A stretch of DNA of 63,853 nt, counting the filler, from Licmophora abbreviata (Eukaryota), in assembly GCA_900291995.1 (NCBI GenBank). It is 14 parts of 14 records of this genome, joined end to end, with 100 filler letters (N's around TTAATTAATTAA, not from the genome) between each part and the next. Parts side by side here need not be neighbours in the genome. Positions count along the whole stretch, not along the records: positions 7,607 to 9,227 come from OLMU01001113.1; positions 9,328 to 13,571 come from OLMU01001114.1; positions 13,672 to 15,870 come from OLMU01001115.1; 11 more parts are not named here. One strand, 5' to 3'. Shown here piece after piece: positions 1-63,853 of this stretch. The notes under the pieces were generated by a model. That model saw only the letters and a list, made by a program, of their open reading frames with translations, was not told where the DNA came from and did no database searches. The position numbers and the translations under genes are program-made. How positions within the stretch are numbered: position 1 is the stretch's first letter; each line of letters starts with the position of its first letter.

Positions 1-50
1 CCTTTGCGTCATAAGCGTTGGGACACGTTTGACCCAAAGGAGCACATGAC

Positions 51-1823
51 ATGGCCCGATCCTCTTCAAGACAGTCTGATAAGGATGCACGCCTTGCCCG
101 CCTGACCGCCGGGCTACGGCCGGTGTTCCTGTATATCTTCGGCTTGTCCGGGATCATCAACATCCTGGCACTGACCGGCGCGTTCTACATGATGCAGATC
201 TACGACCGCGCCCTGATGAGTGGCAGCATCCCGACGCTCGCCCTGATCTCGGCGCTGGCACTTGGTCTCTACATGTTTCAGGGCGGGCTTGATGTCATCC
301 GCTCGCAGATCCTTCACCGGGTCGGCGCGCGCTTCGATGCCCGCGTTGCCCCCGATATCCACCGCATGAGCATCGACATGCCGCGCTATGGCTTTTCCGT
401 CGCCGAAGCGATGGAGAGGGGCCGCACCGTCGACACCCTGCGCAACTTCTTCGGCGGACCGGCGCTTGTGTCGCTGTTCGATCTGCCCTGGATGCCGATC
501 TTTCTGGCCTTCGTGTTCGTGCTGCATCCCTATCTGGGCGCTCTGGCCATCGGCGGTGCCGTGGTCCTGACGCTGATGACCGTCCTGACCGAGCTGATGA
601 CCCGCAAGGCGAACGCCCAGGTCAGCCGCGCCGCCGTTCAGCGCAGCTCGGTGGCCGAGGCCAATGCCCGCAACGCGGATGTCATCAAGGCGATGGGGTT
701 CTCGTCGCAGGCTCTGGCCCAGTTCCAGCAGGCCAACGACGCGCACCTGACCCTGCAATCCGGTTCCAGCGACGTGACCCGCACCGTGGGCGCCTTGTCC
801 AAGGTGTTGCGCATGATGCTGCAATCGGCGGTTCTGGGCCTTGGCGCCTATCTCACCATCATGGGCGAGATGACCGCTGGCGCGATCATCGCCGCCTCCG
901 TCGCCTCCGCCCGCGCCCTTGCGCCGATCGACTCGACCATCGCCAATTGGAAGAACCTGATCGCGGCCCGCAACGCCATGGCCACCATCCGTCAGACAAT
1001 GGCCGCCCTGCCTGAACAGGCGCGCCCCCTCCAGATGCCCGATCCCAAGCAGTCGTTCTCGGCCGAAGGGATCACCGTTGTGGCCCCCGGATCCGGGCGT
1101 GTGCTCCTGTCGGATGTGACCATTCAGCTCGAAGCCGGGCAGGCGCTTGGCCTGATCGGTCCCAGTGGCGGCGGTAAATCTTCGCTGATGCGGGCGATGG
1201 CCGGGGTCTGGCCGGTGCTGCGCGGCCATGTCCGCATGGATGGCGCCGATCTTGTGCAATGGGGCGAAGACACGATTTCGCGCAGCTTCGGTTATCTGCC
1301 GCAGGACTACACTCTGTTCGATACCACGATTGCCCGCAACATTTCGCGCCTTGCCGATCCTGATCCCGAAAAGGTCATCGCGGCGGCACGTGCGGCTGGC
1401 GTTCACGAGATGATCCTCGCCATGCCCGACGGCTACGAGACCGAACTGGGCGCCAGTGCCACAAGCCTGTCGGGCGGTCAGCGTCAGCGTATCGCTCTGG
1501 CACGGGCGCTTTATGGCGATCCCTTCGTCGTCCTGCTGGACGAGCCGAATTCGAACCTCGACGCCGAAGGCGAACGCGCCGTCAGCCATGCGATCCAAAG
1601 CATCCGTGATCGCGGCGGCATCGTGATCGTCGTCGCTCACCGCCCAAGTGCTCTGGAGCATGTCGATCTGGTCGGTGTTGTCCAGGATGGCGCCCTCAGC
1701 CGCTTTGGCCCCAAATCCGAGATCATGCGCGTCAAGGCGGCCCCGGTGCCCCCGGCCACGCCCCTCCGTGAAGCAGGCGCCGCCATGAAGGCCGCTCCGG
1801 CACCAGAGGACACAGGCACATGA
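51..1823 (+). CDS. prtD: Type I secretion system ABC transporter (PrtD/AprD family permease-ATPase)
   Basis: N-terminal TM domain with 'YMMQIYDRALMSGSIPTL' and 'LFDLPWMP'; Walker A GPSGGGKS, signature LSGGQRQR, Walker B LLDEPNSNLD; RBS AAGGAG upstream. Confidence 0.93.
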   Translation: MARSSSRQSDKDARLARLTAGLRPVFLYIFGLSGIINILALTGAFYMMQIYDRALMSGSIPTLALISALALGLYMFQGGLDVIRSQILHRVGARFDARVAPDIHRMSIDMPRYGFSVAEAMERGRTVDTLRNFFGGPALVSLFDLPWMPIFLAFVFVLHPYLGALAIGGAVVLTLMTVLTELMTRKANAQVSRAAVQRSSVAEANARNADVIKAMGFSSQALAQFQQANDAHLTLQSGSSDVTRTVGALSKVLRMMLQSAVLGLGAYLTIMGEMTAGAIIAASVASARALAPIDSTIANWKNLIAARNAMATIRQTMAALPEQARPLQMPDPKQSFSAEGITVVAPGSGRVLLSDVTIQLEAGQALGLIGPSGGGKSSLMRAMAGVWPVLRGHVRMDGADLVQWGEDTISRSFGYLPQDYTLFDTTIARNISRLADPDPEKVIAAARAAGVHEMILAMPDGYETELGASATSLSGGQRQRIALARALYGDPFVVLLDEPNSNLDAEGERAVSHAIQSIRDRGGIVIVVAHRPSALEHVDLVGVVQDGALSRFGPKSEIMRVKAAPVPPATPLREAGAAMKAAPAPEDTGT

Positions 1824-2500
1824 TCGAGGTAAAATCAGCCAAGAAGGTCCAGACGCCCGGCAAAGAGCGTCTGGCCGCGATGGACGGCTTGCGCCAGACG
1901 GTGACAGCCATCCCCAAGCGCAAGATCGGTATGGCGATGATGGCCCTTTTCGGTCTGGTCGCCTACATCAAGACCTTGCTCGGCGGCTCCGAGGTTGCAG
2001 CGCAAGCCGCCCCTGACGCACCCATCGCGGGTGACGACGGTGCCGCGCCCATCTGCGAGACGGACAATTCGTCGGCAGACAACAGCGGTCGCATGTCCTA
2101 CGGCAACGCCGCGCTGTTCCAGGCCNNNNNNNNNNNNNNNNNNNNNNNNNNNNNNNNNNNNNNNNNNNNTTAATTAATTAANNNNNNNNNNNNNNNNNNN
2201 NNNNNNNNNNNNNNNNNNNNNNNNNATATCCATCTTGCGCTGTCCGATCTGCACGCGGTGACCGACACGCGCGACATCCGCAAGGACAGCTCGGATTTCG
2301 AGGCCCGGATCTCGGTCTTTGATCCCGAAACCGTGGCCGAAACCCATGGCCGCCCCGGGTTCCGTCAGGATGATGAAGACGCCCTGATGATCCGCCGCAT
2401 CGAACTTCGCCAGGAAAACGAAACCGGCGAAATCGAATTCGACCTCTGGATCAGCGGTCCCGACCGCGAGTCCGATCCCTCTCAAGACTTCACTTCCTGA
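1820..2500 (+). CDS. Hypothetical T1SS-operon protein, split by assembly gap (N-term 1820-2125 with a hydrophobic helix; acidic C-term 2228-2500)
   Basis: ATGA overlap with prtD stop. The frame is open into the gap. After the gap a frame is open from 2228 (IHLALSDLHAVTD...) to TGA 2500, 14 nt before hlyD. That both parts are one gene is inferred. Confidence 0.55.
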
Positions 2501-2514
2501 ACAGGAGCCACACC

Positions 2515-3843
2515 ATGATACGCAACAGCAAAACCCCCAACGCACCGCAGGATGCCGTCTATGCCATTCGCGGGCGGGTGATCGCCGGCCTGGTGATGGC
2601 AACCCTTCTGGTCGCTGCGATCTTTGGCTGGGCGGCGAATGCCAACCTTGCCAGCGCGGTGGTCGTCAGCGGCGAAGTGTCGGTCAACCGCGATCTGCGG
2701 GTCGTCCAGCACCGCGACGGCGGCATCGTCAAAGAGATTCCCGCCAATGTTGGTGACTATGTGCGCGAGGGTGACATCCTGCTCCGGCTTGATGACACAT
2801 CTGCCCGCACCGAACGCGCGATCCTGCACGGCAAAATCGCCGAGCTGGCCATTCGCAAAAGCCGTCTCGAAGCGCAGCGCGACCTGATGGCGGAATTCCA
2901 TATGCCCGCCGGTCTTGATGAATTGATCGTGACGCCCGCGGCACTGCAGGCCATCTATGTCGGCGAGCGCCGCATTTTCCAGGGCAACATCTCGTCCTTC
3001 GTCAGCCGCAAGGAACAGATCGACCTCGGAATCGAACAGGTCCGCACCGAAATCGATGGCCTCGAAGCCCGCCTTGACGCCAAGCAGGACGAAATCCTGC
3101 TGGTGCAGGCCGAAAGCGCCCGCGTCGAAGACCTCTCCGAGCGTCGCCTGACCGTGCGCAATGTCGCCTTCTCGATCGAGCGCGAGAATGTCCGCCTGCG
3201 CGGCGAACGCGGCGAGATCCTATCGGCACTGGGCCGCGCCCGCAGCCGCGTCAGCGAGCTGGAGTTGGAAATCCTCTCGATGCAGGAAACACTGCGCACC
3301 GATGCGCAGCGCGAACTGCGCGAGATCGAAACCCAGCTGTCGGAACTCACCGAAAAGCGTTTCGTCATCGAAGACACCCTGTCGCGCACCGAAATCCGCG
3401 CGCCGATCTCGGGTCTCATCAATGATCTGAACGTCAATTCGGTGGGCGGCGTCATCAGCCCTGCCGAAATTCTGGCGACCATCGTCCCCGAAGAGGCTGA
3501 ACTGGTCTTCACGGCCCGTGTCCCGGCGGTGCAGATCGAACAGGTTAACGCCGGATATGCCGCCCGGATGCGCTTTGTCGCCTTCGACCAGAACGAAACC
3601 CCCGAAATCGAAGGCACCGTGTCCTACGTGGCCGCCGCCGCGACAAGCGATCCCAAGATGCCGGGCGACTTCTACTCGATCAAGGTCGATGTGACGCCCG
3701 ATCAGCTGGCCCGCCTCGGCGGCAAGGAGCTGCGCCCCGGCATGCCGGTCGAAGTCTATGTCACCACGGCCGAACGCACCGCCCTGTCCTATCTCGTCAA
3801 GCCCTTCAGCGATCAGTTCGCGCGGGCCTTCAAGGAAAGGTAA
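2515..3843 (+). CDS. prtE: HlyD-family type I secretion membrane fusion protein (PrtE/AprE)
   Basis: N-terminal TM, 'VVQHRDGGIVKEI', long coiled coil, 'IRAPISG', 'LRPGMPVEVYVTTAERTALSYLVKP'; RBS CAGGAG. Confidence 0.93.
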   Translation: MIRNSKTPNAPQDAVYAIRGRVIAGLVMATLLVAAIFGWAANANLASAVVVSGEVSVNRDLRVVQHRDGGIVKEIPANVGDYVREGDILLRLDDTSARTERAILHGKIAELAIRKSRLEAQRDLMAEFHMPAGLDELIVTPAALQAIYVGERRIFQGNISSFVSRKEQIDLGIEQVRTEIDGLEARLDAKQDEILLVQAESARVEDLSERRLTVRNVAFSIERENVRLRGERGEILSALGRARSRVSELELEILSMQETLRTDAQRELREIETQLSELTEKRFVIEDTLSRTEIRAPISGLINDLNVNSVGGVISPAEILATIVPEEAELVFTARVPAVQIEQVNAGYAARMRFVAFDQNETPEIEGTVSYVAAAATSDPKMPGDFYSIKVDVTPDQLARLGGKELRPGMPVEVYVTTAERTALSYLVKPFSDQFARAFKER

Positions 3844-3847
3844 ACCC

Positions 3848-4261
3848 ATGCTCCGCATCTGTCTTTCCGCCCTTGCGATCCTTCTGGCGACCTCCGCCTA
3901 CGGGCAACCCAAGGACATGACCTGGAAGGCGCTCGAGGGCGATACCCTGAACCTCAATGGCAGGATCATGAGTGTTCACGGTGTCTCCTGTCCGCCATCG
4001 TCACAGGCGGCGGGCCTCGGCGCCAAACGGCTCGCGAATACCTTCCTGCGGGGCGGCGTGGTGGTCTGCGTCACGTCGCTTGAACGCAACGGTCGTGAAA
4101 ACGTGGACTGCGCCAAGCGCGGCAACAACGGGCTGTCGCTCAGTCAGATGCTTGTCTTCACCGCACTGTGCACCCCGCGCCGCGATCAGGAATGCATGAC
4201 ACCGCATTTCGACGCCATGCCCACCTACGCGCCGCCACCACGCCGACCCGAAGACGCCTGA
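3848..4261 (+). CDS. Small secreted thermonuclease (SNase)-fold protein, catalytically degenerate
   Basis: Sec-type signal MLRICLSALAILLATSAYG; 'EGDTLNLNGRIMSVHGVSCP...VVC...NGR...C...LSQMLV' resembles the SNase pattern DGDT..IRL.GIDAPE...GR; start 4 nt after prtE stop. Confidence 0.5.
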   Translation: MLRICLSALAILLATSAYGQPKDMTWKALEGDTLNLNGRIMSVHGVSCPPSSQAAGLGAKRLANTFLRGGVVVCVTSLERNGRENVDCAKRGNNGLSLSQMLVFTALCTPRRDQECMTPHFDAMPTYAPPPRRPEDA

Positions 4262-4325
4262 AATCTCAAGATCATCCCCGTATCCGCCAGGGACAGACAA
4301 TAAAAAAACGAAGGGACAGCACCTC

Positions 4326-6419
4326 ATGGGACGTGACAAACGCAAGGATCGCGATCGCGATACTGAAGACAAATACAAGGGCGAGTTCGAGATCAGGTTC
4401 ACCCAAGACGGGGAGACGCGCAGTCTCACCCTGAAAGGTAGTCCTGCCGACTACGACATTGACTTCGACGATGACGAGCTCGAGATCGAGGCCCGCAAGG
4501 GCGATGCCGAATGGGAATTCGAAGATATCGACAGCTTCGAAATCCTGTCCGCCGCCACGGATGAGGCCTCGTCAGCCCCCGACGGAACCTTCGCCCTCGC
4601 CGGTCCTCTGCGTGACTATGATTTCTTCCTTGAAGACGGGTCTCTGGTTGTCCGCAGCCGCATCGACGGCGAGGTCGAGACCCTTGAAAACGCCACCACG
4701 ATCACCGCTGGCGGCGAGACCTTCCAAACGGCCTTTCTCGTCGACATGCTCGAAACGCCCGGCCCGGATATCCTGGCCGAAGGCGGGCCGCGGCTGATGA
4801 CGGTCAACACACCCGACCCAACCCCAAGTGTGCTGTGGGACCAGATCCTGCAATCTGTCATCGTCGAAACTGGCGGCGGCCCAACCAATGCGGCGCGTGC
4901 CTTCTCGATCATGCACACCGCCATCTATGACGCACAGGCCAGTTATGACCCTGTCGCACAGCGCTTAGCGATCGACCTCGAAGGGGACAACCTCGATATC
5001 GCCAGCCTTGCCGATGCCTCCGGCGCCGAGATTGAAGCCGCCATGCATGTCGCGGCATATCAGACCCTCTCGCAACTCTTTCCCGGCCACCGCGACACGT
5101 TCGACAAGGTGCTGTCCGAACGCGTGGGGATCGACGTTTCGGATGATAGCCGCGCGCATGTGGTCGGCATTGATGCGGCACAGGACGTGCTGACCCCGCG
5201 TCTGGCCGAAGCGGCCGTGCTGGCCAATCTGTCCGACGGGCTTTACACACCGGTCAACCCCGGCCCCGACACACGAAACGACATCTCGCGCTGGACCCCT
5301 GAAAAGCAGGGCAAATTCTCGCCCACTCCAGACGCCCTGCAGACATTCCTGACCCCGGAACGCAGCCTTGCCGAAGGCTTCGCGCTACCCGAAACACCCC
5401 TTGGCTTGACCGACACCGCCCTGATCCGGCCCGATGGACCCGAGCCGTTCTTCACCGCCGATCAGCAGAACGCCGTCCTCGATTTCGACACCGGCACGAT
5501 CACCCTCGCCGCGCCGGTGAACGTCAACGGGCAGACGTGGCAGGCCGGCGATACGATCCCTGTGGACAAATCCCTGATCGGTCCGGTCATCAACCCGACC
5601 TTCATCTCTCAGGCCGAAGCCATCGTTCACACCAGCGCGACCCTGACCGAAGACCAGAAACTGATCGCTGAATTCTGGGAGGACGGCCCCGGCAGCAGCT
5701 ATCCGCCCGGTGCCTGGATGACGCTGGCGCAATATGTCTCTCAACGCGATGCTCATGACGCGGCCTCGGATGCCCTGCTGTTCATGACCATGGGCAACGC
5801 CATGAACGACGCGGCCATCGCGACATGGGACGCCAAGGTGCATTTCGACTATGCCCGCCCGGTCACCGTGATCCGCGACCTTGGCAAGCTCGGCCTGATC
5901 GGCGAACAGGGCGTCGACGAGCTGACCGGTGAGACCGGATATGTGATCCAGGCCTTCGGCGGCATCGACCCCGACACCGGCACCAGTCTCGGCACCCGCA
6001 CGATCCTTGCCGAAAACTTCATCACCTACCAGCTGCCCGGCGGGGAACAATCTCCGCCCTTCGCGGAATATACCTCGGGTCACAGCACGTTCTCGGGCGC
6101 CGGTTCTGCGGTGCTTGCCGCCTTCACCGGCTCCGATCACTTTGACGCGCAAGTCACGGTTGCCTCAGGCACCAGTGCCTTCGATGCCGCGCTGCCGACC
6201 CAGACATACCTCTTCGAATGGGACACGTTCTCGCAGGCCGCCAACGACGCTGGCTTCTCGCGGATCTATGGCGGGATTCACTTCAGCGACGGTAATCTCG
6301 ACGGGCTCGGCTCCGGTGCCAAGATCGGCTCGGATGCCTATGACCTTGCCTCCGAGTTCGCCAACGGCACAGCGCAGCCCGAACAGCAGCCCTTCTTCGA
6401 CGAATTTCTGTTCGGATGA
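4326..6419 (+). CDS. Vanadium-dependent haloperoxidase (PAP2 superfamily) with acidic N-terminal extension
   Basis: Three vanadate-site motifs: KVHFDYARP (Kx6RP), PPFAEYTSGHS, SRIYGGIHFSDG; also bacterial VHPO-type 'GPTNAARAFSIMHTAIYDA' and 'AEFWEDGPG'; no signal peptide. Confidence 0.88.
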   Translation: MGRDKRKDRDRDTEDKYKGEFEIRFTQDGETRSLTLKGSPADYDIDFDDDELEIEARKGDAEWEFEDIDSFEILSAATDEASSAPDGTFALAGPLRDYDFFLEDGSLVVRSRIDGEVETLENATTITAGGETFQTAFLVDMLETPGPDILAEGGPRLMTVNTPDPTPSVLWDQILQSVIVETGGGPTNAARAFSIMHTAIYDAQASYDPVAQRLAIDLEGDNLDIASLADASGAEIEAAMHVAAYQTLSQLFPGHRDTFDKVLSERVGIDVSDDSRAHVVGIDAAQDVLTPRLAEAAVLANLSDGLYTPVNPGPDTRNDISRWTPEKQGKFSPTPDALQTFLTPERSLAEGFALPETPLGLTDTALIRPDGPEPFFTADQQNAVLDFDTGTITLAAPVNVNGQTWQAGDTIPVDKSLIGPVINPTFISQAEAIVHTSATLTEDQKLIAEFWEDGPGSSYPPGAWMTLAQYVSQRDAHDAASDALLFMTMGNAMNDAAIATWDAKVHFDYARPVTVIRDLGKLGLIGEQGVDELTGETGYVIQAFGGIDPDTGTSLGTRTILAENFITYQLPGGEQSPPFAEYTSGHSTFSGAGSAVLAAFTGSDHFDAQVTVASGTSAFDAALPTQTYLFEWDTFSQAANDAGFSRIYGGIHFSDGNLDGLGSGAKIGSDAYDLASEFANGTAQPEQQPFFDEFLFG

Positions 6420-6442
6420 AGCGCCGCACGCCCATGACCGGA

Positions 6443-7327
6443 TCAGGCGAAAGCATTCTGGTCCGGTCGCCCGATCGGCATCCACAGCACTTGCGTGCGA
6501 TCCGCATCCAGGCGGTAATCGCACTGCGCGCGCGCGGCCATATGCTCCAGGATGTCGCGGGCCAGTCTCATCCGTTCGAACGGGCCGGTTGCGGCGCAGG
6601 TCGCATCCGCATCAGCGGTCTTTTCGCCCGCCTGAGCAACCGTCACCCATACCCCGGTCTGCCCGCGCCTGCCTTGCCCATGGCCAAACGTCACACGGGT
6701 TGTCTGTCCCTGGTCTGACATGCGGGCGATTTCCAGCATCGAGAACAACAATTGCATCAGCGTTTCGCTCTCCACTGCACTCAGCTCAACGGGCTGCCCG
6801 TCATGGCCGATATCAAGCCGTTGGCCGCAGGTTGTGAACATGAACCCAAAGCGCCGCCCTGCCTCTTCGGCACAGCCCGCAAGATCCGATGTCCCCGCCG
6901 CCGACAGCTTTGCGCCCGCCTCGAGCGTGCTGAAGGCCACCACGCGGTCCACTCGCAATTGCATCCAGTGCAACGCATCCTGTCGCATCCCATCCAGACT
7001 TTCATGCAGCAGCGGATCATCCCGCGACGCCATGGCAATACCCTGCAAGGCATTCAGCGGATTCCTCAGATCGTCGCTCACCATGTCCAGAAATCGCAGT
7101 TTGATTGCGTTCGACCGTTGCAGCGGCCGGATCAGCAGCCAATAGAACACAGGCGCCATGATGCAGAACAGCAGCACTGCATCCAGTATCGCCTCGCCCC
7201 ATATTGTCTCTGTCAGCCAGGGCATCCGCTGCTCGAGCCTGGCCAAGGCCAGCATGATGCCCAATTCCGCGCCCGCCAGAGTGATCAGGACAATCACGAC
7301 CTTCCCAAGCGAGTCATCGCGAAACAT
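6443..7327 (-). CDS. Membrane-bound histidine-kinase-like protein lacking the phospho-His (pseudokinase)
   Basis: Two TM helices, then 'KLRFLDMVSDDLRNPLNAL' (H-box SH[DE]LRxPL with His as Asp); downstream HATPase-like region lacks recognisable N and G boxes. The ORF could extend to 7360. Confidence 0.7.
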   Translation of the reverse strand: MFRDDSLGKVVIVLITLAGAELGIMLALARLEQRMPWLTETIWGEAILDAVLLFCIMAPVFYWLLIRPLQRSNAIKLRFLDMVSDDLRNPLNALQGIAMASRDDPLLHESLDGMRQDALHWMQLRVDRVVAFSTLEAGAKLSAAGTSDLAGCAEEAGRRFGFMFTTCGQRLDIGHDGQPVELSAVESETLMQLLFSMLEIARMSDQGQTTRVTFGHGQGRRGQTGVWVTVAQAGEKTADADATCAATGPFERMRLARDILEHMAARAQCDYRLDADRTQVLWMPIGRPDQNAFA

Positions 7328-7731
7328 GGTCAGACCCTGCCGACCGGGCAAACCATGCAAGCGGCGCGCGCCATGTGCGCTGTCCGCTCGACGCAGGCAT
7401 CAGCCAGGATCGGCGGCATTGCGAAGGCACATCTGTCATGCATGGGTATCAAGGCCCCTGTGCGATGGTGTCGTCAGCACATCTGTTTCGTTCAGACAGC
7501 CACCATNNNNNNNNNNNNNNNNNNNNNNNNNNNNNNNNNNNNNNNNNNNNTTAATTAATTAANNNNNNNNNNNNNNNNNNNNNNNNNNNNNNNNNNNNNN
7601 NNNNNNCAAGGCCCCTGTGCGATGGTGTCGTCAGCACATCTGTTTCGTTCAGACAGCCACCATGCTGCGAATCGAACACACCGGACTTCGGGGATATCAC
7701 AAAGCGCCCCAACCGCCGCTACCCCGGACTA

Positions 7732-7838
7732 GGACCAAAGTCCAAACTCTTGCTCGACCAAGGGTCTCGGCGGTGTCTTTAGGTCGAACGCCCGGGTCTT
7801 GCGAGACCATTGTCGCAGATCACGTCGGACCATTATCC
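7732..7838. promoter_or_regulatory. Cluster of GAC-N4-GTC-type operator boxes in the divergent pseudokinase/regulator intergenic region
   Basis: GGACCAAAGTCC 7732-7743, CGACCAAGGGTC 7755-7766, AGACCATTGTCG 7804-7815, GGACCATTATCC 7827-7838. Confidence 0.55.
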
Positions 7839-8139
7839 GGTTCAAATGGGGAATCCCAAGAAAAGTAATAAAAATTAATAACTTGAACTTCATTCCCCTG
7901 CTCTTTTCCCCGTCCGACGCGTCTTTTCAGGCGCTTCGTTTGCGTTGGGTGATGCGACTTTTGCTCACTTGCCGCAAGCGCCAAAGACTTCCCGCTTTCC
8001 AAAGATAGTTCGGATTTCAAGGCCCGGAATGGGACAACGGATTTGCAGATTCCGTTGGGGGAAACGGAAACCAACCTGACATGGGAACAGGTGCGCAGAC
8101 GCTGCTGCTGCGGGCGCGCCGAACTTATGGGGACGAGAC

Positions 8140-8772
8140 ATGTATAGAACGATGGTGATTTGCGATCACGCCTCTACGCGTGCCGGTTTCGAACATTTGA
8201 TATCTTCCTGCGAGTCCTTTGACTTGCAATGTGCGACTGCCTTCACACCCGAAATTCTCGACACATGCGCCCGCGACAAGGTCGACGTGGTGATTGTGGA
8301 TCTCGGATCGTTGGATCAGCCGATGAAAACCCTGCGCGCGTTCCGCAAATCAAGCGAGACCATGCGCATCTTGGCTTACTGCTCGGAAAAAGGCATCGAC
8401 ACAGCGGTCGAAGCCTTGGATGCGGGGGCATCCGGCATCCTGACCTACACAAGCGAACTAACCGATCTGTGCATGGCAGTGCGTCGCGTCATGAATGGCG
8501 ATAACTACGTGCAGCCCGATATGGCGATGGATATCTTCGCCAAGCTGCGTCAGGCCGAAGCCAAGCGCAAAGAGGCCGAGCGCCTGCGCCTGACCGCCCG
8601 CGAAAGCCAGGTGGTCCGCCATCTGATGCAGGGCATGACCAACGGTCAGATCTCGGTCGAGCTCAACATCAGCGAGAAAACCGTCAAGCACTATGTCGGC
8701 TCTCTCAAGGACAAGTTCGGTGCAGCCAACCGCCTCGAGGTGGTTCTGGAAGCGCAGCGTCTCGGGGTCTGA
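8140..8772 (+). CDS. NarL/LuxR-family response regulator with atypical receiver domain
   Basis: C-terminal LuxR HTH 'LTARESQVVRHLMQGMTNGQISVELNISEKTVKHY'; receiver fold keeps 'VVIVDL' Asp but has VICDH, LAYC and GASGILTY at the acidic-pair, Thr/Ser and Lys positions. Confidence 0.9.
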   Translation: MYRTMVICDHASTRAGFEHLISSCESFDLQCATAFTPEILDTCARDKVDVVIVDLGSLDQPMKTLRAFRKSSETMRILAYCSEKGIDTAVEALDAGASGILTYTSELTDLCMAVRRVMNGDNYVQPDMAMDIFAKLRQAEAKRKEAERLRLTARESQVVRHLMQGMTNGQISVELNISEKTVKHYVGSLKDKFGAANRLEVVLEAQRLGV

Positions 8773-9015
8773 CCCCGGTTTCGGGGGTGGCCGCCCGGCG
8801 CCCCCGGCCCTGAATGGTCTGGTCATGGTTCCCTAAAACCCGGCCATTCAGCGGCGCGTTCGTAATGGCGTCTCAGGCATTCGCGAACGCGCCGCACCCC
8901 TCTATCCCAAAGCCATATGCTCCGGCTCTCCGGTTTCCCGGCCCTGACGCTCCGCGGCTCAGGGTCGTTTGCCGTTGCGCGCCCCGATGGTCCGCATGGT
9001 CGTCAGTCATAGTGC

Positions 9016-9062
9016 GGACCTTGCCTTGGACCTTGGTATGAGTTTCGCTTGGACCTTCTCAT
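9016..9062. promoter_or_regulatory. GGACCTT repeats / operator boxes upstream of hemA
   Basis: GGACCTT at 9016, 9028 and 9051; full box GGACCTTGGTAT 9028-9039. Confidence 0.5.
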
Positions 9063-9137
9063 CTGTGGTCCGGCCCGCATCGCCGTTAGCGTCCCTGCAC
9101 AACAATCGATCAGTACGCATCTTGCAGGAAGGCCGGC

Positions 9138-10520
9138 ATGACACAGACCCAGACACCCCCCCGCTCGGAATGCTCCGGTTGCCTCGGCTGCCAGCGTGGC
9201 CGCGATCTCTATCTCGATGCGGCCCTTNNNNNNNNNNNNNNNNNNNNNNNNNNNNNNNNNNNNNNNNNNNNTTAATTAATTAANNNNNNNNNNNNNNNNN
9301 NNNNNNNNNNNNNNNNNNNNNNNNNNNGATCGTCTGCATCAGGAAGGCCGCTATCGGACCTTCATCGACATCGAACGCCGCAATGGCCAGTTTCCGCATG
9401 CCACATGGCGCCGCCCTGATGGCACCGAGCAGCCGATCACCGTCTGGTGCGGCAACGACTATCTGGGCATGGGCCAGCACCCCGAGGTCCTGGCGGCGAT
9501 GCACGAGGCGCTGGATGCCACCGGCGCGGGCTCGGGCGGCACGCGCAACATTTCCGGCACCACGGTCTATCACAAGCGGCTCGAGGCAGAGCTGGCCGAT
9601 CTGCACGGCAAGGAAGCGGCGCTGCTGTTCACCTCGGCCTACATCGCGAATGACGCGACATTGAGCACGCTGCCCAAATTGTTCCCCGGCCTGATCATCT
9701 ATTCGGATGCGCTCAACCATGCCTCGATGATCGAGGGGGTGCGCCGCAATGGCGGGGCCAAGCGCATTTTCCGCCATAACGACATGGCGCATCTGCGCGA
9801 GCTGCTCGAGGCCGACGATCCCGCCGCGCCCAAGCTCATCGCCTTCGAATCGGTCTACTCGATGGATGGCGATTTCGGACCGATCGAGGCGATCTGCGAC
9901 CTGGCCGACGAGTTTGGCGCGCTGACCTATATCGACGAGGTGCACGCGGTGGGCATGTATGGCCCGCGCGGCGCTGGCGTGGCCGAGCGCGACCGCCTGA
10001 TGCACCGCATCGACATCATCAACGGCACGCTCGCCAAGGCCTATGGCGTGATGGGCGGCTATATCGCGGCGAGCGCGAAAATGTGTGACGCCGTGCGCAG
10101 TTACGCGCCGGGCTTCATCTTCACCACCTCGCTGCCGCCCGCGGTGGCCGCAGGGGCCGCGGCCAGTGTTGCGCATCTCAAGCGCGACGGGTCGCTGCGC
10201 GAGGCGCATCAGACGCAGGCGAAGATCCTCAAGACCCGGCTCAAGGGCATGGGCCTGCCGCTGATCGACCACGGCAGCCATATCGTGCCGGTGATCGTGG
10301 GCGATCCGGTGCATACCAAGAAGCTGAGCGACATGCTGCTCGAGGGCTATGGCATCTATGTCCAGCCGATCAACTTCCCGACCGTTCCACGCGTGGCACC
10401 GAGCGCCTGCGCTTCACCCCCTCGCCGGTTCACGGACCGCGCGAAATGGATGCACTCGTGCACGCCATGGACGCCCTCTGGAGCCATTGCGCGCTCAACC
10501 GGATCGACCTCGCCGGCTGA
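9138..10520 (+). CDS. hemA: 5-aminolevulinate synthase; spans an apparently zero-length gap; 2-nt frameshift near 10390
   Basis: ATG 9138 after CAGGAAGG gives [30 protein letters not shown], which joins [17 protein letters not shown] at 9328. Motifs: [50 protein letters not shown] (PLP Lys). The canonical C-terminus ([13 protein letters not shown]...[14 protein letters not shown]) is in a shifted frame ending at TGA 10520. Confidence 0.92.
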
Positions 10521-10551
10521 CAGCCGCCACAACAAGAAAGGAGCCTGACCG

Positions 10552-11777
10552 ATGCGCTGGATCACGCGAGGCGCTGTTGTCGCCACCGTCGCCATTCTGT
10601 GTCCCTTGGGAATTTCACAGCTGACCGCGACGGAAATGGCCGATCCCATCGAAGACCGCGTCCCTGTCGCGGCCTCGGTGCGGCGCGCGGATTCGCTGCG
10701 CATCGACGACGTGCTGCATGCCTTCGGGCATGTCGCGCCTGCGGATATCATCCGCGTGTCGATGCCGCGCCATGCGGCCCCGGTGACGGAAATCCTCGTG
10801 AACGAAGGCGATATGGTCGACGCCGGACAGATCCTCGTCCGCATCGACCGCACCGATATCCAACGCGATCTTCTGCAGGCTCAGGCCACGCTTTCGGCCA
10901 CCCGCGCCGATATCCGCATCGCCCGGTCCAGCCTGCAGGTCGCCGCCACCGATATCGCGCAGCGCCGCGCCGAACTCGACCGGCTCGAACGTCTTGCCAA
11001 AACCGGCGCCTCCTCCGAGGTGCAGCGGCAGGACGCCACCCGCGCGCTGCAACAGGCGATGTCCGAACACGAGGCCGCCAAGGCCCGTCTCGCCGGTGCG
11101 CAGGCCAGCGAGGCCCTCGCCCTGCTCGCATTGGACCGCGTCACCACGTTGAACAGCCAACTGGATGTCCGCGCGCCGGTCGCAGGCCGCGTGACCCGGA
11201 TCATGGTCGATCCCGGTGCAACGCCTGTCATCGGCAGCCCGGTCCTCGATCTCGCCGCCGCCGACCGCATGGAAGCGGTGCTCACCGTGCCCCCCCAGCG
11301 CTTGCCCGCGTGTCCCCGGGCACTCCGGCGCGGCTCTGGACGCCCGATGGCGCGATGATCGCCGCCGATGTCACCCGGATCAGCCCCTCGACTGGCCCCG
11401 ATACCGGTCTCGCGCGGGTCGCGGTGCGCTTGCCCGACGGGCACGCCCATCTTGCAGGCTCCAGCCTGCGCGCCGAAATCATCGTCGATCAGCGGGTTGC
11501 GATCGTCGTGCCCACATCCGCCCTCGTGGCGCTCGATAGTGGCCCCGGCCTCTTTCGCGTCGTCGATCAGCGCGCCGTCGCAACCCCGGTTGACCTGTCG
11601 ATGCGCCCCGGCGGCGCCGAAGCCGAGATCGTCGCGGGCCTGTCCGAAGGCGCGGTCTATGTCGCCGTCGCCTCGCCCCTCCTGCGGGATGGCGAACGCG
11701 TGGCGCGTCGCAGCGGTCCGACCGACACCGGCCTCAAGCAGACAGCGGCGTTGCATCTCGGGCTGGCCCGGCGATGA
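10552..11777 (+). CDS. RND efflux periplasmic adaptor (MFP); frameshift near 11290-11310
   Basis: Lipoyl/hairpin pattern 'VTEILVNEGDMVDAGQILVRID...VRAPVAGRV'; continues in another frame with 'IVVPTSALV...EIVAGLSEG...LRDGERV' to TGA overlapping the next ATG. Confidence 0.8.
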
Positions 11778-14700
11778 CCCTCACGGAACGCATCCTGCGC
11801 CACGCGTTCCTGCCGGTGATCGTCATCGTCGTGCTGGCGCTTCTGGGCCTGCGCGCGGGGCTGACCCTACCGCTGACCCATTTGCCCGATATCGGTGACA
11901 ACCGGATCGTGCTGCGCCTGTCGGCGCCCGATGCCTCGCTTGCTGCCACCGACCACGATCTGGCCCAGCCTGTCTACCGCGCCTTGTCATCCCTGCCGGA
12001 CGTCACTTCGATCCGGTCACAAATCACCTCTGGCCAGCTGGTCATGACCCTCAGCCTGCGCAATTCCCGCACCGCCGAGGACAGTCTCGCAAAGGTGCAG
12101 GACCGGCTTCAGGCGCTCAAACCCGATCTGGATCTCGCGATCTCCATCGACGAGATCCGCGCCACCTCCTCGCGGCGTCAGGCGGCGCTGGAGCTGGCCA
12201 TTCTGCCCCGCGACGGCGATATCGTCGCCGCCAGCGATGCGACGCGCGACGTCATCCTGCCCGCCTTGCGCCAGATCGACACCATCGCCGAGATCGACAC
12301 CCAAGGCGCCACCCGCGCCGAACTGGTGATCCGGACATCCGACCCTCGGCTGGCCTCCGTCGGGCTGACCTTTGCGGCGTTGAACCGCCAGATCACGCAG
12401 GCGCTCTCGCAACAGGTGGCCGCAGCCGTGCCGGTATCCTCCGCTCCGGAGGCAGGGACCATTCTGCTTTCACTCCCGCAGGACATGCTGGCCGCAGAGG
12501 CGGCGCAGACACTCTCCACCCTGTCGCTGACCACCGCCTCGGGCCAGAAGATCCCGCTGGCGGCTGTGGCGCGTGTGTCGACTGCGCCTGCCCCGAGTGA
12601 GTGGCTGACCCGGCACAATGGAACCCCCGCGATCCTCGCACAGATCCATGCCGCGACCGGCGCCGACCTCGTGACGCTCAGCCGGGATCTGGACCGTGTT
12701 CTGAGCGATCTCCGGCACAGCCGCCCCGATCTCACGCTCGACGTTGTCGCGCGCCCGGCCAAGCAGGCGATCCGTTCGCTCGGCGCCACCCGGCAGGCCC
12801 TTCTGGAAGGCTGCCTGCTGGTCATCGCGGTGATCGCGCTTGCGCTGAAATCCTGGCGCGCCACGGCCCTGGCCGCGTTGGCGATTCCGCTCTCTGTTCT
12901 GCCCACGCTCTATGTGATGCAGGTGCTTGGCCTCAGCCTGAACATCGTCAGCTTGCTGGCCTTGACCCTAGCGTCGGGAATCGTCGTGGACGATGCGATC
13001 GTCGAGATCGAAAATATTCACACCCATCAGCGCCGCAGCCGCGACCCCCGCAAGGCCGTGGCGCGCGCGGTCGATGAAATGGCCCGCCCGGTCATCGCCA
13101 CAAGCCTTGCCCTTCTGGCGGTGTTCCTGCCCGTTGCGACCATGCCCGGCGAGGCCGGTCTCTATTTTCAGGCTTTCGGCTATACGCTGTGCATCGCGAC
13201 GGTGTTTTCCCTGCTGGTCTCGCGGCTTGTGATCCCGGGCCTTGCCCTGCGCTTCGCGGGCAGCCCCGTGGCCCTTCCCGCGGCACCTTCGGCCCGGCGA
13301 CTGGCCCGGCGCTACCGTGCGGTGGTCATCCGCGCGCTGCGCTTTCGGTGGCTCTGTCTGGCAGGGGCCGGGCTTGTGGCGGGGCTCTCGGTGGTCGCGG
13401 CGCTCAATCATCCCGGCGCGTTCATCCCTCTGGATCGCGATCCGCTCCTGCAGTTCGACATGGCGCTGCCGCCGACGATGCCCCCCGAGGCGCGTCTGGA
13501 CCATCTGGCAGCACTTGAACGCGATCTTTTGGCCGATGAGGGCGTGCGCGGCCTGACGGTGATCGCCTCCGNNNNNNNNNNNNNNNNNNNNNNNNNNNNN
13601 NNNNNNNNNNNNNNNTTAATTAATTAANNNNNNNNNNNNNNNNNNNNNNNNNNNNNNNNNNNNNNNNNNNNGTCTTCTGTTGCGCACCGACGGCGCGACC
13701 CGAACCGAGGCGCGGTTGCATGATGCGCTCAACCAGACCGCCGATGCGCGCCTGCTCCCACTCACCAGCACCGGGCGTGCGGCACTCGTGCTCGATCTGG
13801 CGGCCCCTGACCTCCACAGTCTTGAAATCGCAGCACCCGCGATCCTTGCCGCCATCGCGCAACTGCCCGGGGATATCCCGATCCTCTCCCCCATGTCCGC
13901 AAGACAGGCGCAGGTGCGTTTCCTGCCCGACCAAGGCCTCCTGCGGCAGCTCGACCTCAGCACGGCGGATCTTGTCGCGTCCCTTCAAGGACATACAAAC
14001 CCCGACAATCACCTGATTGCCATGATCGAAAGCGATGACCGACAGCCGCTCCGCCTGCGCAGTCGGCTGACACCCTCCGGTCTGGACGGCAATGCGCCAG
14101 GTGACCTGACCTTCGCACCCGTGCCCTTGCCCGGTGGCGGCACCGTGCCGCTCGCAGCACTTGGCCGCTTCGATCTGGACTTCGCGCCTCTGCGGCTCGA
14201 ACGGCGTGATGGTCTCTATGTCCTGCCGCTTCTGGCCGCGCCGGACACGGCCGCAACGGCGCGCCGTGTCTCCGATGTCGCCAAGTCTGAGGTGGCCCGG
14301 CTGTCCGCTGATCTGCCCGGTCTTGCCCTTCTGCCCGCCGGCGACACCACCTCGCGGCTCGAGATGATGTCCGACCTTGGCCGCGCCTTGGGCAGCATGC
14401 TCTTGCTGCTTGTCGCGGTGCTCTACGCGCTCTTCCGTTCGGTGGCGCAGGTCGGGGTGATTCTCGTCTCGCTGGTCTTTGCGTTGAGTGGCGGGATGCT
14501 GGTCCTGTCGCTCACCGGCCTGCCGGTGTCCCTGCCGGTGCTGATCGGTCTGATCCTGCTGCTCGGCATCGTCGCCAAGAACGCGATTCTTCTGATCGAC
14601 CGTGCGCAAACCCTGGTCGCGCGGCATGGCAATATGGCGCAGGCGGTGATCGCTGCCGCCTCGGACCGTGCGCGCCCGATCATCATGACCAGCGTTGCGA

Positions 14701-14912
14701 TGATTGCCGGGATGCTGCCTGCGGCCCTTCCGTGGCTTGAGGGCTCGGCCTTCCGTCAACCGCTGGCGCTGACCGTGATCGGTGGCGTCGCGGTCTCGAC
14801 CCTGCTCAGCCTCGTGGTCACGCCGGTCCTGTGCCTGATGGCCCATACTGCGGCATCCCGCATCGCCCGCCGCATCGCGCCGCGCGCTGCCACACCCGTT
14901 CCCCAGACCTGA
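11774..14912 (+). CDS. RND efflux permease (AcrB/AcrD/AcrF family), split by gap 13572-13671
   Basis: 'AIPLSVLPT', 'LNIVSLLALTLASGIVVDDAIVEIENI', 'GIVAKNAILLID', 'RARPIIMTS', 'PLALTVIGG'; proton-relay DD, K and T retained. Confidence 0.88.
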
Positions 14913-14996
14913 TACAGCCTCGCGCCGCGACCAATGCCGCCCCGACCGGCGGTATGTGGGGCCGATTCTCTGATGCCTGCACCCTCCCGGCCTATC

Positions 14997-15053
14997 GGAC
15001 CTTGGTCTGATACGAGCGCTACCTTCGTAGGGTTTTTCACAAGACCTTCAGCG
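14997..15053. promoter_or_regulatory. Operator boxes upstream of the giant peroxidase gene
   Basis: GGACCTTGGTCT 14997-15008, CTACCTTCGTAG 15019-15030, half-site AGACCTTC at 15042. Confidence 0.5.
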
Positions 15054-15150
15054 CCTCCGCCCGGAAGTTTCCCTTGCTACGTCTGGTCCATCAGATTCTT
15101 GCCCGCTTTCCCGCGGGTGACCCACAGACTTCAAACCAGGAGAAAACAAG

Positions 15151-18100
15151 ATGGTTTTCGTCAACACAAACGACCTGAAGCACATCCTCGACCAGATCCG
15201 CATCGCTGAACAGCATGTGGCCGGTACACCCTTGACCGATCTGGTGGCGAATCCCCTGCTGCCCTACGGCCTGCGTCTGGTCGATGGCACGTTGAACAAC
15301 CTGACCGAAGGCCGCGAGGACTGGGGCTCGGCGGATCAGGTCATGCCGCGCCTGCTCCAGTCAACCTTCCTCACCCAACCCGAGTCGGCGCATCTGGCAG
15401 ATGCCAGCCCGCGCGCCCCGCAAGACGGACCCACGTCCTATCTTCAGACCTCCGGGTCGGTCTATGATGCCGAGCCTCGGGTGATTTCGAACCTGATTGC
15501 CGATCAGACCCTCGCCAACCCCGCCGTCATCGCCGCAGCGCTCAGCCATTCCGGTCTGACCGGTCAGGCGATGCTTTCGGCTGCCAACGAAATCGTTCAG
15601 GCTTATCAGCGCGTCATCGATGCGCAGGCCGCCACCGGCAATGTCGATCAGGCGCTTGAACTGCAGCGCCAGCAACTGCAGTCCGCTCTGGACACCGCCA
15701 GCGCCGAACTGACCGCCGCACAGAACGATGTCTCCGCCAAGACAACGGCCAAGGCTGACGCCGATCTGGCCGTGACCGACGCCAAGGCCGCTTTGGATAC
15801 GGCCGCCGCGACAATGGTTGCCCTGCAAAGCGCCGGTCAGGTGGGCGAGGCTCAGGCCGCGCTGACAGCCNNNNNNNNNNNNNNNNNNNNNNNNNNNNNN
15901 NNNNNNNNNNNNNNTTAATTAATTAANNNNNNNNNNNNNNNNNNNNNNNNNNNNNNNNNNNNNNNNNNNNAACGCCCTCGATGCCGCGCAGGCCGAGCTG
16001 GACGCCGCCAACGCATCCGCCGCCTCGATGCTGACCATGCACGGCGCCAAGCAGACCGAAGTCACCAACCTGCAAAGCCAGAAGGCGACCGCCGATCAGG
16101 CGCTTGCCTCGGCTCAGTCCACCCTGTCCGACGCTGAGGCGGCACTGGCACTGGAAACCGACGCCGCAGGCGCGGTGACTGAGGCTCAAACGGCGGTTGA
16201 TAACGCCACCACCGCAGTCAGCGAAGCGCAAGCGCGTGTGGACGACCTCGACGCACAGCTCGAGCAGGCGCAGACTGACCTCGACGATCTGACCACCCAG
16301 CTTCAGACCGCGCAGCAGGCCGAGACCGCCGCACAAGCCCGCGTCAACGCCGCTCAGGAAGCCGCCGCTGAAACCCAGATCGCCCGCGACAACGCCCAGT
16401 CCCTCTTCGACACCGAAGTGACCGAGCTTGCCACCGCGCAGGCCGATATGCTCAGCGCCCTCTCGACCTATCTCAATGGCGGATCGCTGGCCGACTTCTC
16501 CGTCGCGTCCGCGGCCTATTCCAAGGCCCGCGAGGAAAAGCTGGCCGCAGAAATGGCTCTCGCTGACGCGATCGACGCGGATGATGGCGCCGATCAGACG
16601 GTTCTGACCGAAAATGCCGCCCTCTCCACGGCGAAGTCTCAGGTCACTAGCCTGACTCAGCAGCGTGATACTGCGATCACCACGCGTGATGGGCTGAACA
16701 CCCAGCTGGGCGAAGCCAACACCGCCCTGTCCACGGCGCAAGCCACCCTCGAAACCGCCCAGCAGGATCTTCAGACCGCACAGGCGGACAATCAGGCTTA
16801 CGTCGATGCGCAGAACGCCGTCACGCAGGCGCAGGACGGCGTCAACACGGCACAAGGCGTGGTCGATGGTTTTGTGACCCAGCTCGCCACCGTCAACGCC
16901 GAGCTTGCAACGCTGAACACCAATGTTGAAAACGCCGATGCCGAAGTCACCCGCCTCGAAGGCGTCGTTCAGACCGAAACCGGCGATCTGACCATCGCGC
17001 AAGATGGCGTCGACTCGGCCCAGCAAACACTGGCAGCAGCCCAGACGGCCGATGCGCAGATCCTCGCGCAGCTCGATGTGATCGCCGATGCAACCCTCAC
17101 GCTCAACCAGGCGACTGAAACTGCCGCTCAGGCAGCCCTCGATCTGACCGCGGCAGAAGGTGTTGAAGCTGCCAAGCAGACCGCGGTCGACACCGCCACA
17201 AGCGACCTCGACGCCCTGACCGCACCCGGCGCGGCCGAAGCCGCTCTGGCCGCCGCTCAGGCCACCGCTGCCGAGGCGCAAACCGCCCTCGACACGCTGC
17301 TGACCACCCATGACATCACCATGGACGGCAACAACGTGCTGCTGCCGGATGTGTCTCCTGATGAAGGCCTGACCGCGCCCTACAACTCCTGGATGACCCT
17401 CTTCGGTCAGTTCTTCGATCACGGCCTCGATCTGGTCGGCAAAGGGGGCAGCGGCACCGTCTACATCCCGCTGCAGCCCGATGACCCGCTCTATGTCGAA
17501 GGCTCGCCCACCAACTTCATGGTGCTGACCCGCGCCACCAACCAGCCCGGACCGGATGGCATTCTGGGCACGGACGATGACGTGCGCGAGCATTTCAACA
17601 AGACGACACCTTGGGTCGACCAGAACCAGACCTACACCTCGCACCCCTCGCATCAGGTGTTCCTGCGCGAATACGATCTCGACGCCAACGGAAACCCGGT
17701 CTCCAACGGCTACCTGCTGCATGGCCAGACCGGCGGCATGTCCACATGGGGCGACGTCAAGGCGCAGGCCGCGACCAAGCTGGGCATTCAGCTCAATGAT
17801 AGCGACGTGCTCGATGGCCCGCTGCTGGCCACCGATCCCTACGGCAACTTCATCCCCGGCCCCAACGGCCTGCCGCAGCTGGTCGTGCCGAACCCCGCCT
17901 ATGTCGAAGGCGGCACCGAGCCTTTGAATATCCTGATCGAAGGCGATCTGGCCAACCCCGTCGATGCAAGCCAGGCGCTTCGTAACGGTCACGCCTTCCT
18001 CGAAGACATTGCCCATAACGCGTTCCCCAAGGGCATGATCGACCACGATCGCAACCCGATGACACCCGAAATCGAGGTCGCGCCCGATGCCGATACCGAC

Positions 18101-21100
18101 ACCGGCAACGCGATCATCCCCAACCAGTTCGGCCAAAACGAAACCTACGACAACGAGTTGCTGGACCGTCACTTCATCGCCGGCGATGGCCGTGGCAATG
18201 AAAACTTCGGCCTGACGGCGGTGCACCACGTGTTCCACACCGAACACAACCGCCAGACAACCGAGATGAAACAGACTATCCTCGACAGTGGCGAGCTGGC
18301 GTTCATCAACGAATGGCTGGCCACCCCGATCACCGAGGCCGATCTGGCAACCGCGACTGTGAACACCGTCGAATGGGATGGCGGGCGTCTGTTCCAGGCC
18401 GCCAAGTTCACCACCGAGATGCAGTATCAGCACCTCGCCTTCGAAGAGTTCGGCCGCACCGTGCAGCCCCAGATCGCGGCGTTCATGGCAAATGCCAGTG
18501 CCGAGATCGACGGATCGATCATGGCGGAATTCGCCCATGTGGTGTACCGCTTCGGTCACTCGATGCTGACCGAGAACGTTCACACGATGGACCCCAACGG
18601 CGTGAACACCTCGAACGGTCTGATCGAAGCCTTCCTGAACCCGGTCGCCTTCGACCTTGACCAGACCCTGACCTCGGATCAGGCGGCAGGTGCCGTGGCC
18701 CGTGGCATGTCCCGCGAAACCGGCGCCAATATCGACGAGTTCATCACCAGCGCCCTGCGCGACAACCTCGTTGGCCTGCCTCTGGACCTTGCCGCGCTGA
18801 ACATCGCGCGGGGTCGGGAAACCGGTGTGCCCTCGCTCAACACCGCCCGCGAGCAGTTCTACTCCGCCACCGGCAGCGAGTTCCTCAAGCCCTATGAAGG
18901 CTGGTCGGAATTTGCCGCGAACCTCAAGAACCCGGCTTCCATCATCAACTTCATCGCGTCCTACGGCACCCACGAGACCATCGTGAACGCCACGACCGTG
19001 GTGGAAAAGCGCGCTGCGGCCACAGATCTGGTTCTCGGCGGTGACACTGCCCCGGCGGACCGTCTGGACTTCGTCAACGGCACCGGCGCCTGGGCTGCGG
19101 TCGAAACGGGGATCAACGCTGTCGAGTTCTGGATCGGCGGTCTGGCCGAGGCGATCATGCCCTTCGGCGGGATGCTCGGCTCCAGTTTCGGCTTCGTGTT
19201 CCAGCAGCAGATGGAGGCGCTGCAGAACGGCGACCGCTTCTACTACCTGGCCCGGACAGCCGGCATGAACATGCTGGCCGAGCTGGAGAACAACTCCTTC
19301 GCCTCCATGATCGTGCGCAACACCGACATCCAGGAAGGCGGCGCGCATATCCCGGCCAACATCTTCTCGTCGATGGATGTCATCCTCGAAGTGGATCAGG
19401 CCGTGCAATCCATGCCCGACCCGGTGTCCACCGATGTCGATCCGTTCCTTGCCGCCATGGGCACCACCATGGTCGAAAGGGCCACGGCCACGGTCGATGC
19501 GCCTCTCACCGATGGCGCGCGGGACTATGACAACTTCCTCAAGTTCAATGGCGGCGAGCATGCCTTGCTCGGTGGTACGGACCAGCGCGATATCCTCATT
19601 GGCGGCCTCGGCGACGATGCGCTCTGGGGCGGCGCGGGTGACGACCTTCTGATCGGTGGCGCTGGCGTGAACACGTTCCGTGGCGGTGCCGGCAACGACA
19701 TCATCAGGGATGGTGACGATATCAGCTTCCTGCATGGCGAAGACGGCGACGACGTGATCTCGGCTGGCGGCGGCATCGGTGAACTGATGTTCGGCGGCAA
19801 GGGCAATGACGCCATCCTCATGGGCTTCGACGACGCAGCCGAAGCGTTCGGCATGGACGGCAACGACTTCATCTACGGTGGCGCCGGTGCCGAGATCATG
19901 TTCGGCGGCGAAGGCGACGACTGGATCGAAGGCGGCGACGGCTTCGATATGCTCCTGGGCGACAACGGCGATCCCTTTGGCGGGTCGCGGGTTGTGGGCC
20001 ATGACGTGCTGAATGGCGGTGCCAACGACAACGACCTGCTTGGGGAAGGTGGCGATGACATCCTGATCCAGGGCGAGGGCGTGCATGTCAACGATGGTGA
20101 TCTCGGACATGACTGGGTGGCCCACAAGAATGCGATGACAGGGGCCGATATCGACCTCAGCCGTCGTCTGGAAACCAACGAAGCACTGGACGCGATCCGC
20201 GATCGCTACAACCTGATCGAGGCGGCATCGGGCACGCAGTTCGACGATTTCCTCTACGGCGATGACCGCGAAGGTGCGGCACTGCCGGCCGGGATCGACC
20301 TGCTGGCCAATGATGCGACGCTCTTCGCCAACGAACTGACGCAGGCGGGCGTTGACCGGATCGCAGGGCTGCGCGAGTTGCTGGGCGACATGATGGGCGT
20401 TGACCCCGCAGATACCTTCACCGGCGGCAACATCCTGCTCGGTGGCGGCGGCAGCGACGTGATCCAGGGCCGCGGCGGCGATGACGTGATCGACGGCGAC
20501 AAGGCGCTCAACGTGCGCATCTCGGTCCGCGATCCTCAGGATCCGACCGTGGAACTGCGCTCGATCAACAGCCTGTTCGAAATCTCGAACGAGCTGCTCG
20601 ACGGCTCCATCAGCCCGGGCCAGCTGCAGATCGTGCGGGAAATCCTCGACGCCGGTCAGGAAGGCGATGTGGACACCGCCGTCTACTTTGATGTGCGGGC
20701 CAACTACAACATCCGCCAGAACGCCGATGGCAGCGTCACGGTCGATCATATCTCACCGCCCATCGAAGGCGCGTTCATCGATCCGATCAACGGTCAGCCC
20801 AACGTCGCCGGTGGTGACGGAACTGACCGCTTGACCAATGTCGAAATCCTGCGCTTTGCGGATATGGAGGTTGATCTTCGCACCGATCCGGCCAGCAATG
20901 GCTTGATCCAGGGCACCGATGGCAACGATGTGCTCGACGGCAGCAACGGCCCCGACGCGATCTTCGCAGGCGCCGGTGACGATGTGATCAACGGTCTTGC
21001 CGGCAATGACGTGATCTTCGCCGAAGGTGGCTCCGACACGATCACATGGAACGCGCCCAACGGCGGCTACGATGTGGTCGTGGGTCACGGGATCGTCAAC

Positions 21101-24100
21101 GACGGTGGCACCGACATGCTGGTGATCAACGGCGACGGCACCGAGGAAGGCTTCACCATGTATACGGTCGCGGCATGGGCCGATGCAGGCGGTGCAGCCC
21201 CGGCGGATGCACTCTCCGAGATCATCATCACCCGGACAGTGGCCGGTGCGGAAACCGCGATCATGGAAGTGCGCGGCATCGAGGAGGTCGCAATCAACGG
21301 GGTGCAGGGTGTTGAAACCATCACGGCAGTGGGTGACTTCGCAGGCACCTCGCTGGCGCCCAACACGATCTACGTGAACGGCACGGCGGGTCGCGAAGTG
21401 ATCGACTTCTCCGGCTTCACCTCGACCCAGCGTCTTGTGGTGGATGCAGGCGACGGTCGTGACGTCATCACCGGCGGTGCAGGCAATGACATCCTGAACG
21501 CCGGTGCGGGCCGCGACGAAATCACCTGGAGTGTCGGCGGCGGCAGCGATGTGGTCGACGGCGGCGCAGACGAAGACACCTACATCATCAACGGCGATGC
21601 ATCTGATGAAACCTTCCGCGTCTATGCGGCGGACTCCTGGACAGGGGCACCCCTGGCCACCGGCACCGACATCGTCATCACCCGCGACGCGGGCACCGGC
21701 GAACAGGTGATCGGTCAGCTTCAGAACATCGAGGAAATCCAGATCAACACCGCAGGAGGCACGAACGACGTGCAAGTTATCGGTGACTTCAACCCGACAG
21801 CTCTCAACTTCAACACCATCAGTGTGACTGGCGAAGTTGCCAATGTGGATGTCACGGGCCGTCTTTCGACGCACCGCGTGTTCGTCGAAACCGAAAGCCG
21901 CGCCACCACGGTGACCGGCATCCTGACCGAAGGCGACGTGATCGTCGTCCCGGTGGATATCGACCCGGCCACTCTGGAAACGACCCGTTCGACTGACGGG
22001 CTGACCGTCACGCAGACCTCGGGCGACTTCACGCTGAGCTTCACGGTCGATGATGTGGACACGCTTCCGATCGTCGTGCAGTCCGGCAGCGGCCTGGCCA
22101 ACGCCCTGCGCGATGTGGCGACCATCAACGAGCAAACCGGCGCACCTCAGGGCATGGGAACGGTCGCTCTCGGCACCCTGCCGCGTGGCAATGTCCTGCT
22201 CACCGGCGATGATCTGGCCGCGTTGAAATACATGATCACCGGTCAGGGCGAAGCGCCTGTCCTTCCGCCCGAAGCGGGTGAGCCTGCGGACGACGAACCG
22301 GCTGATCTGATCGTCGGTGTCCGCGATCTCGAAGGTCTCACCAATAACCTGCAGAACCCCGAGATTTCGGGTGGCGCGACCCTGCCGTTTGCCCGTGTGA
22401 CCGACGCCCGCTACGGCGTCGACACCGACACCGGCAGCAGTGTCGGTATGGACGGCGCAGGTATCGTCAACCCGGTGTTCGCCGATCTCGACGCCCGCGA
22501 CATCTCGAACGCCCTCGGCGCTCAGGATGCGGATGCGGCCAAGGCGGCGACGGCCAACATGTTCATGATGTCCTTCGGTCAGTATTTCGACCACGGCCTG
22601 ACGTTCATCCCCAAAGGCGGCCATGCCCCGATCGCGATCGGCGACATGGGCGTGGACCGGATATTGGGCAACCCGGTTGACCTCAACCGTGCCACGGCCA
22701 CGGTCAATCCCGACACCGGCGAGATCGAGCATACCAACATCACCTCGCCCGTGGTCGATCAGAACCAGGTCTACGGCTCGTCCAACCTGGTGGGTCAGCT
22801 CCTGCGCGAAAGCGGTGAAAATGGCGGCTTCGGTGCCCATGTCCTGATGGGTCAGGAAGATCCCTCGGCCCCCGGCTTCAAGCTGATGGCCACACTGCGG
22901 GAACTGCTGGATCACCATACCAATGCCGGTACGGTCTTTACCGGAACCGACAAGGGCGATGTCACCCTCGAAGGGTACTACCCGGATCTGTTCAACGATG
23001 ACGGCACCTACAACGCCGCAACCATCAAGGAACTCTCCGGCGACTTCATGGGGGAAGGCTGGCCGCTCCTGATCGACACCAACCCGTTCATGAACCTGCT
23101 CGACCACTTCGTCGGCGGCGACGGGCGTGCGAACGAAAACGTGGGCCTCACCTCGATGCACACCGTCTGGGCGCGCAACCACAACTACCACGTGGATCAG
23201 CTTCTGGCGGCGGGCTACGCAGCCGACACCACCGAAGAGCTGTTCCAGGCCGCGCGTATCCTGAACATCGGGGAATATCAGCAGGTCGTGTTCAACGACT
23301 TCGCCGATAGCCTTCTGGGCGGGTTGCAAGGCTCGGGCCGTCACGGTCATGACAAGTATGACCCGACAACCGATGCCCGCATCAGCCACGAGTTCGCGGC
23401 GGCGGCCTATCGCTTCGGCCACTCGCAGATCGGTGAGACGATGACTCTCAAGACGCAGGACGCCGATGGCAACACCATCACCGTCGATGCGGACCTGTTC
23501 GATCTGTTCCTGAACCCGACCAACGATCCGAACGCGTTCACCGTGCCGCTTCCCCACGGGTATGTGCCGCAACCGGGCTATGCCCAGTACGGTGTCGCCA
23601 ACATCCTTGGTGGTCTGGTGGAACAGCCCTCCGAAGAGGTTGACCTGCAGGTGGTGGATGCCGTCCGCAACGACCTCGTGCGCAGCCCCGCCGATCTCTT
23701 CGCCTTCAACGTCGCTCGCGGCAGGGATCTGGGCCTCGGCACGCTCAATCAGGTCAAGGCCGATCTGGCGGCGTCCGGCAACCTCTACATCTCGGAAGCG
23801 ATCGAGCTGTCGGACATGGCCATGACACCCTACACCGACTGGGCCGATTTCCAGACGCGCAACGGGCTGTCGGACGACATGATCGCCAAGTTCGAGCAAG
23901 CCTACCCGGAGCTCATCCTGGAAGTCCCTTCGGACGAATACAACGCCTTCGTCGCGGCCAACCCCGATATCGCGATGATCGACAATGGCAATGGCACGAT
24001 GACCGTCAAAGGCATCGACCGTGTCGACCTCTGGGTCGGTGGCCTGGCCGAGCAGCACATTCAGGATGGTGTTGTCGGTCATACCTTCTGGGTGCTCATC

Positions 24101-25408
24101 CACGAGCAGCTCGACCGCCTGCAGGAAGGCGACCGGTTCTACTACACCGACCGGATCGGCGATCTGCCCGTCTACAACAACTTCATCTCCAACCTCACCT
24201 TCGGGGATATCGTGACCCGCAACACCGGGATGACCGATCTGCCGCTGGATGTGTTCAGCTATAACGGAGATCAGGCGGTTGAAGACAATGCACCCAACAC
24301 CAACCAGACCAACACCGATCCGGTGACCACCAACCAGACCAACACCGATCCGGTGACCACCAACCAGGAGACCATCGACACGACCAACACCGGTCAGACA
24401 CCGGAAACCGAACCGACGACAACACAGGAGACCGCAACCCAGACGACCGAGGATAACAGCGCCCAACAGCCTCAGGGCGGCGCGTCCAACGAGACCGAAA
24501 CCGAAACCAACGAGGATATGTCCCAGGGCACCGACACCACGCTCGAAAACCAGGAATCCGAAGTCGAAACCGAGACACCGGCTTCGGACCCCTCGGCCGG
24601 GCAGAGCCCCTACGGCCCGGTCGAGGGTATCGTAGAAAGCGGTACCGAAATGGGCGATGCCCTTGTCGGCGCGGCGGGTGACGATGTCCTCAGCGGGTAT
24701 GACGGCAACGACATGCTCGTGGGCAATGCCGGTGACGACATGCTCTTCGGTGGCGATGGCCGCGACGACATGCTCGGTGGCGAAGGCAATGACATGCTCG
24801 TGGGCGGCGCCGGCAGCGACAATATCCTTGGCGGCGACGGCGATGACGTGATCATCGGCGGGTCCGGCTCGGATATCCTGATGGGCAATGCCGGTGACGA
24901 CACCTTCATCGGCACGGACGGCGACTGCAACGACCTCATCTACGGTGGCGAAGGGTCCGACACGATCGACATGGCGTCGGTCACGTCCAACCTCACGGTG
25001 CGCCTCGGCAATGCCGGGACGGATCGTGGCTCGATCACCACGGCAGAGGGCGGTCGCGACACGATCTGGAGCATCGAGAACTTCGTCGGTGGCGCAGGCG
25101 ACGACACCATCTTCGCCAGCGACGCGGCCAACGTGCTCGATGGCGGTGACGGCAACGACACCTTCGTGTTCGAAACCGCGGCCAGCGCGGAGGGCGATCA
25201 CATCAACGGCCTCTCCGCTGGCGATGTCCTGCAGTTCGGCACAGGGGCGGGTGCGGTCACGATCTCCTCGCGGGATCAGGCCATCGACGCCGGCTTCGCG
25301 GTCGAGCATGACGCCGCCAACGACGTCTCGACGATCAGTGGCAGCCTCGACGACGACAGCTTCGAACTGACCGTCAGCGGCCGCTTCGACTACGAAAACC
25401 TCGCCTGA
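15151..25408 (+). CDS. Giant RTX protein with two animal-type (peroxidase-cyclooxygenase) heme peroxidase domains, MopA/PepA-like; >=3,385 aa, split by gap 15871-15970
   Basis: RBS CAGGAG; family N-terminus 'DLKHILDQIRIAEQH...LPYGLRLVDGTLNNL'. Domain 1: GQFFDHG (17405), GDGRGNE, RFGHS, NIARGR. Domain 2: GQYFDHG (22577), GDGRANE, RFGHS, NVARGR. Several GGxGxD nonapeptide blocks; no signal peptide. Confidence 0.92.
24298..24367 (+). repeat. 30-bp perfect tandem repeat (about 2.3 copies) in a Thr/Asn/Gln/Glu-rich linker
   Basis: CAACCAGACCAACACCGATCCGGTGACCAC x2 plus partial copy, encoding TNQTNTDPVT. Confidence 0.95.
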
Positions 25409-25431
25409 TCGTCAGACTGACCGAAACCAAT

Positions 25432-25462
25432 ATCGGCAGCCGGAGTCCCTCCGGCTGCCGAT
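25432..25462. terminator. Hairpin between convergent peroxidase and truA genes
   Basis: ATCGGCAGCCGGAG-TCC-CTCCGGCTGCCGAT, 14-bp perfect stem. Confidence 0.7.
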
Positions 25463-25524
25463 CTCGTTCTAACGTCCGCCTTTGAAAAAACCGGGCCATC
25501 CGGCGCGCACCGGCCCCCAAGCCC

Positions 25525-26283
25525 TCAGCTGAACGGATCTTGCGGATAACCGACACCAGCCAGATACAAGCCCTGTGGCGGGCAGACCGGCCCGCAGGCC
25601 GCGCGGTCCTTCGCCTCAAGCGCGTTTTTCACATCCTCGGGCGCCCAGCTTCCCGCGCCCACGCGCTCCAGCGTGCCCACGATGCTGCGCACCTGATTGT
25701 GCAGAAACGACCTCGCGCTCAGATGAAACCTCAGCTCCGGTCCTCCCAGCCCCTCGACCTCTTCGATCTCCAGCGCATCCAGCGTCTTGACCGGGCTTTT
25801 CGCCTGACAGATCGACGATCGGAACGTGGTGAAATCATGCTTGCCCAGCAGATGCCGCGCCCCCTCTCGCATCGCCGCCACATCAAGGCTCTGGGGAACA
25901 CGCCAGACGCGCCCCGCCTCCAGCGTCTCTGGCGGACGCCGCATCAGCAGCCGGAACAGATAGCGCCGCTCCAGCGCTGAAAATCTGGCGTGCCAATCCT
26001 CTGCGACCTGGGCGCAAGCCAACACCGCAACCGGCGCGGGCTTCAGATGATAATTCACCGCCCCATCAGCTTGAACGGCTCCCAATCCTTGACCAGATCG
26101 CAATGCGCCACCTGCGCAAGCCCATGCACCCCCGCATCCGTGCGCCCGGCCGCCGCGATCTTGTGCGGGCCTAGCTCCAGACGCGCCAGCGCCGCCTCGA
26201 TCGCAGCTTGCACCGAGGGCTGGTCCGTCTGCCGCTGCCACCCCACGAAGGGCAGGCCGTCATATTCCACTTTCAACGCATAT
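25525..26283 (-). CDS. truA: tRNA pseudouridine(38-40) synthase; 5' end in gap; 1-nt frameshift near 26062
   Basis: [52 protein letters not shown]. Confidence 0.93.
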
Positions 26284-26383
26284 NNNNNNNNNNNNNNNNN
26301 NNNNNNNNNNNNNNNNNNNNNNNNNNNTTAATTAATTAANNNNNNNNNNNNNNNNNNNNNNNNNNNNNNNNNNNNNNNNNNNN

Positions 26384-26461
26384 TCGCTCAAGCCCGGCGA
26401 AGGCCCGCCGCATATCCGGCTCGATCGCGCCGCGCAGTTCCTCATCGGCGACCGGCTATGA
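26384..26461 (+). CDS. ycjX: C-terminal fragment of a YcjX-family protein
   Basis: 'GPPHIRLDRAAQFLIGDRL*' is the characteristic YcjX C-terminus; ycjF lies downstream. Confidence 0.8.
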   Translation, partial: SLKPGEGPPHIRLDRAAQFLIGDRL

Positions 26462-27120
26462 GACAGGCCGCGCCTCTCACCTCCCGCCCTGGTCCGCAGG
26501 CCGCCCCCCGCCCTGATATGCAGGCCGCCCCGACGCCCAATCCGCGATCCGCATCGCACACCGGCCCGCCATCCGCGCCGCCGCCCGCTCCGCAGACCGA
26601 CTCGGCGCCGCCCCTGTCTCCCGCTGCCCGGACCAGCCCGCAACCTCAAGCCAGCCACCTCCCGATACCCGCCCATATCGGCCATGCCCCGCATCTTCTG
26701 GCGATCCTCTGGGCCTTCACCCGGCACACCCCGTGGCTGCCCCTTGTCCGCTCGCGGCTCACCGATCTGCGGATGATGCTGCAGGTGATCCGCCGGGGCT
26801 GGGTGCATGTGGCCTGCGATGCGCAGGGCCCCGCAGGTTTCATCGCGCGCGACGGGCAGTGCATCCATGCGCTCTATATCCATCCCCGCGCCCGTGGCAC
26901 CGGGCTTGGCCGCGCGCTTCTGGATCAGGCCAAGCGCGATCAGCCGCGCCTCATCCTCTGGGTGCTGGCCGATAACCGCCCCGCGCGGGGCTTTTACGCG
27001 CGCCAGGGCTTTGTCGAGGCCGGGCAGGGCAGGGGGCAGGGCAATGACGAAAACCTGCCCGACATCCGCATGGTCTGGCACGCCCGCGCCGACACCGGCC
27101 GTCAAGGAGACCCGGCATGA
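26458..27120 (+). CDS. GNAT-family N-acetyltransferase with Pro-rich N-terminal region
   Basis: 'IHALYIHPRARGTGLGRALL', 'LWVLADNRPARGFYARQGF', 'NDENLPD'; ATGA overlaps at both ends. Confidence 0.8.
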   Translation: MRQAAPLTSRPGPQAAPRPDMQAAPTPNPRSASHTGPPSAPPPAPQTDSAPPLSPAARTSPQPQASHLPIPAHIGHAPHLLAILWAFTRHTPWLPLVRSRLTDLRMMLQVIRRGWVHVACDAQGPAGFIARDGQCIHALYIHPRARGTGLGRALLDQAKRDQPRLILWVLADNRPARGFYARQGFVEAGQGRGQGNDENLPDIRMVWHARADTGRQGDPA

Positions 27121-28136
27121 CCAAACCCAAAGGCCCCATCCTGATCGAGCTCGAGCAGGCCGACACCGCCCCCGGCCCCGACACCGCGCCGCCCGTGCCC
27201 GACCCCGACACGCCCGCTCCCGATACGCCGCAGGGCCGCGCCATGCAGACCGCCGCCACCTTGGCCGCCCGCCGCCCCTCGCGCCTGTCGCGGCTCTTCT
27301 GGGGGCTGGTGCTGGCGCTCCTCGGGGCGGTCCTGTCGATCACCGCATGGGATTTCGCCACCGGCCTGATCGCCCGCGCGCCGATCCTCGGCTACGGCGT
27401 CACCGCGCTCATCGCCGCTCTCCTTCTCGTGCTTCTCGTCATCGCCCTGCGCGAGCTGGCCGCCTTCTCCCGCCTTGCCCGCATCGACAGCCTGCACCGC
27501 GCCTCCCAATCCGCCCTGGCCGAGGATGACCTGACCGCCGCCCGCGCCGTGGTGGCCGACCTCACCCGGCTTTATGCCGCCCGCGACGACACCCGTTGGA
27601 GCCGTGACCGACTGGCCGAACGTCAGGCCGATCAATTCGACGCCGCAGGCCTTCTGGGCCTGGCCGAGATCGAGCTTCTGGTCCCCCTCGACCGCGCCGC
27701 CACGCAGGAGATCGAGGCCGCCGCCCGGCAGGTCGCCACCGTCACCGCGCTGGTACCGCTGGCGATGGCCGATGTGGTGGCGGCGCTCACCGCCAATATC
27801 CGCATGATCCGCCGGATCGCCGAGATTTACGGCGGCCGCTCGGGCGTTCTGGGGGGCTGGCGTCTGGCTCGGGCGGTGATGGCTCATCTGGTGGCAACCG
27901 GGGCTGTGGCGGTGGGCGACGATCTGATCGGCTCCGTGGCGGGAGGGGGACTGCTCTCCAAAGTATCACGCCGATTCGGTGAAGGTCTGGTTAACGGCGC
28001 GCTCACCGCCCGTGTCGGCGTCGCCGCGATGGAGGTCTGCCGCCCGCTCCCCTTCACCCGCGCCCGCCGCCCCTCGGTCTCGAACCTCGTCAAACGCGCC
28101 CTCACCGGCCTCTTCGGCGGGCAGGGGGCAGCCTGA
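27117..28136 (+). CDS. ycjF: YcjF-family (UPF0283) membrane protein
   Basis: 'VATVTALVP', 'MIRRIAEIYGGRSG', 'SRRFGEGLVNGALTARVGVAAMEVCRPLPF'. Confidence 0.9.
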   Translation: MTKPKGPILIELEQADTAPGPDTAPPVPDPDTPAPDTPQGRAMQTAATLAARRPSRLSRLFWGLVLALLGAVLSITAWDFATGLIARAPILGYGVTALIAALLLVLLVIALRELAAFSRLARIDSLHRASQSALAEDDLTAARAVVADLTRLYAARDDTRWSRDRLAERQADQFDAAGLLGLAEIELLVPLDRAATQEIEAAARQVATVTALVPLAMADVVAALTANIRMIRRIAEIYGGRSGVLGGWRLARAVMAHLVATGAVAVGDDLIGSVAGGGLLSKVSRRFGEGLVNGALTARVGVAAMEVCRPLPFTRARRPSVSNLVKRALTGLFGGQGAA

Positions 28137-28947
28137 CCCCGCCCTCGTCTCCGCCATGGGCGGCGAGAATGGGGGCCGGCCCTGCCACGGGTCGCAACAG
28201 GGTCAGCCTTGCGGGCCGCGCCACGACGCACCGCACCCCGCATGGCCACGCCGCGCAGCGGCGATCCAGGCGGTGCTGACGGCCGCAGTATGCGGGCCAA
28301 ANNNNNNNNNNNNNNNNNNNNNNNNNNNNNNNNNNNNNNNNNNNNTTAATTAATTAANNNNNNNNNNNNNNNNNNNNNNNNNNNNNNNNNNNNNNNNNNN
28401 NCGCCTCCGTCCTTGCCAAACCCCCTTGCCACTTGAAACGCTTGCCCACACGCGTCCGCCGGGCCACTACGCGACGCACCCCGCCTCGTCGGGCCGCGGT
28501 GCGGCGACCCACGGGTTGGTCATGGGCCCTTTATCCCCGCCAAATCCCAATATTCGATGAACGGCGCATCCAGCCTCGCCAAATCGCCGCGCCGGGGGGC
28601 GGCCCGGCGATGCGCGACGGCCTTCGGCCTTTACTCCGCGCTGGGGCCTCTCGACCCCCCTCTCCGCCCCGGCCCCCCGACCTCGTCACGTTTTGCTTGC
28701 CGGTGCGTTCGGCGGGCAGGGGGCACCCTGAGACCTCCCTGGCGTTCCTTATGTGGAGCGGGGTGCGGTGGTGGGATTGGGGGGATTGCAGTCCTTGGCT
28801 GCACCTTGCACGAATATCTGGTTTGGGCTGGTCGCGAAGCCCCCCATGCTCCAGAGGCGACCGTAACGCCGCACACCTCGAAAGATGCCAAATTTTCGGC
28901 ACATTTCTCCTGCAATAACCTTATATATCCATGGCTTGGAGATTTCG

Positions 28948-29625
28948 ATGGCGCAGCCTGTGTCAGTGCTTGTCGACGGTGACAACATCAGCGGTAAGCA
29001 CGCAGGAAAAATTCTTTCCGTCGCCGCTCAGCACGGTGAGCCAACTCTGGTTCGGGTCTATGCCGATGCACAGCGTCCCTCTGACTGGCATAGTGCGATT
29101 GGCTACCGAATGCTGCATTCGGGAACGGGTAAGAACGCCGCCGACATTCTTCTGGCACTGGATGCGCTGGAATTGCTGCTGTCCAAAAATATGCGCTGTT
29201 TCGTAATCGCAAGTTCTGACGGTGATTTTACACATCTTGCAACCAGATTGCGTGAGCACGGAGCAAAGGTCATCGGGATTGGTGAAGTAAAGGCGCCCAT
29301 CGCCTTTCGCGCATGTTGTAGCGATTTTGTAGAAATCGGCACGCCGCTGCCCGTGCGTCTTGTGCCGGAGCCGTCGACGACTGTAACGGCGCTCGACCAG
29401 AAGATCCGGTCCATGATTGCGCTGCACAGCAAGAAGGGCATGGGAATACACATCGCTGAACTCGGCCCGAAAATGCACAGTCAACATGGGATTCGGATCA
29501 GCACATATCCCGAGCGGACCTGGCGCGCCTATCTGGCTGCGCGACCATCACTCTACGAACTGGACCCTCGCGGCCCTGAAGCCATGGTTCGGTTCCGTCC
29601 CGAAGGCTTTACTGACGCCGCTTAG
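28948..29625 (+). CDS. NYN (LabA/DUF88, PIN-fold) domain protein with C-terminal HTH-like (OST/LOTUS-type) region
   Basis: 'VLVDGDN', 'GKNAADILLALDA', 'IASSDGDFTHLATRLREHG', 'FRACCSDF'; RBS GGAG. Confidence 0.85.
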   Translation: MAQPVSVLVDGDNISGKHAGKILSVAAQHGEPTLVRVYADAQRPSDWHSAIGYRMLHSGTGKNAADILLALDALELLLSKNMRCFVIASSDGDFTHLATRLREHGAKVIGIGEVKAPIAFRACCSDFVEIGTPLPVRLVPEPSTTVTALDQKIRSMIALHSKKGMGIHIAELGPKMHSQHGIRISTYPERTWRAYLAARPSLYELDPRGPEAMVRFRPEGFTDAA

Positions 29626-29772
29626 GCGCCCCGTCCTTGGTCATGTTACGGCTGAAAGCATGAATGGCGGCAATGCGGATTGCGGCTGCAGCATCTCAGG
29701 GTGGCGCTGGACGTCGGCTCTGGGCCGTAAGCCTATCCCACGAACGCCCCCCCAACCCCATCCACCAGAGAA

Positions 29773-29794
29773 GCAGGATTTTCCAAAATCCTGC
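29773..29794. terminator. Intergenic hairpin between convergent genes
   Basis: GCAGGATTTT-CC-AAAATCCTGC. Confidence 0.5.
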
Positions 29795-29857
29795 CCACGC
29801 GATGTCGAAATCGCGCCGCCCGGTGGCGACCGTCCTACCCCCAACCAACCGATTTGC

Positions 29858-29933
29858 GTACGGGATGGACACAAATCCGCGGATCAGACCCGGGTTCCGT
29901 CCCAAACGCGCGTAGGGTTCGTACGGATTGTAC
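29858..29933 (-). repeat. 76-bp GTAC-bounded dispersed intergenic repeat, copy 1
   Basis: Reverse complement closely matches 49707-49782. Confidence 0.85.
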
Positions 29934-30344
29934 TCACCTGAGTTTGGGGATTCCGCCCGGCAGGGTCTCGCGTTCGACCACGCTCGCGCGCATCGAGCGG
30001 CCGATCCGGTGCGCCAGATGCGACCATGCGGCGGCCTTCTCGGGCGGCAATTCGGCCTTCAGGATCGTATCGAACAGGTCCAGCCAGGTCGAGAACATCC
30101 CCGGCTTGACGTTGCCTGCGCGCACATGCACGGCCACCGGATTGCCCCTGTAACTGCGCTCGTGCAGGATGGAATTTGCCCAGAAATCAACGACTTTCGC
30201 CTCATGCGCCGGCCAGTCGTCGACATGCGCGGCGAACACCGGCCCCAGTCCGGGATGCGTTCGGGCGGCCGCGTAGAACGCCCGCACGACCCGGTCGATC
30301 TCGGGCCGCGTGATCTCGAAGCGCGGAGGCAGGGCAGTGCTCAT
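29934..30344 (-). CDS. Group III truncated hemoglobin
   Basis: 'IDRVVRAFY', 'LGPVF...DWPAHEAKVVDFW', 'YRGNPVAVH', 'FSTWLDLF', 'AHRIGRS'. Confidence 0.88.
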   Translation of the reverse strand: MSTALPPRFEITRPEIDRVVRAFYAAARTHPGLGPVFAAHVDDWPAHEAKVVDFWANSILHERSYRGNPVAVHVRAGNVKPGMFSTWLDLFDTILKAELPPEKAAAWSHLAHRIGRSMRASVVERETLPGGIPKLR

Positions 30345-30558
30345 CCCCCCTATGTGGCCCGCCTTTGGCCGTCGTGCAAGCACCCACTGGACCAATCCCG
30401 CCCCCATCCCTATAACCCCCCCATGTTGAAAATACCGGCGATCATCTCCCGAATTACCGGCCCGGCGCTCTGACTGGTCGGAGTTGCCGGGACTTCTGGT
30501 GTAAGCCATTGCGCCACTTCCGTTTTTTCAGACATCGCTGTGACAGAGGACGCCCCCG

Positions 30559-33464
30559 ATGAGCGCCGAAATGCCCGACTACAAAGACACTTTGAACCTG
30601 CCGCAGACGGATTTCCCGATGCGCGCCGGCCTGCCCAAACGCGAACCCGAATGGCTGGAGCGGTGGGAAACCCTCGCCATCTACGACCGCCTCCGCGACC
30701 GCGCCGAGGGCCGCGCACCCTTCACCCTGCACGACGGCCCCCCTATGCCAACGGGCACCTGCATATCGGCCACGCGCTGAACAAGATCCTCAAGGACATG
30801 GTCGTGCGCAGCCAGCAGATGATGGGCCGCGACGCCCGCTACATCCCCGGCTGGGACTGCCACGGTCTGCCGATCGAATGGAAGATCGAGGAACAGTACC
30901 GCGCCAAGGGCAAGAACAAGGACGAGGTCGACGTGGTCGACTTCCGTCAGGAATGCCGTAAGTTCGCCGAAGGCTGGATCGGTATCCAGCGCGACGAGTT
31001 CAAGCGCCTCGGGATCACGGGAAAGTGGGAAAAACCCTATCTTACCATGGACTTCCGTGCCGAACGGATCATCGCCGAGGAGTTCCAGAAATTTCTTATG
31101 ACCGGCACGCTCTACCAGGGGTCCAAGCCGGTGATGTGGTCGCCCGTGGAAAAGACCGCGCTCGCCGAAGCCGAGGTCGAGTATCACGACAAGGAAAGCT
31201 TCACCATCTGGGTGAAGTTCAAGGTGCTGACCGAAGGTGATCTGCAAGGTGCAAATGTCGTCATCTGGACGACAACCCCCTGGACGATCCCGTCCAACAA
31301 GGCGGTCGTCTATGGCGACAGCTTTGCCTATGGTCTCTACGAGGTCACCGGCACGCCCGAGGAATGCTGGGCCAATGTGGGAGACCGTTTCATCCTGGCC
31401 GACAAGCTGGCCGCCGACGTGATGGCCCGCGCCCGGCTCGAGGATGGCATGTGGACCCGAGTCCGTGACGTCACCGCCAATGAGCTGTCGACCCTGTCGC
31501 TCGCTCACCCCCTCGCGGGTGCCGAAGGCGCGAACGGCGAATGGGACGATCCGCGCGATTTCCGAGCCGCCGACTTCGTCACCGACGAGGAAGGCACCGG
31601 CTTTGTCCATTGCGCGCCGTCCCACGGGATGGAGGAATTCGAGCTTTATCGCGATCTGGGAATGCTGGAACAGGTCATCACCTACAACGTGATGGATGAC
31701 GGCGGCTTCCGTGCTGACTTGCCGTTTTTCGGCGGCAAGTTCATCCTTGACCGCAAGGGCAAGGAAGGAAACGCCAACAAGGCCATCATCGACAAGCTGA
31801 TCGAAGTGGGCGGCCTTCTGGCGCGCGGCAAGATCAAGCATTCCTACCCGCATTCATGGCGCTCCAAGGCGCCGGTGATCTATCGCAACACACCGCAATG
31901 GTTCGCCGCCATCGACCGCCCTGTGGGAGATGGCCAGGATACCTACGGCAAGACGATCCGCGAACGCGCGTTGACCTCGATCGACCAGCTCGTGACATGG
32001 ACGCCGCGGACTGGGCGCAACCGGCTCTATTCGATGATCGAGGCGCGCCCTGACTGGGTGCTCAGTCGCCAGCGTGCCTGGGGTGTGCCGCTGACCTGCT
32101 TCACCAAAACCGGCGCCATGCCCAATGATCCCGATTATCTGCTGCGTGACGAAAAGGTGAATGCCCGTATCCTCGAGGCGTTTGAGGCCGAAGGAGCGGA
32201 CGCATGGTACAAGCCCGGCGCCAAGGAACGGTTCCTGGGCAATGATTACGACCCTGCCGAATGGACCAAGGTGGATGACATTCTCGATGTCTGGTTCGAC
32301 AGCGGATCGACCCACGCCTTTGTTCTGCGCGACCGCGAGGACGGCTCCGAGGATGGTCTGGCCGATCTTTATCTTGAAGGCACCGACCAGCATCGCGGCT
32401 GGTTCCATTCCTCGATGCTGCAGGCCTGTGGCACCATTGGCCGCGCGCCCTATCGCGGGGTGCTGACCCACGGTTTCACGCTGGACGAGAAGGGCAACAA
32501 GATGTCCAAGTCGCTTGGCAATACAGTCGCACCCGAGGAGGTGGTCAAGCAATATGGCGCCGATATCCTGCGGCTTTGGGTGGCGCAGTCGGACTATACC
32601 GCCGATCTGCGCATCGGCCCCGAAATCCTCAAGGGTGTGGCCGACGGCTATCGCCGCCTGCGAAACACGATGCGGTTCATGCTGGGTGCGCTTGCGCATT
32701 TCGACGAGCAGGACCGCACGGACCCGCAGGACATGCCTGAGTTGGAACAGTGGGTTCTGCACCGCCTGGCCGAATTGGATGAGGTGGTGCGCAAGGGCTA
32801 TGACGCCTATGATTTCCAAGGCGTGTTCCAGCAATTGTTCAACTTCGCCACGGTCGAGTTGAGCGCGTTCTATTTCGATATCCGCAAGGACGCGCTCTAT
32901 TGCGATGGCGACACCGCGCGCCGCCGCGCTGCACGCACCGTTTTGGATATCCTGTTCCACCGGCTGACCACCTGGCTTGCACCGGTGCTGGTCTTCACCA
33001 TGGAAGAGGTCTGGCTGGAGCGTTATCCGGGCGACGAGTCCTCGGTTCATCTGACCGACATCCCCGAAACCCCTTCCGAGTGGCGCGATGACGCGCTGGC
33101 TGCGAAATGGACCCGTGTCCGTCAGGCCCGCCGCGTGGTGACCGCCGCGCTGGAAATCCAGCGGACCGACAAGGTCATCGGCGCTAGCCTCGAAGCGGCG
33201 CCGGTGGTGCATGTGGACGACCCTGACATGCTGGCCGCGTTGAAGGCGGTCAACTTCGAGGATGTCTGCATCACCTCGGATATCGTTCTGACCGGTGATC
33301 CCGCACCCAACGAGGCGTTCCGCATGCCCGAAGTGGCAGGGCTTGGCGTGGTCTTCGAGCGGGCGATGGGCGAAAAATGCCAGCGCTGCTGGAAGATCCT
33401 GCCGGATGTGGGCGCGCACGCCCATCCTGGCACCTGCAAGCGTTGCAACGAGGCCTTGGGCTGA
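30559..33464 (+). CDS. ileS: Isoleucine--tRNA ligase; 1-nt frameshift in C-run near 30740
   Basis: '[19 protein letters not shown]', [31 protein letters not shown]-terminal CQRC..CKRC zinc finger. Confidence 0.97.
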
Positions 33465-33843
33465 GACGAACCACGCTGCGGGCGTCAGACAAGACGCCCG
33501 CAGCACGCCTGAGCCGAGAAAAGCAGCTTCGTGCCGAGCGTCTTGTCGGTGCTTTCGCGGTTTGAGCACGGTCGACATCGCGCTGCCGCTCGCATCGGTT
33601 ATTCCGTCCACATCGCGCTGCAGTCGCGCCACCACCCCACAATAAACAGGATTGAACGTATCCCGGCGCTGTCCGGGGCCAGCTGCCATGTGGCGACGTC
33701 TGATCAATCGCTGGCATACAGCGCGCTGTCGGCGTCCCCCTGCAAGCGGCGGATCGCGCTTGATATTTCCGTGCTTGCGGATGGTCGCAATTTTAAGTTA
33801 AACTTTGCATAATTTCCGGAAATAAGCGGAGTAGGGGGTAAAT

Positions 33844-34551
33844 TTGCAAGATTTCAGCGAGGCATTCCGACTGGCTTTGTCGCTTGTTTTCTCAGGCGAT
33901 TCTGACCTTGTCGAAATCGTTGCGCTTTCCCTGCAGGTGAGCCTGACCGCCACGGCGCTTGCCTGCATCATCGGTCTACCCCTTGGAGCGCTTGTCGCGA
34001 TCACCCGGTTTCCGGGGCGCAATGCTGTATTGATCCTGTTCAATGCGCTTATGGGGCTGCCGCCTGTTGTCGTCGGTCTCTTCGTCTATCTGCACCTCTC
34101 GCGCGCCGGGCCTCTGGGCTTTCTTGGGCTGCTTTACACGCCGACGGCCATGATCATCGCGCAGACGATCCTGATCACGCCGATTGTCATGGCGCTGTCG
34201 CGTCAGGTGCTCGAAGATCTCAATGCCGAATATTCCGAGCAGTTCCGCTCGCTGGTGCTGTCGCGCTGGCAGCAGGTCAGGGCGCTGATCTGGGATGCGA
34301 GGTTTTCGCTCATGACTGTGGGGCTTGCGGGCTTTGGTCGCGCCGTTGCCGAAGTCGGCGCGGTCATGATCGTCGGAGGTAATATCGATCATCTGACCCG
34401 GGTCATGACCACGGCTATCGCGCTGGAGACATCCAAAGGTGATCTGGCCTTGGCACTAGCGCTTGGTCTGGTGCTGATGGTGATCGCCCTTGGCGTGAAT
34501 GCAATGGTCCAATCCCTGCGCATGACGGCTGTGCGCCATGCCTATGCGTGA
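33844..34551 (+). CDS. tupB: Tungstate ABC transporter permease
   Basis: 'NALMGLPPVVVGL', 'GFGRAVAEVGAVMIVGGNI', 'TRVMTTAIALETSKG'; TTG start. Confidence 0.88.
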   Translation: MQDFSEAFRLALSLVFSGDSDLVEIVALSLQVSLTATALACIIGLPLGALVAITRFPGRNAVLILFNALMGLPPVVVGLFVYLHLSRAGPLGFLGLLYTPTAMIIAQTILITPIVMALSRQVLEDLNAEYSEQFRSLVLSRWQQVRALIWDARFSLMTVGLAGFGRAVAEVGAVMIVGGNIDHLTRVMTTAIALETSKGDLALALALGLVLMVIALGVNAMVQSLRMTAVRHAYA

Positions 34552-35320
34552 TGTTGCTTTGCATACCGAGGTGAGCCGCGACGCGCACGATGCCGCTGCT
34601 TCGCAGATGGTGCCGGACATCCGGGCCTTGACCACAAGCGATCTGAGTTTGACGATCGACCAGAAGCCTTTGATCCGAGACGTGACCCTGTCCTTGTCAC
34701 CGGACGGGATCACCATGGTCATGGGGCCGAACGGGGCGGGGAAATCCCTGTTGCTCCGCCTGATCCACGGATTGATCCCGCCAAGTTCGGGGCATGTTCA
34801 CTGGGGCGGGCGGACACTCTCGGATGATCTGAGGCGCGATCAGTCGATGGTGTTCCAGAAACCCATTGTGCTGCGCAGATCCGTGGCGGCCAACGTGGAT
34901 TTTGCACTGAAGGCGCGCGGCGTCCGGGATCCGGCACGCCGGGATGCGCTTTTGGATCATGTGGGTCTTCTGGATCATGCCCGTCAGCCCGCGCGCCTGT
35001 TATCCGGGGGCGAACAGCAAAGGCTTGCGCTGGCGCGGGCCCTGGCGACCGAGCCGAAGGTCATGCTGATGGATGAGCCCACGGCAAGCCTTGATCCTGC
35101 ATCCGTTCTGAAGATCGAACAGATCGTTCAGGAGGCACGCGCCAAAGGCACCAAGATCATTTTCGTGACCCATGATCTTGGTCAGGCCGGGCGTCTGGCT
35201 GATGATGTCATCTTCATGAACCGGGGCCGGCTGCACGAATATGGCCCCGCGGACCTGTTCCTGTCCCGACCCGAGACGCAGGAGGCGCGTGACTTCCTGC
35301 AGGGCCGGATTGTCGTCTGA
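34538..35320 (+). CDS. tupC: Tungstate ABC transporter ATP-binding protein
   Basis: GPNGAGKS, LSGGEQQR, DEPTASLDP; lies between tupB and tupA. Confidence 0.85.
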   Translation: MPMRDVALHTEVSRDAHDAAASQMVPDIRALTTSDLSLTIDQKPLIRDVTLSLSPDGITMVMGPNGAGKSLLLRLIHGLIPPSSGHVHWGGRTLSDDLRRDQSMVFQKPIVLRRSVAANVDFALKARGVRDPARRDALLDHVGLLDHARQPARLLSGGEQQRLALARALATEPKVMLMDEPTASLDPASVLKIEQIVQEARAKGTKIIFVTHDLGQAGRLADDVIFMNRGRLHEYGPADLFLSRPETQEARDFLQGRIVV

Positions 35321-35352
35321 TCACCACTCAATACCAAAGGGAGACCTATCTC

Positions 35353-36174
35353 ATGACGTTCAAGACACGTATCCTCGCAACCACCGCACTCGTGGCTGGT
35401 ATCGCCGCTTCAGGCGTGGCGGCGCAGGAGCAGTCGATCATCGTGCAATCCACGACCTCGACGGCCAATTCCGGGCTTTACGATCACTTGCTTCCGATCT
35501 TCACGCAAGAGACGGGCATTGCGGTCAATGTGGTCGCGGTCGGCACGGGACAAGCGATCAAGAACGCCGCCAATTGCGACGGGGATGTCTTGCTGGTCCA
35601 CGCCAAGTCCGCCGAGGAGAAATTCGTCTCTGATGGTTTCGGTGTGGAACGCTTCGACCTGATGTACAACGATTTCGTCATTGTCGGCCCCGATGAGGAC
35701 CCGGCCGGCGTGAGCGGGATGCAGGATGTTCAGGCAAGTCTCGAGAAGATCGCCTCCAGTGGTGCGGTCTTTGCTTCGCGCGGCGACGATTCAGGTACAC
35801 ACAAGAAGGAAATGAGCCTCTGGTCCTCTACAGGCGTCGATCCCACGTCGGGATCGGGTGCCTGGTATCGGGAAACCGGATCGGGCATGGGGGCCACGCT
35901 CAACGTGGCTGTGGGCATGGATGCCTATGCGATGACGGATCGCGCCACCTGGATCAGCTTCGAGAACAAGTCCGACTTCGAGATCCAGGTCGAAGGCGAT
36001 GAGGATCTCTTCAATCAATATGGTGTGATCCTCGTCAATCCGGCGAAATGCGAGAACGTGAATGCCGAGGCTGGTCAGGCCTTTGTCGACTGGGTGATCT
36101 CGGATGCCGGTCAGGCCGCAATCGCGTCGTATCAATTGAATGGTCAGCAGCTCTTTTTCCCAAATGCGGATTAA
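35353..36174 (+). CDS. tupA: Tungstate ABC transporter substrate-binding protein
   Basis: Signal peptide; 'STTSTANSGL', 'VGTGQA', 'LMYNDFVIVGP', 'SRGDDSGTH', 'TDRATW'. Confidence 0.9.
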   Translation: MTFKTRILATTALVAGIAASGVAAQEQSIIVQSTTSTANSGLYDHLLPIFTQETGIAVNVVAVGTGQAIKNAANCDGDVLLVHAKSAEEKFVSDGFGVERFDLMYNDFVIVGPDEDPAGVSGMQDVQASLEKIASSGAVFASRGDDSGTHKKEMSLWSSTGVDPTSGSGAWYRETGSGMGATLNVAVGMDAYAMTDRATWISFENKSDFEIQVEGDEDLFNQYGVILVNPAKCENVNAEAGQAFVDWVISDAGQAAIASYQLNGQQLFFPNAD

Positions 36175-36247
36175 CCTCGTAGATTGACCATTTGGGCTGC
36201 GCCGGCACTTGTCGGCGCGGCCATCCTGAGGGATGATCGCACCGGAG

Positions 36248-37150
36248 ATGCCGATGAACGATCACCCCGAGCTGACACAACATGAATTTCTGACCGTGCG
36301 CGAACTCGCCGAGTTGCTGCGCATCAAGGAGCGCAAGGTCTATGATCTTGCCGCATCGGGCGATGTGCCGGTGTCGCGTGCGACGGGCAAGCTGCTGTTT
36401 CCCCGCCGAGAGATCGAAGCATGGATCGCAAATGCCAGCAGCGGCGGCGCGACCAGGGACTCCGGACCCAGGCCGGCGATCTGTCTTGGCAGTCACGACC
36501 CGCTGCTGGAATGGGCGATCCGACAATCGCGCTGCGGGCTGGCGTCTTTCTTCGAAGGAAGTATGGATGGGTTGAACCGGTTCTGTGCCGGCGAGGGTGT
36601 GATGGCAGGGCTGCATCTTCATGACGAAGGCAGCGGCGAATGGAACCTGGCACATGTCGCCAATCTCTGTTCGGGCGAGAACGCGGTGCTGGTGTCATGG
36701 GCGCGACGATCCAGAGGGCTGGTGCTTCGCCCGGGCTTGGAGAGGGACGTGACGGGGCTTTCCGATCTGGCGGGACGTATTTTCATCCCGCGCCAGAAAG
36801 ATACCGGCACGCAAAGGCTGTTCGAGACGCTTGCGGCAGACGCGGGACTGTCCTTGCAGGATTTGCGCGTCACCGACACGGCGCCAAGTGAAACTGATTC
36901 CGTGATTGCCGTGGCCGAAGGGCTTGCAGACGCGACCTTCGGGCTCGAGGCGCTGGCGCGGCAGTACAGCCTGCCTTTCGTTCCGGTGATCGAGGAACGC
37001 TTTGATCTGCTGGTGGACCGTCGCTCGTGGTTTGAGCCGCAAATGCAACGGCTGCTTGCATTCTGCCGCAGTGACAGTTTCCAGTCCCACGCCGGTCATA
37101 TGGCGGGATACCGGCTTGAGGATTTGGGTGCGGTGCTCTGGAACGCCTGA
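36248..37150 (+). CDS. Excisionase-type HTH plus periplasmic-binding-fold (molybdate/tungstate-type) transcriptional regulator
   Basis: 'FLTVRELAELLRIKERKVYDL', 'GKLLFPR', 'GSHDPLLEW', 'EERFDL'; start uncertain (36233/36248/36254). Confidence 0.8.
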   Translation: MPMNDHPELTQHEFLTVRELAELLRIKERKVYDLAASGDVPVSRATGKLLFPRREIEAWIANASSGGATRDSGPRPAICLGSHDPLLEWAIRQSRCGLASFFEGSMDGLNRFCAGEGVMAGLHLHDEGSGEWNLAHVANLCSGENAVLVSWARRSRGLVLRPGLERDVTGLSDLAGRIFIPRQKDTGTQRLFETLAADAGLSLQDLRVTDTAPSETDSVIAVAEGLADATFGLEALARQYSLPFVPVIEERFDLLVDRRSWFEPQMQRLLAFCRSDSFQSHAGHMAGYRLEDLGAVLWNA

Positions 37151-37174
37151 GCGGGGCGTGCGCACCTGTCCGGA

Positions 37175-37861
37175 TCAGCTTTTCACGCGGATCGATGTCA
37201 ATTTCTGCAGAAGATGATCTCGCATCAACCGACTGGTGGTTTCGGCGTCGCGGGCCGAGAGGGCCTTTGCGATGGCTTCATGCTCTTCGACCGCGGCGCG
37301 CCAGCGCTGTGGGGTGAGGTTCGCCTGATACCGCGCCCGTTGAACCCGGTGGGCCAGAAGCTCGTGTGACTTGATCAGAGTGTCATTGCCTGAAGCGGCA
37401 AGAATTTCATGATGTATGGCCTGATTGATCCGGAAATACCTGGGCCGGTCGGTTTGAGCATAGGATTGGCGCAACTCTTCCGTCATCGCGGTGATCTGCG
37501 CCAATTCGGCATCGCTGGCCACCTGCGCAGTCAGTTCTCCGGCCAAACCCTCAAGTGCTGCGAGAACATGGAAGACTTCGGCAATCTCTGCCTCGCTTTG
37601 ACGGGTGATGACCGCTCCGCGATGCGGGATCAGTTCCAGCAAGCCTTCGGCGGCCAGCACCTTGAGCGCCTCGCGCAGTGGCGTGCGAGAGACGCCGAAC
37701 TGCGTGGTGAGAGCCTTTTCGTTGATCTTTTCGCCGGGCTGCATGACCCCTTCAAGGATCATCTGTCGCAGCCTGTTGGTGATTTCAACGGCCAGCGCGG
37801 TGCGCCCGATCGGATCTGGTTTCAACTGGCTCATTTCGGGCTCTTGCTGGTTGCTACTCAC
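37175..37861 (-). CDS. GntR (FCD subfamily) transcriptional regulator
   Basis: 'GVSRTPLREALKVLAAEGL', FCD 'INQAIH', 'AVEEHEAI'; alternative start 37834. Confidence 0.9.
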   Translation of the reverse strand: MSSNQQEPEMSQLKPDPIGRTALAVEITNRLRQMILEGVMQPGEKINEKALTTQFGVSRTPLREALKVLAAEGLLELIPHRGAVITRQSEAEIAEVFHVLAALEGLAGELTAQVASDAELAQITAMTEELRQSYAQTDRPRYFRINQAIHHEILAASGNDTLIKSHELLAHRVQRARYQANLTPQRWRAAVEEHEAIAKALSARDAETTSRLMRDHLLQKLTSIRVKS

Positions 37862-37862
37862 C

Positions 37863-40793
37863 TCATCCCCCGTCTTTTACCGCATTTTGCGACGCCCTGT
37901 CGAAAACTTCCGCGATATGCAGGGGATGACGCCCCGTGCCATCGCAAATCTGGTGGCGGCACGAGGTACCGTTGGCCACGATCAGGTCATCCGCCGCAGC
38001 CTCGCGCACGGCAGGCAGCAGTGACAGCTCTCCCATGCGGATCGACACGTCATAGGTGTCTGCGCCATAGCCAAAGGCACCAGCCATGCCACAGCAGCTG
38101 CTTTCGATCGTCTGCGAGTCGAGACCGGGAACAAGCGCCAGGGCCGCATCCATGTCCGACATCACGCCTGCTGCCTTCTGGTGGCAATGGCCGTGCACGC
38201 GTGCGGATTTGCCGGGGGATGCCATCGGCAGATCAAAGCGGCCAGCCTTGGCCTCGCGGGCGATGAATTCCTCGAACAGAAGGGCGTTTTCGGACAGAGC
38301 CTTGGCCTCTTCGCCCGGCAACAGGGTCAGGAACTCGTCGCGAAGGGTCAGCAGGCAGGACGGCTCCAGCCCGACGATGGGCACACCTGCGCGCACATGC
38401 GGCATCAGCGCTTGAAGCGTCCTGCGCGCTTCGGCGCGGGCCTTGTCGATCATGCCAGCGGCAAGATAGGTGCGCCCGCAACACAAGGGGCGGCCCGGCG
38501 CATCGGCGGCGATCACGTCGTATCCCGCGCGTGTCAGGACGTTCAGGGCAGCGCGGGGAATTCCCGGCTCCATCCAGCGATTGAAGGTGTCGGTGAACAG
38601 AAGAACCTTCCCCTTGGAGGCTTGGCCCGCCGTTTGACCGATCTCGGCGTCGCGAAAGAAATCGCCGCGAAATTCGGGCAGGCTCCGCTGGCGGGCCAAA
38701 CCGAACAGCTTCTCCCCAAGGGCCGCCAATGCAGGCACTTTATTTCGCAGGCGGATGAACCCCCGCAGCGCTACGGCCAACCGCGCATATCGCGGCATCT
38801 CGGCGATCAGGCGCTCGCGGCGGCCATAGCCCAGTTTCTGCCCGCGCTGATACAGCACCTCGGTCTTCATCGTGGCCATGTCGACCCCGGTCGGGCATTC
38901 GCGTTTGCACGCCTTGCAGCCGACACAAAGCTTCATCGTCTCGGCCATCTCGTCCGAGAACAGCGCATCCTTGCCAAGCCGTCCAGACAGCGCCAGCCGA
39001 AGAGTATTTGCCCGGCCACGTGTCACGTCGCGTTCATCGCGGGTCACCCTGTAGCTGGGGCACATCGCGCCACCCTTGAGCTTGCGGCAGGCGCCATTGT
39101 TGTTGCACATCTCGACGGCGCCCTGAAATCCGCCGCCTTTCCCGGGCCATGCCGACCAGTCATGCCCGGTCTTGACGTCGTCAAAGCTGTAATCGGGCGG
39201 GTACCGCATCAGGCTGCGATCATCCATCTTGGGCGCATGAACGATCTTGCCGGGGTTCAGGCGGCTTTCCGGGTCGAAAGCGGCCTTGACCTCTTCGAAA
39301 GCCGCAAGGATGCGCGGTCCGAACATCTTGCCGTGAAACTCCGAGCGCACGATCCCGTCGCCATGTTCACCCGAATGCGAACCCTTGTAGGCGCTGACCA
39401 TGTCGAATGCGGCTTCGGCGATCTCGCGCATGGCGCGAACGTCCTTTTCGAGCTTGAGGTTCAGCACGGGCCGCACATGCAGACAGCCTTCCGAGGCATG
39501 GGCATACCATGTGCCCTCGGTGCCGTGACTATGGAACACCTCGGTCAGCCGGTCGGTGTAATCAGCCAGATGCTCAAGCGGGACGGCGCAATCCTCGACG
39601 AAGGAGACGGGTTTGCCCTCGTCCTTCATCGACATCATGATGTTGAGCCCCGCCTTACGCAATTCGCCGATATCGGCGGCAAGGTTCATGTCCCAAACCT
39701 CGACCACGCCGCCTTCGCGCTCTGCACCTTTGCCGAAGCCGTATCCGAGATCCGACATGGTATCCTGCAATCGACGCATGTTTTCTTCGTTCTCGGCCTG
39801 GCTGTCGGCGAATTCGACGAACAGCATCGCGGCAGGCGCCCCGCGAACGAACTCTTCCAGCGTCTTCGCGTAGATCGGGATCGACCGTGCCAGCCCGATC
39901 ATCGTACTGTCCACAAGTTCGACCGATGTCGGCGCAAGCCCGACCAGAGGCTTGGCCGCCTCCATCGCGGCGCGGAACGTCGGGAAGTGGCACACGCCGA
40001 GAACGCGTGTCTTGGAAGGCAGCGGTGAGAGTTTGATCTCGATTGAGGTGGACAGGGCCAGCGTCCCTTCCGAGCCGATCAGCAGATGCGCAAGGTTGAT
40101 CGGCCGTTCTCCGGGCACCAATGCGTCGATGTTGTAGCCACCGACACGGCGCTGCACCTGTGGGAAACGTTCGGCGATTTCGAGGGCCTCCCTTGCGCCC
40201 AAGTCCAGCATTTGCCGTAGCAGGGTTTCGGGCACGCGGTTGCCGCTTCCGGGGCCGAAATCGAACGGTGTTCCATCTGCCAGAAGCCCTTCGATCCGGT
40301 CGACATTGTCTCGCGTCGTGCCATAGCGAAGCGAACGTGAGCCACAGGAGTTATTGCCGACCATCCCGCCGATCGTCGCGCGCGAAGCGGTCGAGACATC
40401 CACCGGAAACCAGAGCCCGTGGGGTTTGAGCTGACGGTTGAGGTCATCCAGAACGATCCCCGGCTCCACAACGGCGCGCCGTCCGTCGACATCGAGTTCG
40501 AGTATGCGGTTGAGATGTTTCGAACAGTCGACAACCAGCCCGGAATTGACCGTCTGTCCGCATTGCGACGTGCCGCCGCCGCGCATGGTGATGGGAATGC
40601 CCGCGTCGCGTGCCGCATCAAGTGCTGCCGCCACATCATCCGCAGATTTGGGAATCACCACGCCGGCCGGCATGATCTGGTATATGGATGCGTCCGTGGC
40701 ATAGCGCCCACGGGAAAAGGGATCGACCAGAACCTCGCCCCGAACCTCACGCGCCAAATAAGCCAAGGTCTTTTCTTTCAACATTCCATCCAT
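37863..40793 (-). CDS. FAD-binding / 4Fe-4S oxidoreductase (GlcD-GlcF fusion, YdiJ-like 2-hydroxyacid dehydrogenase)
   Basis: 'RGGGTSQCGQ', 'GSEGTL', 'SGEHGDG', 'CNNNGACRK', 'CVGCKACKRECP', CCG motifs. Confidence 0.88.
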   Translation of the reverse strand: MDGMLKEKTLAYLAREVRGEVLVDPFSRGRYATDASIYQIMPAGVVIPKSADDVAAALDAARDAGIPITMRGGGTSQCGQTVNSGLVVDCSKHLNRILELDVDGRRAVVEPGIVLDDLNRQLKPHGLWFPVDVSTASRATIGGMVGNNSCGSRSLRYGTTRDNVDRIEGLLADGTPFDFGPGSGNRVPETLLRQMLDLGAREALEIAERFPQVQRRVGGYNIDALVPGERPINLAHLLIGSEGTLALSTSIEIKLSPLPSKTRVLGVCHFPTFRAAMEAAKPLVGLAPTSVELVDSTMIGLARSIPIYAKTLEEFVRGAPAAMLFVEFADSQAENEENMRRLQDTMSDLGYGFGKGAEREGGVVEVWDMNLAADIGELRKAGLNIMMSMKDEGKPVSFVEDCAVPLEHLADYTDRLTEVFHSHGTEGTWYAHASEGCLHVRPVLNLKLEKDVRAMREIAEAAFDMVSAYKGSHSGEHGDGIVRSEFHGKMFGPRILAAFEEVKAAFDPESRLNPGKIVHAPKMDDRSLMRYPPDYSFDDVKTGHDWSAWPGKGGGFQGAVEMCNNNGACRKLKGGAMCPSYRVTRDERDVTRGRANTLRLALSGRLGKDALFSDEMAETMKLCVGCKACKRECPTGVDMATMKTEVLYQRGQKLGYGRRERLIAEMPRYARLAVALRGFIRLRNKVPALAALGEKLFGLARQRSLPEFRGDFFRDAEIGQTAGQASKGKVLLFTDTFNRWMEPGIPRAALNVLTRAGYDVIAADAPGRPLCCGRTYLAAGMIDKARAEARRTLQALMPHVRAGVPIVGLEPSCLLTLRDEFLTLLPGEEAKALSENALLFEEFIAREAKAGRFDLPMASPGKSARVHGHCHQKAAGVMSDMDAALALVPGLDSQTIESSCCGMAGAFGYGADTYDVSIRMGELSLLPAVREAAADDLIVANGTSCRHQICDGTGRHPLHIAEVFDRASQNAVKDGG

Positions 40794-40818
40794 TCCCGCA
40801 AAAATATTTCGTGACGTC

Positions 40819-40845
40819 TTGACATAATATTGAATTCATAATTCA
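40819..40845. promoter_or_regulatory. TTGACA -35 element next to a palindromic operator in a divergent promoter
   Basis: TTGACA 40819-40824; TGAATT-CAT-AATTCA 40831-40845; likely the site of the adjacent GntR (inferred). Confidence 0.55.
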
Positions 40846-40906
40846 CTTCAACACAATTCACGAGCCTGCAATGCCGGGCTTTGACGTTATTCGGGAGAAC
40901 GACCAC

Positions 40907-42091
40907 ATGACTGCCGGCCGCCATTTTCTTCAAATCCCTGGCCCATCCAATGTCCCTGACCGCATTTTGCGCGCCATGGATTATCCGACAATGGATCATC
41001 GTGGTCCCGCTTTTGCAGATGTGGGCCGCAAGGCGCTTGAAGGTATGAAGTCGATCTTCAAGACCGAGTCGCGCGTCGTCATTTACCCGTCTTCTGGAAC
41101 CGGCGCTTGGGAAGCCGCCTTGGTGAACACGCTGTCGGCGGGCGATACCGTGCTGATGTACGAGACCGGTCATTTCGCGACCCTGTGGAAAAAGCTGGCG
41201 GAGAAACTGGGTCTCAATCCTGTATTCATCGAGGGCGACTGGCGCGGGGGTGCCGATGCCGACGCGATCGAAGCCCGTCTGCGGGACGACAAGACCCATG
41301 AGATCAAGGCTGTTTGCGTCGTGCACAATGAAACCTCGACCGGTGCGGTGACACCGGTTGCGAAGGTGCGCAAGGCAATCGACGCCGCAGGACATCCCGC
41401 GCTGTTGATGGCGGACACGATTTCGTCGCTGGCATCGGTCGATTTCCGCCATGACGAATGGGGCGTGGACGTGACGGTATCGGGCTCACAAAAGGGTCTG
41501 ATGTTGCCGCCTGGCCTGTCTTTCAACGCCATCAGCGAGAAGGCTGTGAAGGCGGCGGAAACAGCCGGTCTCAAGCATTCCTATTGGAGCTGGGATGAAA
41601 TGGCCGGTCCGAACGAGACGGGCTACTTCCCGTATACCCCGGCGACCAATCTGCTCTATGGCCTGAATGAAGCCATCGACATGCTGCACGAAGAGGGGCT
41701 GGATAACGTCTTTGCCCGCCACAAGCGCCACGCCGAAGCGACACGCGCCGCGGTAGAGGCCTGGGGTCTCGAAGTGCTCTGCAAGGTACCCGAACATCGC
41801 TCGCCGGTTCTGACCGCTGTGATGGTTCCCGAAGGCCACTCTGCTGATCGGTTCCGTTCGGTGACCTTGCAGAATTACGACATGTCGCTCGGCAATGGTC
41901 TGTCCAAGGTCGCTGACCGGGTGTTCCGTATCGGTCATCTGGGTGATTTCAACGACCTGATGCTGTGCGGCACCCTTTCGGGTGTGGAAATGGGACTGCG
42001 CGATGCCGGTGTCCCGCACAGGGCAGGGGGCGTTCAAGCGGCGCTTGATGTGCTCGGGCGTAAATTTGGCGCCGAACGCGCTGCGGCGTGA
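40907..42091 (+). CDS. Class V PLP aminotransferase, serine--glyoxylate aminotransferase-like
   Basis: 'GRHFLQIPGPSNVP', 'SSGTGAWEAA', 'VHNETSTG', 'SGSQKGLMLPPG', 'FRIGHLG'. Confidence 0.9.
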   Translation: MTAGRHFLQIPGPSNVPDRILRAMDYPTMDHRGPAFADVGRKALEGMKSIFKTESRVVIYPSSGTGAWEAALVNTLSAGDTVLMYETGHFATLWKKLAEKLGLNPVFIEGDWRGGADADAIEARLRDDKTHEIKAVCVVHNETSTGAVTPVAKVRKAIDAAGHPALLMADTISSLASVDFRHDEWGVDVTVSGSQKGLMLPPGLSFNAISEKAVKAAETAGLKHSYWSWDEMAGPNETGYFPYTPATNLLYGLNEAIDMLHEEGLDNVFARHKRHAEATRAAVEAWGLEVLCKVPEHRSPVLTAVMVPEGHSADRFRSVTLQNYDMSLGNGLSKVADRVFRIGHLGDFNDLMLCGTLSGVEMGLRDAGVPHRAGGVQAALDVLGRKFGAERAAA

Positions 42092-42378
42092 TATAGACTG
42101 ACGACGGTCGCGGGCGGAGGGAGGGCCGCCCGCGATAACCCCTCGACTGGTCAAGGGGATGAGCAAGAAAGAGAACCGCGCAAACCGGGCGNNNNNNNNN
42201 NNNNNNNNNNNNNNNNNNNNNNNNNNNNNNNNNNNTTAATTAATTAANNNNNNNNNNNNNNNNNNNNNNNNNNNNNNNNNNNNNNNNNNNNAAAGAGAAC
42301 CGCGCAAACCGGGCGACGAAACGGCCCTCGGGCATCGCGCCGGCCGCTGCGCAAAATCGAAACCTATGGGAGGATCAC

Positions 42379-43353
42379 ATGAAAAAAACATTGCTTGCAA
42401 CGGCACTTGCTTCGCTGATGGCCGTACCGGCTGCGGCCGCGGACATGACATTGAAGTTCGGCCATGTCGGTGCGCCCGGCTCTTTGTTCGAAGCCACGGT
42501 AAACCATTACGCGGCCTGTGTTGGCGATAAATCCAGCGGCTCCGTAGAGGTTCAGACCTTCGGGTCGTCCCAGCTGGGCAAGGACAAGGAACTGCTTCAG
42601 AAGCTGAAGCTCGGTCAGGTCGATTTCGCGCTGCCGTCCTCGATCATGTCGTCGGTCAGCGACGTCTTCGGCATCTTTGAAATGCCCTATATCATCAAGG
42701 ACCGCGATCACATGCGGCGTGTCCAGGATGCCATGATGGACAAATTGCAGGGCGAGGCTCAGGCAAACGGCTACTACATCGTCGGTCTGGCAGAAAACGG
42801 CTTCCGCCACATCACCAACAACGTGCGCCCGATCAATGTTCCCGCCGATCTCGATGGGATCAAGCTGCGCACACCGAATGGAGCGTGGCGCGTGAAGATG
42901 TTCCAGCAGTATGGCGCAAACCCGACCCCGATGGCCTTCTCGGACGTGTTCACGGCGCTGCAGACGGGTGTGATCGACGGTCAGGAAAACCCCTATGCAC
43001 AGATCGCTTCGGCCAAGTTCCAGGAAGTGCAGAAATACCTGTCGATCACCGGTCACGTCTATACGCCGGCCTATATCCTGGCGTCCGACAAGACATTTTC
43101 GGGCTATTCGGATGAGGTGAAGCAGGTCCTGACGGATTGCGCCGCTGAGACCCAGACCTTCACCTATGAGAAGGCCGCTGCGCTTGAAACCGAACTTCTT
43201 CAGGTCATCAAGGATGCAGGCGTCGAGGTGAACGAAGCCGACAAGGATGCCTTCATCGAAGCTTCCCAGCCGATCTACGAGGGCTTCGCAGCAGAAGTCG
43301 AAGGCGCTCAGGAAATGATCGACCAGGTTCTTTCCCTCGGTCAGTCAAGCTGA
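42379..43353 (+). CDS. TRAP transporter substrate-binding protein (DctP family)
   Basis: Signal peptide; 'ENGFRHITN', 'GIKLRTP', 'ALQTGVIDGQENP'. Confidence 0.92.
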   Translation: MKKTLLATALASLMAVPAAAADMTLKFGHVGAPGSLFEATVNHYAACVGDKSSGSVEVQTFGSSQLGKDKELLQKLKLGQVDFALPSSIMSSVSDVFGIFEMPYIIKDRDHMRRVQDAMMDKLQGEAQANGYYIVGLAENGFRHITNNVRPINVPADLDGIKLRTPNGAWRVKMFQQYGANPTPMAFSDVFTALQTGVIDGQENPYAQIASAKFQEVQKYLSITGHVYTPAYILASDKTFSGYSDEVKQVLTDCAAETQTFTYEKAAALETELLQVIKDAGVEVNEADKDAFIEASQPIYEGFAAEVEGAQEMIDQVLSLGQSS

Positions 43354-43489
43354 TCCCTGAATAGATCGCCGGCGGCCTGAAAAGGCCGCCGGTACAGCCC
43401 TTACTCTCTCTCTGCCATTGTCCGACACGCATCTGCCCCTCACGGGGTGGGCTGGTTGAGGTCGGGACTTATGCGAAAAGAAAGCAAAC

Positions 43490-44041
43490 ATGACAGGTCT
43501 GAATCGCATCCACCAGTTTCTCAGCAGGATCCTGGAGGGCGTGACCATACTTCTGATGGTCATGCTCACAGTCATGGTCATCGTTGCGGTGATCGCACGC
43601 CTGATGGGACAAAGCTTTTCTTGGTATGACGAAGTTGCCGCGATCATGCTGGCATGGATCACCTATTACGGCTCGGCCCTTGCGGCATTGCATCGCCGCC
43701 ATATCGGATTCGACTCGGTTTTGCTGGCTTTGCCGTCGCAGTATCGCATGGGCGCGGTTCTGCTGGGCGAGTTGCTGGTCCTGACATTCTTTGTCCTGAT
43801 GGCGCGGGCCGGGTTCCAGGTCCTCGAGGTTCTGGCCGGAGACAGGCTCGTGTCGCTGACGTGGGTGCCCATCCAGTTCACCCAATCGGTCATCCCGATC
43901 GGGGCGATCCTGTTCATCATCTGTCAGATCATCAGCCTGCCCGATTACTGGATGAAGACCAAACGCGGTATCTCGCTTGAACACGCAGAGATCGAGGAAG
44001 AGGTCGAAACCGAACTTCAAAAGAACAAGGATCGCGCCTGA
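43490..44041 (+). CDS. TRAP small permease (DctQ family)
   Basis: Four TMs, 'WYDEVA', 'RRHIGFD'. Confidence 0.88.
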   Translation: MTGLNRIHQFLSRILEGVTILLMVMLTVMVIVAVIARLMGQSFSWYDEVAAIMLAWITYYGSALAALHRRHIGFDSVLLALPSQYRMGAVLLGELLVLTFFVLMARAGFQVLEVLAGDRLVSLTWVPIQFTQSVIPIGAILFIICQIISLPDYWMKTKRGISLEHAEIEEEVETELQKNKDRA

Positions 44042-45321
44042 TGCTTATGCTTGCCATTTTCCTGGCCCTTGTGGCGATGATCTGCATCAACGTGCCGATC
44101 GCCGTGGCACTGGCGCTTGCCGGTGTCCTTGGGTTGCTGGTGTCCGAAGGGCCTTCGAGCCTCGTGACCATCGCTCTCGACATGTATGACGGATCGACCA
44201 AGTTCTCGCTGATTGCGATCCCGATGTTCGTGCTGGCCGGTGCCATCATGAACGCAGGCGGCATCACCGACCGTCTCATCAACTTCGTATCGGCGCTGAT
44301 CGGGTTCATCCGTGGCGGTCTTGCGATGGTCAATATCGGTGTGTCGCTGTTCTTCGCCGAAATATCCGGCTCTGCTGTGGCCGATGTTGCCGCGATGGGC
44401 TCGATCCTGATCCCTCAGATGAAAAAGCGCGGCTATTCCAAGGAATTGTCGGCTGCGGTCACATCGTCATCGGCATCGCTTGCGATCATCATTCCACCGT
44501 CCATCCCGATGATCCTCTATGCGGCCTCGGCAAACACCTCGGTCGAGCAGCTGTTCGTGGCGGGCATTGTTCCGGGGCTTCTGGGCGCGGGTGGTCTGAT
44601 GCTCGTGGCCTATATCTTCGCGCGCCGCTACAACCTGCCCACCGAAGATGCGTTCAACATTCCCCGCCTTCGGGAAACCTTTGTCGATGCGCTGCCGGCC
44701 TTCACGCTGCCGGTCATCATCCTAGGCGGTATCTTCGGCGGTTTCGTGACTGCCACGGAAGCGGCGGGTCTTGCCGTTCTCGGTGCGATCGTCGTGTCGG
44801 GATGGTATAACCAGATCGATCTCAAGCACCTGCGTCGCGCCATGTTGGATGGTGGCATTCAAACCGCTGTCGTGATGCTTCTGGTGGCGGCGTCTGTCCT
44901 TATGGGCGGCTTCCTGACCCGGGCCCAGATTCCTCAGCAGCTGGCCGAAGGCATTCTGGCCATCACGTCCGAGCAGTGGATGATCCTGCTGATCCTGAAC
45001 TTCTTCTTCCTGATCATCGGGTTCTTCCTGCATTCGGCAGCTGCCATCATCCTGGTGGTTCCCATCGTCATTCCGCTGATTACCGCGGCAGGTATCGACC
45101 CCGTGCATTTCGGTCTGGTCGTGACCCTGAACCTGGCGATCGGACAGCAGACACCGCCCGTGGCATCGGTGCTGATCACTGCCTGCGCAGTGGCACGCGC
45201 CAACATCTGGGAGGTGTCCAAGGTCAACATCTGGTTCATTCTGGTTCTGCTGGCTGTCCTCATGCTGTGCACCTATGTGCCGTCGGTTCCTCTGTTCCTT
45301 GTCGAATATTTCTACAGGTAA
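44041..45321 (+). CDS. TRAP large permease (DctM family)
   Basis: 'AIPMFVLAG', 'ISGSAVAD', 'IIIPPSIPM', 'GIDPVHFG', 'TPPV'. Confidence 0.92.
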   Translation: MLMLAIFLALVAMICINVPIAVALALAGVLGLLVSEGPSSLVTIALDMYDGSTKFSLIAIPMFVLAGAIMNAGGITDRLINFVSALIGFIRGGLAMVNIGVSLFFAEISGSAVADVAAMGSILIPQMKKRGYSKELSAAVTSSSASLAIIIPPSIPMILYAASANTSVEQLFVAGIVPGLLGAGGLMLVAYIFARRYNLPTEDAFNIPRLRETFVDALPAFTLPVIILGGIFGGFVTATEAAGLAVLGAIVVSGWYNQIDLKHLRRAMLDGGIQTAVVMLLVAASVLMGGFLTRAQIPQQLAEGILAITSEQWMILLILNFFFLIIGFFLHSAAAIILVVPIVIPLITAAGIDPVHFGLVVTLNLAIGQQTPPVASVLITACAVARANIWEVSKVNIWFILVLLAVLMLCTYVPSVPLFLVEYFYR

Positions 45322-45330
45322 GGGATTGGC

Positions 45331-45837
45331 ATGACCGAACTGACCCATGAGATCCGCGGGCATACCCTGTGGATCTCCTTCAACCGACCCCAGGCGCGCA
45401 ACGCCCTGACCTTCGAGATGTATGAGGGGCTTGCCGAGCTGTGCCGGACTGTTCCGACAGATGGCAGCTTGCGGGCAGTGGTGCTGTCGGGTGCGGGTGG
45501 CAAAGCCTTTGCCGCCGGCACCGACATGACCCAGTTCCGTGCCTTCGACAAGGCGCAGGATGCCCTGGATTACGAGGCGCGGATCGATGCGGTGCTGGAT
45601 GCCGTGGAGCGCTGCCCTCTGCCCACGGTCGCTGCCATCAACGGGGCCTGCACAGGTGGCGGAGCGGCCATCGCCGCGGCCTGTGACCTGCGAATCGCGG
45701 CTTCGAACCTCAAGTTCGGATTCCCGATCGCACGCACGCTTGGCAACTGCCTCGCTGCGGCGAATCTGGCGCGGCTCTCGTCGTTGATGGGGGCGGGCCG
45801 CGTTCGCGAAATGATTTTTACGGCCCGTCTGATCGGG
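45331..45837 (+). CDS. Enoyl-CoA hydratase/isomerase, 3' end in gap
   Basis: 'NRPQARNAL', 'AFAAGTD', 'GACTGGG', 'FGFPIARTLGNCL'. Confidence 0.88.
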
Positions 45838-45937
45838 NNNNNNNNNNNNNNNNNNNNNNNNNNNNNNNNNNNNNNNNNNNNTTAATTAATTAANNNNNNN
45901 NNNNNNNNNNNNNNNNNNNNNNNNNNNNNNNNNNNNN

Positions 45938-46586
45938 CTATGCCCGTATGTTGCAGACCGGCCAAGGGCAAAAGGTCGACACGTCGCTGTTCGAGGCGGC
46001 GATCACCCAGACCTATTGGCAGTCCGCCATCGCCTTTGCCACTGGGGTAGCGCCCGGTCCGCTTGGGTCCGCCCATCCGCTCAACGCGCCTTACCAATCC
46101 TTCCGCACGGCGGATGGCTGGATCAACGTGGGTGCTGCCAATCAACGCAACTGGCTGCGCTTTCTCGAGGTGATCGGAGCGCCGGAATTGGGAGAAGACC
46201 CCAGATTTGCCAATAATCACGACCGTATGCAGCACCTTGCGGAGCTTGAGGGCATCCTGAACGAAAAGCTGGCCACCCAGACAACAGCCACCTGGCTTGA
46301 CCGGATGGAGCAAGCGGGGCTGCCTGCTGGTCCAGTGCTCGACATTCTGGAAATGCAGGCCGATCCGCAGGCTTTGGCGCGCGACATGATCGTAGAACTG
46401 GATCATCCGAGCGCGGGTCCGGTCAAAACACTCGGCCATCCGGTGAAATTCAGCGAAACAACGGCCTCGATCCGCAGTGCCGCACCTGTTCTGGGTCAGC
46501 ACAGCCGCGAGGTTTTGTCCGAAGCCGGCTATGACGGCGAGACCATCGACGCGATGATCTCAGCCGGCGCCGTGATCGCGCCCTAA
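45938..46586 (+). CDS. Family III CoA-transferase (CaiB/BaiF), 5' end in gap
   Basis: 'TGQGQKVDTSLFEA', 'APYQSFRTADGW', 'DPRFANN', 'APVLGQHSREVL'. Confidence 0.88.
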
Positions 46587-46591
46587 GTATC

Positions 46592-47353
46592 GTGACCAGC
46601 TCCGAGCCCTCGACTATAGAGCAGCTTGCCGCATTGTTGGGCATGGCACGGCGTGGTGGCCCCAAGGTCCCCTTGGCGGCGGGCAAGCGCCTTACGCGCG
46701 AGCAGGCCTTTGCCGTCCAGTCGCGTCTGGTCGCTGAGTTTGGGCCAGTGGGTGGGTTCAAAGTGGCCTGCCCGCTGGATGCCCCGATCGTGATTGCCCC
46801 GATTTTCGCAAAAGATATCGCGCAAGGCCCGGCCCGGTTTGCGGTCCCGCCCGGTGAAAGCGTGGGCATCGAGCTGGAATATGCCTATCGTCTGACGTCA
46901 CCACTGCCACCCGCGACAGCGCCGGATTTCAAGGACCATCTGCGGTCATCGGTCGAATTGCTTCCCGTGATCGAGCTTGTCCAGTCCCGGCTGGAAGACC
47001 CTGCAAGTGCGGATCCGATCTTGAAAATGGCGGATAATCAACTCAACGGCGCGCTTGTTCTTGGGGCGCCTTTTGCAGCGGGGGCACCTTTCGATACATC
47101 CCGCGCCAGCGGCCATTTGAAAGCCGGGGATGAGGTTCTTTTGGATGGCGTCGCGAAAGTTCCCGGCGGAGATGCGTTCGAGACGCTTTACAAACTTGCC
47201 CGTGCCATAGGGCAGCATTGCGGCGGCTTGCAGGTCGGACAGGTGGTCATCACAGGCTCTCTCAACGGCTTGCCGTGGATCCTGCCCGAAAAGCAGGTCC
47301 ATGGACACATTGACGGGCTAGGTGACGTCAGCCTGTCGTTGACCGCAGAATAA
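46592..47353 (+). CDS. 2-keto-4-pentenoate hydratase-like protein (FAH superfamily)
   Basis: 'GFKVA', 'IELEYA', 'IELVQSR', 'ADNQLNGALVLG', 'GQVVITGSL'. Confidence 0.75.
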   Translation: MTSSEPSTIEQLAALLGMARRGGPKVPLAAGKRLTREQAFAVQSRLVAEFGPVGGFKVACPLDAPIVIAPIFAKDIAQGPARFAVPPGESVGIELEYAYRLTSPLPPATAPDFKDHLRSSVELLPVIELVQSRLEDPASADPILKMADNQLNGALVLGAPFAAGAPFDTSRASGHLKAGDEVLLDGVAKVPGGDAFETLYKLARAIGQHCGGLQVGQVVITGSLNGLPWILPEKQVHGHIDGLGDVSLSLTAE

Positions 47354-47429
47354 CAGCCCCAGACCAGATAATCAGCCCTGCCAACACCCGATCACCGCGG
47401 GGAACCGCATGACGTATTTTTTGCGATAG

Positions 47430-47505
47430 TGGTGAGCCGTGCAGGATTCGAACCTGCGACCCACTGATTAAAAGTCAGTTGCTCTACCAACTGAGCTAAC
47501 GGCCC
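47430..47505 (-). tRNA. tRNA-Lys (anticodon TTT)
   Basis: GGGCCGTTAGCTCAGTTGGTAGAGCAACTGACTTTTAATCAGTGGGTCGCAGGTTCGAATCCTGCACGGCTCACCA, 76 nt. Confidence 0.97.
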
Positions 47506-47611
47506 ACTAGGCGGCCTATCTAGAAAGAGCAGAGCAGGGGGTCAACCCCGAAATTGCGCGATTTGGATGCGGGTGCTGGATTCGTTTCGGCGTCGGGTTT
47601 ATATGCCACGC

Positions 47612-48445
47612 ATGAGCATGCACAAAGACACCGGTTTGCCTTTCATGAAGATGCACGGGCTTGGCAACGATTTTGTCGTGCTGGATGCGCGTGCGCGCTC
47701 GCTCGAGGTCACGCCTGCCCTCGCGATTGCCCTTGCAGACAGGCATAAAGGCGTCGGATTCGACCAGCTTGCCGTCATCAGTCAGGGCCAGCGAGATGCG
47801 CATCTGACCTTTTATAACGCGGATGGGTCGACCTCGGCTGCCTGCGGGAATGCGACGCGCTGCATCGCGCGCTTTCTGATGGACGAATCAGGACAAGAGG
47901 AACTCCATCTGACCACCGATCGCGGAGATCTCTTTGCGCTGGATCGGGGAGAGGGTATGACTGCGGTCAATATGGGCCAGCCGCAATTGGAGTGGCAGGA
48001 CATTCCCCTTGCCGAAGCTATGGATACTGTCGAACTTCCGATCGAAGGAGGGCCATCGGCGACGGGGATGGGCAACCCGCATTGCACGTTTTTTGTCGAG
48101 GATGCCGAGGCGATTCCCCTTGAGCAGTTTGGCCCACGATATGAGCATCACCCGCTTTATCCTGAACGCACGAATGTGCAGGTCGTGAGCGTGATTGGCT
48201 CCGATCATTTGCGGATGCGGGTGTGGGAGCGGGGGGTTGGGCATACGCTTGCGTCGGGGTCGTCGTCCTGTGCGGCGGCGGTTGCGGCGGCCCGCAGGGG
48301 GCTCACAAACCGCAAGGTGCGGATCGATCTGGACGGTGGCACACTATATGTTGACTGGCGCGAGGACGGAGTCTGGATGACGGGGCCGACGGCGCATGTG
48401 TTCGACGGGGTTCTGACGCAAGAGTTTCTGGAGGGGCTGGGATGA
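47612..48445 (+). CDS. dapF: Diaminopimelate epimerase
   Basis: '[11 protein letters not shown]', 'ACGNATRC', 'GNPH', 'VWERGVG'. Confidence 0.95.
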
Positions 48446-49701
48446 CCGGCGCGCCGAAATTCACCACGCTTGGGTGCCGCCTGAATGCCTATGAAACCGA
48501 GGCGATGAAGGAACTGAGCCAGCAGGCGGGGCTGGAAAATGCTGTGATCATAAACACTTGCGCGGTCACGGCCGAGGCTGTGCGCAAGGCCCGGCAAGAG
48601 ATCCGAAGGCTGCGGCGGGAAAACCCGACCGCCCGGCTGATCGTCACCGGATGCGCGGCACAGACCGAGCCCGAAACCTTCACCGCCATGCCCGAAGTGG
48701 ACGCCGTCATCGGCAATACCGAGAAGATGCAGCCTGCGACATGGGCCGGGCTTGCCGCAGATTTCATAGGAGAAACAGAGGCTTGTCAGGTCGACGACAT
48801 CATGTCCGTCACCGAAACGGCCGGCCATCTGATCGACGGGTTCGGGACGCGGAGCCGGGCGTATGTGCAGGTGCAGAACGGGTGCGATCATCGGTGCACG
48901 TTTTGCATTATTCCGTTCGGGCGCGGGAATTCGCGGTCGGTGCCGGCGGGGGTTGTGGTGGATCAGATCAAGCGATTGGTCGACCGGGGCTTTAACGAAG
49001 TGGTGCTCACGGGCGTCGATTTGACCAGCTGGGGGGCCGATCTGCCCGCCGAACCAAGGCTTGGCGATCTGGTCATGCGCATCCTGAAACTGGTGCCCGA
49101 TCTTCCACGCCTGCGGATTTCCTCTATTGATTCCATAGAGGTAGATGACAACCTGATGATGGCGATCGCCACCGAGAAACGCCTCATGCCGCATCTGCAT
49201 CTGAGCTTGCAGCATGGGGATGACCTGATTCTCAAAAGAATGAAGAGACGCCACCTGCGAGGCGATGCGATCCGGTTCGTGGAGGAGGCGCGGGGGCTTC
49301 GGCCGGAGATGACATTCGGGGCGGATATCATCGCGGGCTTTCCGACCGAGACCGAGGCGGCTTTTGCCAACTCATTGAAATTAGTGGAAGAATGTGACCT
49401 GACATGGCTGCATGTCTTTCCCTATAGCACAAGGCCGGGCACGCCGGCGGCACGGATGCCGCAAGTGAACGGGCGCGACATCAAGGAGCGCGCGGCGCGG
49501 CTGAGGGCGGCGGGCGAGCGGCAGGTGACACGACATCTTGCAGAGCAGCAGGGGCGGACCCACCACATATTGATGGAAAGCGCGCGCATGGGCCGAACGG
49601 AACAGTTCACCGAAGTGACCTTCGACGCCGATCAGAGCGAGGGATGTATCGTGACCGCCACCATCGCGGGCACCCGCGGCCATCAGCTTGTCGCCGCCTG
49701 A
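48442..49701 (+). CDS. mtaB: tRNA ms2t6A methylthiotransferase
   Basis: '[10 protein letters not shown]', 'NTCAVT', radical [11 protein letters not shown]; follows dapF. Confidence 0.92.
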
Positions 49702-49706
49702 AGATC

Positions 49707-49782
49707 GTACGATCCGTACGAAACCTACACGCGTTTGGGACCAAACCACGAGGCAATCCCCGGATTTGTGTCCATCCCGTAC
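49707..49782 (+). repeat. 76-bp GTAC-bounded dispersed intergenic repeat, copy 2
   Basis: Inverted near-copy of 29858-29933. Confidence 0.85.
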
Positions 49783-49986
49783 ACAACAGCGTCAAAACGC
49801 GCACGCCAGCCCTCGGAAGGGCAGCCTGAAACAGGGCGCATCGAGAGGGCTGGCAAAGGCGGCGGAGCGCGTGCACCGATTGGACAGAGCACTGCATTTC
49901 GCGAAAATCTGGGATTCAGGTTTTTCGCGAAACGCTTTATGGTCGGTCATCGGATCGTGTGATCGTCCGACCCTCAGGAGGCTCCA

Positions 49987-50598
49987 ATGAAACTCATGTC
50001 GTCCCCGACCTCGCCTTTCGTGCGCAAGGTGCATGTGCTTCTGCACGAAACCGGACAGTACGAAGCGATCGACATCTACGCCAAACCGACCAGCCCCTTC
50101 GACACCGCCCCCGAAGTGGCGACAGCCAACCCGCTGGGAAAAATCCCGGCGCTGATCCGGGAGGACGGACCGACGCTTTATGACAGCCGGGTGATCTGCC
50201 GGTTTCTGGACGATCACGCCAAGGCGGGGCTTTATCCCGACGGGCGCATCTGGGAGACGCTGACGCTGGAGGCGACGGCGGACGGGATCATGGAGGCGGC
50301 GGTGCTGATGCTTTACGAGCACAAGTTGCGCCCGGCGGAAGCGGTGCTGGACAGCTGGGTGGATGCGCAATGGTCCAAGATCGAGCGCGCGGTCTCGGCG
50401 CTGAATGCGCGCTGGATGAGCCATTTGCGCGGACCGCTGGACATGGGCCAGATCGCGGTCGGCTGTGCCTTGGGATATCTGGATTTTCGCCATGACGCGC
50501 GCGGCTGGCGCAAGGGCAATGACGCGCTGGACGATTGGTACGCGGTCTTTTCGCAGCGCGAGAGCATGAAGATCACGGCACCGGCGGATCCTGTCTAA
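49987..50598 (+). CDS. Glutathione S-transferase
   Basis: 'SPFVRKV', 'NPLGKIPAL', 'LYDSRVICRFLD', 'CALGYLDFRH'. Confidence 0.92.
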   Translation: MKLMSSPTSPFVRKVHVLLHETGQYEAIDIYAKPTSPFDTAPEVATANPLGKIPALIREDGPTLYDSRVICRFLDDHAKAGLYPDGRIWETLTLEATADGIMEAAVLMLYEHKLRPAEAVLDSWVDAQWSKIERAVSALNARWMSHLRGPLDMGQIAVGCALGYLDFRHDARGWRKGNDALDDWYAVFSQRESMKITAPADPV

Positions 50599-50670
50599 CG
50601 CTGCTTGCACCAGCTTGCCGGGCGGACCGGTCTTGGAAAAGACCGGTCCGGTCTGTCAGATTCTAGCCTG

Positions 50671-51354
50671 TCAGAAATTGTAGCTGATACCGAAATTCAC
50701 CGCATGGGTGACAAGCTCGACACTGGCCTTGCCGGCGAGCTGTCCGGGCGCCGGGTCGATGGTGATGTCGTTGTCGGACCATGTGACCTGGTATTCGCCG
50801 AACAGCGCCCAGTTCTCGTTGAGCTCGTATTTCAGACCCGCCAGACCGCGCAGCGCGAGGCCGGTGGTTTCATAGCCGAAGGTGCGCACCGGCGAGCCGA
50901 TGACCTGCGCATCCACATGCGGGATCGCCACACCGACACCGCCGCCCACGTAAGGCGTGAAGCGCGGGGTCTTGGCGAAGGCGCCGGGCCAGCGCTTCAT
51001 CACGTTGGCGGTGATGATGTTGTGACCGTCGGACAATTCGAACCGGCTGAGACCCAGGGCGGCAAGATCGCCGGACGAGGCATAGGCCTTGGCATGGGTG
51101 CCTTCGAGGCCGAAGCCGATATTGTTGTCCATCCACCAGATGGCGCGGCCGCCATAGTAGAAGGGGTTGTCCAGGGGCTTGCCGGCCCAGTCGACGGACT
51201 GGCTGATCGGGGCGCCGCCGGGCAGCGTGCCACTGAGGGTGCTGTTGTCGACGCTTTGAATGCCCACATAGAGGCTGAGTTCCATTTCGGCGGCAGCGGG
51301 CGTGGCCAACGCTGCGGCGGCGACCAGGCCCAATGAGGCGAGACTGTTTTTCAT
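50671..51354 (-). CDS. Outer-membrane beta-barrel protein, lipid A oxidase (LpxQ)-like
   Basis: Signal peptide; 'PFYYGGRAIWW', 'THAKAYA', 'DGHNIITAN', 'TPYVGGGVGVAIPHVD'; C-terminal Phe. Confidence 0.75.
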   Translation of the reverse strand: MKNSLASLGLVAAAALATPAAAEMELSLYVGIQSVDNSTLSGTLPGGAPISQSVDWAGKPLDNPFYYGGRAIWWMDNNIGFGLEGTHAKAYASSGDLAALGLSRFELSDGHNIITANVMKRWPGAFAKTPRFTPYVGGGVGVAIPHVDAQVIGSPVRTFGYETTGLALRGLAGLKYELNENWALFGEYQVTWSDNDITIDPAPGQLAGKASVELVTHAVNFGISYNF

Positions 51355-51580
51355 GCTGAAGTCTTTCAAATCCGCAATATATGCCAGAAGGTCCTAAACC
51401 TTTAATGGCAAGGTCTCAAGCGCGACACTTCCGCGCCCCGTTCAAATCGGCGGCATTGCGCACTGGACGACCCCTGCACACCCGGCTAAATAGCGTTTCA
51501 AACATGCCCCGGAACTCCGGCCGTGGATTCCGTGGATCGGGTCGGGGCACGTGATCGGCTTTGAAAATGGAGTAGACCCT

Positions 51581-52159
51581 GTGTCCCACGTAGAAGACCA
51601 CGAAGGCACCCGCAGAGACTTCCTCTACTACGCTACCGCAGGCGCGGGGGCAGTGACCGCCGGGGCCGCGATCTGGCCCCTGGTCGACCAGATGAATCCC
51701 TCGGCGGATGTGCAGGCCCTGAGCTCGATCCAGGTGGATATCTCGGGTATTGCGGAAGGTTCGCAAATCACCGTCAAATGGCTTGGCAAACCGGTGTTCA
51801 TCCGCCGCCGCACTCCGGCGGAAATCGAGGATGCGCGCTCGGTCGATGTGGCTGACCTGCCTGACGGGATCGCGCGCAACAACAACATCAGCGGCGACGT
51901 GCCGGCGACGGACGAGAACCGCGCGATGGATGAAAGCGGTGAATGGCTGGTGCAGATGGGTGTGTGCACGCATCTGGGCTGCGTGCCGATGGGCAATGCC
52001 GGTGACTTTGCGCTGGAAGGTGGCGTCGGCGGATGGTTCTGCCCCTGCCACGGCTCGCATTACGATACATCGGGCCGTATTCGCAAAGGCCCGGCGCCGG
52101 AAAACCTTCCGGTGCCCGTCGCAGAATTCGTCGACGAGTCGACGATCAAACTGGGATAA
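51581..52159 (+). CDS. petA: Cytochrome bc1 Rieske Fe-S subunit
   Basis: Tat signal TRRDFL; CTHLGC and CPCHGS. Confidence 0.97.
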
Positions 52160-52171
52160 GGAAACGCGCTC

Positions 52172-53555
52172 ATGTCCGGAATTCCGCACGATCATTACGA
52201 ACCGCAATCAAATGGTGCCAAGTGGCTGCATCGGCGTCTGCCGATTGTCGGCCTGATGTATGACACCCTGATGCTGCCGACCCCCAAGAACCTCAACTGG
52301 ATGTGGATCTGGGGTATCGTCCTGACCTTCTGCCTGGTGCTGCAGATCGTGACCGGCATCGTGCTGGTGATGCATTACACGCCGCATGTCGACATGGCCT
52401 TTGCGTCGGTCGAACACATCATGCGCAACGTGAATGGCGGCCATATGATCCGCTATCTGCATATGAATGGCGCATCGCTGTTCTTCCTGGCGGTCTATCT
52501 GCATATCTTCCGCGGGCTTTACTACGGCTCGTACAAGGCGCCGCGCGAGGTGACGTGGATCATCGGCATGCTGATCTACCTGCTGATGATGGGCACGGCT
52601 TTCATGGGCTACGTTCTGCCCTGGGGTCAGATGTCGTTCTGGGGCGCCACGGTGATTACCGGCCTCTTCGGCGCGATCCCGTTCATCGGTGAGCCGATCC
52701 AGACCTGGCTTCTGGGCGGACCGGCGGTGGACAATGCGACGCTGACGCGCTTCTTCTCGCTGCATTACCTGCTGCCCTTCGTGATCGCGGCGCTGGTCGC
52801 GGTGCATATCTGGGCCTTCCACACCACGGGCAACAACAACCCGACCGGTGTCGAGGTGCGGCGCGGATCGAAGGCCGAGGCCGAGAAGGACACGGTGCCG
52901 TTCTGGCCCTATTTCGTGATCAAGGACCTGTTCGCACTGGCCCTGATCATGGTGGTCTTCTTCGCCGTCGTCGGCTTCATGCCCAACTATCTCGGCCACC
53001 CCGACAACTATGTCGAGGCCAACCCGCTGGTCACCCNNNNNNNNNNNNNNNNNNNNNNNNNNNNNNNNNNNNNNNNNNNNTTAATTAATTAANNNNNNNN
53101 NNNNNNNNNNNNNNNNNNNNNNNNNNNNNNNNNNNNACACGGTGTGGATCGTGCAGCTGGCGGGCTTCCTGACTGGTGGCATCATCGACGCGAAGTTCTT
53201 CGGTGTTTTGGCGATGTTCGGTGCGATCGTGGTGATGGCGCTGGCGCCGTGGCTCGATACGTCGAGCGTGCGGTCGGGCCGGTATCGTCCGATGTTCAAG
53301 TGGTGGTTCGGGCTGCTGATCGTCGACTTCATGGTGCTGATGTGGGTCGGTGCGATGCCCGCGGAAGGCATCTATCCGGTGATCGCGCTGATCGGTTCGG
53401 CCTATTGGTTCGCCTACTTCCTGATCATCCTGCCGCTGTTGGGCGTGATCGAGAAGCCGCTGGCGCAGCCTGACACGATCGAGGCCGATTTCGACGCCCA
53501 TTACCCCAAGAAAGCGGGCGATGCAGGCCAAGCTGCCGCTGCGCCGGCTGAATAA
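52172..53555 (+). CDS. petB: Cytochrome b, split by gap 53037-53136
   Basis: 'MHYTPH', '[18 protein letters not shown]', 'FFSLHY'; C-terminal part '[16 protein letters not shown]'. Confidence 0.97.
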
Positions 53556-53571
53556 GAAAGGATACGGGATC

Positions 53572-54360
53572 ATGTTCAAGAAACTCGCGATTTCCGCAGT
53601 TGCCGCCCTGACCCTTTCCGCCGGGGGCGCGATGGCTGCCGGCGCTGCGGGCTATGTCGAGGATGTGGACTTTTCGTTCGAAGGACCGTTCGGCAAGTTC
53701 GATCAGAACCAGCTGCAGCGCGGACTGAAAGTCTATACCCAGGTCTGCGCGGCCTGCCACGGCATGCAGTACGTGCCGTTCCGCACACTGGCGGATGAGG
53801 GTGGGCCGCAGCTTCCTGCGGACCAGATGCGCGCCTATGCCGAGCAGTTCGAGGTCTACGATTCGGAGATCGACGATTTCCGCGCCGCGCGCCCGACGGA
53901 TCACTTTCCGATGTCGGCACTGGAAAATGCGCCTGACCTCAGCATGATGGCGAAGGCGCGCGCCGGTTTCCACGGGCCGTACGGCACCGGGATGGCGCAG
54001 CTGTTCAAAGGTATGGGCGGCCCGGAATACATCTATTCGCTGCTGACCGGCTACACCGGCGAGACCAAGGAAGAGGCGGGAACGACGCTTTATGAGAACA
54101 AGGCGTTCCCCGGTGGCTGGATTGCCATGGCGCCGGCGCTTTACGGTGACGATGTCGAGTTCGACGACGGGCATATCAGCACGATCGAAAGCCAGTCCGA
54201 GGATGTCGCGGCCTTCCTGATGTGGGCCGCAGAGCCGAAAATGATGGCGCGCAAGCAGGCGGGCCTGACCGGTGTGATCTTCCTGACGGTGCTGACGGTG
54301 CTGCTGTACCTGACGAACAAGCGGATCTGGGCGCCGATCAAGCGCAAGGACGTTGCCTGA
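53572..54360 (+). CDS. petC: Cytochrome c1
   Basis: Signal peptide, CAACH, '[11 protein letters not shown]', 'FLMWAAEP', C-terminal TM. Confidence 0.97.
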
Positions 54361-54388
54361 TCCGGGCTATCCGACAGAATGAAACGAC

Positions 54389-54419
54389 GAAAAACCCCGT
54401 CCCCTGGACGGGGTTTTTT
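54389..54419. terminator. Rho-independent terminator of petABC (bidirectional shape)
   Basis: AAAAACCCCGTCC-CCT-GGACGGGGTTTTTT. Confidence 0.85.
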
Positions 54420-54533
54420 CTTGGGCTGGTCAGAGGGCACAACCGCTGGTCAGGGGGCAAGGCCGTTCGAACGGCCTTGGGCACGCAATTTCGAAATTGC
54501 GTGCGACACGCCTTGCGCTGACGGCCCGGTTGG

Positions 54534-55559
54534 TCAGTCGCGGCGCAGGGTGTCGCCTTCGGTGATCGTGGGCTCAAGCGCAATGCGCACCGGCGCGCTG
54601 TTGGTCGGGTCCTCGACCCGGGCGGCGATGATCTGGGCGGCGCGGCGGCCAATCTCCTGACGGCAGGCATCCATCGTCGCCAGCTCGCGCGGCAATCCCT
54701 TGAGCAGGTTGAGCCCGTTGAACCCGGCCAGCCCGATCTGACCCGGGATATCGATGCCCTGTCCGATCAGGTGCATCAGCCCGCCCGCGCCGATCATGTC
54801 GTTCGAGTAATAGATGAAATCCAGATCGGGTGTCCGCGTCAGCAGCGCCTCGGTCAATTCGCGGCCTTTCACAAGCGCCGAGCCGCCGGAATAGAATTCC
54901 TGATCGGCCATTTCGATCCCGGCCTTGGCCAGAGCCTCGGTGAAGCCTTCGAAGCGTTTGCGGGCGCGATGATCGAGCGGCATCTTGGTGCCGACGAAGC
55001 CGATCCGCTTGTATCCGGCGCGGATGATTTCCTGCGCCATCTGCTGACCGGCGCGGCGATGTGAAATGCCGACCACCGAATCCACCGGCGTGCCGTCGAC
55101 ATCCATGATCTCGACCACCGGGATCCCCGAGGCGCGCAACATGGCGCGGCTTGCATCGGAATGTTCCAGCCCGGCGATGATGACGCCCGAAGGCCGCCAG
55201 GACAGCATCTCGTAGAGGACTTTCTCTTCTTTCTCGGGAAGATAATCGGTCAGGCCGACCACAGGCTGCAGATCGGTTTCCTCGAGCACCTGGCTGATGC
55301 CGGTCATCACTTCGGGAAACACCATGTTGGACATCGACGGGATGATGACCGCCACAAGGTTGACCCGCTGGCTGGCCAATGCGCCCGCGATCTTGTTGGG
55401 CACATAGCCCAGCCGTTTGGCCGCTTCGAGCACACGTTGGCGGGTGGCATCGGACACGTCGCCGCGATTGCGCAACACGCGGCTCACGGTCATTTCCGAC
55501 ACGCCGGATGCTTCGGATACATCACGCAAGGTCAGGGGGCGATGATCGGGCTTGGTCAC
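54534..55559 (-). CDS. LacI-family transcriptional regulator
   Basis: 'TLRDVSEASGVSEMTVSRVL', 'LGYVPN', 'SNDMIGAG'. Confidence 0.92.
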   Translation of the reverse strand: MTKPDHRPLTLRDVSEASGVSEMTVSRVLRNRGDVSDATRQRVLEAAKRLGYVPNKIAGALASQRVNLVAVIIPSMSNMVFPEVMTGISQVLEETDLQPVVGLTDYLPEKEEKVLYEMLSWRPSGVIIAGLEHSDASRAMLRASGIPVVEIMDVDGTPVDSVVGISHRRAGQQMAQEIIRAGYKRIGFVGTKMPLDHRARKRFEGFTEALAKAGIEMADQEFYSGGSALVKGRELTEALLTRTPDLDFIYYSNDMIGAGGLMHLIGQGIDIPGQIGLAGFNGLNLLKGLPRELATMDACRQEIGRRAAQIIAARVEDPTNSAPVRIALEPTITEGDTLRRD

Positions 55560-55682
55560 GTGTCTTTTCCTGAGGGCCTTTTACCTAGTGTTACCGCGAA
55601 CACAGACGCGGGATCAAGCGCGACGCGCAGGCGCAATCTGACGATGACAAAGCTGCACAGGCGCGTTAAACGAGGCCCCGAC

Positions 55683-55759
55683 GGCCCCGTGGCTCAACTG
55701 GATAGAGCAGCCCCCTCCTAAGGGGCAGGTTGCAGGTTCGAATCCTGCCGGGGTCACCA
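55683..55759 (+). tRNA. tRNA-Arg (anticodon CCT)
   Basis: GGCCCCGTGGCTCAACTGGATAGAGCAGCCCCCTCCTAAGGGGCAGGTTGCAGGTTCGAATCCTGCCGGGGTCACCA. Confidence 0.96.
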
Positions 55760-55892
55760 AGGGCCAAATCATCCTATCCAAAAGCATCGCGGGCGCAGGC
55801 GCGCTTTGATGGTGCGGGCGTCAAATTTATACCAGATGATTAAAGGCAAGGTGGTTTGATCAAAAAAGCTTGCATTCGCAAGGCATTCACTT

Positions 55893-56477
55893 ATGTGCGC
55901 GAAGCTGCCTGTATCAGTGACGTGTTTGAAGAGGATCGATCAGAATAGGCTAAGGAAATATTGCATCGTGGGACTGTTTCATGACCTGATTTGGGTCTTT
56001 CGTTGCGACCTGCAGTCAAGTGCAAATGATTTGCGTCTGACGCTGCTTCCAGCCTTGATCGCAATTCTTGTTCTGATCCTGAGCGGGGGCGCTTTGCTTG
56101 TCGCGTTCGAAGATGAATTCGTTCGAGGATACGCGTTTGTTCATGGACAGGACGACGATGAGGCCCGGGCCACCATCGAATTGAGATACGTCAGGGCGTT
56201 GGTGGGCTTGGGCGTTCTTGCGGTCTGCCTTGTCGTGAACAGGTATTATTTCACAGTGCTCAGCCTGCTGGCCTTGTTTGTGACGATCAGTATCGTGTCG
56301 GATTATTTTTCCTCTGTGCAGGTTCAGTACAGCGAAAGCCGCTTTGAAGAATATCTCCAGCGATACGGTGTCGAGCTTTGGGCTGCATCGGTGGTGATGC
56401 GACTGTCGTTTCTGGGGCTGTTGCTGTGGGCGGCCAATGATGTGCGGACCTATCACCTGTCACGCCCCCGCTGGTGA
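55893..56477 (+). CDS. Hypothetical multi-pass membrane protein (start uncertain, possibly 55968)
   Basis: About four hydrophobic helices; lower GC than flanks. Confidence 0.5.
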   Translation: MCAKLPVSVTCLKRIDQNRLRKYCIVGLFHDLIWVFRCDLQSSANDLRLTLLPALIAILVLILSGGALLVAFEDEFVRGYAFVHGQDDDEARATIELRYVRALVGLGVLAVCLVVNRYYFTVLSLLALFVTISIVSDYFSSVQVQYSESRFEEYLQRYGVELWAASVVMRLSFLGLLLWAANDVRTYHLSRPRW

Positions 56478-56739
56478 CTGCCGGCCCCAGCATGCGTGAG
56501 GCGGATGGCCGGTCAAGGTCACCGGGGCCGGGGTGGTCCGGGCGGGGAGATCGCCGGAAGCGGGCGCGTCATCCCTTGCCGGCCATCGCTTCGGCGGTTT
56601 GTTCGGCCAGGTTGATCCCGGCCTGATTCATCGTGAGATNNNNNNNNNNNNNNNNNNNNNNNNNNNNNNNNNNNNNNNNNNNNTTAATTAATTAANNNNN
56701 NNNNNNNNNNNNNNNNNNNNNNNNNNNNNNNNNNNNNNN

Positions 56740-58189
56740 GCTCCAAATGGGCCTCGTGAAGGGCATGTGCCACGATCGGGCCGGTGAAGCCGCGTTGCCG
56801 CAGCGAGCGGGCGGCGATCAGTTTGGCCTCGAGATCGTCCATGGCAAGGATCGCGGCCTTGATCTGACCCAGAGAGCAGCTGCGCCAGAAATTGCTATCC
56901 TCGGCATCGGCGAACATCACGTTGCGCCCGGCGTCGCGATGGGCCTGCGCCTTGTAGGTGTCGGCATCAAGCCCGAGCGGCTTGAAGCCCTGTTCCGTCA
57001 TCTCACGGTAGGCGGCGCTGCCGGTGCGGCCCATTCCGAAGATCAGAACATCCGCGTCGCCCATGTTCTTGGGCTGCTCGTCGGGGTGGATCGTGTCCCG
57101 CTCATAGCGGCGCAGCTGCGTTTCGTAGCGTTCATAGAGCGGATGGGCATAGCGGTTGAGGGGGGCCGAGATCACGAAGGAGATCGATACGGCGATGGCC
57201 AGGGGCACGAGGTATTCGGGCAGCACGCCCGCCGCGACGATTAGGCCGAATTCGGAATAGGCGGTCAGGCTGAGGGCGCTGAGAAAGGCGCTGCGGGCCC
57301 GCAGCTTGAAGGCCACCAGCAGGGCGAAGAACAGCGCGCCCTTGAGCGCCAGCGCGATGCCGGCGGCAACGGCGAAGGCCATCGCGCCCCAGTCGGGCAG
57401 GCCGGTCAGGCCGATCTGCAGGAAGAAGCCGACGAGAAAGATCTCCTTGAGGGACCAGAGCGAGGCGCCCAGTTCCTTGGCGCGGGGATGTGTGGACAAG
57501 AGCACGCCCATCACCAGAGCGCCGATTTCCGACGAGAGGCCCATTGCCTGAAAGCCCATGCCACCGATCACCAGCGACAGAAGCATCCCCATCAGCACCA
57601 GCAATTCGTCATGCCCGGCGATGTCCAGAAGCCGGTGCAACACGGGGCGCAACAACGGCAGGCCGAACAGCATGAGCGCCCAGATATTTGGCGTCTGCCC
57701 GGACCAGATCGCCAGCACAGCAAGCGCGATGATGTCCTGAACGATCAGGATGCCGATGGCGGTGCGGCCATGAAATGCGCCCAGTTCCCGCTTGGTTTCA
57801 AGGAGTTTCGCGGCCAGAACGGTGGAGGAAAACGACAGGGCGATGGCCATGAGCAGGGCGGTGTTCCACTCGAGCCCCATGAGAAATTTCAGCCCCGGCA
57901 TGAACAGCAGGACAGACAGGGCGAAATGGACCAGCGCGCCGCCCACGACCTGTGGCTGGGCGATCTGGCCGATCTTGAGCTTCAGGCCGACCGTGAAGAG
58001 CAGCATCAGCACGCCGAGATGGGCGACATGCTCGAGCGTCTTGCCGGTATAGGTCGGTACGCCCAGAAGCGGCGCGCACAGGTTGATGGCGAAACCCGCC
58101 GCCAGAAACCCGACAAGCGGCGGCAAGCCGATCTGGCGCACGGCGAGACCGAAAACGAATGCAAAGCTGATGGTAATGACTTCGAACAT
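56740..58189 (-). CDS. CPA2 cation:proton antiporter with TrkA-N domain (Kef-like), 3' end in gap
   Basis: 'LPPLVGFL', 'SFSSTV', 'GILIVQD', 'SEFGLI', 'IFGMGRTG'. Confidence 0.9.
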
Positions 58190-58350
58190 GACGCAGATAC
58201 CCTTTGGGCCGATATGGCCGTGATCTTACCCATTTTGCCCATCGCCCGTCACTGGTTTTGGACAGATCGGCCTGCTTGTTCAACGGAGATATGCCGGAAA
58301 TTCTTAGATCGGCGGACCCGGAAAGGGGTGAGAGGCAGCGGGGGCCGGGG

Positions 58351-59742
58351 TCAGGGCCGTGACAGAAGGCTGCGGGCGGTGGTCTGACCGGAGAGGATCG
58401 CGCCATGGGCCGTGCCGAAATAGGTCTCCGAGCACGCCTCGCCCGCGAACCACAGCTGCCCGTCCCAATCGGCGCCGGCAAGGGCGCTGCGGGTCGCGGG
58501 GCCGGTGCCGACGGCATTGAAGCTGTAGCTGCCGAGCGCATGGCGATCCTGTCCCCAACGGGTGATCTGCGCGGCTTGCGGTGCGGGAAAGCGGCTGCCG
58601 AACATGGCGCGCAGCGCCTCGTGTGCTGAGGAGATGGTGTCACGGTCGCTCAGGCGTTCCATCGTCTGGGCGGGGTCGGCGGCGTTGAGGCCCAAGAGCA
58701 CGGGCGCGCGAAGCGTGCGCGCCAGAGAGACCCATTCCCCCCAATGGCCCGCACGCGGACCAAGCCAGCCGATCCAGTCCACATCCTCGGGCCAGTGGAT
58801 ACGGTCGAAGCGCAACCAGCATTTGTTCAAAAGCCCCATGCGCAGGGCGTCGATCGCATTTTGCCGACTGGAGGTGAGAGGGGTTGCAAAGCGCAGGCGG
58901 CCCGATTGCAGCACGCCAAGCGGCAGGGTGCAGATCACGTGATCGGCGGTGATCCTGCTGCCGTCGGCCAGCGTGACGGTGCCGGGCGCGATGCGGGTCA
59001 CCTCGGTGGAGAGGCGGATATCGAGGCCCTGTGCCAGATGGGCGGGGATCTGGTCGAACCCGTCGGGAAAGAGCATGTCCGCGCCGCCGAATTCCTCGGC
59101 CTCCTGCCCATACCAGGCCGAGAGTTGCTGCGCGGGACTGCCGTATTCCTGTTCCAGCGTGCTGTTGACCAGATAGGTGACCAGCCGCCGCAGGCTGATA
59201 TCGGCGCGCTGCCAGTCGGGGGACGCTTCGAGGGCCTGAGCCACCGAGAGATCGCGCGGCTGGCGTTCGGCGGCGGCGAGGGCGCGGCGCAGAAGGGTTT
59301 CGGCGGGCTGCAGATCGGGGTCGATCCGTGCGCCATCGGGGCCGAGCAGGAGGCTGGCGTCGTAGCTGGTGGCGACAAGGCGCGCGCCCGCGTCACGCGC
59401 CAGTTGCGTCAGGGGATTGCCACGCTGGCCGTGAATCCAGCTGGCGCCGAGATCCATCGGCAGATCGGGCCAGAGGCGGGAGGTATGGATGCGGCCACCG
59501 ATGCGGGAGCGGGCTTCGAGCAGCGTCACGGACTGGCCTGCGTCGTGCAGGACGCGGGCCGCCGACAGCCCCGACAGGCCCGCGCCGATCACGAGAATGC
59601 GGCGGGGTGTCTGCGCATGGGTGTGGCCAATGGTGCTGCCGCCGAGCACCATAGCCCCTATGCCGGTCAACAGCTGCCGTCTGGTCGGGGGCGCGTCCGC
59701 CGCCTGCAACGCCTGCGCGTGTCGTTTGAGCCAGCCCGCCAT
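58351..59742 (-). CDS. Flavin amine oxidase family protein with Tat signal
   Basis: 'TRRQLL' plus hydrophobic stretch and AHA; GAGLSG, 'RIGGRIHT', 'DLGASWIHG', 'FAGEA...[10 protein letters not shown]'. Confidence 0.88.
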
Positions 59743-59819
59743 GGCAACCACCCTTTGCACACTCGTCTGGAAGGTTAAAGAAATCGAAACGGGCGTGAAT
59801 GCAACCGGATCTGTCAGGC

Positions 59820-60984
59820 TCAGGCGTCTTTCAGGGTCTCGACCATGAGGTTCTGGGTCTTACCGTCTTTGGTTTCGGCAAAGAGGATCGTCTGATGCGG
59901 GAAGGGGATTTCGATGTTGCGGGCGTCGAACACCTGCTTGAGCACGCCGTTATAGGCGCGACCCACGCCCCATTGCCGACCGGGCACGCATTTGATCCGC
60001 GCGCGCAGCATCACCGCGCTGTCGCCGAAGCTGTTGACGCCGAACCATTCCATATCGTCGAGGATCCCGCTGGCCTGTTCGGGATCGGCGCGCAATTCGT
60101 CAAAGGCGTCGAGCATGGCCTGTTTCACCTCGTCGACATTCTCGCGGTAGGCCACGCCCATGTCACAGACGAAATAGCCGTAATCCTTGACGTAATTCGA
60201 CACCATGTCGACCGAGGAAAACGGGATGATGTGATAGACGCCCTGCACATCACGCAGGCTGACCGAGCGGATGGTGAGCCGTTCCACCGTGCCGGTGGTG
60301 CCGCCGACGGTGACCACATCGCCCACATTCATCGCGTTCTCGAACTGAATGAAGATGCCGGTGATGATATCCTGCACCATCTTCTGGGCGCCGAAACCGA
60401 TGGCGAGGCCCAGAACCCCGGCGGAGGCCAGCAAGGGGGCGATGTCGAGCCCGATCTCGGCCAGGACGAACATCAGGGTGATGATGACCAGCGCGATGGT
60501 TGCGGCGTTGCGCAGAAGGGTCAGCAGGGTGCGCTCGCGTGCGGTGGGCACCGAGCCGAATTCGGGATTGAGCCGGTAATCCACCCATGATGTGAGTGCC
60601 AGCCAAAGGCCGAAGGACACCAGCAGCACCAGCGATACCGACAGGATCATGCCGGTGAGGCGCAGGCCCAGTTGGCTGACCATCCAGCCACGCAGGTCTA
60701 TGAGGCCGATGGCGTTCAGCGCCATCAGCACGACGATCGCGAAGATCAGCCCGCGAAGGACGAAAAGCGCCTTGGGCAAGAAGCTATTCAGGCGGGTTTG
60801 CAGCAGTGGCACACGGCCCGACAGACCGGCCGGCAGCATCACCCCGCGCACCATCAGGCGGCTGAGAAAGCCCGAGGCGACAAAGCCAAGAAGCCCGACC
60901 ACCAGAACCTGACCTGAGGCGAGGAAGGTCTGGAACATGGCGTTGCCGGGCCGGATGAGGACGATCACGAACATCGCCAGCAAA
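59820..60984 (-). CDS. MscS-family mechanosensitive channel (YbiO-like), 5' end in gap
   Basis: '[19 protein letters not shown]', '[10 protein letters not shown]', 'IEIPFPH'. Confidence 0.9.
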
Positions 60985-61084
60985 NNNNNNNNNNNNNNNN
61001 NNNNNNNNNNNNNNNNNNNNNNNNNNNNTTAATTAATTAANNNNNNNNNNNNNNNNNNNNNNNNNNNNNNNNNNNNNNNNNNNN

Positions 61085-61986
61085 AGCCGGGCCTGCAGGT
61101 GGTCCTGCATGTTCTTGCCCACGGCGGGCATGTCGCGCAGCACCTCGATGCCGTGCTCCTGCAGCTGTGCCGCCTCGCCCAGACCGGAGACCATCAGGAG
61201 TTGCGGAGAGCCGATCGCGCCGGAGGAGAGGATCACCTCGGCGCTGGCCTTGACGACATGCTCGGCGCCCGAACGGTCGCGATAGGCGACGCCGGTGGCG
61301 CGGCGCCCCTCGAAGGTGATGCGGCTGGCCTGAGCATGGGTCACGATCGTCAGGTTGGGCCGGGAGCGGGCCGGATTGAGGAAGGCCACGGCGCTGGAGC
61401 AGCGCCGGCCGTTGCGCGCGGTCAACTGGAAATACCCCACGCCTTCCTGGGTGGCGCCGTTGTAATCGGGGTTGAACGGGTAGCCGGCATCTTGTGCAGC
61501 GGCGACCCATGCATCGCAGATCGGGCGTTGCAGGCGCATGTTCGAGACCGATAGCGGGCCGTCTTCGCCATGGAAGTCATCGGCGCCGCGTTCCTGATTC
61601 TCGGAGCGTTTGAAGAGCGGGAGGACATCGTCCCAGCCCCAGCCGGGATTGCCCATCTGCTGCCAGCGGTCATAGTCCTGAGGCTGGCCGCGCACATAGA
61701 GCAGACCGTTCAGAGAGGACGAGCCGCCCAGCACCTTGCCACGCGGCCAGTCGAGCTGTCGGCCATTGAGGCCGGGATCGGGTTCGGTGCGATAGCACCA
61801 GTCGACCGACGGATTGTGCATGGTCTTGAAGTAGCCGACGGGGATGTGAATCCACGGGTTCCAGTCGCGGCCACCGGCCTCGAGCAGGACGACCTTGATC
61901 GACGGGTCGGCCGACAAACGATTCGCCAGAACGCATCCGGCAGAGCCTGCTCCGACGATGACGTAATCCGCTGAAATCTCCGACAT
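61085..61986 (-). CDS. GMC oxidoreductase (choline dehydrogenase-like), 3' end in gap
   Basis: 'DYVIVGAGSAGCVLANRLS', 'RGKVLGGSSSLNG', 'VGKNMQDH'. Confidence 0.92.
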
Positions 61987-62104
61987 TTCCGCTCCCCCTC
62001 CTCCAAGTCGCGTCCTGAGGAAAAATTTTCCTTGCCAGATCGAACATAAATCTATCAATATTGAGACCGCAAGTATCAAAATTGCAAAACTCTGGGAGGA
62101 GATC

Positions 62105-62739
62105 ATGAAAGTATCCAAAGCCCTGAGCGGGATTTCCCGTCGGGATCTGTTTCGTCTGTCGGGTCAGTTCGGCCTGTCATCCGTTCTTCTTGGCGCAGGC
62201 GCGCTGACCGGCACGGTCAGCATGACATCGCTGGCACGGGCTGCTGAAAGCTCGTACGAGAAGCGTTTTGCCAAGGAGCCGAAACACACGCTGAAGCTGG
62301 GTGCGTCCGGCTTCAACGCACGCAACCTGCTGATCGAGCGCGCCGGCGTTCTGGAATTCGCCCGCGATCTGGAAGAGCGGACCGAAGGCGAGATCCGCGT
62401 CGAGTTCATCGGCGACAACCAGATCTGCGGTCAGCTGAACTGCGTCGAGAAAACCCAGTTGGGCGTGGTGGACATGTATTCCGCATCGACCCAGAACTCG
62501 GCCGGTGGCGCGCCTTATCTGAACGTGCTGGACTATGCATATATGTTCCCCAGCCGGGCGGCGCAGTATCATTTCCTCTACAGCCCGGAATCGATGGCGC
62601 TGCTGCGCGAGCCGCTGGAAAAGCGGCATGGTCTGAAGTTCCTGTTCAGCCATTGCGAATTGCGCGGCATCCAGTTGGGCCAGTCCTTTGCCGACAAGCC
62701 CACGGTGACCAAGCTGGAAGAGCTGTTCGGCACCAAGAA
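62105..62739 (+). CDS. TRAP substrate-binding protein with Tat signal, 3' end in gap
   Basis: 'SRRDLF' Tat motif; DctP-like 'LEERTEGEIRVEF', 'VLDYAYMF'. Confidence 0.8.
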
Positions 62740-63237
62740 NNNNNNNNNNNNNNNNNNNNNNNNNNNNNNNNNNNNNNNNNNNNTTAATTAATTAANNNNN
62801 NNNNNNNNNNNNNNNNNNNNNNNNNNNNNNNNNNNNNNNTTGGGCTGATTGCGCAGGCCATGCTCGAAACCCTGCAAGATGGTCGCGAAACCGCTATGGA
62901 AGGCGGCGTGACCGCGTCCAGCCGGTCCGGCAGACGCCCCTGACATCGGGTTACATCCGGCCCTGACGCCGATTCGCGTCACTTTTCACGAATTTATATC
63001 CACGAATTGGAAACAATGAGACGATTTGGCCCGTATTTTATACGGTTCGACGTCTGATCCGACGCGGCTTGCGGCGCCCATGGGCATGCGCTGAGGCTAA
63101 TTTTCATGAAAAATGGCGCAATTAAGGCTTTTATCGGCCAAAACGGCCCAATTCTTCTTTGAATAAGGCAATTCTGTGTGTACCTTTGGGTGTGAAATTT
63201 ATTTTTGTTCGTATTGACCTTTGAAGGGGGAATTGAA

Positions 63238-63853
63238 ATGGGAATTAAAAAGATAATTGCGGTCGCAAGCGTCGGTGCTTTGATGGCGGGGTCGGCTTAC
63301 GCATCAACCGCAACTGGTGATATCGCGGACAACGACGGCTTCGGCACTATTTATCCGTCTGGTGAGACTGGAACTTTCGGGTCTAACTGGTGGCTGATTG
63401 GAGGCCCGGCAGAAATCACCGTTACGATGTTGGGCCGTGAGGCTGCAGATGATAATAGCTTCAATTTCGGTGGTGGCGCTGTCGAATTTCAGAACTCTGA
63501 TTTCAGCAACAACGCTTGGAGCGCTGTTGGATTTGCATCCGCAACTTTCAGTAACGTAGCTTCTGGGCTTCTCGACTTTGCGTTTTCCAATCCTAACCGC
63601 GGAACGGTGGCTAATGGGGCAAACGTCCTTCCGGCGTCCGGTGGTATAAACTGGTTTAGCGTCTTGGTGAATAGTCAGACTCTTGATCTCTGGTTTGACG
63701 ACGATAACGATACTGACGACAATCACGACGACATAGCTGTTCGCTTGCAAATTACGGGTGGCGGCGAATTTGCACCTGTACCTCTTCCTGCAGCGGGCTG
63801 GTTGCTTTTGGCAGGCGTCGGCGGTCTTGCTGCGCTGCGCCGGAAAAAGAAAT
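63238..63853 (+). CDS. VPLPA-CTERM (PEP-CTERM-like) sorted surface protein; stop lies beyond the window, so it is absent from the ORF track
   Basis: Signal MGIKKIIAVASVGALMAGSAYA; C-terminus 'APVPLPAAGWLLLAGVGGLAALRRKKK'; acidic 'FDDDNDTDDNHDD' motif. Confidence 0.9.
   Translation, partial: MGIKKIIAVASVGALMAGSAYASTATGDIADNDGFGTIYPSGETGTFGSNWWLIGGPAEITVTMLGREAADDNSFNFGGGAVEFQNSDFSNNAWSAVGFASATFSNVASGLLDFAFSNPNRGTVANGANVLPASGGINWFSVLVNSQTLDLWFDDDNDTDDNHDDIAVRLQITGGGEFAPVPLPAAGWLLLAGVGGLAALRRKKK

Follow-up and report, generated by a model that had tools for sequence, protein, structure and literature searches.

The window, as the whole 63,853-nucleotide stretch of DNA under analysis is called here, carries between positions 51 and 25,408 the genes of a type I secretion system (T1SS), a vanadium-haloperoxidase-like (VHPO-like) protein, regulators, an ALA synthase, an MFP/RND pair and a protein with two An_peroxidase domains, a gene content proposed in a first-pass annotation and confirmed by profile searches. 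Corresponding loci in other genomes fall into four gene orders, types A to D, represented respectively by the window type, the L016-L018 type, G170 and G207. These loci are related or transferred, and counts of them consequently do not represent independent events. Features lie on the plus strand unless otherwise stated.

The first row of genes opens with a PrtD-type type I secretion ABC permease/ATPase (51..1823; TIGR01842, 628.9 bits against a cut-off of 510; Pfam ABC_membrane and ABC_tran), which is 95-99% identical in types A and B and 72-74% identical in types C and D. It is followed by an RTX protein cut by an assembly linker into an N-terminus with one predicted membrane helix (1820..2125), recognised from the orthologue in the nearest genome, G001, and a C-terminus (2228..2500) whose translation corresponds to the end of the G001 protein. 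The full-length protein is 622 aa, the G001 orthologue (L011:11425-13293) contains HemolysinCabind repeats, and in types A, B and C the gene is found between those for the ABC protein and HlyD. Assignment of the ORF at 1820 to a HlyD protein was rejected on comparison with G001, which identified it as the N-terminus of this RTX protein. The HlyD-family T1SS periplasmic adaptor itself lies at 2515..3843 (TIGR01843, 311.1 bits against a cut-off of 208.65; Pfam HlyD_3 and HlyD_D23). Next is a small conserved gene of 137 aa (3848..4261) with an N-terminal hydrophobic signal-like segment and several invariant cysteines, present at the same place with 68-99% identity in seven matching records (L011/L015, L016-L021), the alignment of which has 74 invariant columns. 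It has no match in Pfam; its closest named clusters in the ESM Atlas are thermonuclease-like (score 0.92), such that it is possibly a thermonuclease-like protein, a lead only, and its AF2 model (pLDDT 40) is not usable. In G001, the row from ABC through RTX, HlyD and the small gene to the VHPO gene is tightly packed, with a 4-nt overlap and then spacings of 14, 4 and approximately 67 nt. The system resembles PrtDEF/AprDEF in having a PrtD-subfamily ABC protein that lacks an N-terminal peptidase domain, together with a HlyD adaptor and adjacent RTX cargo. However, PrtDEF/AprDEF export serralysin-like proteases and lipases whereas the cargo here comprises redox enzymes; furthermore, the gene separating those of the ABC protein and the adaptor encodes an RTX protein whose N-terminus has a membrane helix, and the outer-membrane component is absent from this locus.

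The row ends with the 697-aa VHPO-like protein (4326..6419), which matches Pfam VCPO_2nd at 32.1 bits (cut-off 27) as well as DUF6851. As in the solved bacterial VHPOs (9ptr, 9l8x, Zobellia 4cit and NapH1/NapH3), a C-terminal helical-bundle domain and all the vanadate-site motifs can be aligned, including K-x6-RP, SGH and R...H. These active-site motifs are common to VHPOs and PAP2 acid phosphatases, two classes that cannot be separated by sequence alone, and four of the five database relatives (47-53% identity) with a third Pfam family carry PF01569 (PAP2). The protein might accordingly be a secreted PAP2-type acid phosphatase involved in phosphate scavenging, yet this is improbable: the best solved relatives are without exception vanadium haloperoxidases (E values from 1.7e-18 to 8e-6), the VCPO_2nd match exceeds its cut-off and the gene has a conserved linkage to that of an H2O2 enzyme.

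The clade differs from the solved bacterial VHPOs in features relevant to export, namely an acidic N-terminal extension of around 150 aa and T1SS-type C-termini or RTX fusions. The description of the window's protein as signal-less holds, its N-terminus being highly charged and devoid of a hydrophobic stretch, and its C-terminal end is acidic then hydrophobic. Of 79 relatives, 15 are RTX fusions, their C-terminal tail bearing two or more GGxGxD motifs, and nearly all the relatives possess the acidic-then-hydrophobic end; PF00353 is present in five of 60 database relatives. A record named Roseobacter sp. AzwK-3b harbours two VHPO orthologues, one 73% identical to that of the window and the other 90% identical to the L016 type, and the acidic extension is duplicated both in an AzwK-3b-named protein and in the VHPO of L019, a locus from another Roseovarius. 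The earlier proposal of co-export through the T1SS thus gains indirect support, from the tight gene row, the lack of a signal peptide and the RTX-fused relatives, which make T1SS the most likely route for the VHPO-like protein. In the literature collection searched, vanadium haloperoxidase was not combined in any paper with type I secretion, nor with the terms RTX and 'secreted'.

At the other end of the locus, a MopA/AHP-type giant peroxidase occupies 15151..25408, interrupted by a linker at 15871-15970. The start had been placed at 16028, but the 3414-aa G001 orthologue locates it at 15151. Mapped on that orthologue, the protein consists of a coiled-coil N-terminus, a first An_peroxidase domain, an RTX block, a second An_peroxidase domain and, at the C-terminus, a further RTX block, with the GQxFDH, GDxRxNE and YRFGH heme-site motifs kept in both peroxidase domains when aligned to lactoperoxidase (8s6c). 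It thereby resembles the MopA/AHP 'long peroxicin' group, which includes MopA of Aurantimonas manganoxydans and Erythrobacter sp. SD-21, MopA/PepA of Pseudomonas putida GB-1 and the AHPs of Roseobacter sp. AzwK-3b: very large extracellular proteins in which hemolysin-type calcium-binding repeats accompany one or two heme peroxidase domains of the animal type (PMC6247904, PMC6328764, bioRxiv 10.1101/2022.11.10.515945). Such peroxidases have been found in culture supernatants and tied to superoxide-driven Mn oxidation (PMC6328764, PMC6247904). In the available portions of these papers the peroxidase is considered alone, whereas here it belongs to a conserved, mobile group that also comprises a T1SS, a VHPO-like protein, regulators and a shared operator.

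Between the two enzymes, and transcribed from the minus strand, is a HisKA-like protein without an ATPase domain (6443..7360; Pfam HisKA only, 31.5 bits), in which the usual phospho-acceptor His position is Asp when the H-box is read against what we take to be its consensus. The gene is present in types A and B, with a remnant in L021; no match was detected in L020 or the type C and D loci. A LuxR/NarL-type response regulator follows (8140..8772; GerE, 63 bits), with a weak, atypical receiver domain (Response_reg, 30.6 bits against a cut-off of 30.2) and orthologues in each of the four arrangements. Its neighbours in types C and D are a complete kinase and a receiver-only protein; just beyond the window's left end, too, there are genes for a HAMP histidine kinase and for a receiver-only protein.

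The first-pass annotation had proposed a shared promoter motif, and a palindrome with the core GACYWWRGTC is indeed conserved across loci. In the window, the perfect 20-bp palindrome TATCGGACCTTGGTCTGATA (14993..15012) has its 5' end 158 nt, and its centre around 148 nt, upstream of the peroxidase start. The window has this one site only, which is listed on both strands, where chance predicts 0.02; it scores 29.7 bits with a position weight matrix (PWM), compared with at most 19.6 in 20 shuffles. The core precedes all 12 peroxidase starts, 11 times at -143 to -150, and five of seven ABC starts; 18 of its 29 occurrences in 395,484 nt fall within 300 nt upstream of one or the other. A further copy of the core, GACCAAAGTC, at 7733-7742 (within 7728..7747), lies in the spacer between the HisKA-like and LuxR genes, and by itself its PWM score of 11.4 is within the shuffle range; a core occurs at the matching place in all six loci with this spacer. 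The LuxR-type regulator most likely uses the palindrome as its operator, although we infer the identity of the regulator. An operator of this kind, at a fixed distance before the peroxidase and ABC genes, would switch both units together, and the sharing of a conserved site by these units argues for the co-regulation previously suggested. The PWM scan of the window found no palindrome directly upstream of the VHPO gene, and co-regulation of this enzyme accordingly depends on transcription reading through from the ABC promoter.

The remaining genes comprise hemA', the MFP and the RND pump. The first, a second 5-aminolevulinate synthase (ALAS; 9138..10520, with a linker at 9228-9327; TIGR01821, 613.8 bits against a cut-off of 338), has a body (9328-10495) forming a two-copy repeat with the housekeeping hemA. 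In the window's strain the two agree exactly along 1168 nt, G001 showing the same boundaries, and they differ only in leader, tail and promoter region; gene conversion keeps the body the same as that of the housekeeping gene. The copy-specific N-terminal leader, containing a CSGCLGC motif, is found only in five Roseovarius records, in each case downstream of the locus's LuxR gene. Around 109 nt upstream of hemA' is a near-copy of the palindrome, GACCTTGGTA (9029..9038; PWM 13.6, the second-best match in the whole window), identical in all five type A loci and always 142 nt before the Cys-motif codons. G001 has a third ALAS copy, 67% identical. Duplicated ALA synthases are known in the Rhodobacteraceae, such as hemA/hemT of Rhodobacter sphaeroides; like that pair, hemA' is a second ALAS gene in one genome, but it differs in its body being identical to the housekeeping copy and in having an efflux pump close downstream. 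This pump consists of an RND-type periplasmic adaptor, or MFP (10552..11777), frameshifted at around 11297 such that the intact G001 protein (HlyD_D23 and HlyD_3) maps to two frames, and an RND inner-membrane pump (11774..14912; linker at 13572-13671), matched by the ACR_tran profile at 8-594 and 656-1019 and 1019 aa long in G001. Against NCBIfam subfamily profiles the RND protein falls below every cut-off, with nothing pointing to a substrate. The MFP gene starts 30 nt beyond the hemA' stop and itself overlaps the RND gene by 4 nt.

The locus had been described as one 25-kb block, but it is not a single sequence: six draft contigs (1-2125, 2226-7506, 7607-9227, 9328-13571, 13672-15870 and 15971-26283) are joined by linkers, of which the whole window has 13, each of the form N44+TTAATTAATTAA+N44. 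Two gaps were thought to be closable from the window itself; this is true of that near 7.5 kb, where there is an exact 57-nt overlap, and not of that near 9.2 kb, which has no overlap and coincides with the 5' boundary of the two-copy hemA repeat. The other three are, as claimed, intragenic by comparison with G001, lacking approximately 1289 nt of the RTX gene, 23 nt of the RND gene and 29 nt of the peroxidase gene. With no contig-end overlap at four of the five regional junctions, and with two contigs entering and two leaving the hemA repeat, such that the strain's own short reads cannot link contig 3 to contig 4, the locus could in principle be an artefact of joining unrelated draft contigs. 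This is nevertheless extremely improbable. G001 is colinear at every junction, its contigs C12 and C17 corresponding to window contigs 1-3 and 4-7, and is colinear with the remaining window sequence too; the order C12, hemA', C17 follows by elimination, as the other hemA copy has its own surroundings (IspG-RodZ-hemA on one side and an M20-hydrolase on the other). Furthermore, a single 14,658-nt contig, L019, covers the critical part, running RTX-HlyD-VHPO-HisKA-LuxR-ALAS-MFP-RND into the start of the peroxidase, and contigs of 6.9-13.7 kb from four runs begin at 10466 and extend beyond 13571. Linkage, previously deemed well supported, is not so from the window alone and becomes so through G001 and L019. 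Relative to the contigs of all four runs, the window is 2 nt too long at 10393, at the 3' end of hemA', and 1 nt short at around 11297, in the MFP gene; both frameshifts are missing from these contigs, which contain this sequence.

Co-occurrence of the genes in other genomes is found for a core of peroxidase, PrtD-type T1SS, VHPO and LuxR/kinase regulators, which are together in all four gene orders, and not for hemA', the MFP and the RND pump. These three stand outside the core, occurring only in the Roseovarius-type arrangement and missing from the other three, and are therefore not needed for it. In a sample of 401 genomes, one per genus, 10 gave a match to the VHPO query and 18 to that for the peroxidase. 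Five genomes had a VHPO of at least 55% identity, four of which (G001, G146, G170 and G207) also had a peroxidase of at least 83%; in three of these four the two matches share a contig, at a distance of 6-14 kb, and in G001 they lie across the hemA break. The fifth, G059, had a 60% VHPO match on contig ends and no peroxidase match. Conversely, seven genomes had a peroxidase at 83% identity or above, and three of them lacked a VHPO match at E<=1e-40 (G036, 99% complete; G129, 91%; G249, 86%), and hence the peroxidase can exist without VHPO. Distant VHPO relatives (41-52%) mostly lack peroxidase and T1SS neighbours. Three genera are represented by the records of loci L016, L017 and L018, which share 99.4-99.9% identity across 14.5 kb or more and have flanking transposase genes; this arrangement is a recently transferred, IS-flanked island.

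The window thus represents a marine Roseovarius-type bacterium with a transferable island encoding a giant secreted heme peroxidase and a VHPO-like enzyme, together with their own export and a shared control site. We are confident that this is a real, linked, conserved and co-regulated module. Its make-up suggests a kit for extracellular peroxide and halogen chemistry, not previously described as a unit, in two layers: a mobile conserved core, consisting of the double heme peroxidase, the ABC-RTX-HlyD-small gene-VHPO row and the regulators (LuxR-type, HAMP histidine kinase and receiver-only protein, with the kinase-like protein lacking an ATPase domain added in the window form), and the hemA'-MFP-RND row confined to the Roseovarius-type arrangement. 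Taken whole, function included, this two-layer explanation is slightly better than evenly balanced. Both enzymes most likely leave the cell unfolded through the T1SS and mature outside. The peroxidase would produce or turn over superoxide and H2O2 there, as described for enzymes of this kind in a related strain that oxidises Mn, and the VHPO would consume H2O2 together with halide from seawater. As net Mn oxidation by superoxide required H2O2 removal (PMC3760088), the outcome could be clearance of the peroxide that blocks it, production of hypohalous acid, or both. Such H2O2/halide coupling is plausible, if somewhat short of an even chance, and roles in halogenation, Mn oxidation, biofilm defence or cofactor supply are likewise putative.

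The two enzymes might instead be independent cargoes of one T1SS, without chemical coupling, travelling together because the island moves as a block and performing separate jobs outside. T1SS loci often adjoin the genes of their own substrates, the VHPO clade is widespread without peroxidase, three of seven close peroxidase orthologues are in genomes without a VHPO match, and conservation of the island in three genera amounts to a single event, as it stems from one recent transfer. By contrast, the pair survives at least four rearrangements, and in G207 the VHPO gene is directly behind that of the peroxidase, at around 520 nt, away from the T1SS genes; both enzymes use H2O2, and the common operator covers both units. 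Shared export alone is a rather unlikely account, and coupled chemistry is preferred.

In the second layer, the hemA'-MFP-RND row is inserted before the peroxidase, with the near-copy of the palindrome upstream. It would most likely raise tetrapyrrole synthesis, send heme or porphyrin out and load the secreted apo-peroxidase, with heme or porphyrin as the substrate of the pump being a tentative and somewhat doubtful assignment. It is similarly doubtful that hemA' is merely a recombination by-product at the housekeeping hemA and the pump a protective device, expelling hypohalous-acid products, halogenated organics or surplus porphyrin. Recombination predicts the identity of the hemA' body to the housekeeping gene; in L026, L030 and L036 the housekeeping hemA has a VHPO paralogue at a distance of 3.2 kb, and so a VHPO-hemA neighbourhood exists without peroxidase; and three arrangements dispense with hemA' and pump. 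Against this, hemA' has its own conserved leader and, in all five loci, a near-operator at a fixed distance, it immediately precedes the MFP gene, and close pump orthologues are found only beside the peroxidase: RND proteins of at least 80% identity occur in four of 64 loci and in L019, always in the order MFP-RND-peroxidase. In addition, T1SS cargo is exported unfolded, and a secreted heme enzyme consequently requires extracellular heme. For the pump, a known parallel is MacAB-TolC, likewise a tripartite envelope pump, which exports protoporphyrin in E. coli (PMC4263509); it is, however, of the ABC rather than RND type and acts in detoxification, with no link to a secreted heme enzyme described in the available part of that report.

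The pairing of enzymes has a counterpart in the mbb locus of the red alga Asparagopsis taxiformis, in which vanadium bromoperoxidase genes cluster with an NADPH oxidase (PMC12115072). That eukaryotic locus draws its oxidant from NOX, unlike the animal-type peroxidase here, and, in the available part of its description, is without a secretion system or heme-supply genes; it bears no relation by descent to the locus studied here. The likeness is in possible mode of action, a peroxide source lying beside a peroxide-using halogenase.

The genes of the locus begin with a row of five, encoding a PrtD-type T1SS ABC permease/ATPase (51-1823; 628.9 bits to TIGR01842, cut-off 510.15), an RTX protein (622 aa, N-terminal membrane helix), of which the window contains both ends (1820-2125 and 2228-2500) and lacks about 1289 nt of the middle, a HlyD-family periplasmic adaptor (2515-3843; 311.1 bits to TIGR01843, cut-off 208.65), a conserved protein of 137 aa whose N-terminus resembles a signal (3848-4261) and, as the final gene, a vanadium-haloperoxidase-like protein (VHPO; 4326-6419). 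These are followed by genes for a HisKA-only protein on the minus strand (6443-7360), a LuxR-type response regulator (8140-8772), an ALA synthase (ALAS) distinct from the housekeeping hemA and here termed hemA' (9138 to about 10520), an RND adaptor (MFP; 10552-11777), an RND pump (11774-14912) and a giant peroxidase (15151-25408). The gene families listed in the first-pass annotation were all recovered, although the 137-aa gene had been overlooked. No TolC-like outer-membrane channel is encoded at the locus. HemolysinCabind repeats are found on both the peroxidase and the 622-aa protein, placing RTX cargo beside the T1SS genes. The 137-aa protein, the N-terminal 191 aa of the VHPO and the ORFs at 8969-9226 and 3758-4261 have no Pfam or NCBIfam match; an AF2-type structure prediction of the 137-aa protein from six orthologues had a mean pLDDT of 40.4 and was not used, and the ESM Atlas offered only a thermonuclease-like lead for this protein and nothing besides RTX for the 622-aa protein. 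The genes 3' of the peroxidase, from 25525-26241 (minus strand) onwards, are housekeeping-like, comprising in the nearest relative genome (G001) a tRNA pseudouridine synthase, a YcjX-like protein, a GNAT protein and a DUF697 protein, and mark the right-hand end of the locus. Beyond it, a stretch of approximately 950 nt in the eighth contig (28798-29731) matches contig C8 of G001 at 92% identity, with flanks matching contig C17, and may represent a small insertion or mobile segment.

The 13 spacers in the window, the first at 2126-2225 and the last at 62740-62839, each consist of 44 N, TTAATTAATTAA and a further 44 N. This is the six-frame-stop linker used for stringing draft contigs together, making the window a pseudomolecule of 14 such contigs. 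Hence the locus cannot be treated as a single 25-kb molecule, as first described, since it spans six linker-joined contigs (1-2125, 2226-7506, 7607-9227, 9328-13571, 13672-15870 and 15971-26283). Two of the gaps had been thought closable from the window itself: that near 7.5 kb, between contigs 2 and 3, is bridged by an exact 57-nt overlap, whereas that near 9.2 kb has no overlap. A further exact overlap, of 24 nt, is present at the 42.2-kb junction. Genome-wide statements rest on G001, which is 91-96% identical to the window over the locus at the DNA level, and on other relatives, rather than on the window's own genome. Relative to G001, about 23 nt are absent from the window at the junction within the RND gene and about 29 nt at that within the peroxidase gene.

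In G001, window contigs 1-3 correspond to contig C12, which ends 137 nt into window contig 4, and the remainder of window contig 4 and contigs 5-7 correspond to C17. Between them lies the hemA body as a separate 1031-nt contig, entered by C12 and C7 and left by C17 and C5. Similarly, in one of the sequencing runs containing the window's sequence (X3), a 1166-nt hemA piece has a depth of 36.6, compared with 16.9-18.7 in its flanks, and two contigs enter it and two leave. The hemA body is therefore a collapsed two-copy repeat, across which short reads cannot join contig 3 to contig 4. The two are joined instead by three further kinds of evidence. The first is context: C7 and C5 carry an M20 peptidase and a hydrolase on one side and RodZ-like and IspG genes on the other, an arrangement found unbroken around a single hemA in two other loci (L026 and L030) and in part in a third (L036). 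As C7 and C5 thus belong to the housekeeping hemA, the path from C12 through hemA' to C17 remains. The same order, from the RTX protein through HlyD, VHPO, HisKA, LuxR, ALAS, MFP and RND to the start of the peroxidase, is found on a single 14,658-nt contig from another Roseovarius (L019); LuxR is followed by hemA' in L021, L022 and L177, and hemA' by MFP, RND and the genes beyond in window contig 4 and contigs of four runs. The rest of the window is colinear with G001, and the linker order therefore looks like that of a scaffold rather than arbitrary.

Two sequence errors probably affect this region. When contig 4 was compared with the contigs of four runs (X2-X5), which may be the source of the window DNA and are not independent of it, two bases at 10393 were absent from all four and one extra base was present in all four at about 11297. 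These indels, probably draft-assembly errors, shift the reading frame of the window at the 3' end of hemA' and within the MFP gene. Among the 24 runs listed for contig 2, none is of RNA. The 2-nt surplus at 10393 accounts for the ALAS profile match ending at position 366 of 402, and the base missing near 11297 for the MFP being spread over two frames; the MFP gene is unbroken in G001, L019 and L095. With the frame corrected, hemA' stops at 10520 and the MFP begins 30 nt later. An ORF at 10599-11777 was rejected as the MFP gene, its first 236 residues being an out-of-frame artefact.

In G001 the peroxidase orthologue is 3414 aa long; its N-terminus is a coiled coil, and each of its two An_peroxidase domains has an RTX block behind it. 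The window protein matches PF03098 with 412.9 bits and PF00353 with 156.9 bits over 11 stretches, and, in comparison with lactoperoxidase, both An_peroxidase domains retain the distal Gln/Asp/His, Arg/Glu and proximal-His motifs. It is thus assigned to the MopA/AHP long peroxicin type, with Mn(II) oxidation or superoxide production as predicted activities. The VHPO matches Pfam VCPO_2nd (32.1 bits, cut-off 27), and the 12 chains of solved structures that it matched were all VHPO or NapH (best E 1.7e-18). Its Lys-x6-Arg-Pro, Ser-Gly-His and Arg...His vanadate-site motifs all align with the solved VHPO 9ptr. By profile and motifs the protein is a predicted vanadium-dependent haloperoxidase, halide oxidation as opposed to phosphatase activity being putative.

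The N-terminus of the VHPO is strongly charged and has neither a hydrophobic stretch nor a signal peptide. The window protein carries no RTX repeats and ends in an acidic followed by a hydrophobic stretch; an acidic residue then hydrophobic ones is the C-terminal ending of almost all 79 members of the clade. In 15 of these 79 relatives, a C-terminal tail of 150-240 aa bears two or more GGxGxD motifs, and an RTX Pfam family is found on five of 60 database relatives, some of which were named 'calcium-binding protein' at source. Together with the place of its gene at the end of the T1SS row, this indirect evidence makes secretion of the VHPO by the T1SS probable. From the C-termini and RTX fusions, it seems that type I systems secrete an entire clade of VHPO-like proteins, bacterial and cyanobacterial, which would bear on where marine halogenated compounds arise. 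In some orthologues the acidic N-terminal module is tandemly duplicated (L019:3163-3504; protein P0011, residues 1-125). Outside the peroxidase island, a VHPO-T1SS pairing is found in L037, where a relative with 47% identity has HlyD (34%) and ABC (41%) genes of its own next to it, on the other strand.

VHPO relatives were found at 79 loci; the T1SS genes and regulators accompany the eight closest (70-92% identity) as far as the contigs of these extend. The core genes occur in four orders. Type A, comprising the window, G001, L019, L020/L095, L021, L107 and L109, runs ABC-RTX-HlyD-small gene-VHPO, HisKA (minus strand), LuxR, hemA'-MFP-RND and peroxidase. In type B (L016, L017 and L018, records of three genera), the peroxidase and a minus-strand kinase precede ABC through LuxR, and there is no hemA, MFP or RND within 17 kb. 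Type C, found in the sampled genome G170, is arranged as LuxR-kinase-receiver-peroxidase-ABC-RTX-HlyD-VHPO, and in type D (G207) the VHPO lies about 520 nt behind the peroxidase; next come LuxR-kinase-receiver, encoded on the opposite strand, and then ABC and HlyD. When 401 genomes were sampled, each from a different genus of the family, 10 had a match to the VHPO query and 18 to the peroxidase-domain query. The VHPO match reached at least 55% identity in five genomes, and four of these also carry a peroxidase with 83% identity or more; in three of the four, the matched parts are on one contig with 6-14 kb between them, and in G001 they are separated by the hemA break. Against such a link, G036, G129 and G249 have a close peroxidase orthologue and no VHPO match, and G059 has VHPO fragments and no peroxidase match. 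These counts are not of independent events, since the loci compared are related to one another or were transferred. Within the genus, the VHPO query matched three of 101 sampled genomes, and the locus is therefore accessory.

Type B loci are flanked on both sides by transposase genes, and L016, L017 and L018 share 99.4-99.9% identity across 14.5 kb or more. Together with L094, L096 and L097 they hold a 24-kb peroxidase-T1SS-VHPO island that is 99.4-100% identical in three genera and lies between rve, Mutator and DDE_3 transposase genes; such near-identity across genera points to recent transfer of the island as a block. At a distance of 7 kb from this island, L094 encodes a 1076-aa protein that combines RTX repeats with a Hint_2 domain (L094:7651-10881). 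In a plasmid collection, only VHPO paralogues were found, all with less than 50% identity.

The peroxidase start is preceded by a perfect 20-bp palindrome (14993-15012), located 158 nt upstream as measured from its 5' end and about 148 nt as measured from its centre. The window has no other such site (this one is listed on both strands), against a chance expectation of 0.02. In G001, its counterpart at the ABC gene lies about 125 nt before the position of the window's first base, and therefore cannot have been seen in the first-pass annotation. Across 21 loci totalling 395,484 nt there are 29 occurrences of the 10-nt core, GACYWWRGTC, and in 18 of these a peroxidase or ABC start follows within 300 nt: the core precedes all 12 peroxidase starts, in 11 cases at -143 to -150, and five of seven ABC starts, the exceptions being the window, where the site is cut off, and type C, in which ABC lies directly behind the peroxidase. 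Of the other cores, six are in the HisKA/LuxR spacer, one is in the type C LuxR/kinase spacer and four are elsewhere. A copy with one mismatch is found at a fixed distance upstream of hemA' in all five type A loci. The shared promoter motif originally noted was thus borne out as a conserved palindrome upstream of the peroxidase and ABC genes, with a near-copy upstream of hemA'. No copy was found before the VHPO gene, which fits expression by read-through from the ABC promoter, since the five genes from ABC to VHPO overlap or are separated by only 4 to about 67 nt. PWM hits at 6697, 7724 and 7796 were each within the range of shuffled sequence, and only one at 7733 is backed by conservation.

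The palindrome is a putative operator, to which we infer that the LuxR-type regulator binds. The HisKA-like protein matched the HisKA domain only and has no HATPase_c domain; at the H-box position where the consensus has the acceptor His, it has Asp. The Response_reg match of the LuxR regulator is marginal (30.6 bits, cut-off 30.2); its receiver has Asp at the acceptor position, but the first acidic residue and the conserved Lys appear to be replaced. Their description as a pseudo two-component pair is fair, but a complete HAMP-HisKA-HATPase kinase and a receiver-only protein adjoin the locus, just left of the window in G001, and are present in every arrangement. These observations support the core, namely the peroxidase, T1SS, VHPO and regulators, being a co-occurring, co-regulated set as judged from sequence, the members of which are probably exported together. 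To this extent the original interpretation stands; the chemistry attached to it is a prediction.

The match of hemA' to TIGR01821 is clear (613.8 bits, cut-off 338.55). Its 5' end is its own, with a leader of about 20 extra residues bearing a CSGCLGC motif that is kept in the window, G001, L019, L021 and L022; of 20 matches in a scan for this motif, five were followed by an ALAS, all of them in Roseovarius records and 3' of the locus LuxR gene. The last few codons are likewise specific to this copy. By contrast, the intervening tract at 9328-10495 matches the housekeeping copy exactly, in G001 as well as in the window's strain, and has the same boundaries in both; between the two species this gene differs by about 4%. 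The pattern is thus one of gene conversion between paralogues older than the species split rather than of a fresh duplication of hemA, and the pair is a clear example of concerted evolution in which the conversion boundaries are fixed. A third ALAS copy, on C3 of G001, has 67% DNA identity.

The pump has a clear ACR_tran Pfam superfamily match and scored below the cut-offs of all curated NCBIfam subfamilies (best NF033617, 349.5 bits against 1250), and so is classed by profile as an RND pump of no named subfamily. Close orthologues, with 80-100% identity, were present at four of 64 loci and in L019, always as MFP-RND-peroxidase; the next-best matches had at most 37% identity over long stretches, a gap perhaps overstated as the scan favours close relatives. 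As T1SS cargo crosses the membrane unfolded, heme must join such a peroxidase outside the cell. This requirement, the close spacing of hemA', the shared site and the exclusive peroxidase neighbourhood make it plausible that hemA'-MFP-RND supplies heme or porphyrin to the secreted peroxidase. Alternatively, the pump might serve in self-protection and hemA' be a by-product of recombination, a reading strengthened by the VHPO paralogue found 3.2 kb from the housekeeping hemA in L026, L030 and L036. The early view of the locus as self-provisioning remains plausible, but the hemA', MFP and RND genes were found only in the Roseovarius-type arrangement, the other three lacking all of them. The paralogue in L026, L030 and L036 is 46-50% identical to the VHPO and lies directly 3' of the M20 peptidase and hydrolase genes, forming a second, independent VHPO-hemA neighbourhood that may explain the recruitment of hemA'.

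In marine Roseobacter-group bacteria, it has been proposed that giant secreted heme peroxidases drive Mn oxidation by way of superoxide. In the available parts of three reports, MopA/AHP long peroxicins are linked to Mn oxidation and extracellular superoxide (PMC6247904, PMC6328764, bioRxiv 10.1101/2022.11.10.515945), and the source of cofactor and reductant outside the cell is posed as an open question (PMC6328764, in part). Superoxide-driven Mn oxidation is reported to have needed the removal of H2O2, which otherwise reverses it, and the authors pointed to an unknown enzymatic peroxide sink (PMC3760088). The locus supplies genetic candidates for both questions, a co-regulated and probably co-secreted VHPO as the candidate peroxide sink, and the hemA copy and efflux pump for the cofactor. 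In the mechanism proposed, the T1SS would export the apo double heme peroxidase and cofactor-free VHPO, and hemA'-MFP-RND would make extra tetrapyrrole and pump heme or porphyrin outward, loading the peroxidase outside the cell. Superoxide and H2O2 from the peroxidase would feed the VHPO, which would turn seawater halide into hypohalous acid and act as the missing peroxide sink for Mn oxide formation. That the locus is such a self-contained extracellular redox factory under one operator, and the VHPO clade an unrecognised class of T1SS-secreted haloperoxidases, is as a joint proposition rather unlikely; were it true, this clade in alphaproteobacteria and cyanobacteria would consist of T1SS-secreted haloperoxidases. 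The locus might also be a bacterial counterpart of the algal bromoform locus: among known systems, the algal mbb locus (PMC12115072) comes closest in placing VHPO genes beside a source of reactive oxygen, the likeness being functional only. In the literature library searched, no report was found that joins vanadium haloperoxidase with type I secretion, RTX or strain AzwK-3b. Two VHPO orthologues are encoded in a record named Roseobacter sp. AzwK-3b, a model Mn oxidiser, making these ideas testable in an established system.

Follow-up and report, generated by a model that had tools for sequence, protein, structure and literature searches.

Studies of Roseobacter sp. AzwK-3b and its relatives implicate giant RTX animal-heme peroxidases in Mn(II) oxidation and in the production of extracellular superoxide (PMC6328764, PMC6247904), and heme has to be added before homologous peroxidase domains become active (PMC9518985, PMC6247904), as far as the available parts of these reports go. 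The accessible portions of other reports describe MacAB-TolC, which expels PPIX under disturbed heme homeostasis (PMC4263509), heme efflux by HrtBA (PMC9271180), and the feedback ligands H340 and C398 of Caulobacter ALAS (PMC6154995). Among RND pumps, AcrD requires R625 for dianionic substrates, and its basic access-pocket residues serve non-porphyrin anions (PMC8699017).

Here, we analysed a window of 63,853 nucleotides from the Licmophora abbreviata assembly GCA_900291995.1 that encodes such a peroxidase next to hemA and an RND pump. T1SS substrates cross the envelope unfolded, yet the peroxidase domains need heme, and our searches of an open-access library gave no paper on how these secreted enzymes acquire it; the locus supplies a candidate exporter, operator and regulator. 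A preliminary description of the same DNA had proposed a heme synthesis-and-export route, called for a separate housekeeping hemA, an RND phylogeny and a co-occurrence test with peroxidase genes, and named a sole hemA in a non-conserved position as evidence to the contrary. It made no mention of the apparently gene-converted hemA core, the CxxCxxC leader, the operator-like palindrome, the assembly linkers, the frameshifts or the likely separate promoter of the peroxidase.

Results

The hemA-MFP-RND operon is genuine. hemA starts at ATG 9138, with AGGAAGG just 5' at 9126-9132, and ends at TGA 10518-10520; after a gap of 31 nt follows the RND periplasmic adaptor (MFP, 10552..11777, + strand), whose stop shares an ATGA (11774-11777) with the start of the permease (11774..14912, +), and 238 nt separate the latter from the peroxidase ATG at 15151. 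The arrangement given in the preliminary description thus agrees with the coordinates and with contiguous relatives. The hemA-to-RND stretch contains two of the 13 N-TTAATTAATTAA-N linkers of the window (9228-9327 and 13572-13671), the first costing hemA no codon and the second costing the RND gene about 10. This, and the mixed nature of the 29-Mb assembly G000, might suggest that the adjacency of hemA, MFP, RND and peroxidase arose from scaffolding or chance, a reading whose probability is next to nil and which we ruled out: gene order across both linkers is the same and contiguous in the relatives L009 and L186, and the contig graph of run X1 connects the hemA core with MFP. In the window, hemA carries two surplus bases at ~10393 and MFP is one base short at ~11297. 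Both frameshifts are absent from contigs of runs X1, X5 and X6, and that in hemA also from run X7, whose contigs do not cover the MFP position. This DNA may come from run X1. Both are assembly errors, and we dropped a pseudogene reading, since the hemA frameshift is missing in four runs and that in MFP in three. The first piece of MFP scores 66 bits against TIGR01730, below the cut-off, and L009 holds an intact 407-aa ortholog. A sigma-70 scan returned no promoter, and three terminator-like sites correspond to chance level.

The locus hemA is an additional copy beside a housekeeping hemA, which was found separately in the run X1 strain and in Aestuariivita, among others, so that the locus copy being the sole hemA is excluded. 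The genomes also hold a photosynthesis-cluster hemA that is only 57% identical to the locus gene. The product scores 610.8 bits against TIGR01821 (curated cut-off 338.55), its frame is intact and the PLP-lysine motif GTLAKA is present; given the identity with the housekeeping core, it would make ALA from glycine and succinyl-CoA. The 1.17-kb catalytic core (9328..10495, +) is base-identical to the housekeeping gene both in the near-identical strain of run X1 and in Aestuariivita, and in run X1 it assembles as a single contig of 1166 nt at double the depth of its flanks, entered by two paths and left by two. Copies within a genome are closer to each other than to locus orthologs, as in concerted evolution (100% over 1000 columns in G005, 75/75 in G004, 55/55 in G058), with the exceptions of G003 (79.8%) and, at the 3' end, G406 (75%) and G002 (82%). 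The core tree rejects a single clade of locus copies (AU p=0.0002), which points to gene conversion with the housekeeping hemA, a process that would keep the locus core the same as that of its host. Such copies are easily overlooked because they collapse in assemblies. It has been noted, in the accessible part of one report, that ALAS-like enzymes serve secondary metabolism (PMC9356726), and an ALAS adjoining an exporter would suit such a layout, with a cyclising-ALAS or alaremycin-type product leaving through the RND pump. This is most improbable because the core is base-identical to that of the housekeeping ALAS; moreover, the operon holds no ligase or tailoring gene.

What is new in the locus hemA is its promoter, its leader and its last residues. 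The leader (9138..9227, +) stands in place of the housekeeping start and carries a CxxCxxC motif (codons at 9171, 9180 and 9189) that is intact in six of seven copies, two leader cysteines being gone in L186; changes by codon position number 19/12/49. A locus-specific tail with the stop codon (10496..10520, +) closes the gene. The leader, whose motif we take to resemble those of ferredoxins, probably binds heme, a metal or an Fe-S cluster, or responds to redox, and so would tune activity. Searches for further leader-bearing hemA proteins matched only ordinary hemA N-termini (four candidates, E ~7), an Atlas search for named relatives gave only nameless, uninformative short hypotheticals at 0.89-0.90, and a literature search found no ALAS paralog that combines a CxxCxxC leader with a gene-converted core.

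The promoter of hemA shares an operator-like palindrome with that of the peroxidase. GACCTTGGTC occurs at constant offsets 5' of hemA (7/7) and of the peroxidase (18/18), and is also present in T1SS ABC promoters (2/2, that of the window not among them) and luxR promoters (5/6) and in only one of eight housekeeping hemA promoters, the pattern having been derived from these very sites. In the window, the unstranded sites are GACCAAAGTC at 7733..7742, between the HisKA-like gene and luxR; GACCTTGGTA at 9029..9038, 112 nt before the end of the hemA start codon (-110 to -113 across the leader-hemA promoters) and flanked by extra GACCTT half-sites at ~9017 and ~9052; and GACCTTGGTC at 14998..15007, before the peroxidase. 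In G005, the palindrome is retained at both genes although they lie ~26 kb apart on opposite strands. An extended pattern has exactly two matches in the R. litoreus assembly, at hemA and the peroxidase; in G000 it gives six matches against 11 for a control pattern, hence no enrichment, two of the six being the hemA and peroxidase sites. Of five other matches inspected, four had no visible tie to the island and one lies 5' of an unidentified long ORF. Neither in G169 nor at the hemA and peroxidase sites of G005 does the extended pattern match, the shorter core alone doing so. One operator-like palindrome thus looks to link hemA with the peroxidase. The site at 14998 makes a separate promoter for the peroxidase probable, and a shared transcript with the operon is not required. 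A candidate reader of the palindrome would be the adjoining NarL/LuxR-family regulator (8140..8772, +; PF00072 and PF00196), whose receiver is atypical, the usual Lys being missing in 6/6 copies aligned by eye.

The peroxidase itself (15151..25408, +; linker 15871-15970) is a giant two-domain RTX animal-heme protein of the PehA/MopA/AhpL kind (PF03098, PF00353), with two sets of the heme motifs GQ.FDH, GD.R.NEN and.RFGHS and 54-60% identity to Pseudomonas and other family proteins. Its An_peroxidase domains, RTX repeats and adjoining T1SS identify it as a T1SS-secreted animal heme peroxidase. The T1SS comprises a PrtD-type ABC permease/ATPase (51..1823, +; TIGR01842, 628.9 bits, above cut-off) and an HlyD-type membrane fusion protein (2515..3843, +; TIGR01843, 311 bits, above cut-off). 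Between these and luxR lie a vanadium haloperoxidase-like gene (4326..6419, +; PF22778 VCPO_2nd, PF21167), which adjoins the peroxidase also in G005, G145 and G169, and a HisKA-like membrane protein (6443..7360, -; PF00512), in which the phospho-His is apparently changed to Asp (SDDLRNPL in the window, L009 and L164) relative to what we take to be the normal H-box motif. From the T1SS ABC gene onward, no later heme gene and no outer-membrane factor was seen in the island, hemA alone being duplicated; TolC was found in 5/5 genomes tested.

The permease (~1019 aa, PF00873, 95% identical to P0001; gene interrupted by the linker at 13572-13671) has the two-repeat RND fold and the proton relay D-D-K-R-T. 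The phylogeny places it in a separate clade of 44 members (support 1.0), in all of which the relay is invariant. It does not belong to the AcrB, AcrD, MdtB/C or CusA/CzcA subfamilies, its two halves scoring at best 239 and 119 bits where NCBIfam cut-offs are at least 700; identity to solved pumps is ~20-22%, and the model and fold search yielded only a generic AcrB-like fold (TM ~0.8). Invariant Arg, Tyr and Trp residues mark the porter domain of the hemA-linked pumps, as placed by alignment rather than on coordinates. All 31 hemA-linked sequences have R44, R129, R785 and Y789, which are substituted in the sister clade, whereas R111, R134, R327 and R607 are common to both, R607 aligning with AcrD R625 (by alignment only). 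The only conserved porter histidine, H281 (27/31 hemA-linked pumps), is not at a known pocket position. The conserved arginines suggest an anionic cargo. The sister clade lies directly after RTX-Hint genes (G148, G415), without hemA and without the palindrome, and shares four of the arginines, so that the basic pocket is older than the link to hemA. This setting, together with the haloperoxidase-like gene of the island and the non-porphyrin anions handled by AcrD (PMC8699017), is what an exporter of a non-tetrapyrrole organic anion of RTX-protein islands would predict, whether a compound that the two peroxidases have halogenated or oxidised or a component of the envelope or matrix, with hemA having joined only for a shared promoter need. 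We regard this as improbable: no such RND was found in G145 and G169, which have both the haloperoxidase-like gene and the peroxidase, and the hemA-linked clade acquired its own invariant porter residues and retained hemA in every locus reaching upstream.

All 14 related loci that extend far enough upstream have hemA ahead of the pump, across 45-95% RND identity, and 11 of the 13 that extend downstream have the peroxidase immediately after it, several of these loci being close kin; the position of hemA is thus conserved. In the family sample, the peroxidase occurs in 3/4 RND carriers versus 15/397 non-carriers (Fisher p=3e-4, uncorrected for phylogeny), which bears out the expected co-occurrence. 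Most peroxidase-bearing genomes nonetheless do without the pump (15/18 in the family sample, 11/14 in Roseovarius and 9/12 in the genus of G148, many genomes being incomplete), among them five with 82-93% identical peroxidases, and the MAG G058 holds hemA-MFP-RND with no peroxidase found. The pump is therefore not a general loading route, nor is it present in essentially all peroxidase carriers as an obligatory maturation system would be. The route proposed earlier is thus partly supported, by the separate housekeeping hemA, the conserved position of the locus copy, the distinct RND clade with its peroxidase co-occurrence and the palindrome common to hemA and peroxidase; that the RND pump moves heme would be a plausible further step.

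These figures also bear on whether the pump might act only as an overflow valve that removes free heme or an excess of phototoxic porphyrins such as coproporphyrin and PPIX arising from hemA-raised flux, the peroxidase obtaining heme by leakage, vesicles or lysis. The pump is indeed bound more tightly to hemA than to the peroxidase, most peroxidase carriers lack it, the photosynthesis-cluster hemA implies that these genomes see light, the arginine-rich pocket would suit polycarboxylic porphyrins equally, and MacAB-TolC, in the part of the report available, offers a precedent (PMC4263509). Yet the three genomes with a sister-clade pump, which lack a linked hemA and are probably close kin, show the highest peroxidase match counts among 26 genomes of their genus (8, 5 and 5 versus at most 3), so that the pump tracks peroxidase load and not hemA. 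On balance, we consider the overflow role unlikely, though by no means far-fetched.

Discussion

Altogether, the reading we tentatively prefer, at somewhat short of an even chance, is that a T1SS heme-peroxidase island has an accessory module for heme supply, which serves as a co-regulated booster rather than an obligatory route. The operator-like palindrome, whose sites are present in the sequence, would be bound, probably by the atypical LuxR regulator, and co-induce the peroxidase, the T1SS and hemA-MFP-RND. The extra ALA synthase, its core apparently held equal to the housekeeping enzyme by gene conversion, may raise ALA and tetrapyrrole flux while the two-heme peroxidase of ~3,400 aa is mass-produced. 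The proton-driven RND pump and a chromosomal TolC would then move a carboxylated tetrapyrrole, heme being the likeliest, out to the surface of the cell; there the apo-peroxidase would fold and take it up. Heme export is plausible, the operon, the operator-like site and the basic pocket pointing to it indirectly. In a stronger version, the host hemA would be continually copied anew into the gene of a metal- or redox-gated ALA synthase; this enzyme would feed an RND pump dedicated to heme export, which would deliver heme via TolC to the secreted peroxidase outside the cell. That version is possible, but we incline against it.

Some of the marine bacteria in the Roseobacter group with a secreted giant heme peroxidase carry the module, which may explain how heme is loaded outside their cells. 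If this is true, extracellular heme enzymes, bacterial Mn oxidases among them, would have a maturation pathway that couples synthesis to export, and the CxxCxxC leader on a converted core would be a new way of rewiring a housekeeping enzyme. The model strain AzwK-3b encodes an RND pump 92%/85% identical to that of the locus plus a second, split copy, and the 92% identical pump makes the loading question directly testable.

Compared with the PehA (PP2561) island of P. putida KT2440, MopA of Erythrobacter sp. SD-21 and AhpL of Roseobacter sp. AzwK-3b, as far as the available parts of the reports describe them, the locus shares a giant RTX animal-heme peroxidase, adjacent T1SS genes and domains that need added heme; the part of PMC9518985 available lists neither hemA nor RND for the P. 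putida pehA island. Like alphaproteobacterial HemA (TIGR01821; Caulobacter ALAS and photosynthesis-cluster copies), the locus enzyme has the full ALAS core and PLP lysine motif, and a His and a Cys match by numbering the Caulobacter feedback ligands given in the accessible text. In contrast to them, it is a third copy, with a core apparently gene-converted to the housekeeping gene, an extension of ~20 aa bearing CxxCxxC, and a peroxidase-type operator-like site. The pump resembles the HAE-type RND proteins MdtB, AcrD and AcrB in fold, proton relay and the arginine at the AcrD R625 position, and differs from them in scoring far below their NCBIfam cut-offs, in forming its own clade and in an operon without an outer-membrane factor. 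Finally, MacAB-TolC and HrtBA are, in the portions of the reports available, ABC pumps described as detoxifying, whereas here an RND pump is co-transcribed with a synthesis enzyme.

Results

The window is a scaffold whose pieces are joined by 13 N-TTAATTAATTAA-N linkers, and its mixed source assembly (29 Mb, 7,734 contigs) contains two distinct ispG loci, so that genome-wide counts there are not single-organism counts. Domain and profile matches identify hemA, RND adaptor and RND permease genes (9138–14912, plus strand), a two-domain RTX heme peroxidase gene and T1SS ABC and MFP genes; domain matches identify a vanadium haloperoxidase-like gene (4326–6419), a HisKA-like gene (6443–7360, minus) and a LuxR-type regulator (8140–8772, plus). 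The spacings initially given are correct (31 nt between hemA and adaptor, an ATGA overlap between adaptor and permease), and 238 nt separate the RND end from the peroxidase start. Gene order across linkers is real, since it is contiguous in L009 and L186, two loci of relatives. Apparent frameshifts in hemA (~10393) and MFP (~11297) are absent from contigs of sequencing runs X1, X5 and X6; an X7 contig likewise lacks the former, the latter lying outside its coverage. X1 may itself be the origin of the window DNA, a possibility not flagged for X5, X6 or X7. About 55 nt at 7452–7506 recur at 7608–7662, flanking a linker, as a contig-end overlap and not a biological repeat. The window also carries an NYN-domain gene (Pfam PF01936; 28885–29625, minus) and a small gene (29934–30509, minus) that has no match in the Pfam scan of the window and presumably resembles group III truncated hemoglobin.

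The preliminary description read hemA–MFP–RND as a candidate heme synthesis and export route maturing the T1SS-secreted apo-peroxidase. The hemA–RND arrangement is indeed conserved: hemA lies immediately 5' of the adaptor in all 14 related loci extending that far, several of them close kin (L007–L013, L108, L185–L189 and L191; RND identity 45–95%; 1-kb fragment L190 excluded). The peroxidase directly follows the operon in 11 of 13 loci reaching downstream. In G005, an Aestuariivita MAG, it lies ~26 kb away on the opposite strand, together with T1SS, luxR and haloperoxidase-like genes; in G058 it was looked for and not found. A haloperoxidase-like gene accompanies the heme peroxidase in G003, G005, G145, G169 and L186, which places two predicted peroxide-using enzyme classes in one island. 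The G145 island is rearranged (peroxidase, T1SS, haloperoxidase-like, HisKA-like, luxR), with a transposase-like frame, which we take to be IS110-like, after luxR at the slot expected for hemA–MFP–RND (L164 1–395). Near its N-terminus the window peroxidase has a long Ala/Gln-rich, coiled-coil-like stretch (15151–17350), which distant (~60%) relatives apparently lack, as matches resume at ~residue 440 of the 16028 ORF.

The palindrome GACCWWGGTC (≤1 mismatch) precedes 18/18 peroxidase genes, mostly at −151 to −158, and 7/7 leader-bearing hemA genes at −110 to −113, as well as 5/6 luxR and 2/2 T1SS ABC genes; it precedes only one of eight housekeeping hemA genes and not the single haloperoxidase-like gene searched. 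As background, the 63.9-kb window has 21 such matches. Because the motif was derived from these same sites, the weight rests on cross-genome and positional results. Three positions of the window (7733, 9029 and 14998) match a stricter form. The only two extended-form matches in the entire assembly of R. litoreus, a Roseobacter-group relative, are the hemA and peroxidase sites, as are two of three in G004; the G169 site has no extended match. In G005 the core is kept at both genes despite their separation. We infer that the adjacent LuxR protein reads this putative operator. Asp stands at the expected phospho-His position of the HisKA-like protein (3/3 copies), the usual Lys is missing from the LuxR receiver (6/6), and the pair looks phosphorylation-independent. 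L186 (5119–5703, 6706–6795) has lost the HisKA-like gene and two cysteines of the hemA leader and retains the palindrome before hemA.

A separate housekeeping hemA, flanked in relatives by an M20 peptidase gene and rodZ–ispG, falls in an assembly gap in the source assembly; a separate copy is seen in the X1 contig graph and in G005, where both copies are assembled. In run X1, 9328–10495 forms a single 1,166-nt contig of depth 36.6, against 17–19 in the flanks. Two paths lead into this contig and two lead out, one of the latter to the housekeeping hemA end; locus and housekeeping cores must therefore have the same sequence in X1. The R. litoreus assembly shows the same collapse. In G005 the first 1,000 alignment columns show 100% identity between the copies, each being only ~80% identical to the window copy, and short overlaps agree in G004 (75/75) and G058 (55/55). 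No homogenisation is evident in G003 (79.8%) or at the 3' ends of the G406 (75%) and G002 (82%) copies. In a 16-row tree, with copies labelled by synteny, a quick tree inspected beforehand and fragment L188 excluded, the G005 pair groups together (support 100/100) and the AU test rejects the grouping of the five locus copies in one clade (p=0.0002). On sequence evidence, the locus hemA is thus an extra, gene-converted copy; a third hemA, the photosynthesis-cluster copy, is 57% identical. The locus copy carries an N-terminal leader with CxxCxxC, intact in 6/7 sequences, whose changes fall mostly at third codon positions (19/12/49), and retains, by numbering, the His and Cys that serve as heme-feedback ligands in Caulobacter ALAS, according to the part of that report consulted (PMC6154995). 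Upstream of the G145 housekeeping hemA (L171 ~1400–1500), a frame reading ...SECTGC... has a faint likeness to the leader and may reflect chance or a remnant of inter-copy exchange.

The RND protein has a predicted AcrB-like fold (~21% identity to solved pumps). Its best 44 homologs form a distinct clade (support 1.0) apart from 25 weaker matches (every third of ranks 45–120 over 900 aa), with an invariant proton relay. Examined members of a 31-member branch are all hemA-linked. Those of the 13-member sister branch come after RTX-Hint genes in G148 and G415 (in G417 the contig runs out), and the loci examined have neither hemA nor operator. The hemA-linked branch keeps R44, R129, R785 and Y789 in 31/31; R574 is kept by 30 members, W277 by 29 and H281 by 27. 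The sister branch has other residues at all of these positions, and R111, R134, R327 and R607 are common to both branches. R607, whose codon is interrupted by a linker in the window, aligns with AcrD R625, and W277 with Y277. These are access- and deep-pocket positions, and AcrD R625 is required for dianionic beta-lactams, as far as the consulted portion of that work goes (PMC8699017). The conserved basic pocket residues, including the AcrD R625 equivalent, suggest a carboxylate cargo, compatible with heme or porphyrins but not specific to them; an unrelated anion is a possible cargo. The operon has no outer-membrane factor, and TolC was found in 5/5 genomes examined. Roseobacter sp. AzwK-3b has the RND twice on different contigs, one intact and one split (P0002, P0123, P0124). 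In the sister neighbourhoods (L294 12056–19711, L295, L320 and L321 of G148 and G415), the RND gene lies immediately 3' of the gene for a giant RTX protein whose last domain is Hint, and 5' of sarcosine-oxidase-like genes, a pairing of RND and Hint that we take to be reminiscent of Hedgehog/Dispatched.

Co-occurrence with the peroxidase, a check suggested initially, holds in one direction: pump carriers mostly have a peroxidase, but most peroxidase carriers have no pump. Uncorrected for kinship, the RND clade, the peroxidase and both occur in 4, 18 and 3 of 401 genomes of the family sample (p=3e-4), in 4, 14 and 3 of 131 Roseovarius-genus genomes (p=0.004), the fourth carrier having a peroxidase start at a contig end, and in 3, 12 and 3 of 26 genomes of the genus of G148 (p=0.08), where the three carriers have the highest peroxidase match counts. 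In five genomes with 82–93% identical peroxidases, neither pump nor leader-hemA was found.

Discussion

The sequence data show that the operon is conserved, that its ALAS is an additional copy whose core matches the host's exactly, that a palindrome is shared, and that the pump is intact and leans towards anions. T1SS substrates are unfolded in transit, and heme synthesis becomes committed at ALAS. The module would probably raise tetrapyrrole flux alongside peroxidase induction, and somewhat less surely the pump would export tetrapyrrole. Homologous peroxidase domains are inactive without added heme (PMC9518985; PMC6247904, as far as consulted), and PPIX efflux through a pump has precedent, to go by the part consulted (PMC4263509). 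We slightly favour heme export for peroxidase loading over a porphyrin overflow valve. We regard the locus as a co-regulated accessory heme-supply module with a putative pump substrate.

In the open-access literature, supplements aside, we found no report of these genes together, of a gene-converted ALAS bearing a CxxCxxC leader or of the operator, and the parts consulted of a bioRxiv survey (10.1101/2022.11.10.515945) and of PMC6328764 do not mention such a module in the terms searched. The component parts are all members of known families. Neither hemA nor an RND is among the genes given for the P. putida pehA island in the part consulted (PMC9518985).

Follow-up and report, generated by a model that had tools for sequence, protein, structure and literature searches.

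5-Aminolevulinate synthase (ALAS) catalyses the committed step of tetrapyrrole synthesis in alphaproteobacteria and in mitochondria, and this step limits the rate of the pathway. In the stretch of DNA analysed here (63,853 nucleotides, hereafter the window) one gene for this enzyme opens with a short cysteine-rich segment and is cut by a contig boundary shortly behind it. Is this N-terminal extension real, and what might three closely spaced cysteines do at the front of an ALAS?

An N-terminal extension across a contig junction

Translation of positions 9138..9227 (plus strand, as for all genes and motifs below unless stated otherwise) gives an exact 30-codon reading from the ATG at 9138. Residues 1-22 form the extension, residues 23-30 start the normal N-terminal helix, and DRLHQEGRY opens the continuation on the next contig. 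We refer to this extended hemA paralogue as ext-hemA. The first-pass annotation had proposed both this start codon and a ribosome binding site; indeed, a Shine-Dalgarno-like AGGAAGG (9126..9132) lies 5 nt 5′ of the ATG. The string GCAGGAAGGCC(G/A)GCATG is kept in four of five aligned loci, the fifth having GCAGCGAGGCCAGCATG, and this ATG with its Shine-Dalgarno sequence is the only start conserved across the aligned loci. Within the window it is also the sole in-frame start of the gene, a further upstream in-frame ATG of the genomes G001 and G283 being absent, and no ATG, GTG or TTG was found in frame between ATG 9138 and the conserved helix.

The contig boundary is occupied by an artificial linker, N44-TTAATTAATTAA-N44 (9228..9327). 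It is one of 13 identical linkers that join the 14 contigs of the window, and therefore holds no length information. Its real length is 0, as had been supposed: in the nearest genome, that of Roseovarius litoreus DSM 28249 (G001), window positions 8700-9227 match contig C12 up to base 97690 and positions 9328-9464 match from base 97691. The junction is likewise unbroken in G242, G283, G298 and G344 and in metagenome contigs; in all, six Roseovarius genomes, that of R. litoreus among them, cross it without a break and in frame, with neither a canonical ATG nor a frame change in between. The run of seven C residues at 9156-9162, checked as a possible miscall, recurs unchanged in G001 and G283, and relatives without the run stay in frame. 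In an alignment to Rhodobacter capsulatus ALAS (PDB 2BWN) query residue 24 stands opposite chain residue 5, which gives ~19 extra residues where ~20 had been estimated. The extension of ext-hemA is confirmed as real, with ~19-22 extra N-terminal residues that lead directly into the normal N-terminal helix.

The codons for C12-S-G-C15-L-G-C18 (9171..9191) encode the window's version of a C-x-G-C-x-G-C motif whose three cysteines and two glycines are invariant among eight distinct versions. With the residues that follow, the motif reads C-x-G-C-x-G-C-[QH]-R-G, and the next positions are [RTS]-[DE]. Each of the motif cysteine codons occurs both as TGC and as TGT in the eight versions. Codons C12 to D23 show 94 synonymous versus 46 non-synonymous codon differences (28 pairs), a pattern of coding constraint, and the ten codons preceding the first cysteine show 26 versus 152, consistent with free evolution. 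From these comparisons we conclude that the extension is translated and under selection, and that the motif is conserved beyond chance. All three cysteines are kept, with the x positions varying, also in orthologues that were found independently of the motif, namely those of G001, G242, G262 (CYGCLGC) and G298 (CSGCHGC). Two of the extended sequences, L084 and L086, and all five metagenome contigs were retrieved by a pattern that required the motif, and they are therefore not counted towards its conservation.

The rest of ext-hemA, encoding the ALAS body, occupies 9328..10520 and ends, in the corrected frame, with a TGA stop at 10518-10520. Two extra bases at ~10388-10393 shift the frame in the record. 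They are missing from the contigs of four of four public runs, which otherwise show 0-1 differences and may represent the same strain. The frameshift is an error of the record, and the ext-hemA frame is intact in this genome. Could the extension nevertheless be artefactual or unmade, owing to a wrong contig join, a homopolymer miscall, a downstream start or decay into a pseudogene? Such an explanation can draw on the frameshifted record and on the low quality of the draft with its 13 linkers. It is already contradicted, and we give it next to no credence: six other genomes as well as metagenome contigs cross the junction in frame, the run of C residues is shared with two other assemblies, the conserved helix has no alternative downstream start in front of it, the codon differences bear the mark of coding constraint, the frameshift is missing from every public run, and intact, full-length ext-hemA orthologues are present in G242, G344 and G298.

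The enzyme body and its paralogues

The intact orthologue P0003 matches TIGR01821 at the equivalog level (662.2 bits, cut-off 338.55; protein residues 25-421 on profile positions 6-401 of 402), and the BioF and Kbl models fall far under their own cut-offs. Its residues 24-418 align to 2BWN with an E value of 3e-214. K267 (TLAKAYG), D233-G239 (DEVHAVG), the glycine-rich loop G96-G107 and P384-P394 are conserved in a 61-sequence alignment, with most positions invariant and the remainder at least 90%, and are identical to 2BWN; we take these segments, including the PLP-lysine of TLAKAYG, to have the active-site roles assigned in the R. capsulatus structure paper. Up to the spurious frameshift, the body encoded in the window itself carries these active-site residues too. 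By these matches, ext-hemA is a second hemA-type 5-aminolevulinate synthase gene (alpha-oxoamine synthase, PLP fold type I), whose product is predicted to convert glycine and succinyl-CoA to ALA.

The contig break at 9227/9328 arises because 9328..10495 is an exact two-copy repeat, the body common to ext-hemA and the canonical hemA (1166 bp after removal of the two spurious bases). In one public run (X3) the unitig for 9328-10495 has a depth of 36.6 as compared to 16.9-18.7 in its flanks, and it is met by two left-flank and two right-flank unitigs with 0 mismatches; the second right flank encodes ...NRAEMAG*. The same layout is found in G001, where the body is collapsed into C30, with C12 and C7 flanking it on the 5′ side and C17 and C5 on the 3′ side. 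The repeat is a gene-conversion tract between two hemA paralogues, of which only one is marked by the extension, and this gene conversion accounts for the recurrent assembly break in these genomes. The ext-hemA body is identical to the canonical hemA both in this strain and in G001; in G344 the two are only 62-98% identical per 60-nt window. In a tree of the ALAS body the extended copies are not monophyletic.

Compared with a canonical alphaproteobacterial HemA such as that of R. capsulatus (2BWN), the ext-hemA product is alike in its ALAS body, PLP-lysine region and glycine-rich loop, but differs by its ~19 extra N-terminal residues with C-x-G-C-x-G-C. The genes also differ in their neighbours and in their promoter regions: that of ext-hemA has a unique direct repeat, whereas the canonical copy of G001 is preceded by an FNR-like TTGATccagGTCAA box. 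A third ALAS paralogue in these Roseovarius genomes is 55% identical to P0003 (637 bits against TIGR01821) and may be a hemT-like form. Several separately regulated ALAS paralogues per genome are likewise a feature of the HemA/HemT isoenzyme pairs of the Rhodobacterales (R. sphaeroides), for which hemA-like and hemT-like groups are described (PMC5553392). In contrast to those pairs, ext-hemA is hemA-like and exchanges sequence by gene conversion with the hemA-like form, from which it departs in little more than its 5′ region, its tail and its final few residues, and no Cys-rich tail is described in the accessible part of PMC5553392.

Distribution and genomic setting

The extension was found in 6 of 147 Roseovarius species genomes and at 2 of 59 inspected hemA loci. 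Another 11 loci with upstream matches lacked it, as did all 200 of the other genera that were sampled and each of the 150 best ALAS representatives, and the last two counts agree with the earlier statement that it is missing from typical bacterial HemA. By this sampling, ext-hemA is limited to a small clade of marine Roseovarius. One close relative with the same tail, P0155, is named Roseobacter sp. AzwK-3b by its source. Cultured carriers thus include R. litoreus DSM 28249 and AzwK-3b (protein WP_007811312.1), with an extended enzyme of 426 aa. A candidate orthologue from another genus (G162) has a ~14-residue extension (MTNVNRPPRSHNHAF...) in which PPRS is a superficial match to the ext-hemA tail; it was ruled out by its canonical-hemA upstream neighbour and its lack of cysteines. 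Upstream frames such as MPPCRASSDCQEGIR, standing before GTG-DYTAKLD in G209, G219 and G246, do not count as extensions, being in-frame readings of an untranslated leader. A search of a plasmid collection gave only weak matches to the regulator described below, from Ensifer and Rhizobium, and no sign of a known-plasmid location.

The gene lies in an island ordered as type I secretion genes, a vanadium haloperoxidase-like gene, a regulator, ext-hemA, an RND pump and a giant RTX animal haem peroxidase. Around ext-hemA this order rests on the window contig 9328-13571, on C17 of G001 and on a single AGTU contig (L084), short-read contigs being unable to phase the 5′ and 3′ flanks. The secretion genes (51..3843) comprise a PrtD-type ABC protein (51-1823) and an HlyD adaptor (2515-3843); in G001 an RTX-repeat protein stands between them, which is missing in the window at a contig break. 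They are followed by a vanadium haloperoxidase-related protein (VCPO_2nd, DUF6851; 4326..6419), in synteny with G001 and L084. Downstream, an RND membrane-fusion (adaptor) protein (10552..11777) begins 31 nt after the hemA stop and is in two frames in the record; its G001 counterpart is a single 408-aa open reading frame (TIGR01730, 129.5 bits). The RND permease (11774..14912) is split by the linker at 13572-13671 and corresponds to a 1019-aa open reading frame in G001 (ACR_tran, 452 bits). The peroxidase gene (15151..25408), split by the linker at 15871-15970, matches PF03098 with 412.9 bits in six stretches and RTX repeats with 156.9 bits. It is one 3424-aa open frame in C17 of G001 and occupies the same position in contig C106 of G283.

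The earlier question of whether ext-hemA sits in a peroxidase locus can therefore be answered in the affirmative, with the VCPO-like gene two genes upstream and the RTX animal haem peroxidase ~4.6 kb downstream. Conversely, ~11 Roseovarius genomes that lack ext-hemA have giant haem peroxidases, and the search for a haem peroxidase came up empty in three genomes with ext-hemA (G242, G344 and G298, all MAGs); the link is therefore positional, not obligatory. Strain AzwK-3b is described as secreting a haem peroxidase that produces superoxide (PMC6414704, PMC6328764). In that related strain the giant haem peroxidase generates extracellular superoxide and oxidises Mn(II).

The regulator gene (8140..8772) encodes a diverged NarL/LuxR-type response regulator in which a receiver and a GerE/LuxR helix-turn-helix are both present (Pfam: GerE 63 bits; Response_reg 30.6 bits, barely above the cut-off of 30.2), and all NCBIfam equivalogs score far under their cut-offs on it. 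Its orthologues (81-97% identity) are present in 6 of 147 Roseovarius genomes, which are precisely those with ext-hemA; the next best match is 47% identical. A membrane HisKA-domain protein encoded on the minus strand (6443..7360) has an H-box, SDDLRNPL, without histidine and gave no HATPase match; it is probably a degenerate sensor kinase. Because this presumed partner kinase lacks the H-box histidine, phosphotransfer to the NarL-type regulator is doubtful.

Between the regulator and ext-hemA lies a direct repeat, TTGGACCTT-N14-TTGGACCTT (9026..9057; copies at 9026-9034 and 9049-9057, with a 23-nt period), which forms the core of a block of conserved intergenic sequence ~80-110 nt 5′ of the ATG. 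The block is kept in five of five aligned loci, while the flanking intergenic DNA has diverged. Exactly one such repeat occurs per genome in five of five genomes, always at ext-hemA, and a reversed control gave 0 matches. In the window TTGGACCTT itself has two exact copies only, and up to one mismatch there are 13 matches versus 8.2 ± 2.9 expected. We propose the repeat as a candidate operator or promoter element. An Rfam search of 8700-9227 returned only a 17-bit chance match, and scans for sigma-70 promoters and terminators gave 0 sites.

Possible roles of the cysteine tail

Similarity searches place the tail in no known family. No Pfam or NCBIfam model matches it, the only Pfam match in P0003 being Aminotran_1_2; phmmer with the 30-residue tail as query found no PDB sequence at E up to 10; and the best ESM Atlas score for residues 1-32 was 0.84, within the stated noise (<0.9). 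An AlphaFold2 model of P0003 built on the 61-sequence alignment has a mean pLDDT of 72.9, with residues 1-20 below 50 and unstructured. The model is therefore uninformative on tail contacts, and this predicted disorder is as expected for a metal-dependent fold.

How does the tail compare with cysteine-based elements in other proteins? Short N-terminal Cys-cluster segments turn a common fold into a sensor in FNR (versus CRP) and in SoxR, with its CxxCxC. By this analogy, the tail would be a short Cys-rich segment added to an ordinary protein and binding an Fe-S cluster as a reporter of oxygen or superoxide; FNR and SoxR, however, are transcription factors with four identified ligands, whereas ext-hemA encodes an enzyme with three conserved cysteines and a putative cluster. 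The first-pass annotation had instead drawn a parallel to the eukaryotic haem-regulatory motifs. The presequence motifs of ALAS1 and ALAS2 are indeed N-terminal, cysteine-based and outside the catalytic core, but they are Cys-Pro motifs, as described in PMC6154995 and as seen in the RCPF and RCPV of the eukaryote-like representative P0139. Cys-Pro occurs within residues 1-30 in none of the eight extension versions, and the parallel is therefore unsupported: lacking Cys-Pro, the tail is not a eukaryote-type haem-regulatory motif. It also differs in having no import function in a bacterium, and in a spacing and invariant glycines that point to a multi-thiolate site. Among bacteria, the ALAS of Caulobacter crescentus has a haem-feedback site at His340/Cys398 (PMC6154995) and would resemble the ext-hemA product in being regulated post-translationally via a Cys ligand in a flexible terminal segment. 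The Caulobacter site, however, is C-terminal, consists of one Cys and one His and binds haem, whereas the ext-hemA tail is N-terminal, has three Cys and is a putative ligand site. A putative equivalent of the Caulobacter-type Cys is present in all copies: in the alignment of 61 sequences neither the WSHCALN Cys (C417 of P0003) nor H345/H348 varies, and any such site would be common to both paralogues and separate from the tail.

As a whole, the best explanation, which we advance tentatively, would be that of a tailed second ALAS in the island, with ext-hemA providing a separately regulated ALA supply for the haem demand of the island and with a modular metal- or Fe-S-ligating tail. Since the enzyme body is swappable with the canonical copy, the tail must act as a self-contained module on an interchangeable body. 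Its three thiolates would coordinate a metal ion or Fe-S cluster, and a fourth ligand might be the conserved Asp/Glu23 or might be contributed by the dimer's second subunit or externally. ALAS activity or stability could then respond to iron, oxygen, or the superoxide/peroxide chemistry of the adjoining peroxidase. C-x-G-C-x-x-C is the spacing of 4Fe-4S ferredoxin loops. When the tail was compared to the ferredoxin-type CxxCxxCxxxCP, CxxCxxC was invariant and the fourth Cys and the Pro were absent; neither a fourth Cys-Pro nor a conserved His was found in the tail, His standing at differing positions in three of the eight versions. Taken by itself, the tail would most likely serve as an autonomous ligand for a metal or Fe-S cluster or, failing that, as a thiol redox module. 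A bolder form of the proposal, which we regard as unlikely, holds that the tail carries an Fe-S cluster or redox-active metal, possibly bridging subunits, and would make this ALAS isoenzyme a direct iron, oxygen or superoxide sensor, a protein-level switch of haem precursor supply in step with the adjoining peroxidase.

Other readings of the tail have to be weighed against this. Haem might bind to a tail thiolate as a second feedback site, by analogy with eukaryotic ALAS, since ALAS is the classic haem-feedback target and Cys-ligated regulatory haem sites without Cys-Pro are described (PMC6154995). We consider this very improbable: Cys-Pro is missing from all eight versions, a haem site already exists in alphaproteobacterial ALAS (His340/Cys398 in Caulobacter; PMC6154995), the presumably corresponding C-terminal Cys is invariant in 61 of 61 aligned sequences, and one thiolate would suffice, which leaves three invariant cysteines unexplained. 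A metal-free thiol switch, in which vicinal CxxC cysteines pair as disulfides, or are oxidised in some other way, when peroxide, superoxide or hypohalite rises and thereby alter ALAS activity, oligomer state or turnover, has a small but appreciable chance. It would fit the two overlapping invariant CxxC units and the oxidant-producing or -handling neighbours (the VCPO-like protein and the animal haem peroxidase), and AzwK-3b, which bears the same tail (P0155), is the strain described as secreting a superoxide-making haem peroxidase (PMC6414704, PMC6328764). A single CxxC would be sufficient for such a switch, however, whereas a set of three Cys with two invariant Gly and an invariant Arg-Gly looks more like a defined ligand geometry. 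Moreover, the prediction makes the tail a free, disordered terminus with no obvious route to the active site.

That same disordered terminus would suit a recognition tag, that is, a docking peptide for a protease adaptor, for the degenerate kinase/regulator pair or for a haem-delivery or secretion component, or a conditional degron. The self-contained nature of the tail on an interchangeable body and the strict co-occurrence with a clade-specific regulator also speak for a tag, and there is a parallel in GluTR, the first enzyme of the other ALA pathway, which is controlled by N-terminal degrons in Salmonella. Against it, peptide-recognition motifs do not usually have a core such as C-x-G-C-x-G-C in which the x residues vary freely, and no candidate partner protein has been identified; we judge a tag or degron rather unlikely.

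To our knowledge, the known protein-level control of ALAS is haem binding, at a C-terminal His/Cys site in Caulobacter and at presequence Cys-Pro motifs in animals. A conserved, autonomous three-Cys N-terminal module on a dedicated paralogue would be a new mode of ALAS control. Its physiological setting is a testable one, with an adjoining giant secreted animal haem peroxidase and, within the clade, AzwK-3b as a model strain that oxidises Mn(II) and produces superoxide. If the tail were indeed an Fe-S or redox sensor, ext-hemA would encode the first ALAS of any organism with such a sensor built in, and would supply a missing regulatory link in the superoxide and manganese chemistry of the Roseobacter group.

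Continuity of the hemA frame across the contig junction

The window consists of 14 contigs joined through identical artificial linkers (N44-TTAATTAATTAA-N44), 13 in all, one of which interrupts a hemA-type 5-aminolevulinate synthase (ALAS) gene. An ATG at 9138, preceded by a Shine-Dalgarno-like AGGAAGG (9126-9132, + strand), opens a 30-residue reading frame that runs to the end of contig 7607-9227; the start of contig 9328-13571 is in frame with it and continues as 5-aminolevulinate synthase. Translation of both contig ends agreed exactly with the first-pass annotation, which had proposed a gap of zero length. Indeed, in the closest genome compared with the window, that of Roseovarius litoreus DSM 28249 (G001; 92-96% identity in this region), window 8700-9227 is matched to base 97690 of contig C12 and window 9328-9464 from base 97691. 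The G001 frame crosses the junction unbroken, as it does in G242, G283, G298, G344 and metagenome contigs, bearing out the zero gap. The C7 run at 9156-9162, raised earlier as a possible miscall, is the same in G001 and G283, and frame is kept in relatives without it. The ATG is conserved, with no other in-frame start between it and the helix; an in-frame ATG further upstream in G001 and G283 is not. Contig order in the window is collinear with G001 C12 then C17, and also with a single 14.7-kb contig of the AGTU metagenome-assembled genome (MAG), L084, which spans a VCPO-like gene, a kinase, a regulator, the extended hemA (ext-hemA), an adaptor and an RND pump.

The record itself carries two extra bases at about 10386-10393, which shift the hemA frame for the last ~45 codons. 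They are missing from all relatives and are left out at full depth in contigs of all four public runs, which otherwise show 0-1 differences; the frameshift is an error. Since the four runs may derive from one same strain, they correct the record and do not provide an independent sample. The RND adaptor gene (10552-11777) is similarly split into overlapping frames (10552-11358 and 10599-11777) where G001 has one 408-aa ORF, probably another draft sequencing error. At linker 2125/2226, about 1.29 kb of G001 (L069 2558-3846) is missing from the window, a stretch that in G001 falls inside an RTX calcium-binding repeat protein of 622 aa, encoded between T1SS ABC and HlyD genes. Contig ends 7450-7506 and 7607-7663 overlap by about 57 bases, both mapping to G001 L069 9071-9127, and therefore the linker between them hides an overlap and no gap.

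ALAS paralogues and the control region of ext-hemA

The intact orthologue P0003 (G242, 426 aa) scored 662 bits against TIGR01821 (cut-off 338.55), an equivalog-level ALAS, and its residue 24 aligned opposite chain residue 5 of the R. capsulatus enzyme (2BWN). In G001, contig C7 terminates in the 5′ end of a second, canonical hemA, which has a GTG start, an ordinary ALAS N-terminus and, upstream, GAAGGAGG plus a TTGATccagGTCAA box. The two G001 copies turn identical exactly at GATCGTCTGCAT (D-R-L-H), and their common body forms a separate contig (C30, 1031 bp) with two distinct 3′ ends, on C17 and C5. We aligned Logan contigs from four public runs containing this DNA to window 9328-10700. In run X3 a 1166-bp unitig spans 9328-10495 at depth 36.6, with two unitigs abutting its left end (depths 16.9 and 17.3) and two its right (18.4 and 18.7); of the right flanks, the alternative one encodes ...NRAEMAG*, the canonical-copy C-terminus. 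Because unitig depth is doubled and each side has two flanks, 9328-10495 is an exact two-copy repeat, and the contig break at 9227/9328 marks its left boundary.

In G344, ext-hemA and its canonical paralogue share 62-98% identity per 60-nt window, and when a tree is built from the enzyme body, the extended copy of G298 does not cluster with those of G242 and G344. This divergence and scatter mark the paralogues as old and repeatedly homogenised by gene conversion, distinct only in the 5′ region and last few codons. A third ALAS paralogue, which may be a hemT-like form, was found in G242 (C49), G298 (C199), G344 (C12), G262 (C14) and G001 (C3), giving three ALAS genes per genome; it is 55% identical to P0003 and scores 637 bits against TIGR01821.

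Upstream of ext-hemA, Pfam searches identified a diverged NarL/LuxR-type regulator (8140-8772, + strand), its receiver domain at 30.6 bits, barely above the 30.2 cut-off. Among 147 Roseovarius genomes, the six with the extension, and no others, have an orthologue of the regulator (81-97% identity); the next match is 47% identical and others at most 34%. A HisKA protein (6443-7360, - strand) has an H-box, SDDLRNPL, without histidine, and no HATPase match. By these sequence features the pair resembles a degenerate two-component system and may not use phosphotransfer to signal. A conserved block situated between the regulator and the ATG has at its core TTGGACCTT-N14-TTGGACCTT (9026-9057), present in exactly one copy in each of five genomes, always at ext-hemA, and this direct repeat block is a putative operator or promoter. 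A half-site copy with one mismatch (TCGGACCTT) lies at 14995-15003, between the RND pump and a peroxidase gene; the number of such matches in the window is within chance. On G001 C7 (L006 about 1310-1325), TTGATCCAGGTCAA lies upstream of canonical hemA, a box that we take by its consensus to be FNR-type, and ext-hemA is without one, which argues that the two paralogues are probably under different control. Ext-hemA is a dedicated paralogue of the hemA type and has a control region of its own.

Distribution of the extension and the peroxidase island

To define the range of the extension, we searched a 75-residue G001 query against 201 genomes (one per genus, for 201 genera in the family) and against 51 Roseovarius genomes. 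The extension was present in two of 59 hemA loci inspected (G001 and G242) and absent from all 11 further hemA loci with a match reaching upstream. A motif-independent DNA query (8990-9227) against 147 Roseovarius species genomes gave six strong matches (G001, G283, G262, G298, G242 and G344), ten weak ones of 22-32 nt that were left uncounted, and none in the remaining 131. Pattern searches, circular for the motif and used solely as additional copies, recovered four loci, all Roseovarius, from the collection of species genomes and, with a looser pattern, five metagenome contigs. The search of HemA homologues for N-terminal CxxCxxC suggested earlier thus confined it to a few Roseovarius, with none among the best 150 of 23,382 matches in a library of representative sequences at 50% identity; the sole row flagged among these, P0108, was a fragment with a junk start. 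The long form is already in public annotation as plain "5-aminolevulinate synthase" (for example the 426-aa P0155, source-named Roseobacter sp. AzwK-3b), and a full-text literature search found no Cys-rich N-terminus on bacterial ALAS. This new form of a known enzyme is restricted to a small clade. In another genus (G162, L126 6843-6945), a hemA in the canonical neighbourhood begins MTNVNRPPRSHNHAFGYDAAFEGALDALH, an extension of about 14 residues that bears histidine, without cysteines or an alternative start.

The surrounding island includes type I secretion genes further upstream and a 697-aa VCPO-like protein (4326-6419, + strand) with VCPO_2nd and DUF6851 domains (Pfam), related to vanadium haloperoxidases, which matched no NCBIfam model and whose synteny is kept in G001 and L084. 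The RND adaptor begins 31 nt past the ext-hemA stop, followed by the RND permease. Beyond lies a giant RTX animal haem peroxidase (15151-25408, + strand, split by linker 15871-15970), with PF03098 at 412.9 bits in six stretches plus RTX repeats; in G001 it forms a single 3424-aa frame, and in G283 it is found in the corresponding place. This peroxidase belongs to the MopA/AHP type, which has been linked to superoxide formation and to the oxidation of Mn(II); passages in two reports describe a secreted animal haem peroxidase of AzwK-3b that makes extracellular superoxide and oxidises Mn(II) (PMC6414704, PMC6328764).

PF03098 is present in 35 of the 147 Roseovarius genomes. The expected placing of extended HemA in peroxidase loci held in G001 and G283, and G262 also has a giant form; none was found in the ext-hemA MAGs G242, G344 and G298. 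About eleven Roseovarius genomes that lack ext-hemA have a giant form as well; in seven of them a regulator of 32-34% identity is encoded no more than about 5 kb from the peroxidase domains. In G236, the one examined closely, this regulator adjoins the giant peroxidase gene and a T1SS ABC gene comes next. From this pattern, ext-hemA and the RND pump seem to have been added, in one clade, to a peroxidase island of wider occurrence.

Constraint on the three-cysteine tail and its possible role

Eight distinct tail versions were compared (window, G001, G283, L121, G262, G298, G242 and G344), among them MTQTQFPSRAT-CSGCHGC-QRGTD (G298), MSQQKIISRPS-CSGCLGC-HRGRD (G242) and MSQQQIISRPS-CSGCLGC-HRGRD (G344). 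The three cysteines, two glycines, Arg20 and Gly21 are invariant in all eight, including G001, G242, G262 and G298, so the cysteines are indeed conserved in orthologues, and both TGC and TGT are used at each Cys codon. Codon differences summed over 28 sequence pairs number 94 synonymous vs 46 non-synonymous in C12-D23, and 26 vs 152 in the ten codons preceding the first Cys. The conserved sole start, the Cys codon variation and the synonymous excess in C12-D23 show that the tail is produced and that purifying selection acts on it as protein; that the extension is an artefact is extremely improbable. The tail is thus translated and constrained, on an enzyme body interchangeable with the canonical copy, and must therefore be a self-contained module, independent of co-adapted body residues.

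No Pfam or NCBIfam family, PDB or language-model search recognised the tail, and AlphaFold2 predicts residues 1-20 of P0003 as disordered, with a helix from residue 23. The first-pass annotation was right about the sequence, and its interpretation stood in part: the zero gap and conserved cysteines hold, but the parallel with the haem-regulatory motif of eukaryotic ALAS fails, since the tail lacks the Cys-Pro that defines that motif. Haem binding by the tail is improbable; a C-terminal haem site is already present in bacterial ALAS (PMC6154995), and the cysteine of that site is invariant in these sequences. The tail cysteines could instead form a metal-free disulfide switch, which we consider unlikely, and a docking or degradation tag seems slightly less likely again. 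We tentatively favour ligation of a metal ion or Fe-S cluster by the three thiolates, which would be held in tight C-x-G-C turns, with the conserved Asp/Glu23, a partner subunit or a source outside the protein as candidate fourth ligand. A sensor role for the tail is plausible as a hypothesis, and metal or cluster ligation would couple ALA supply for the haem demand of the island to iron, oxygen or reactive-oxygen status.
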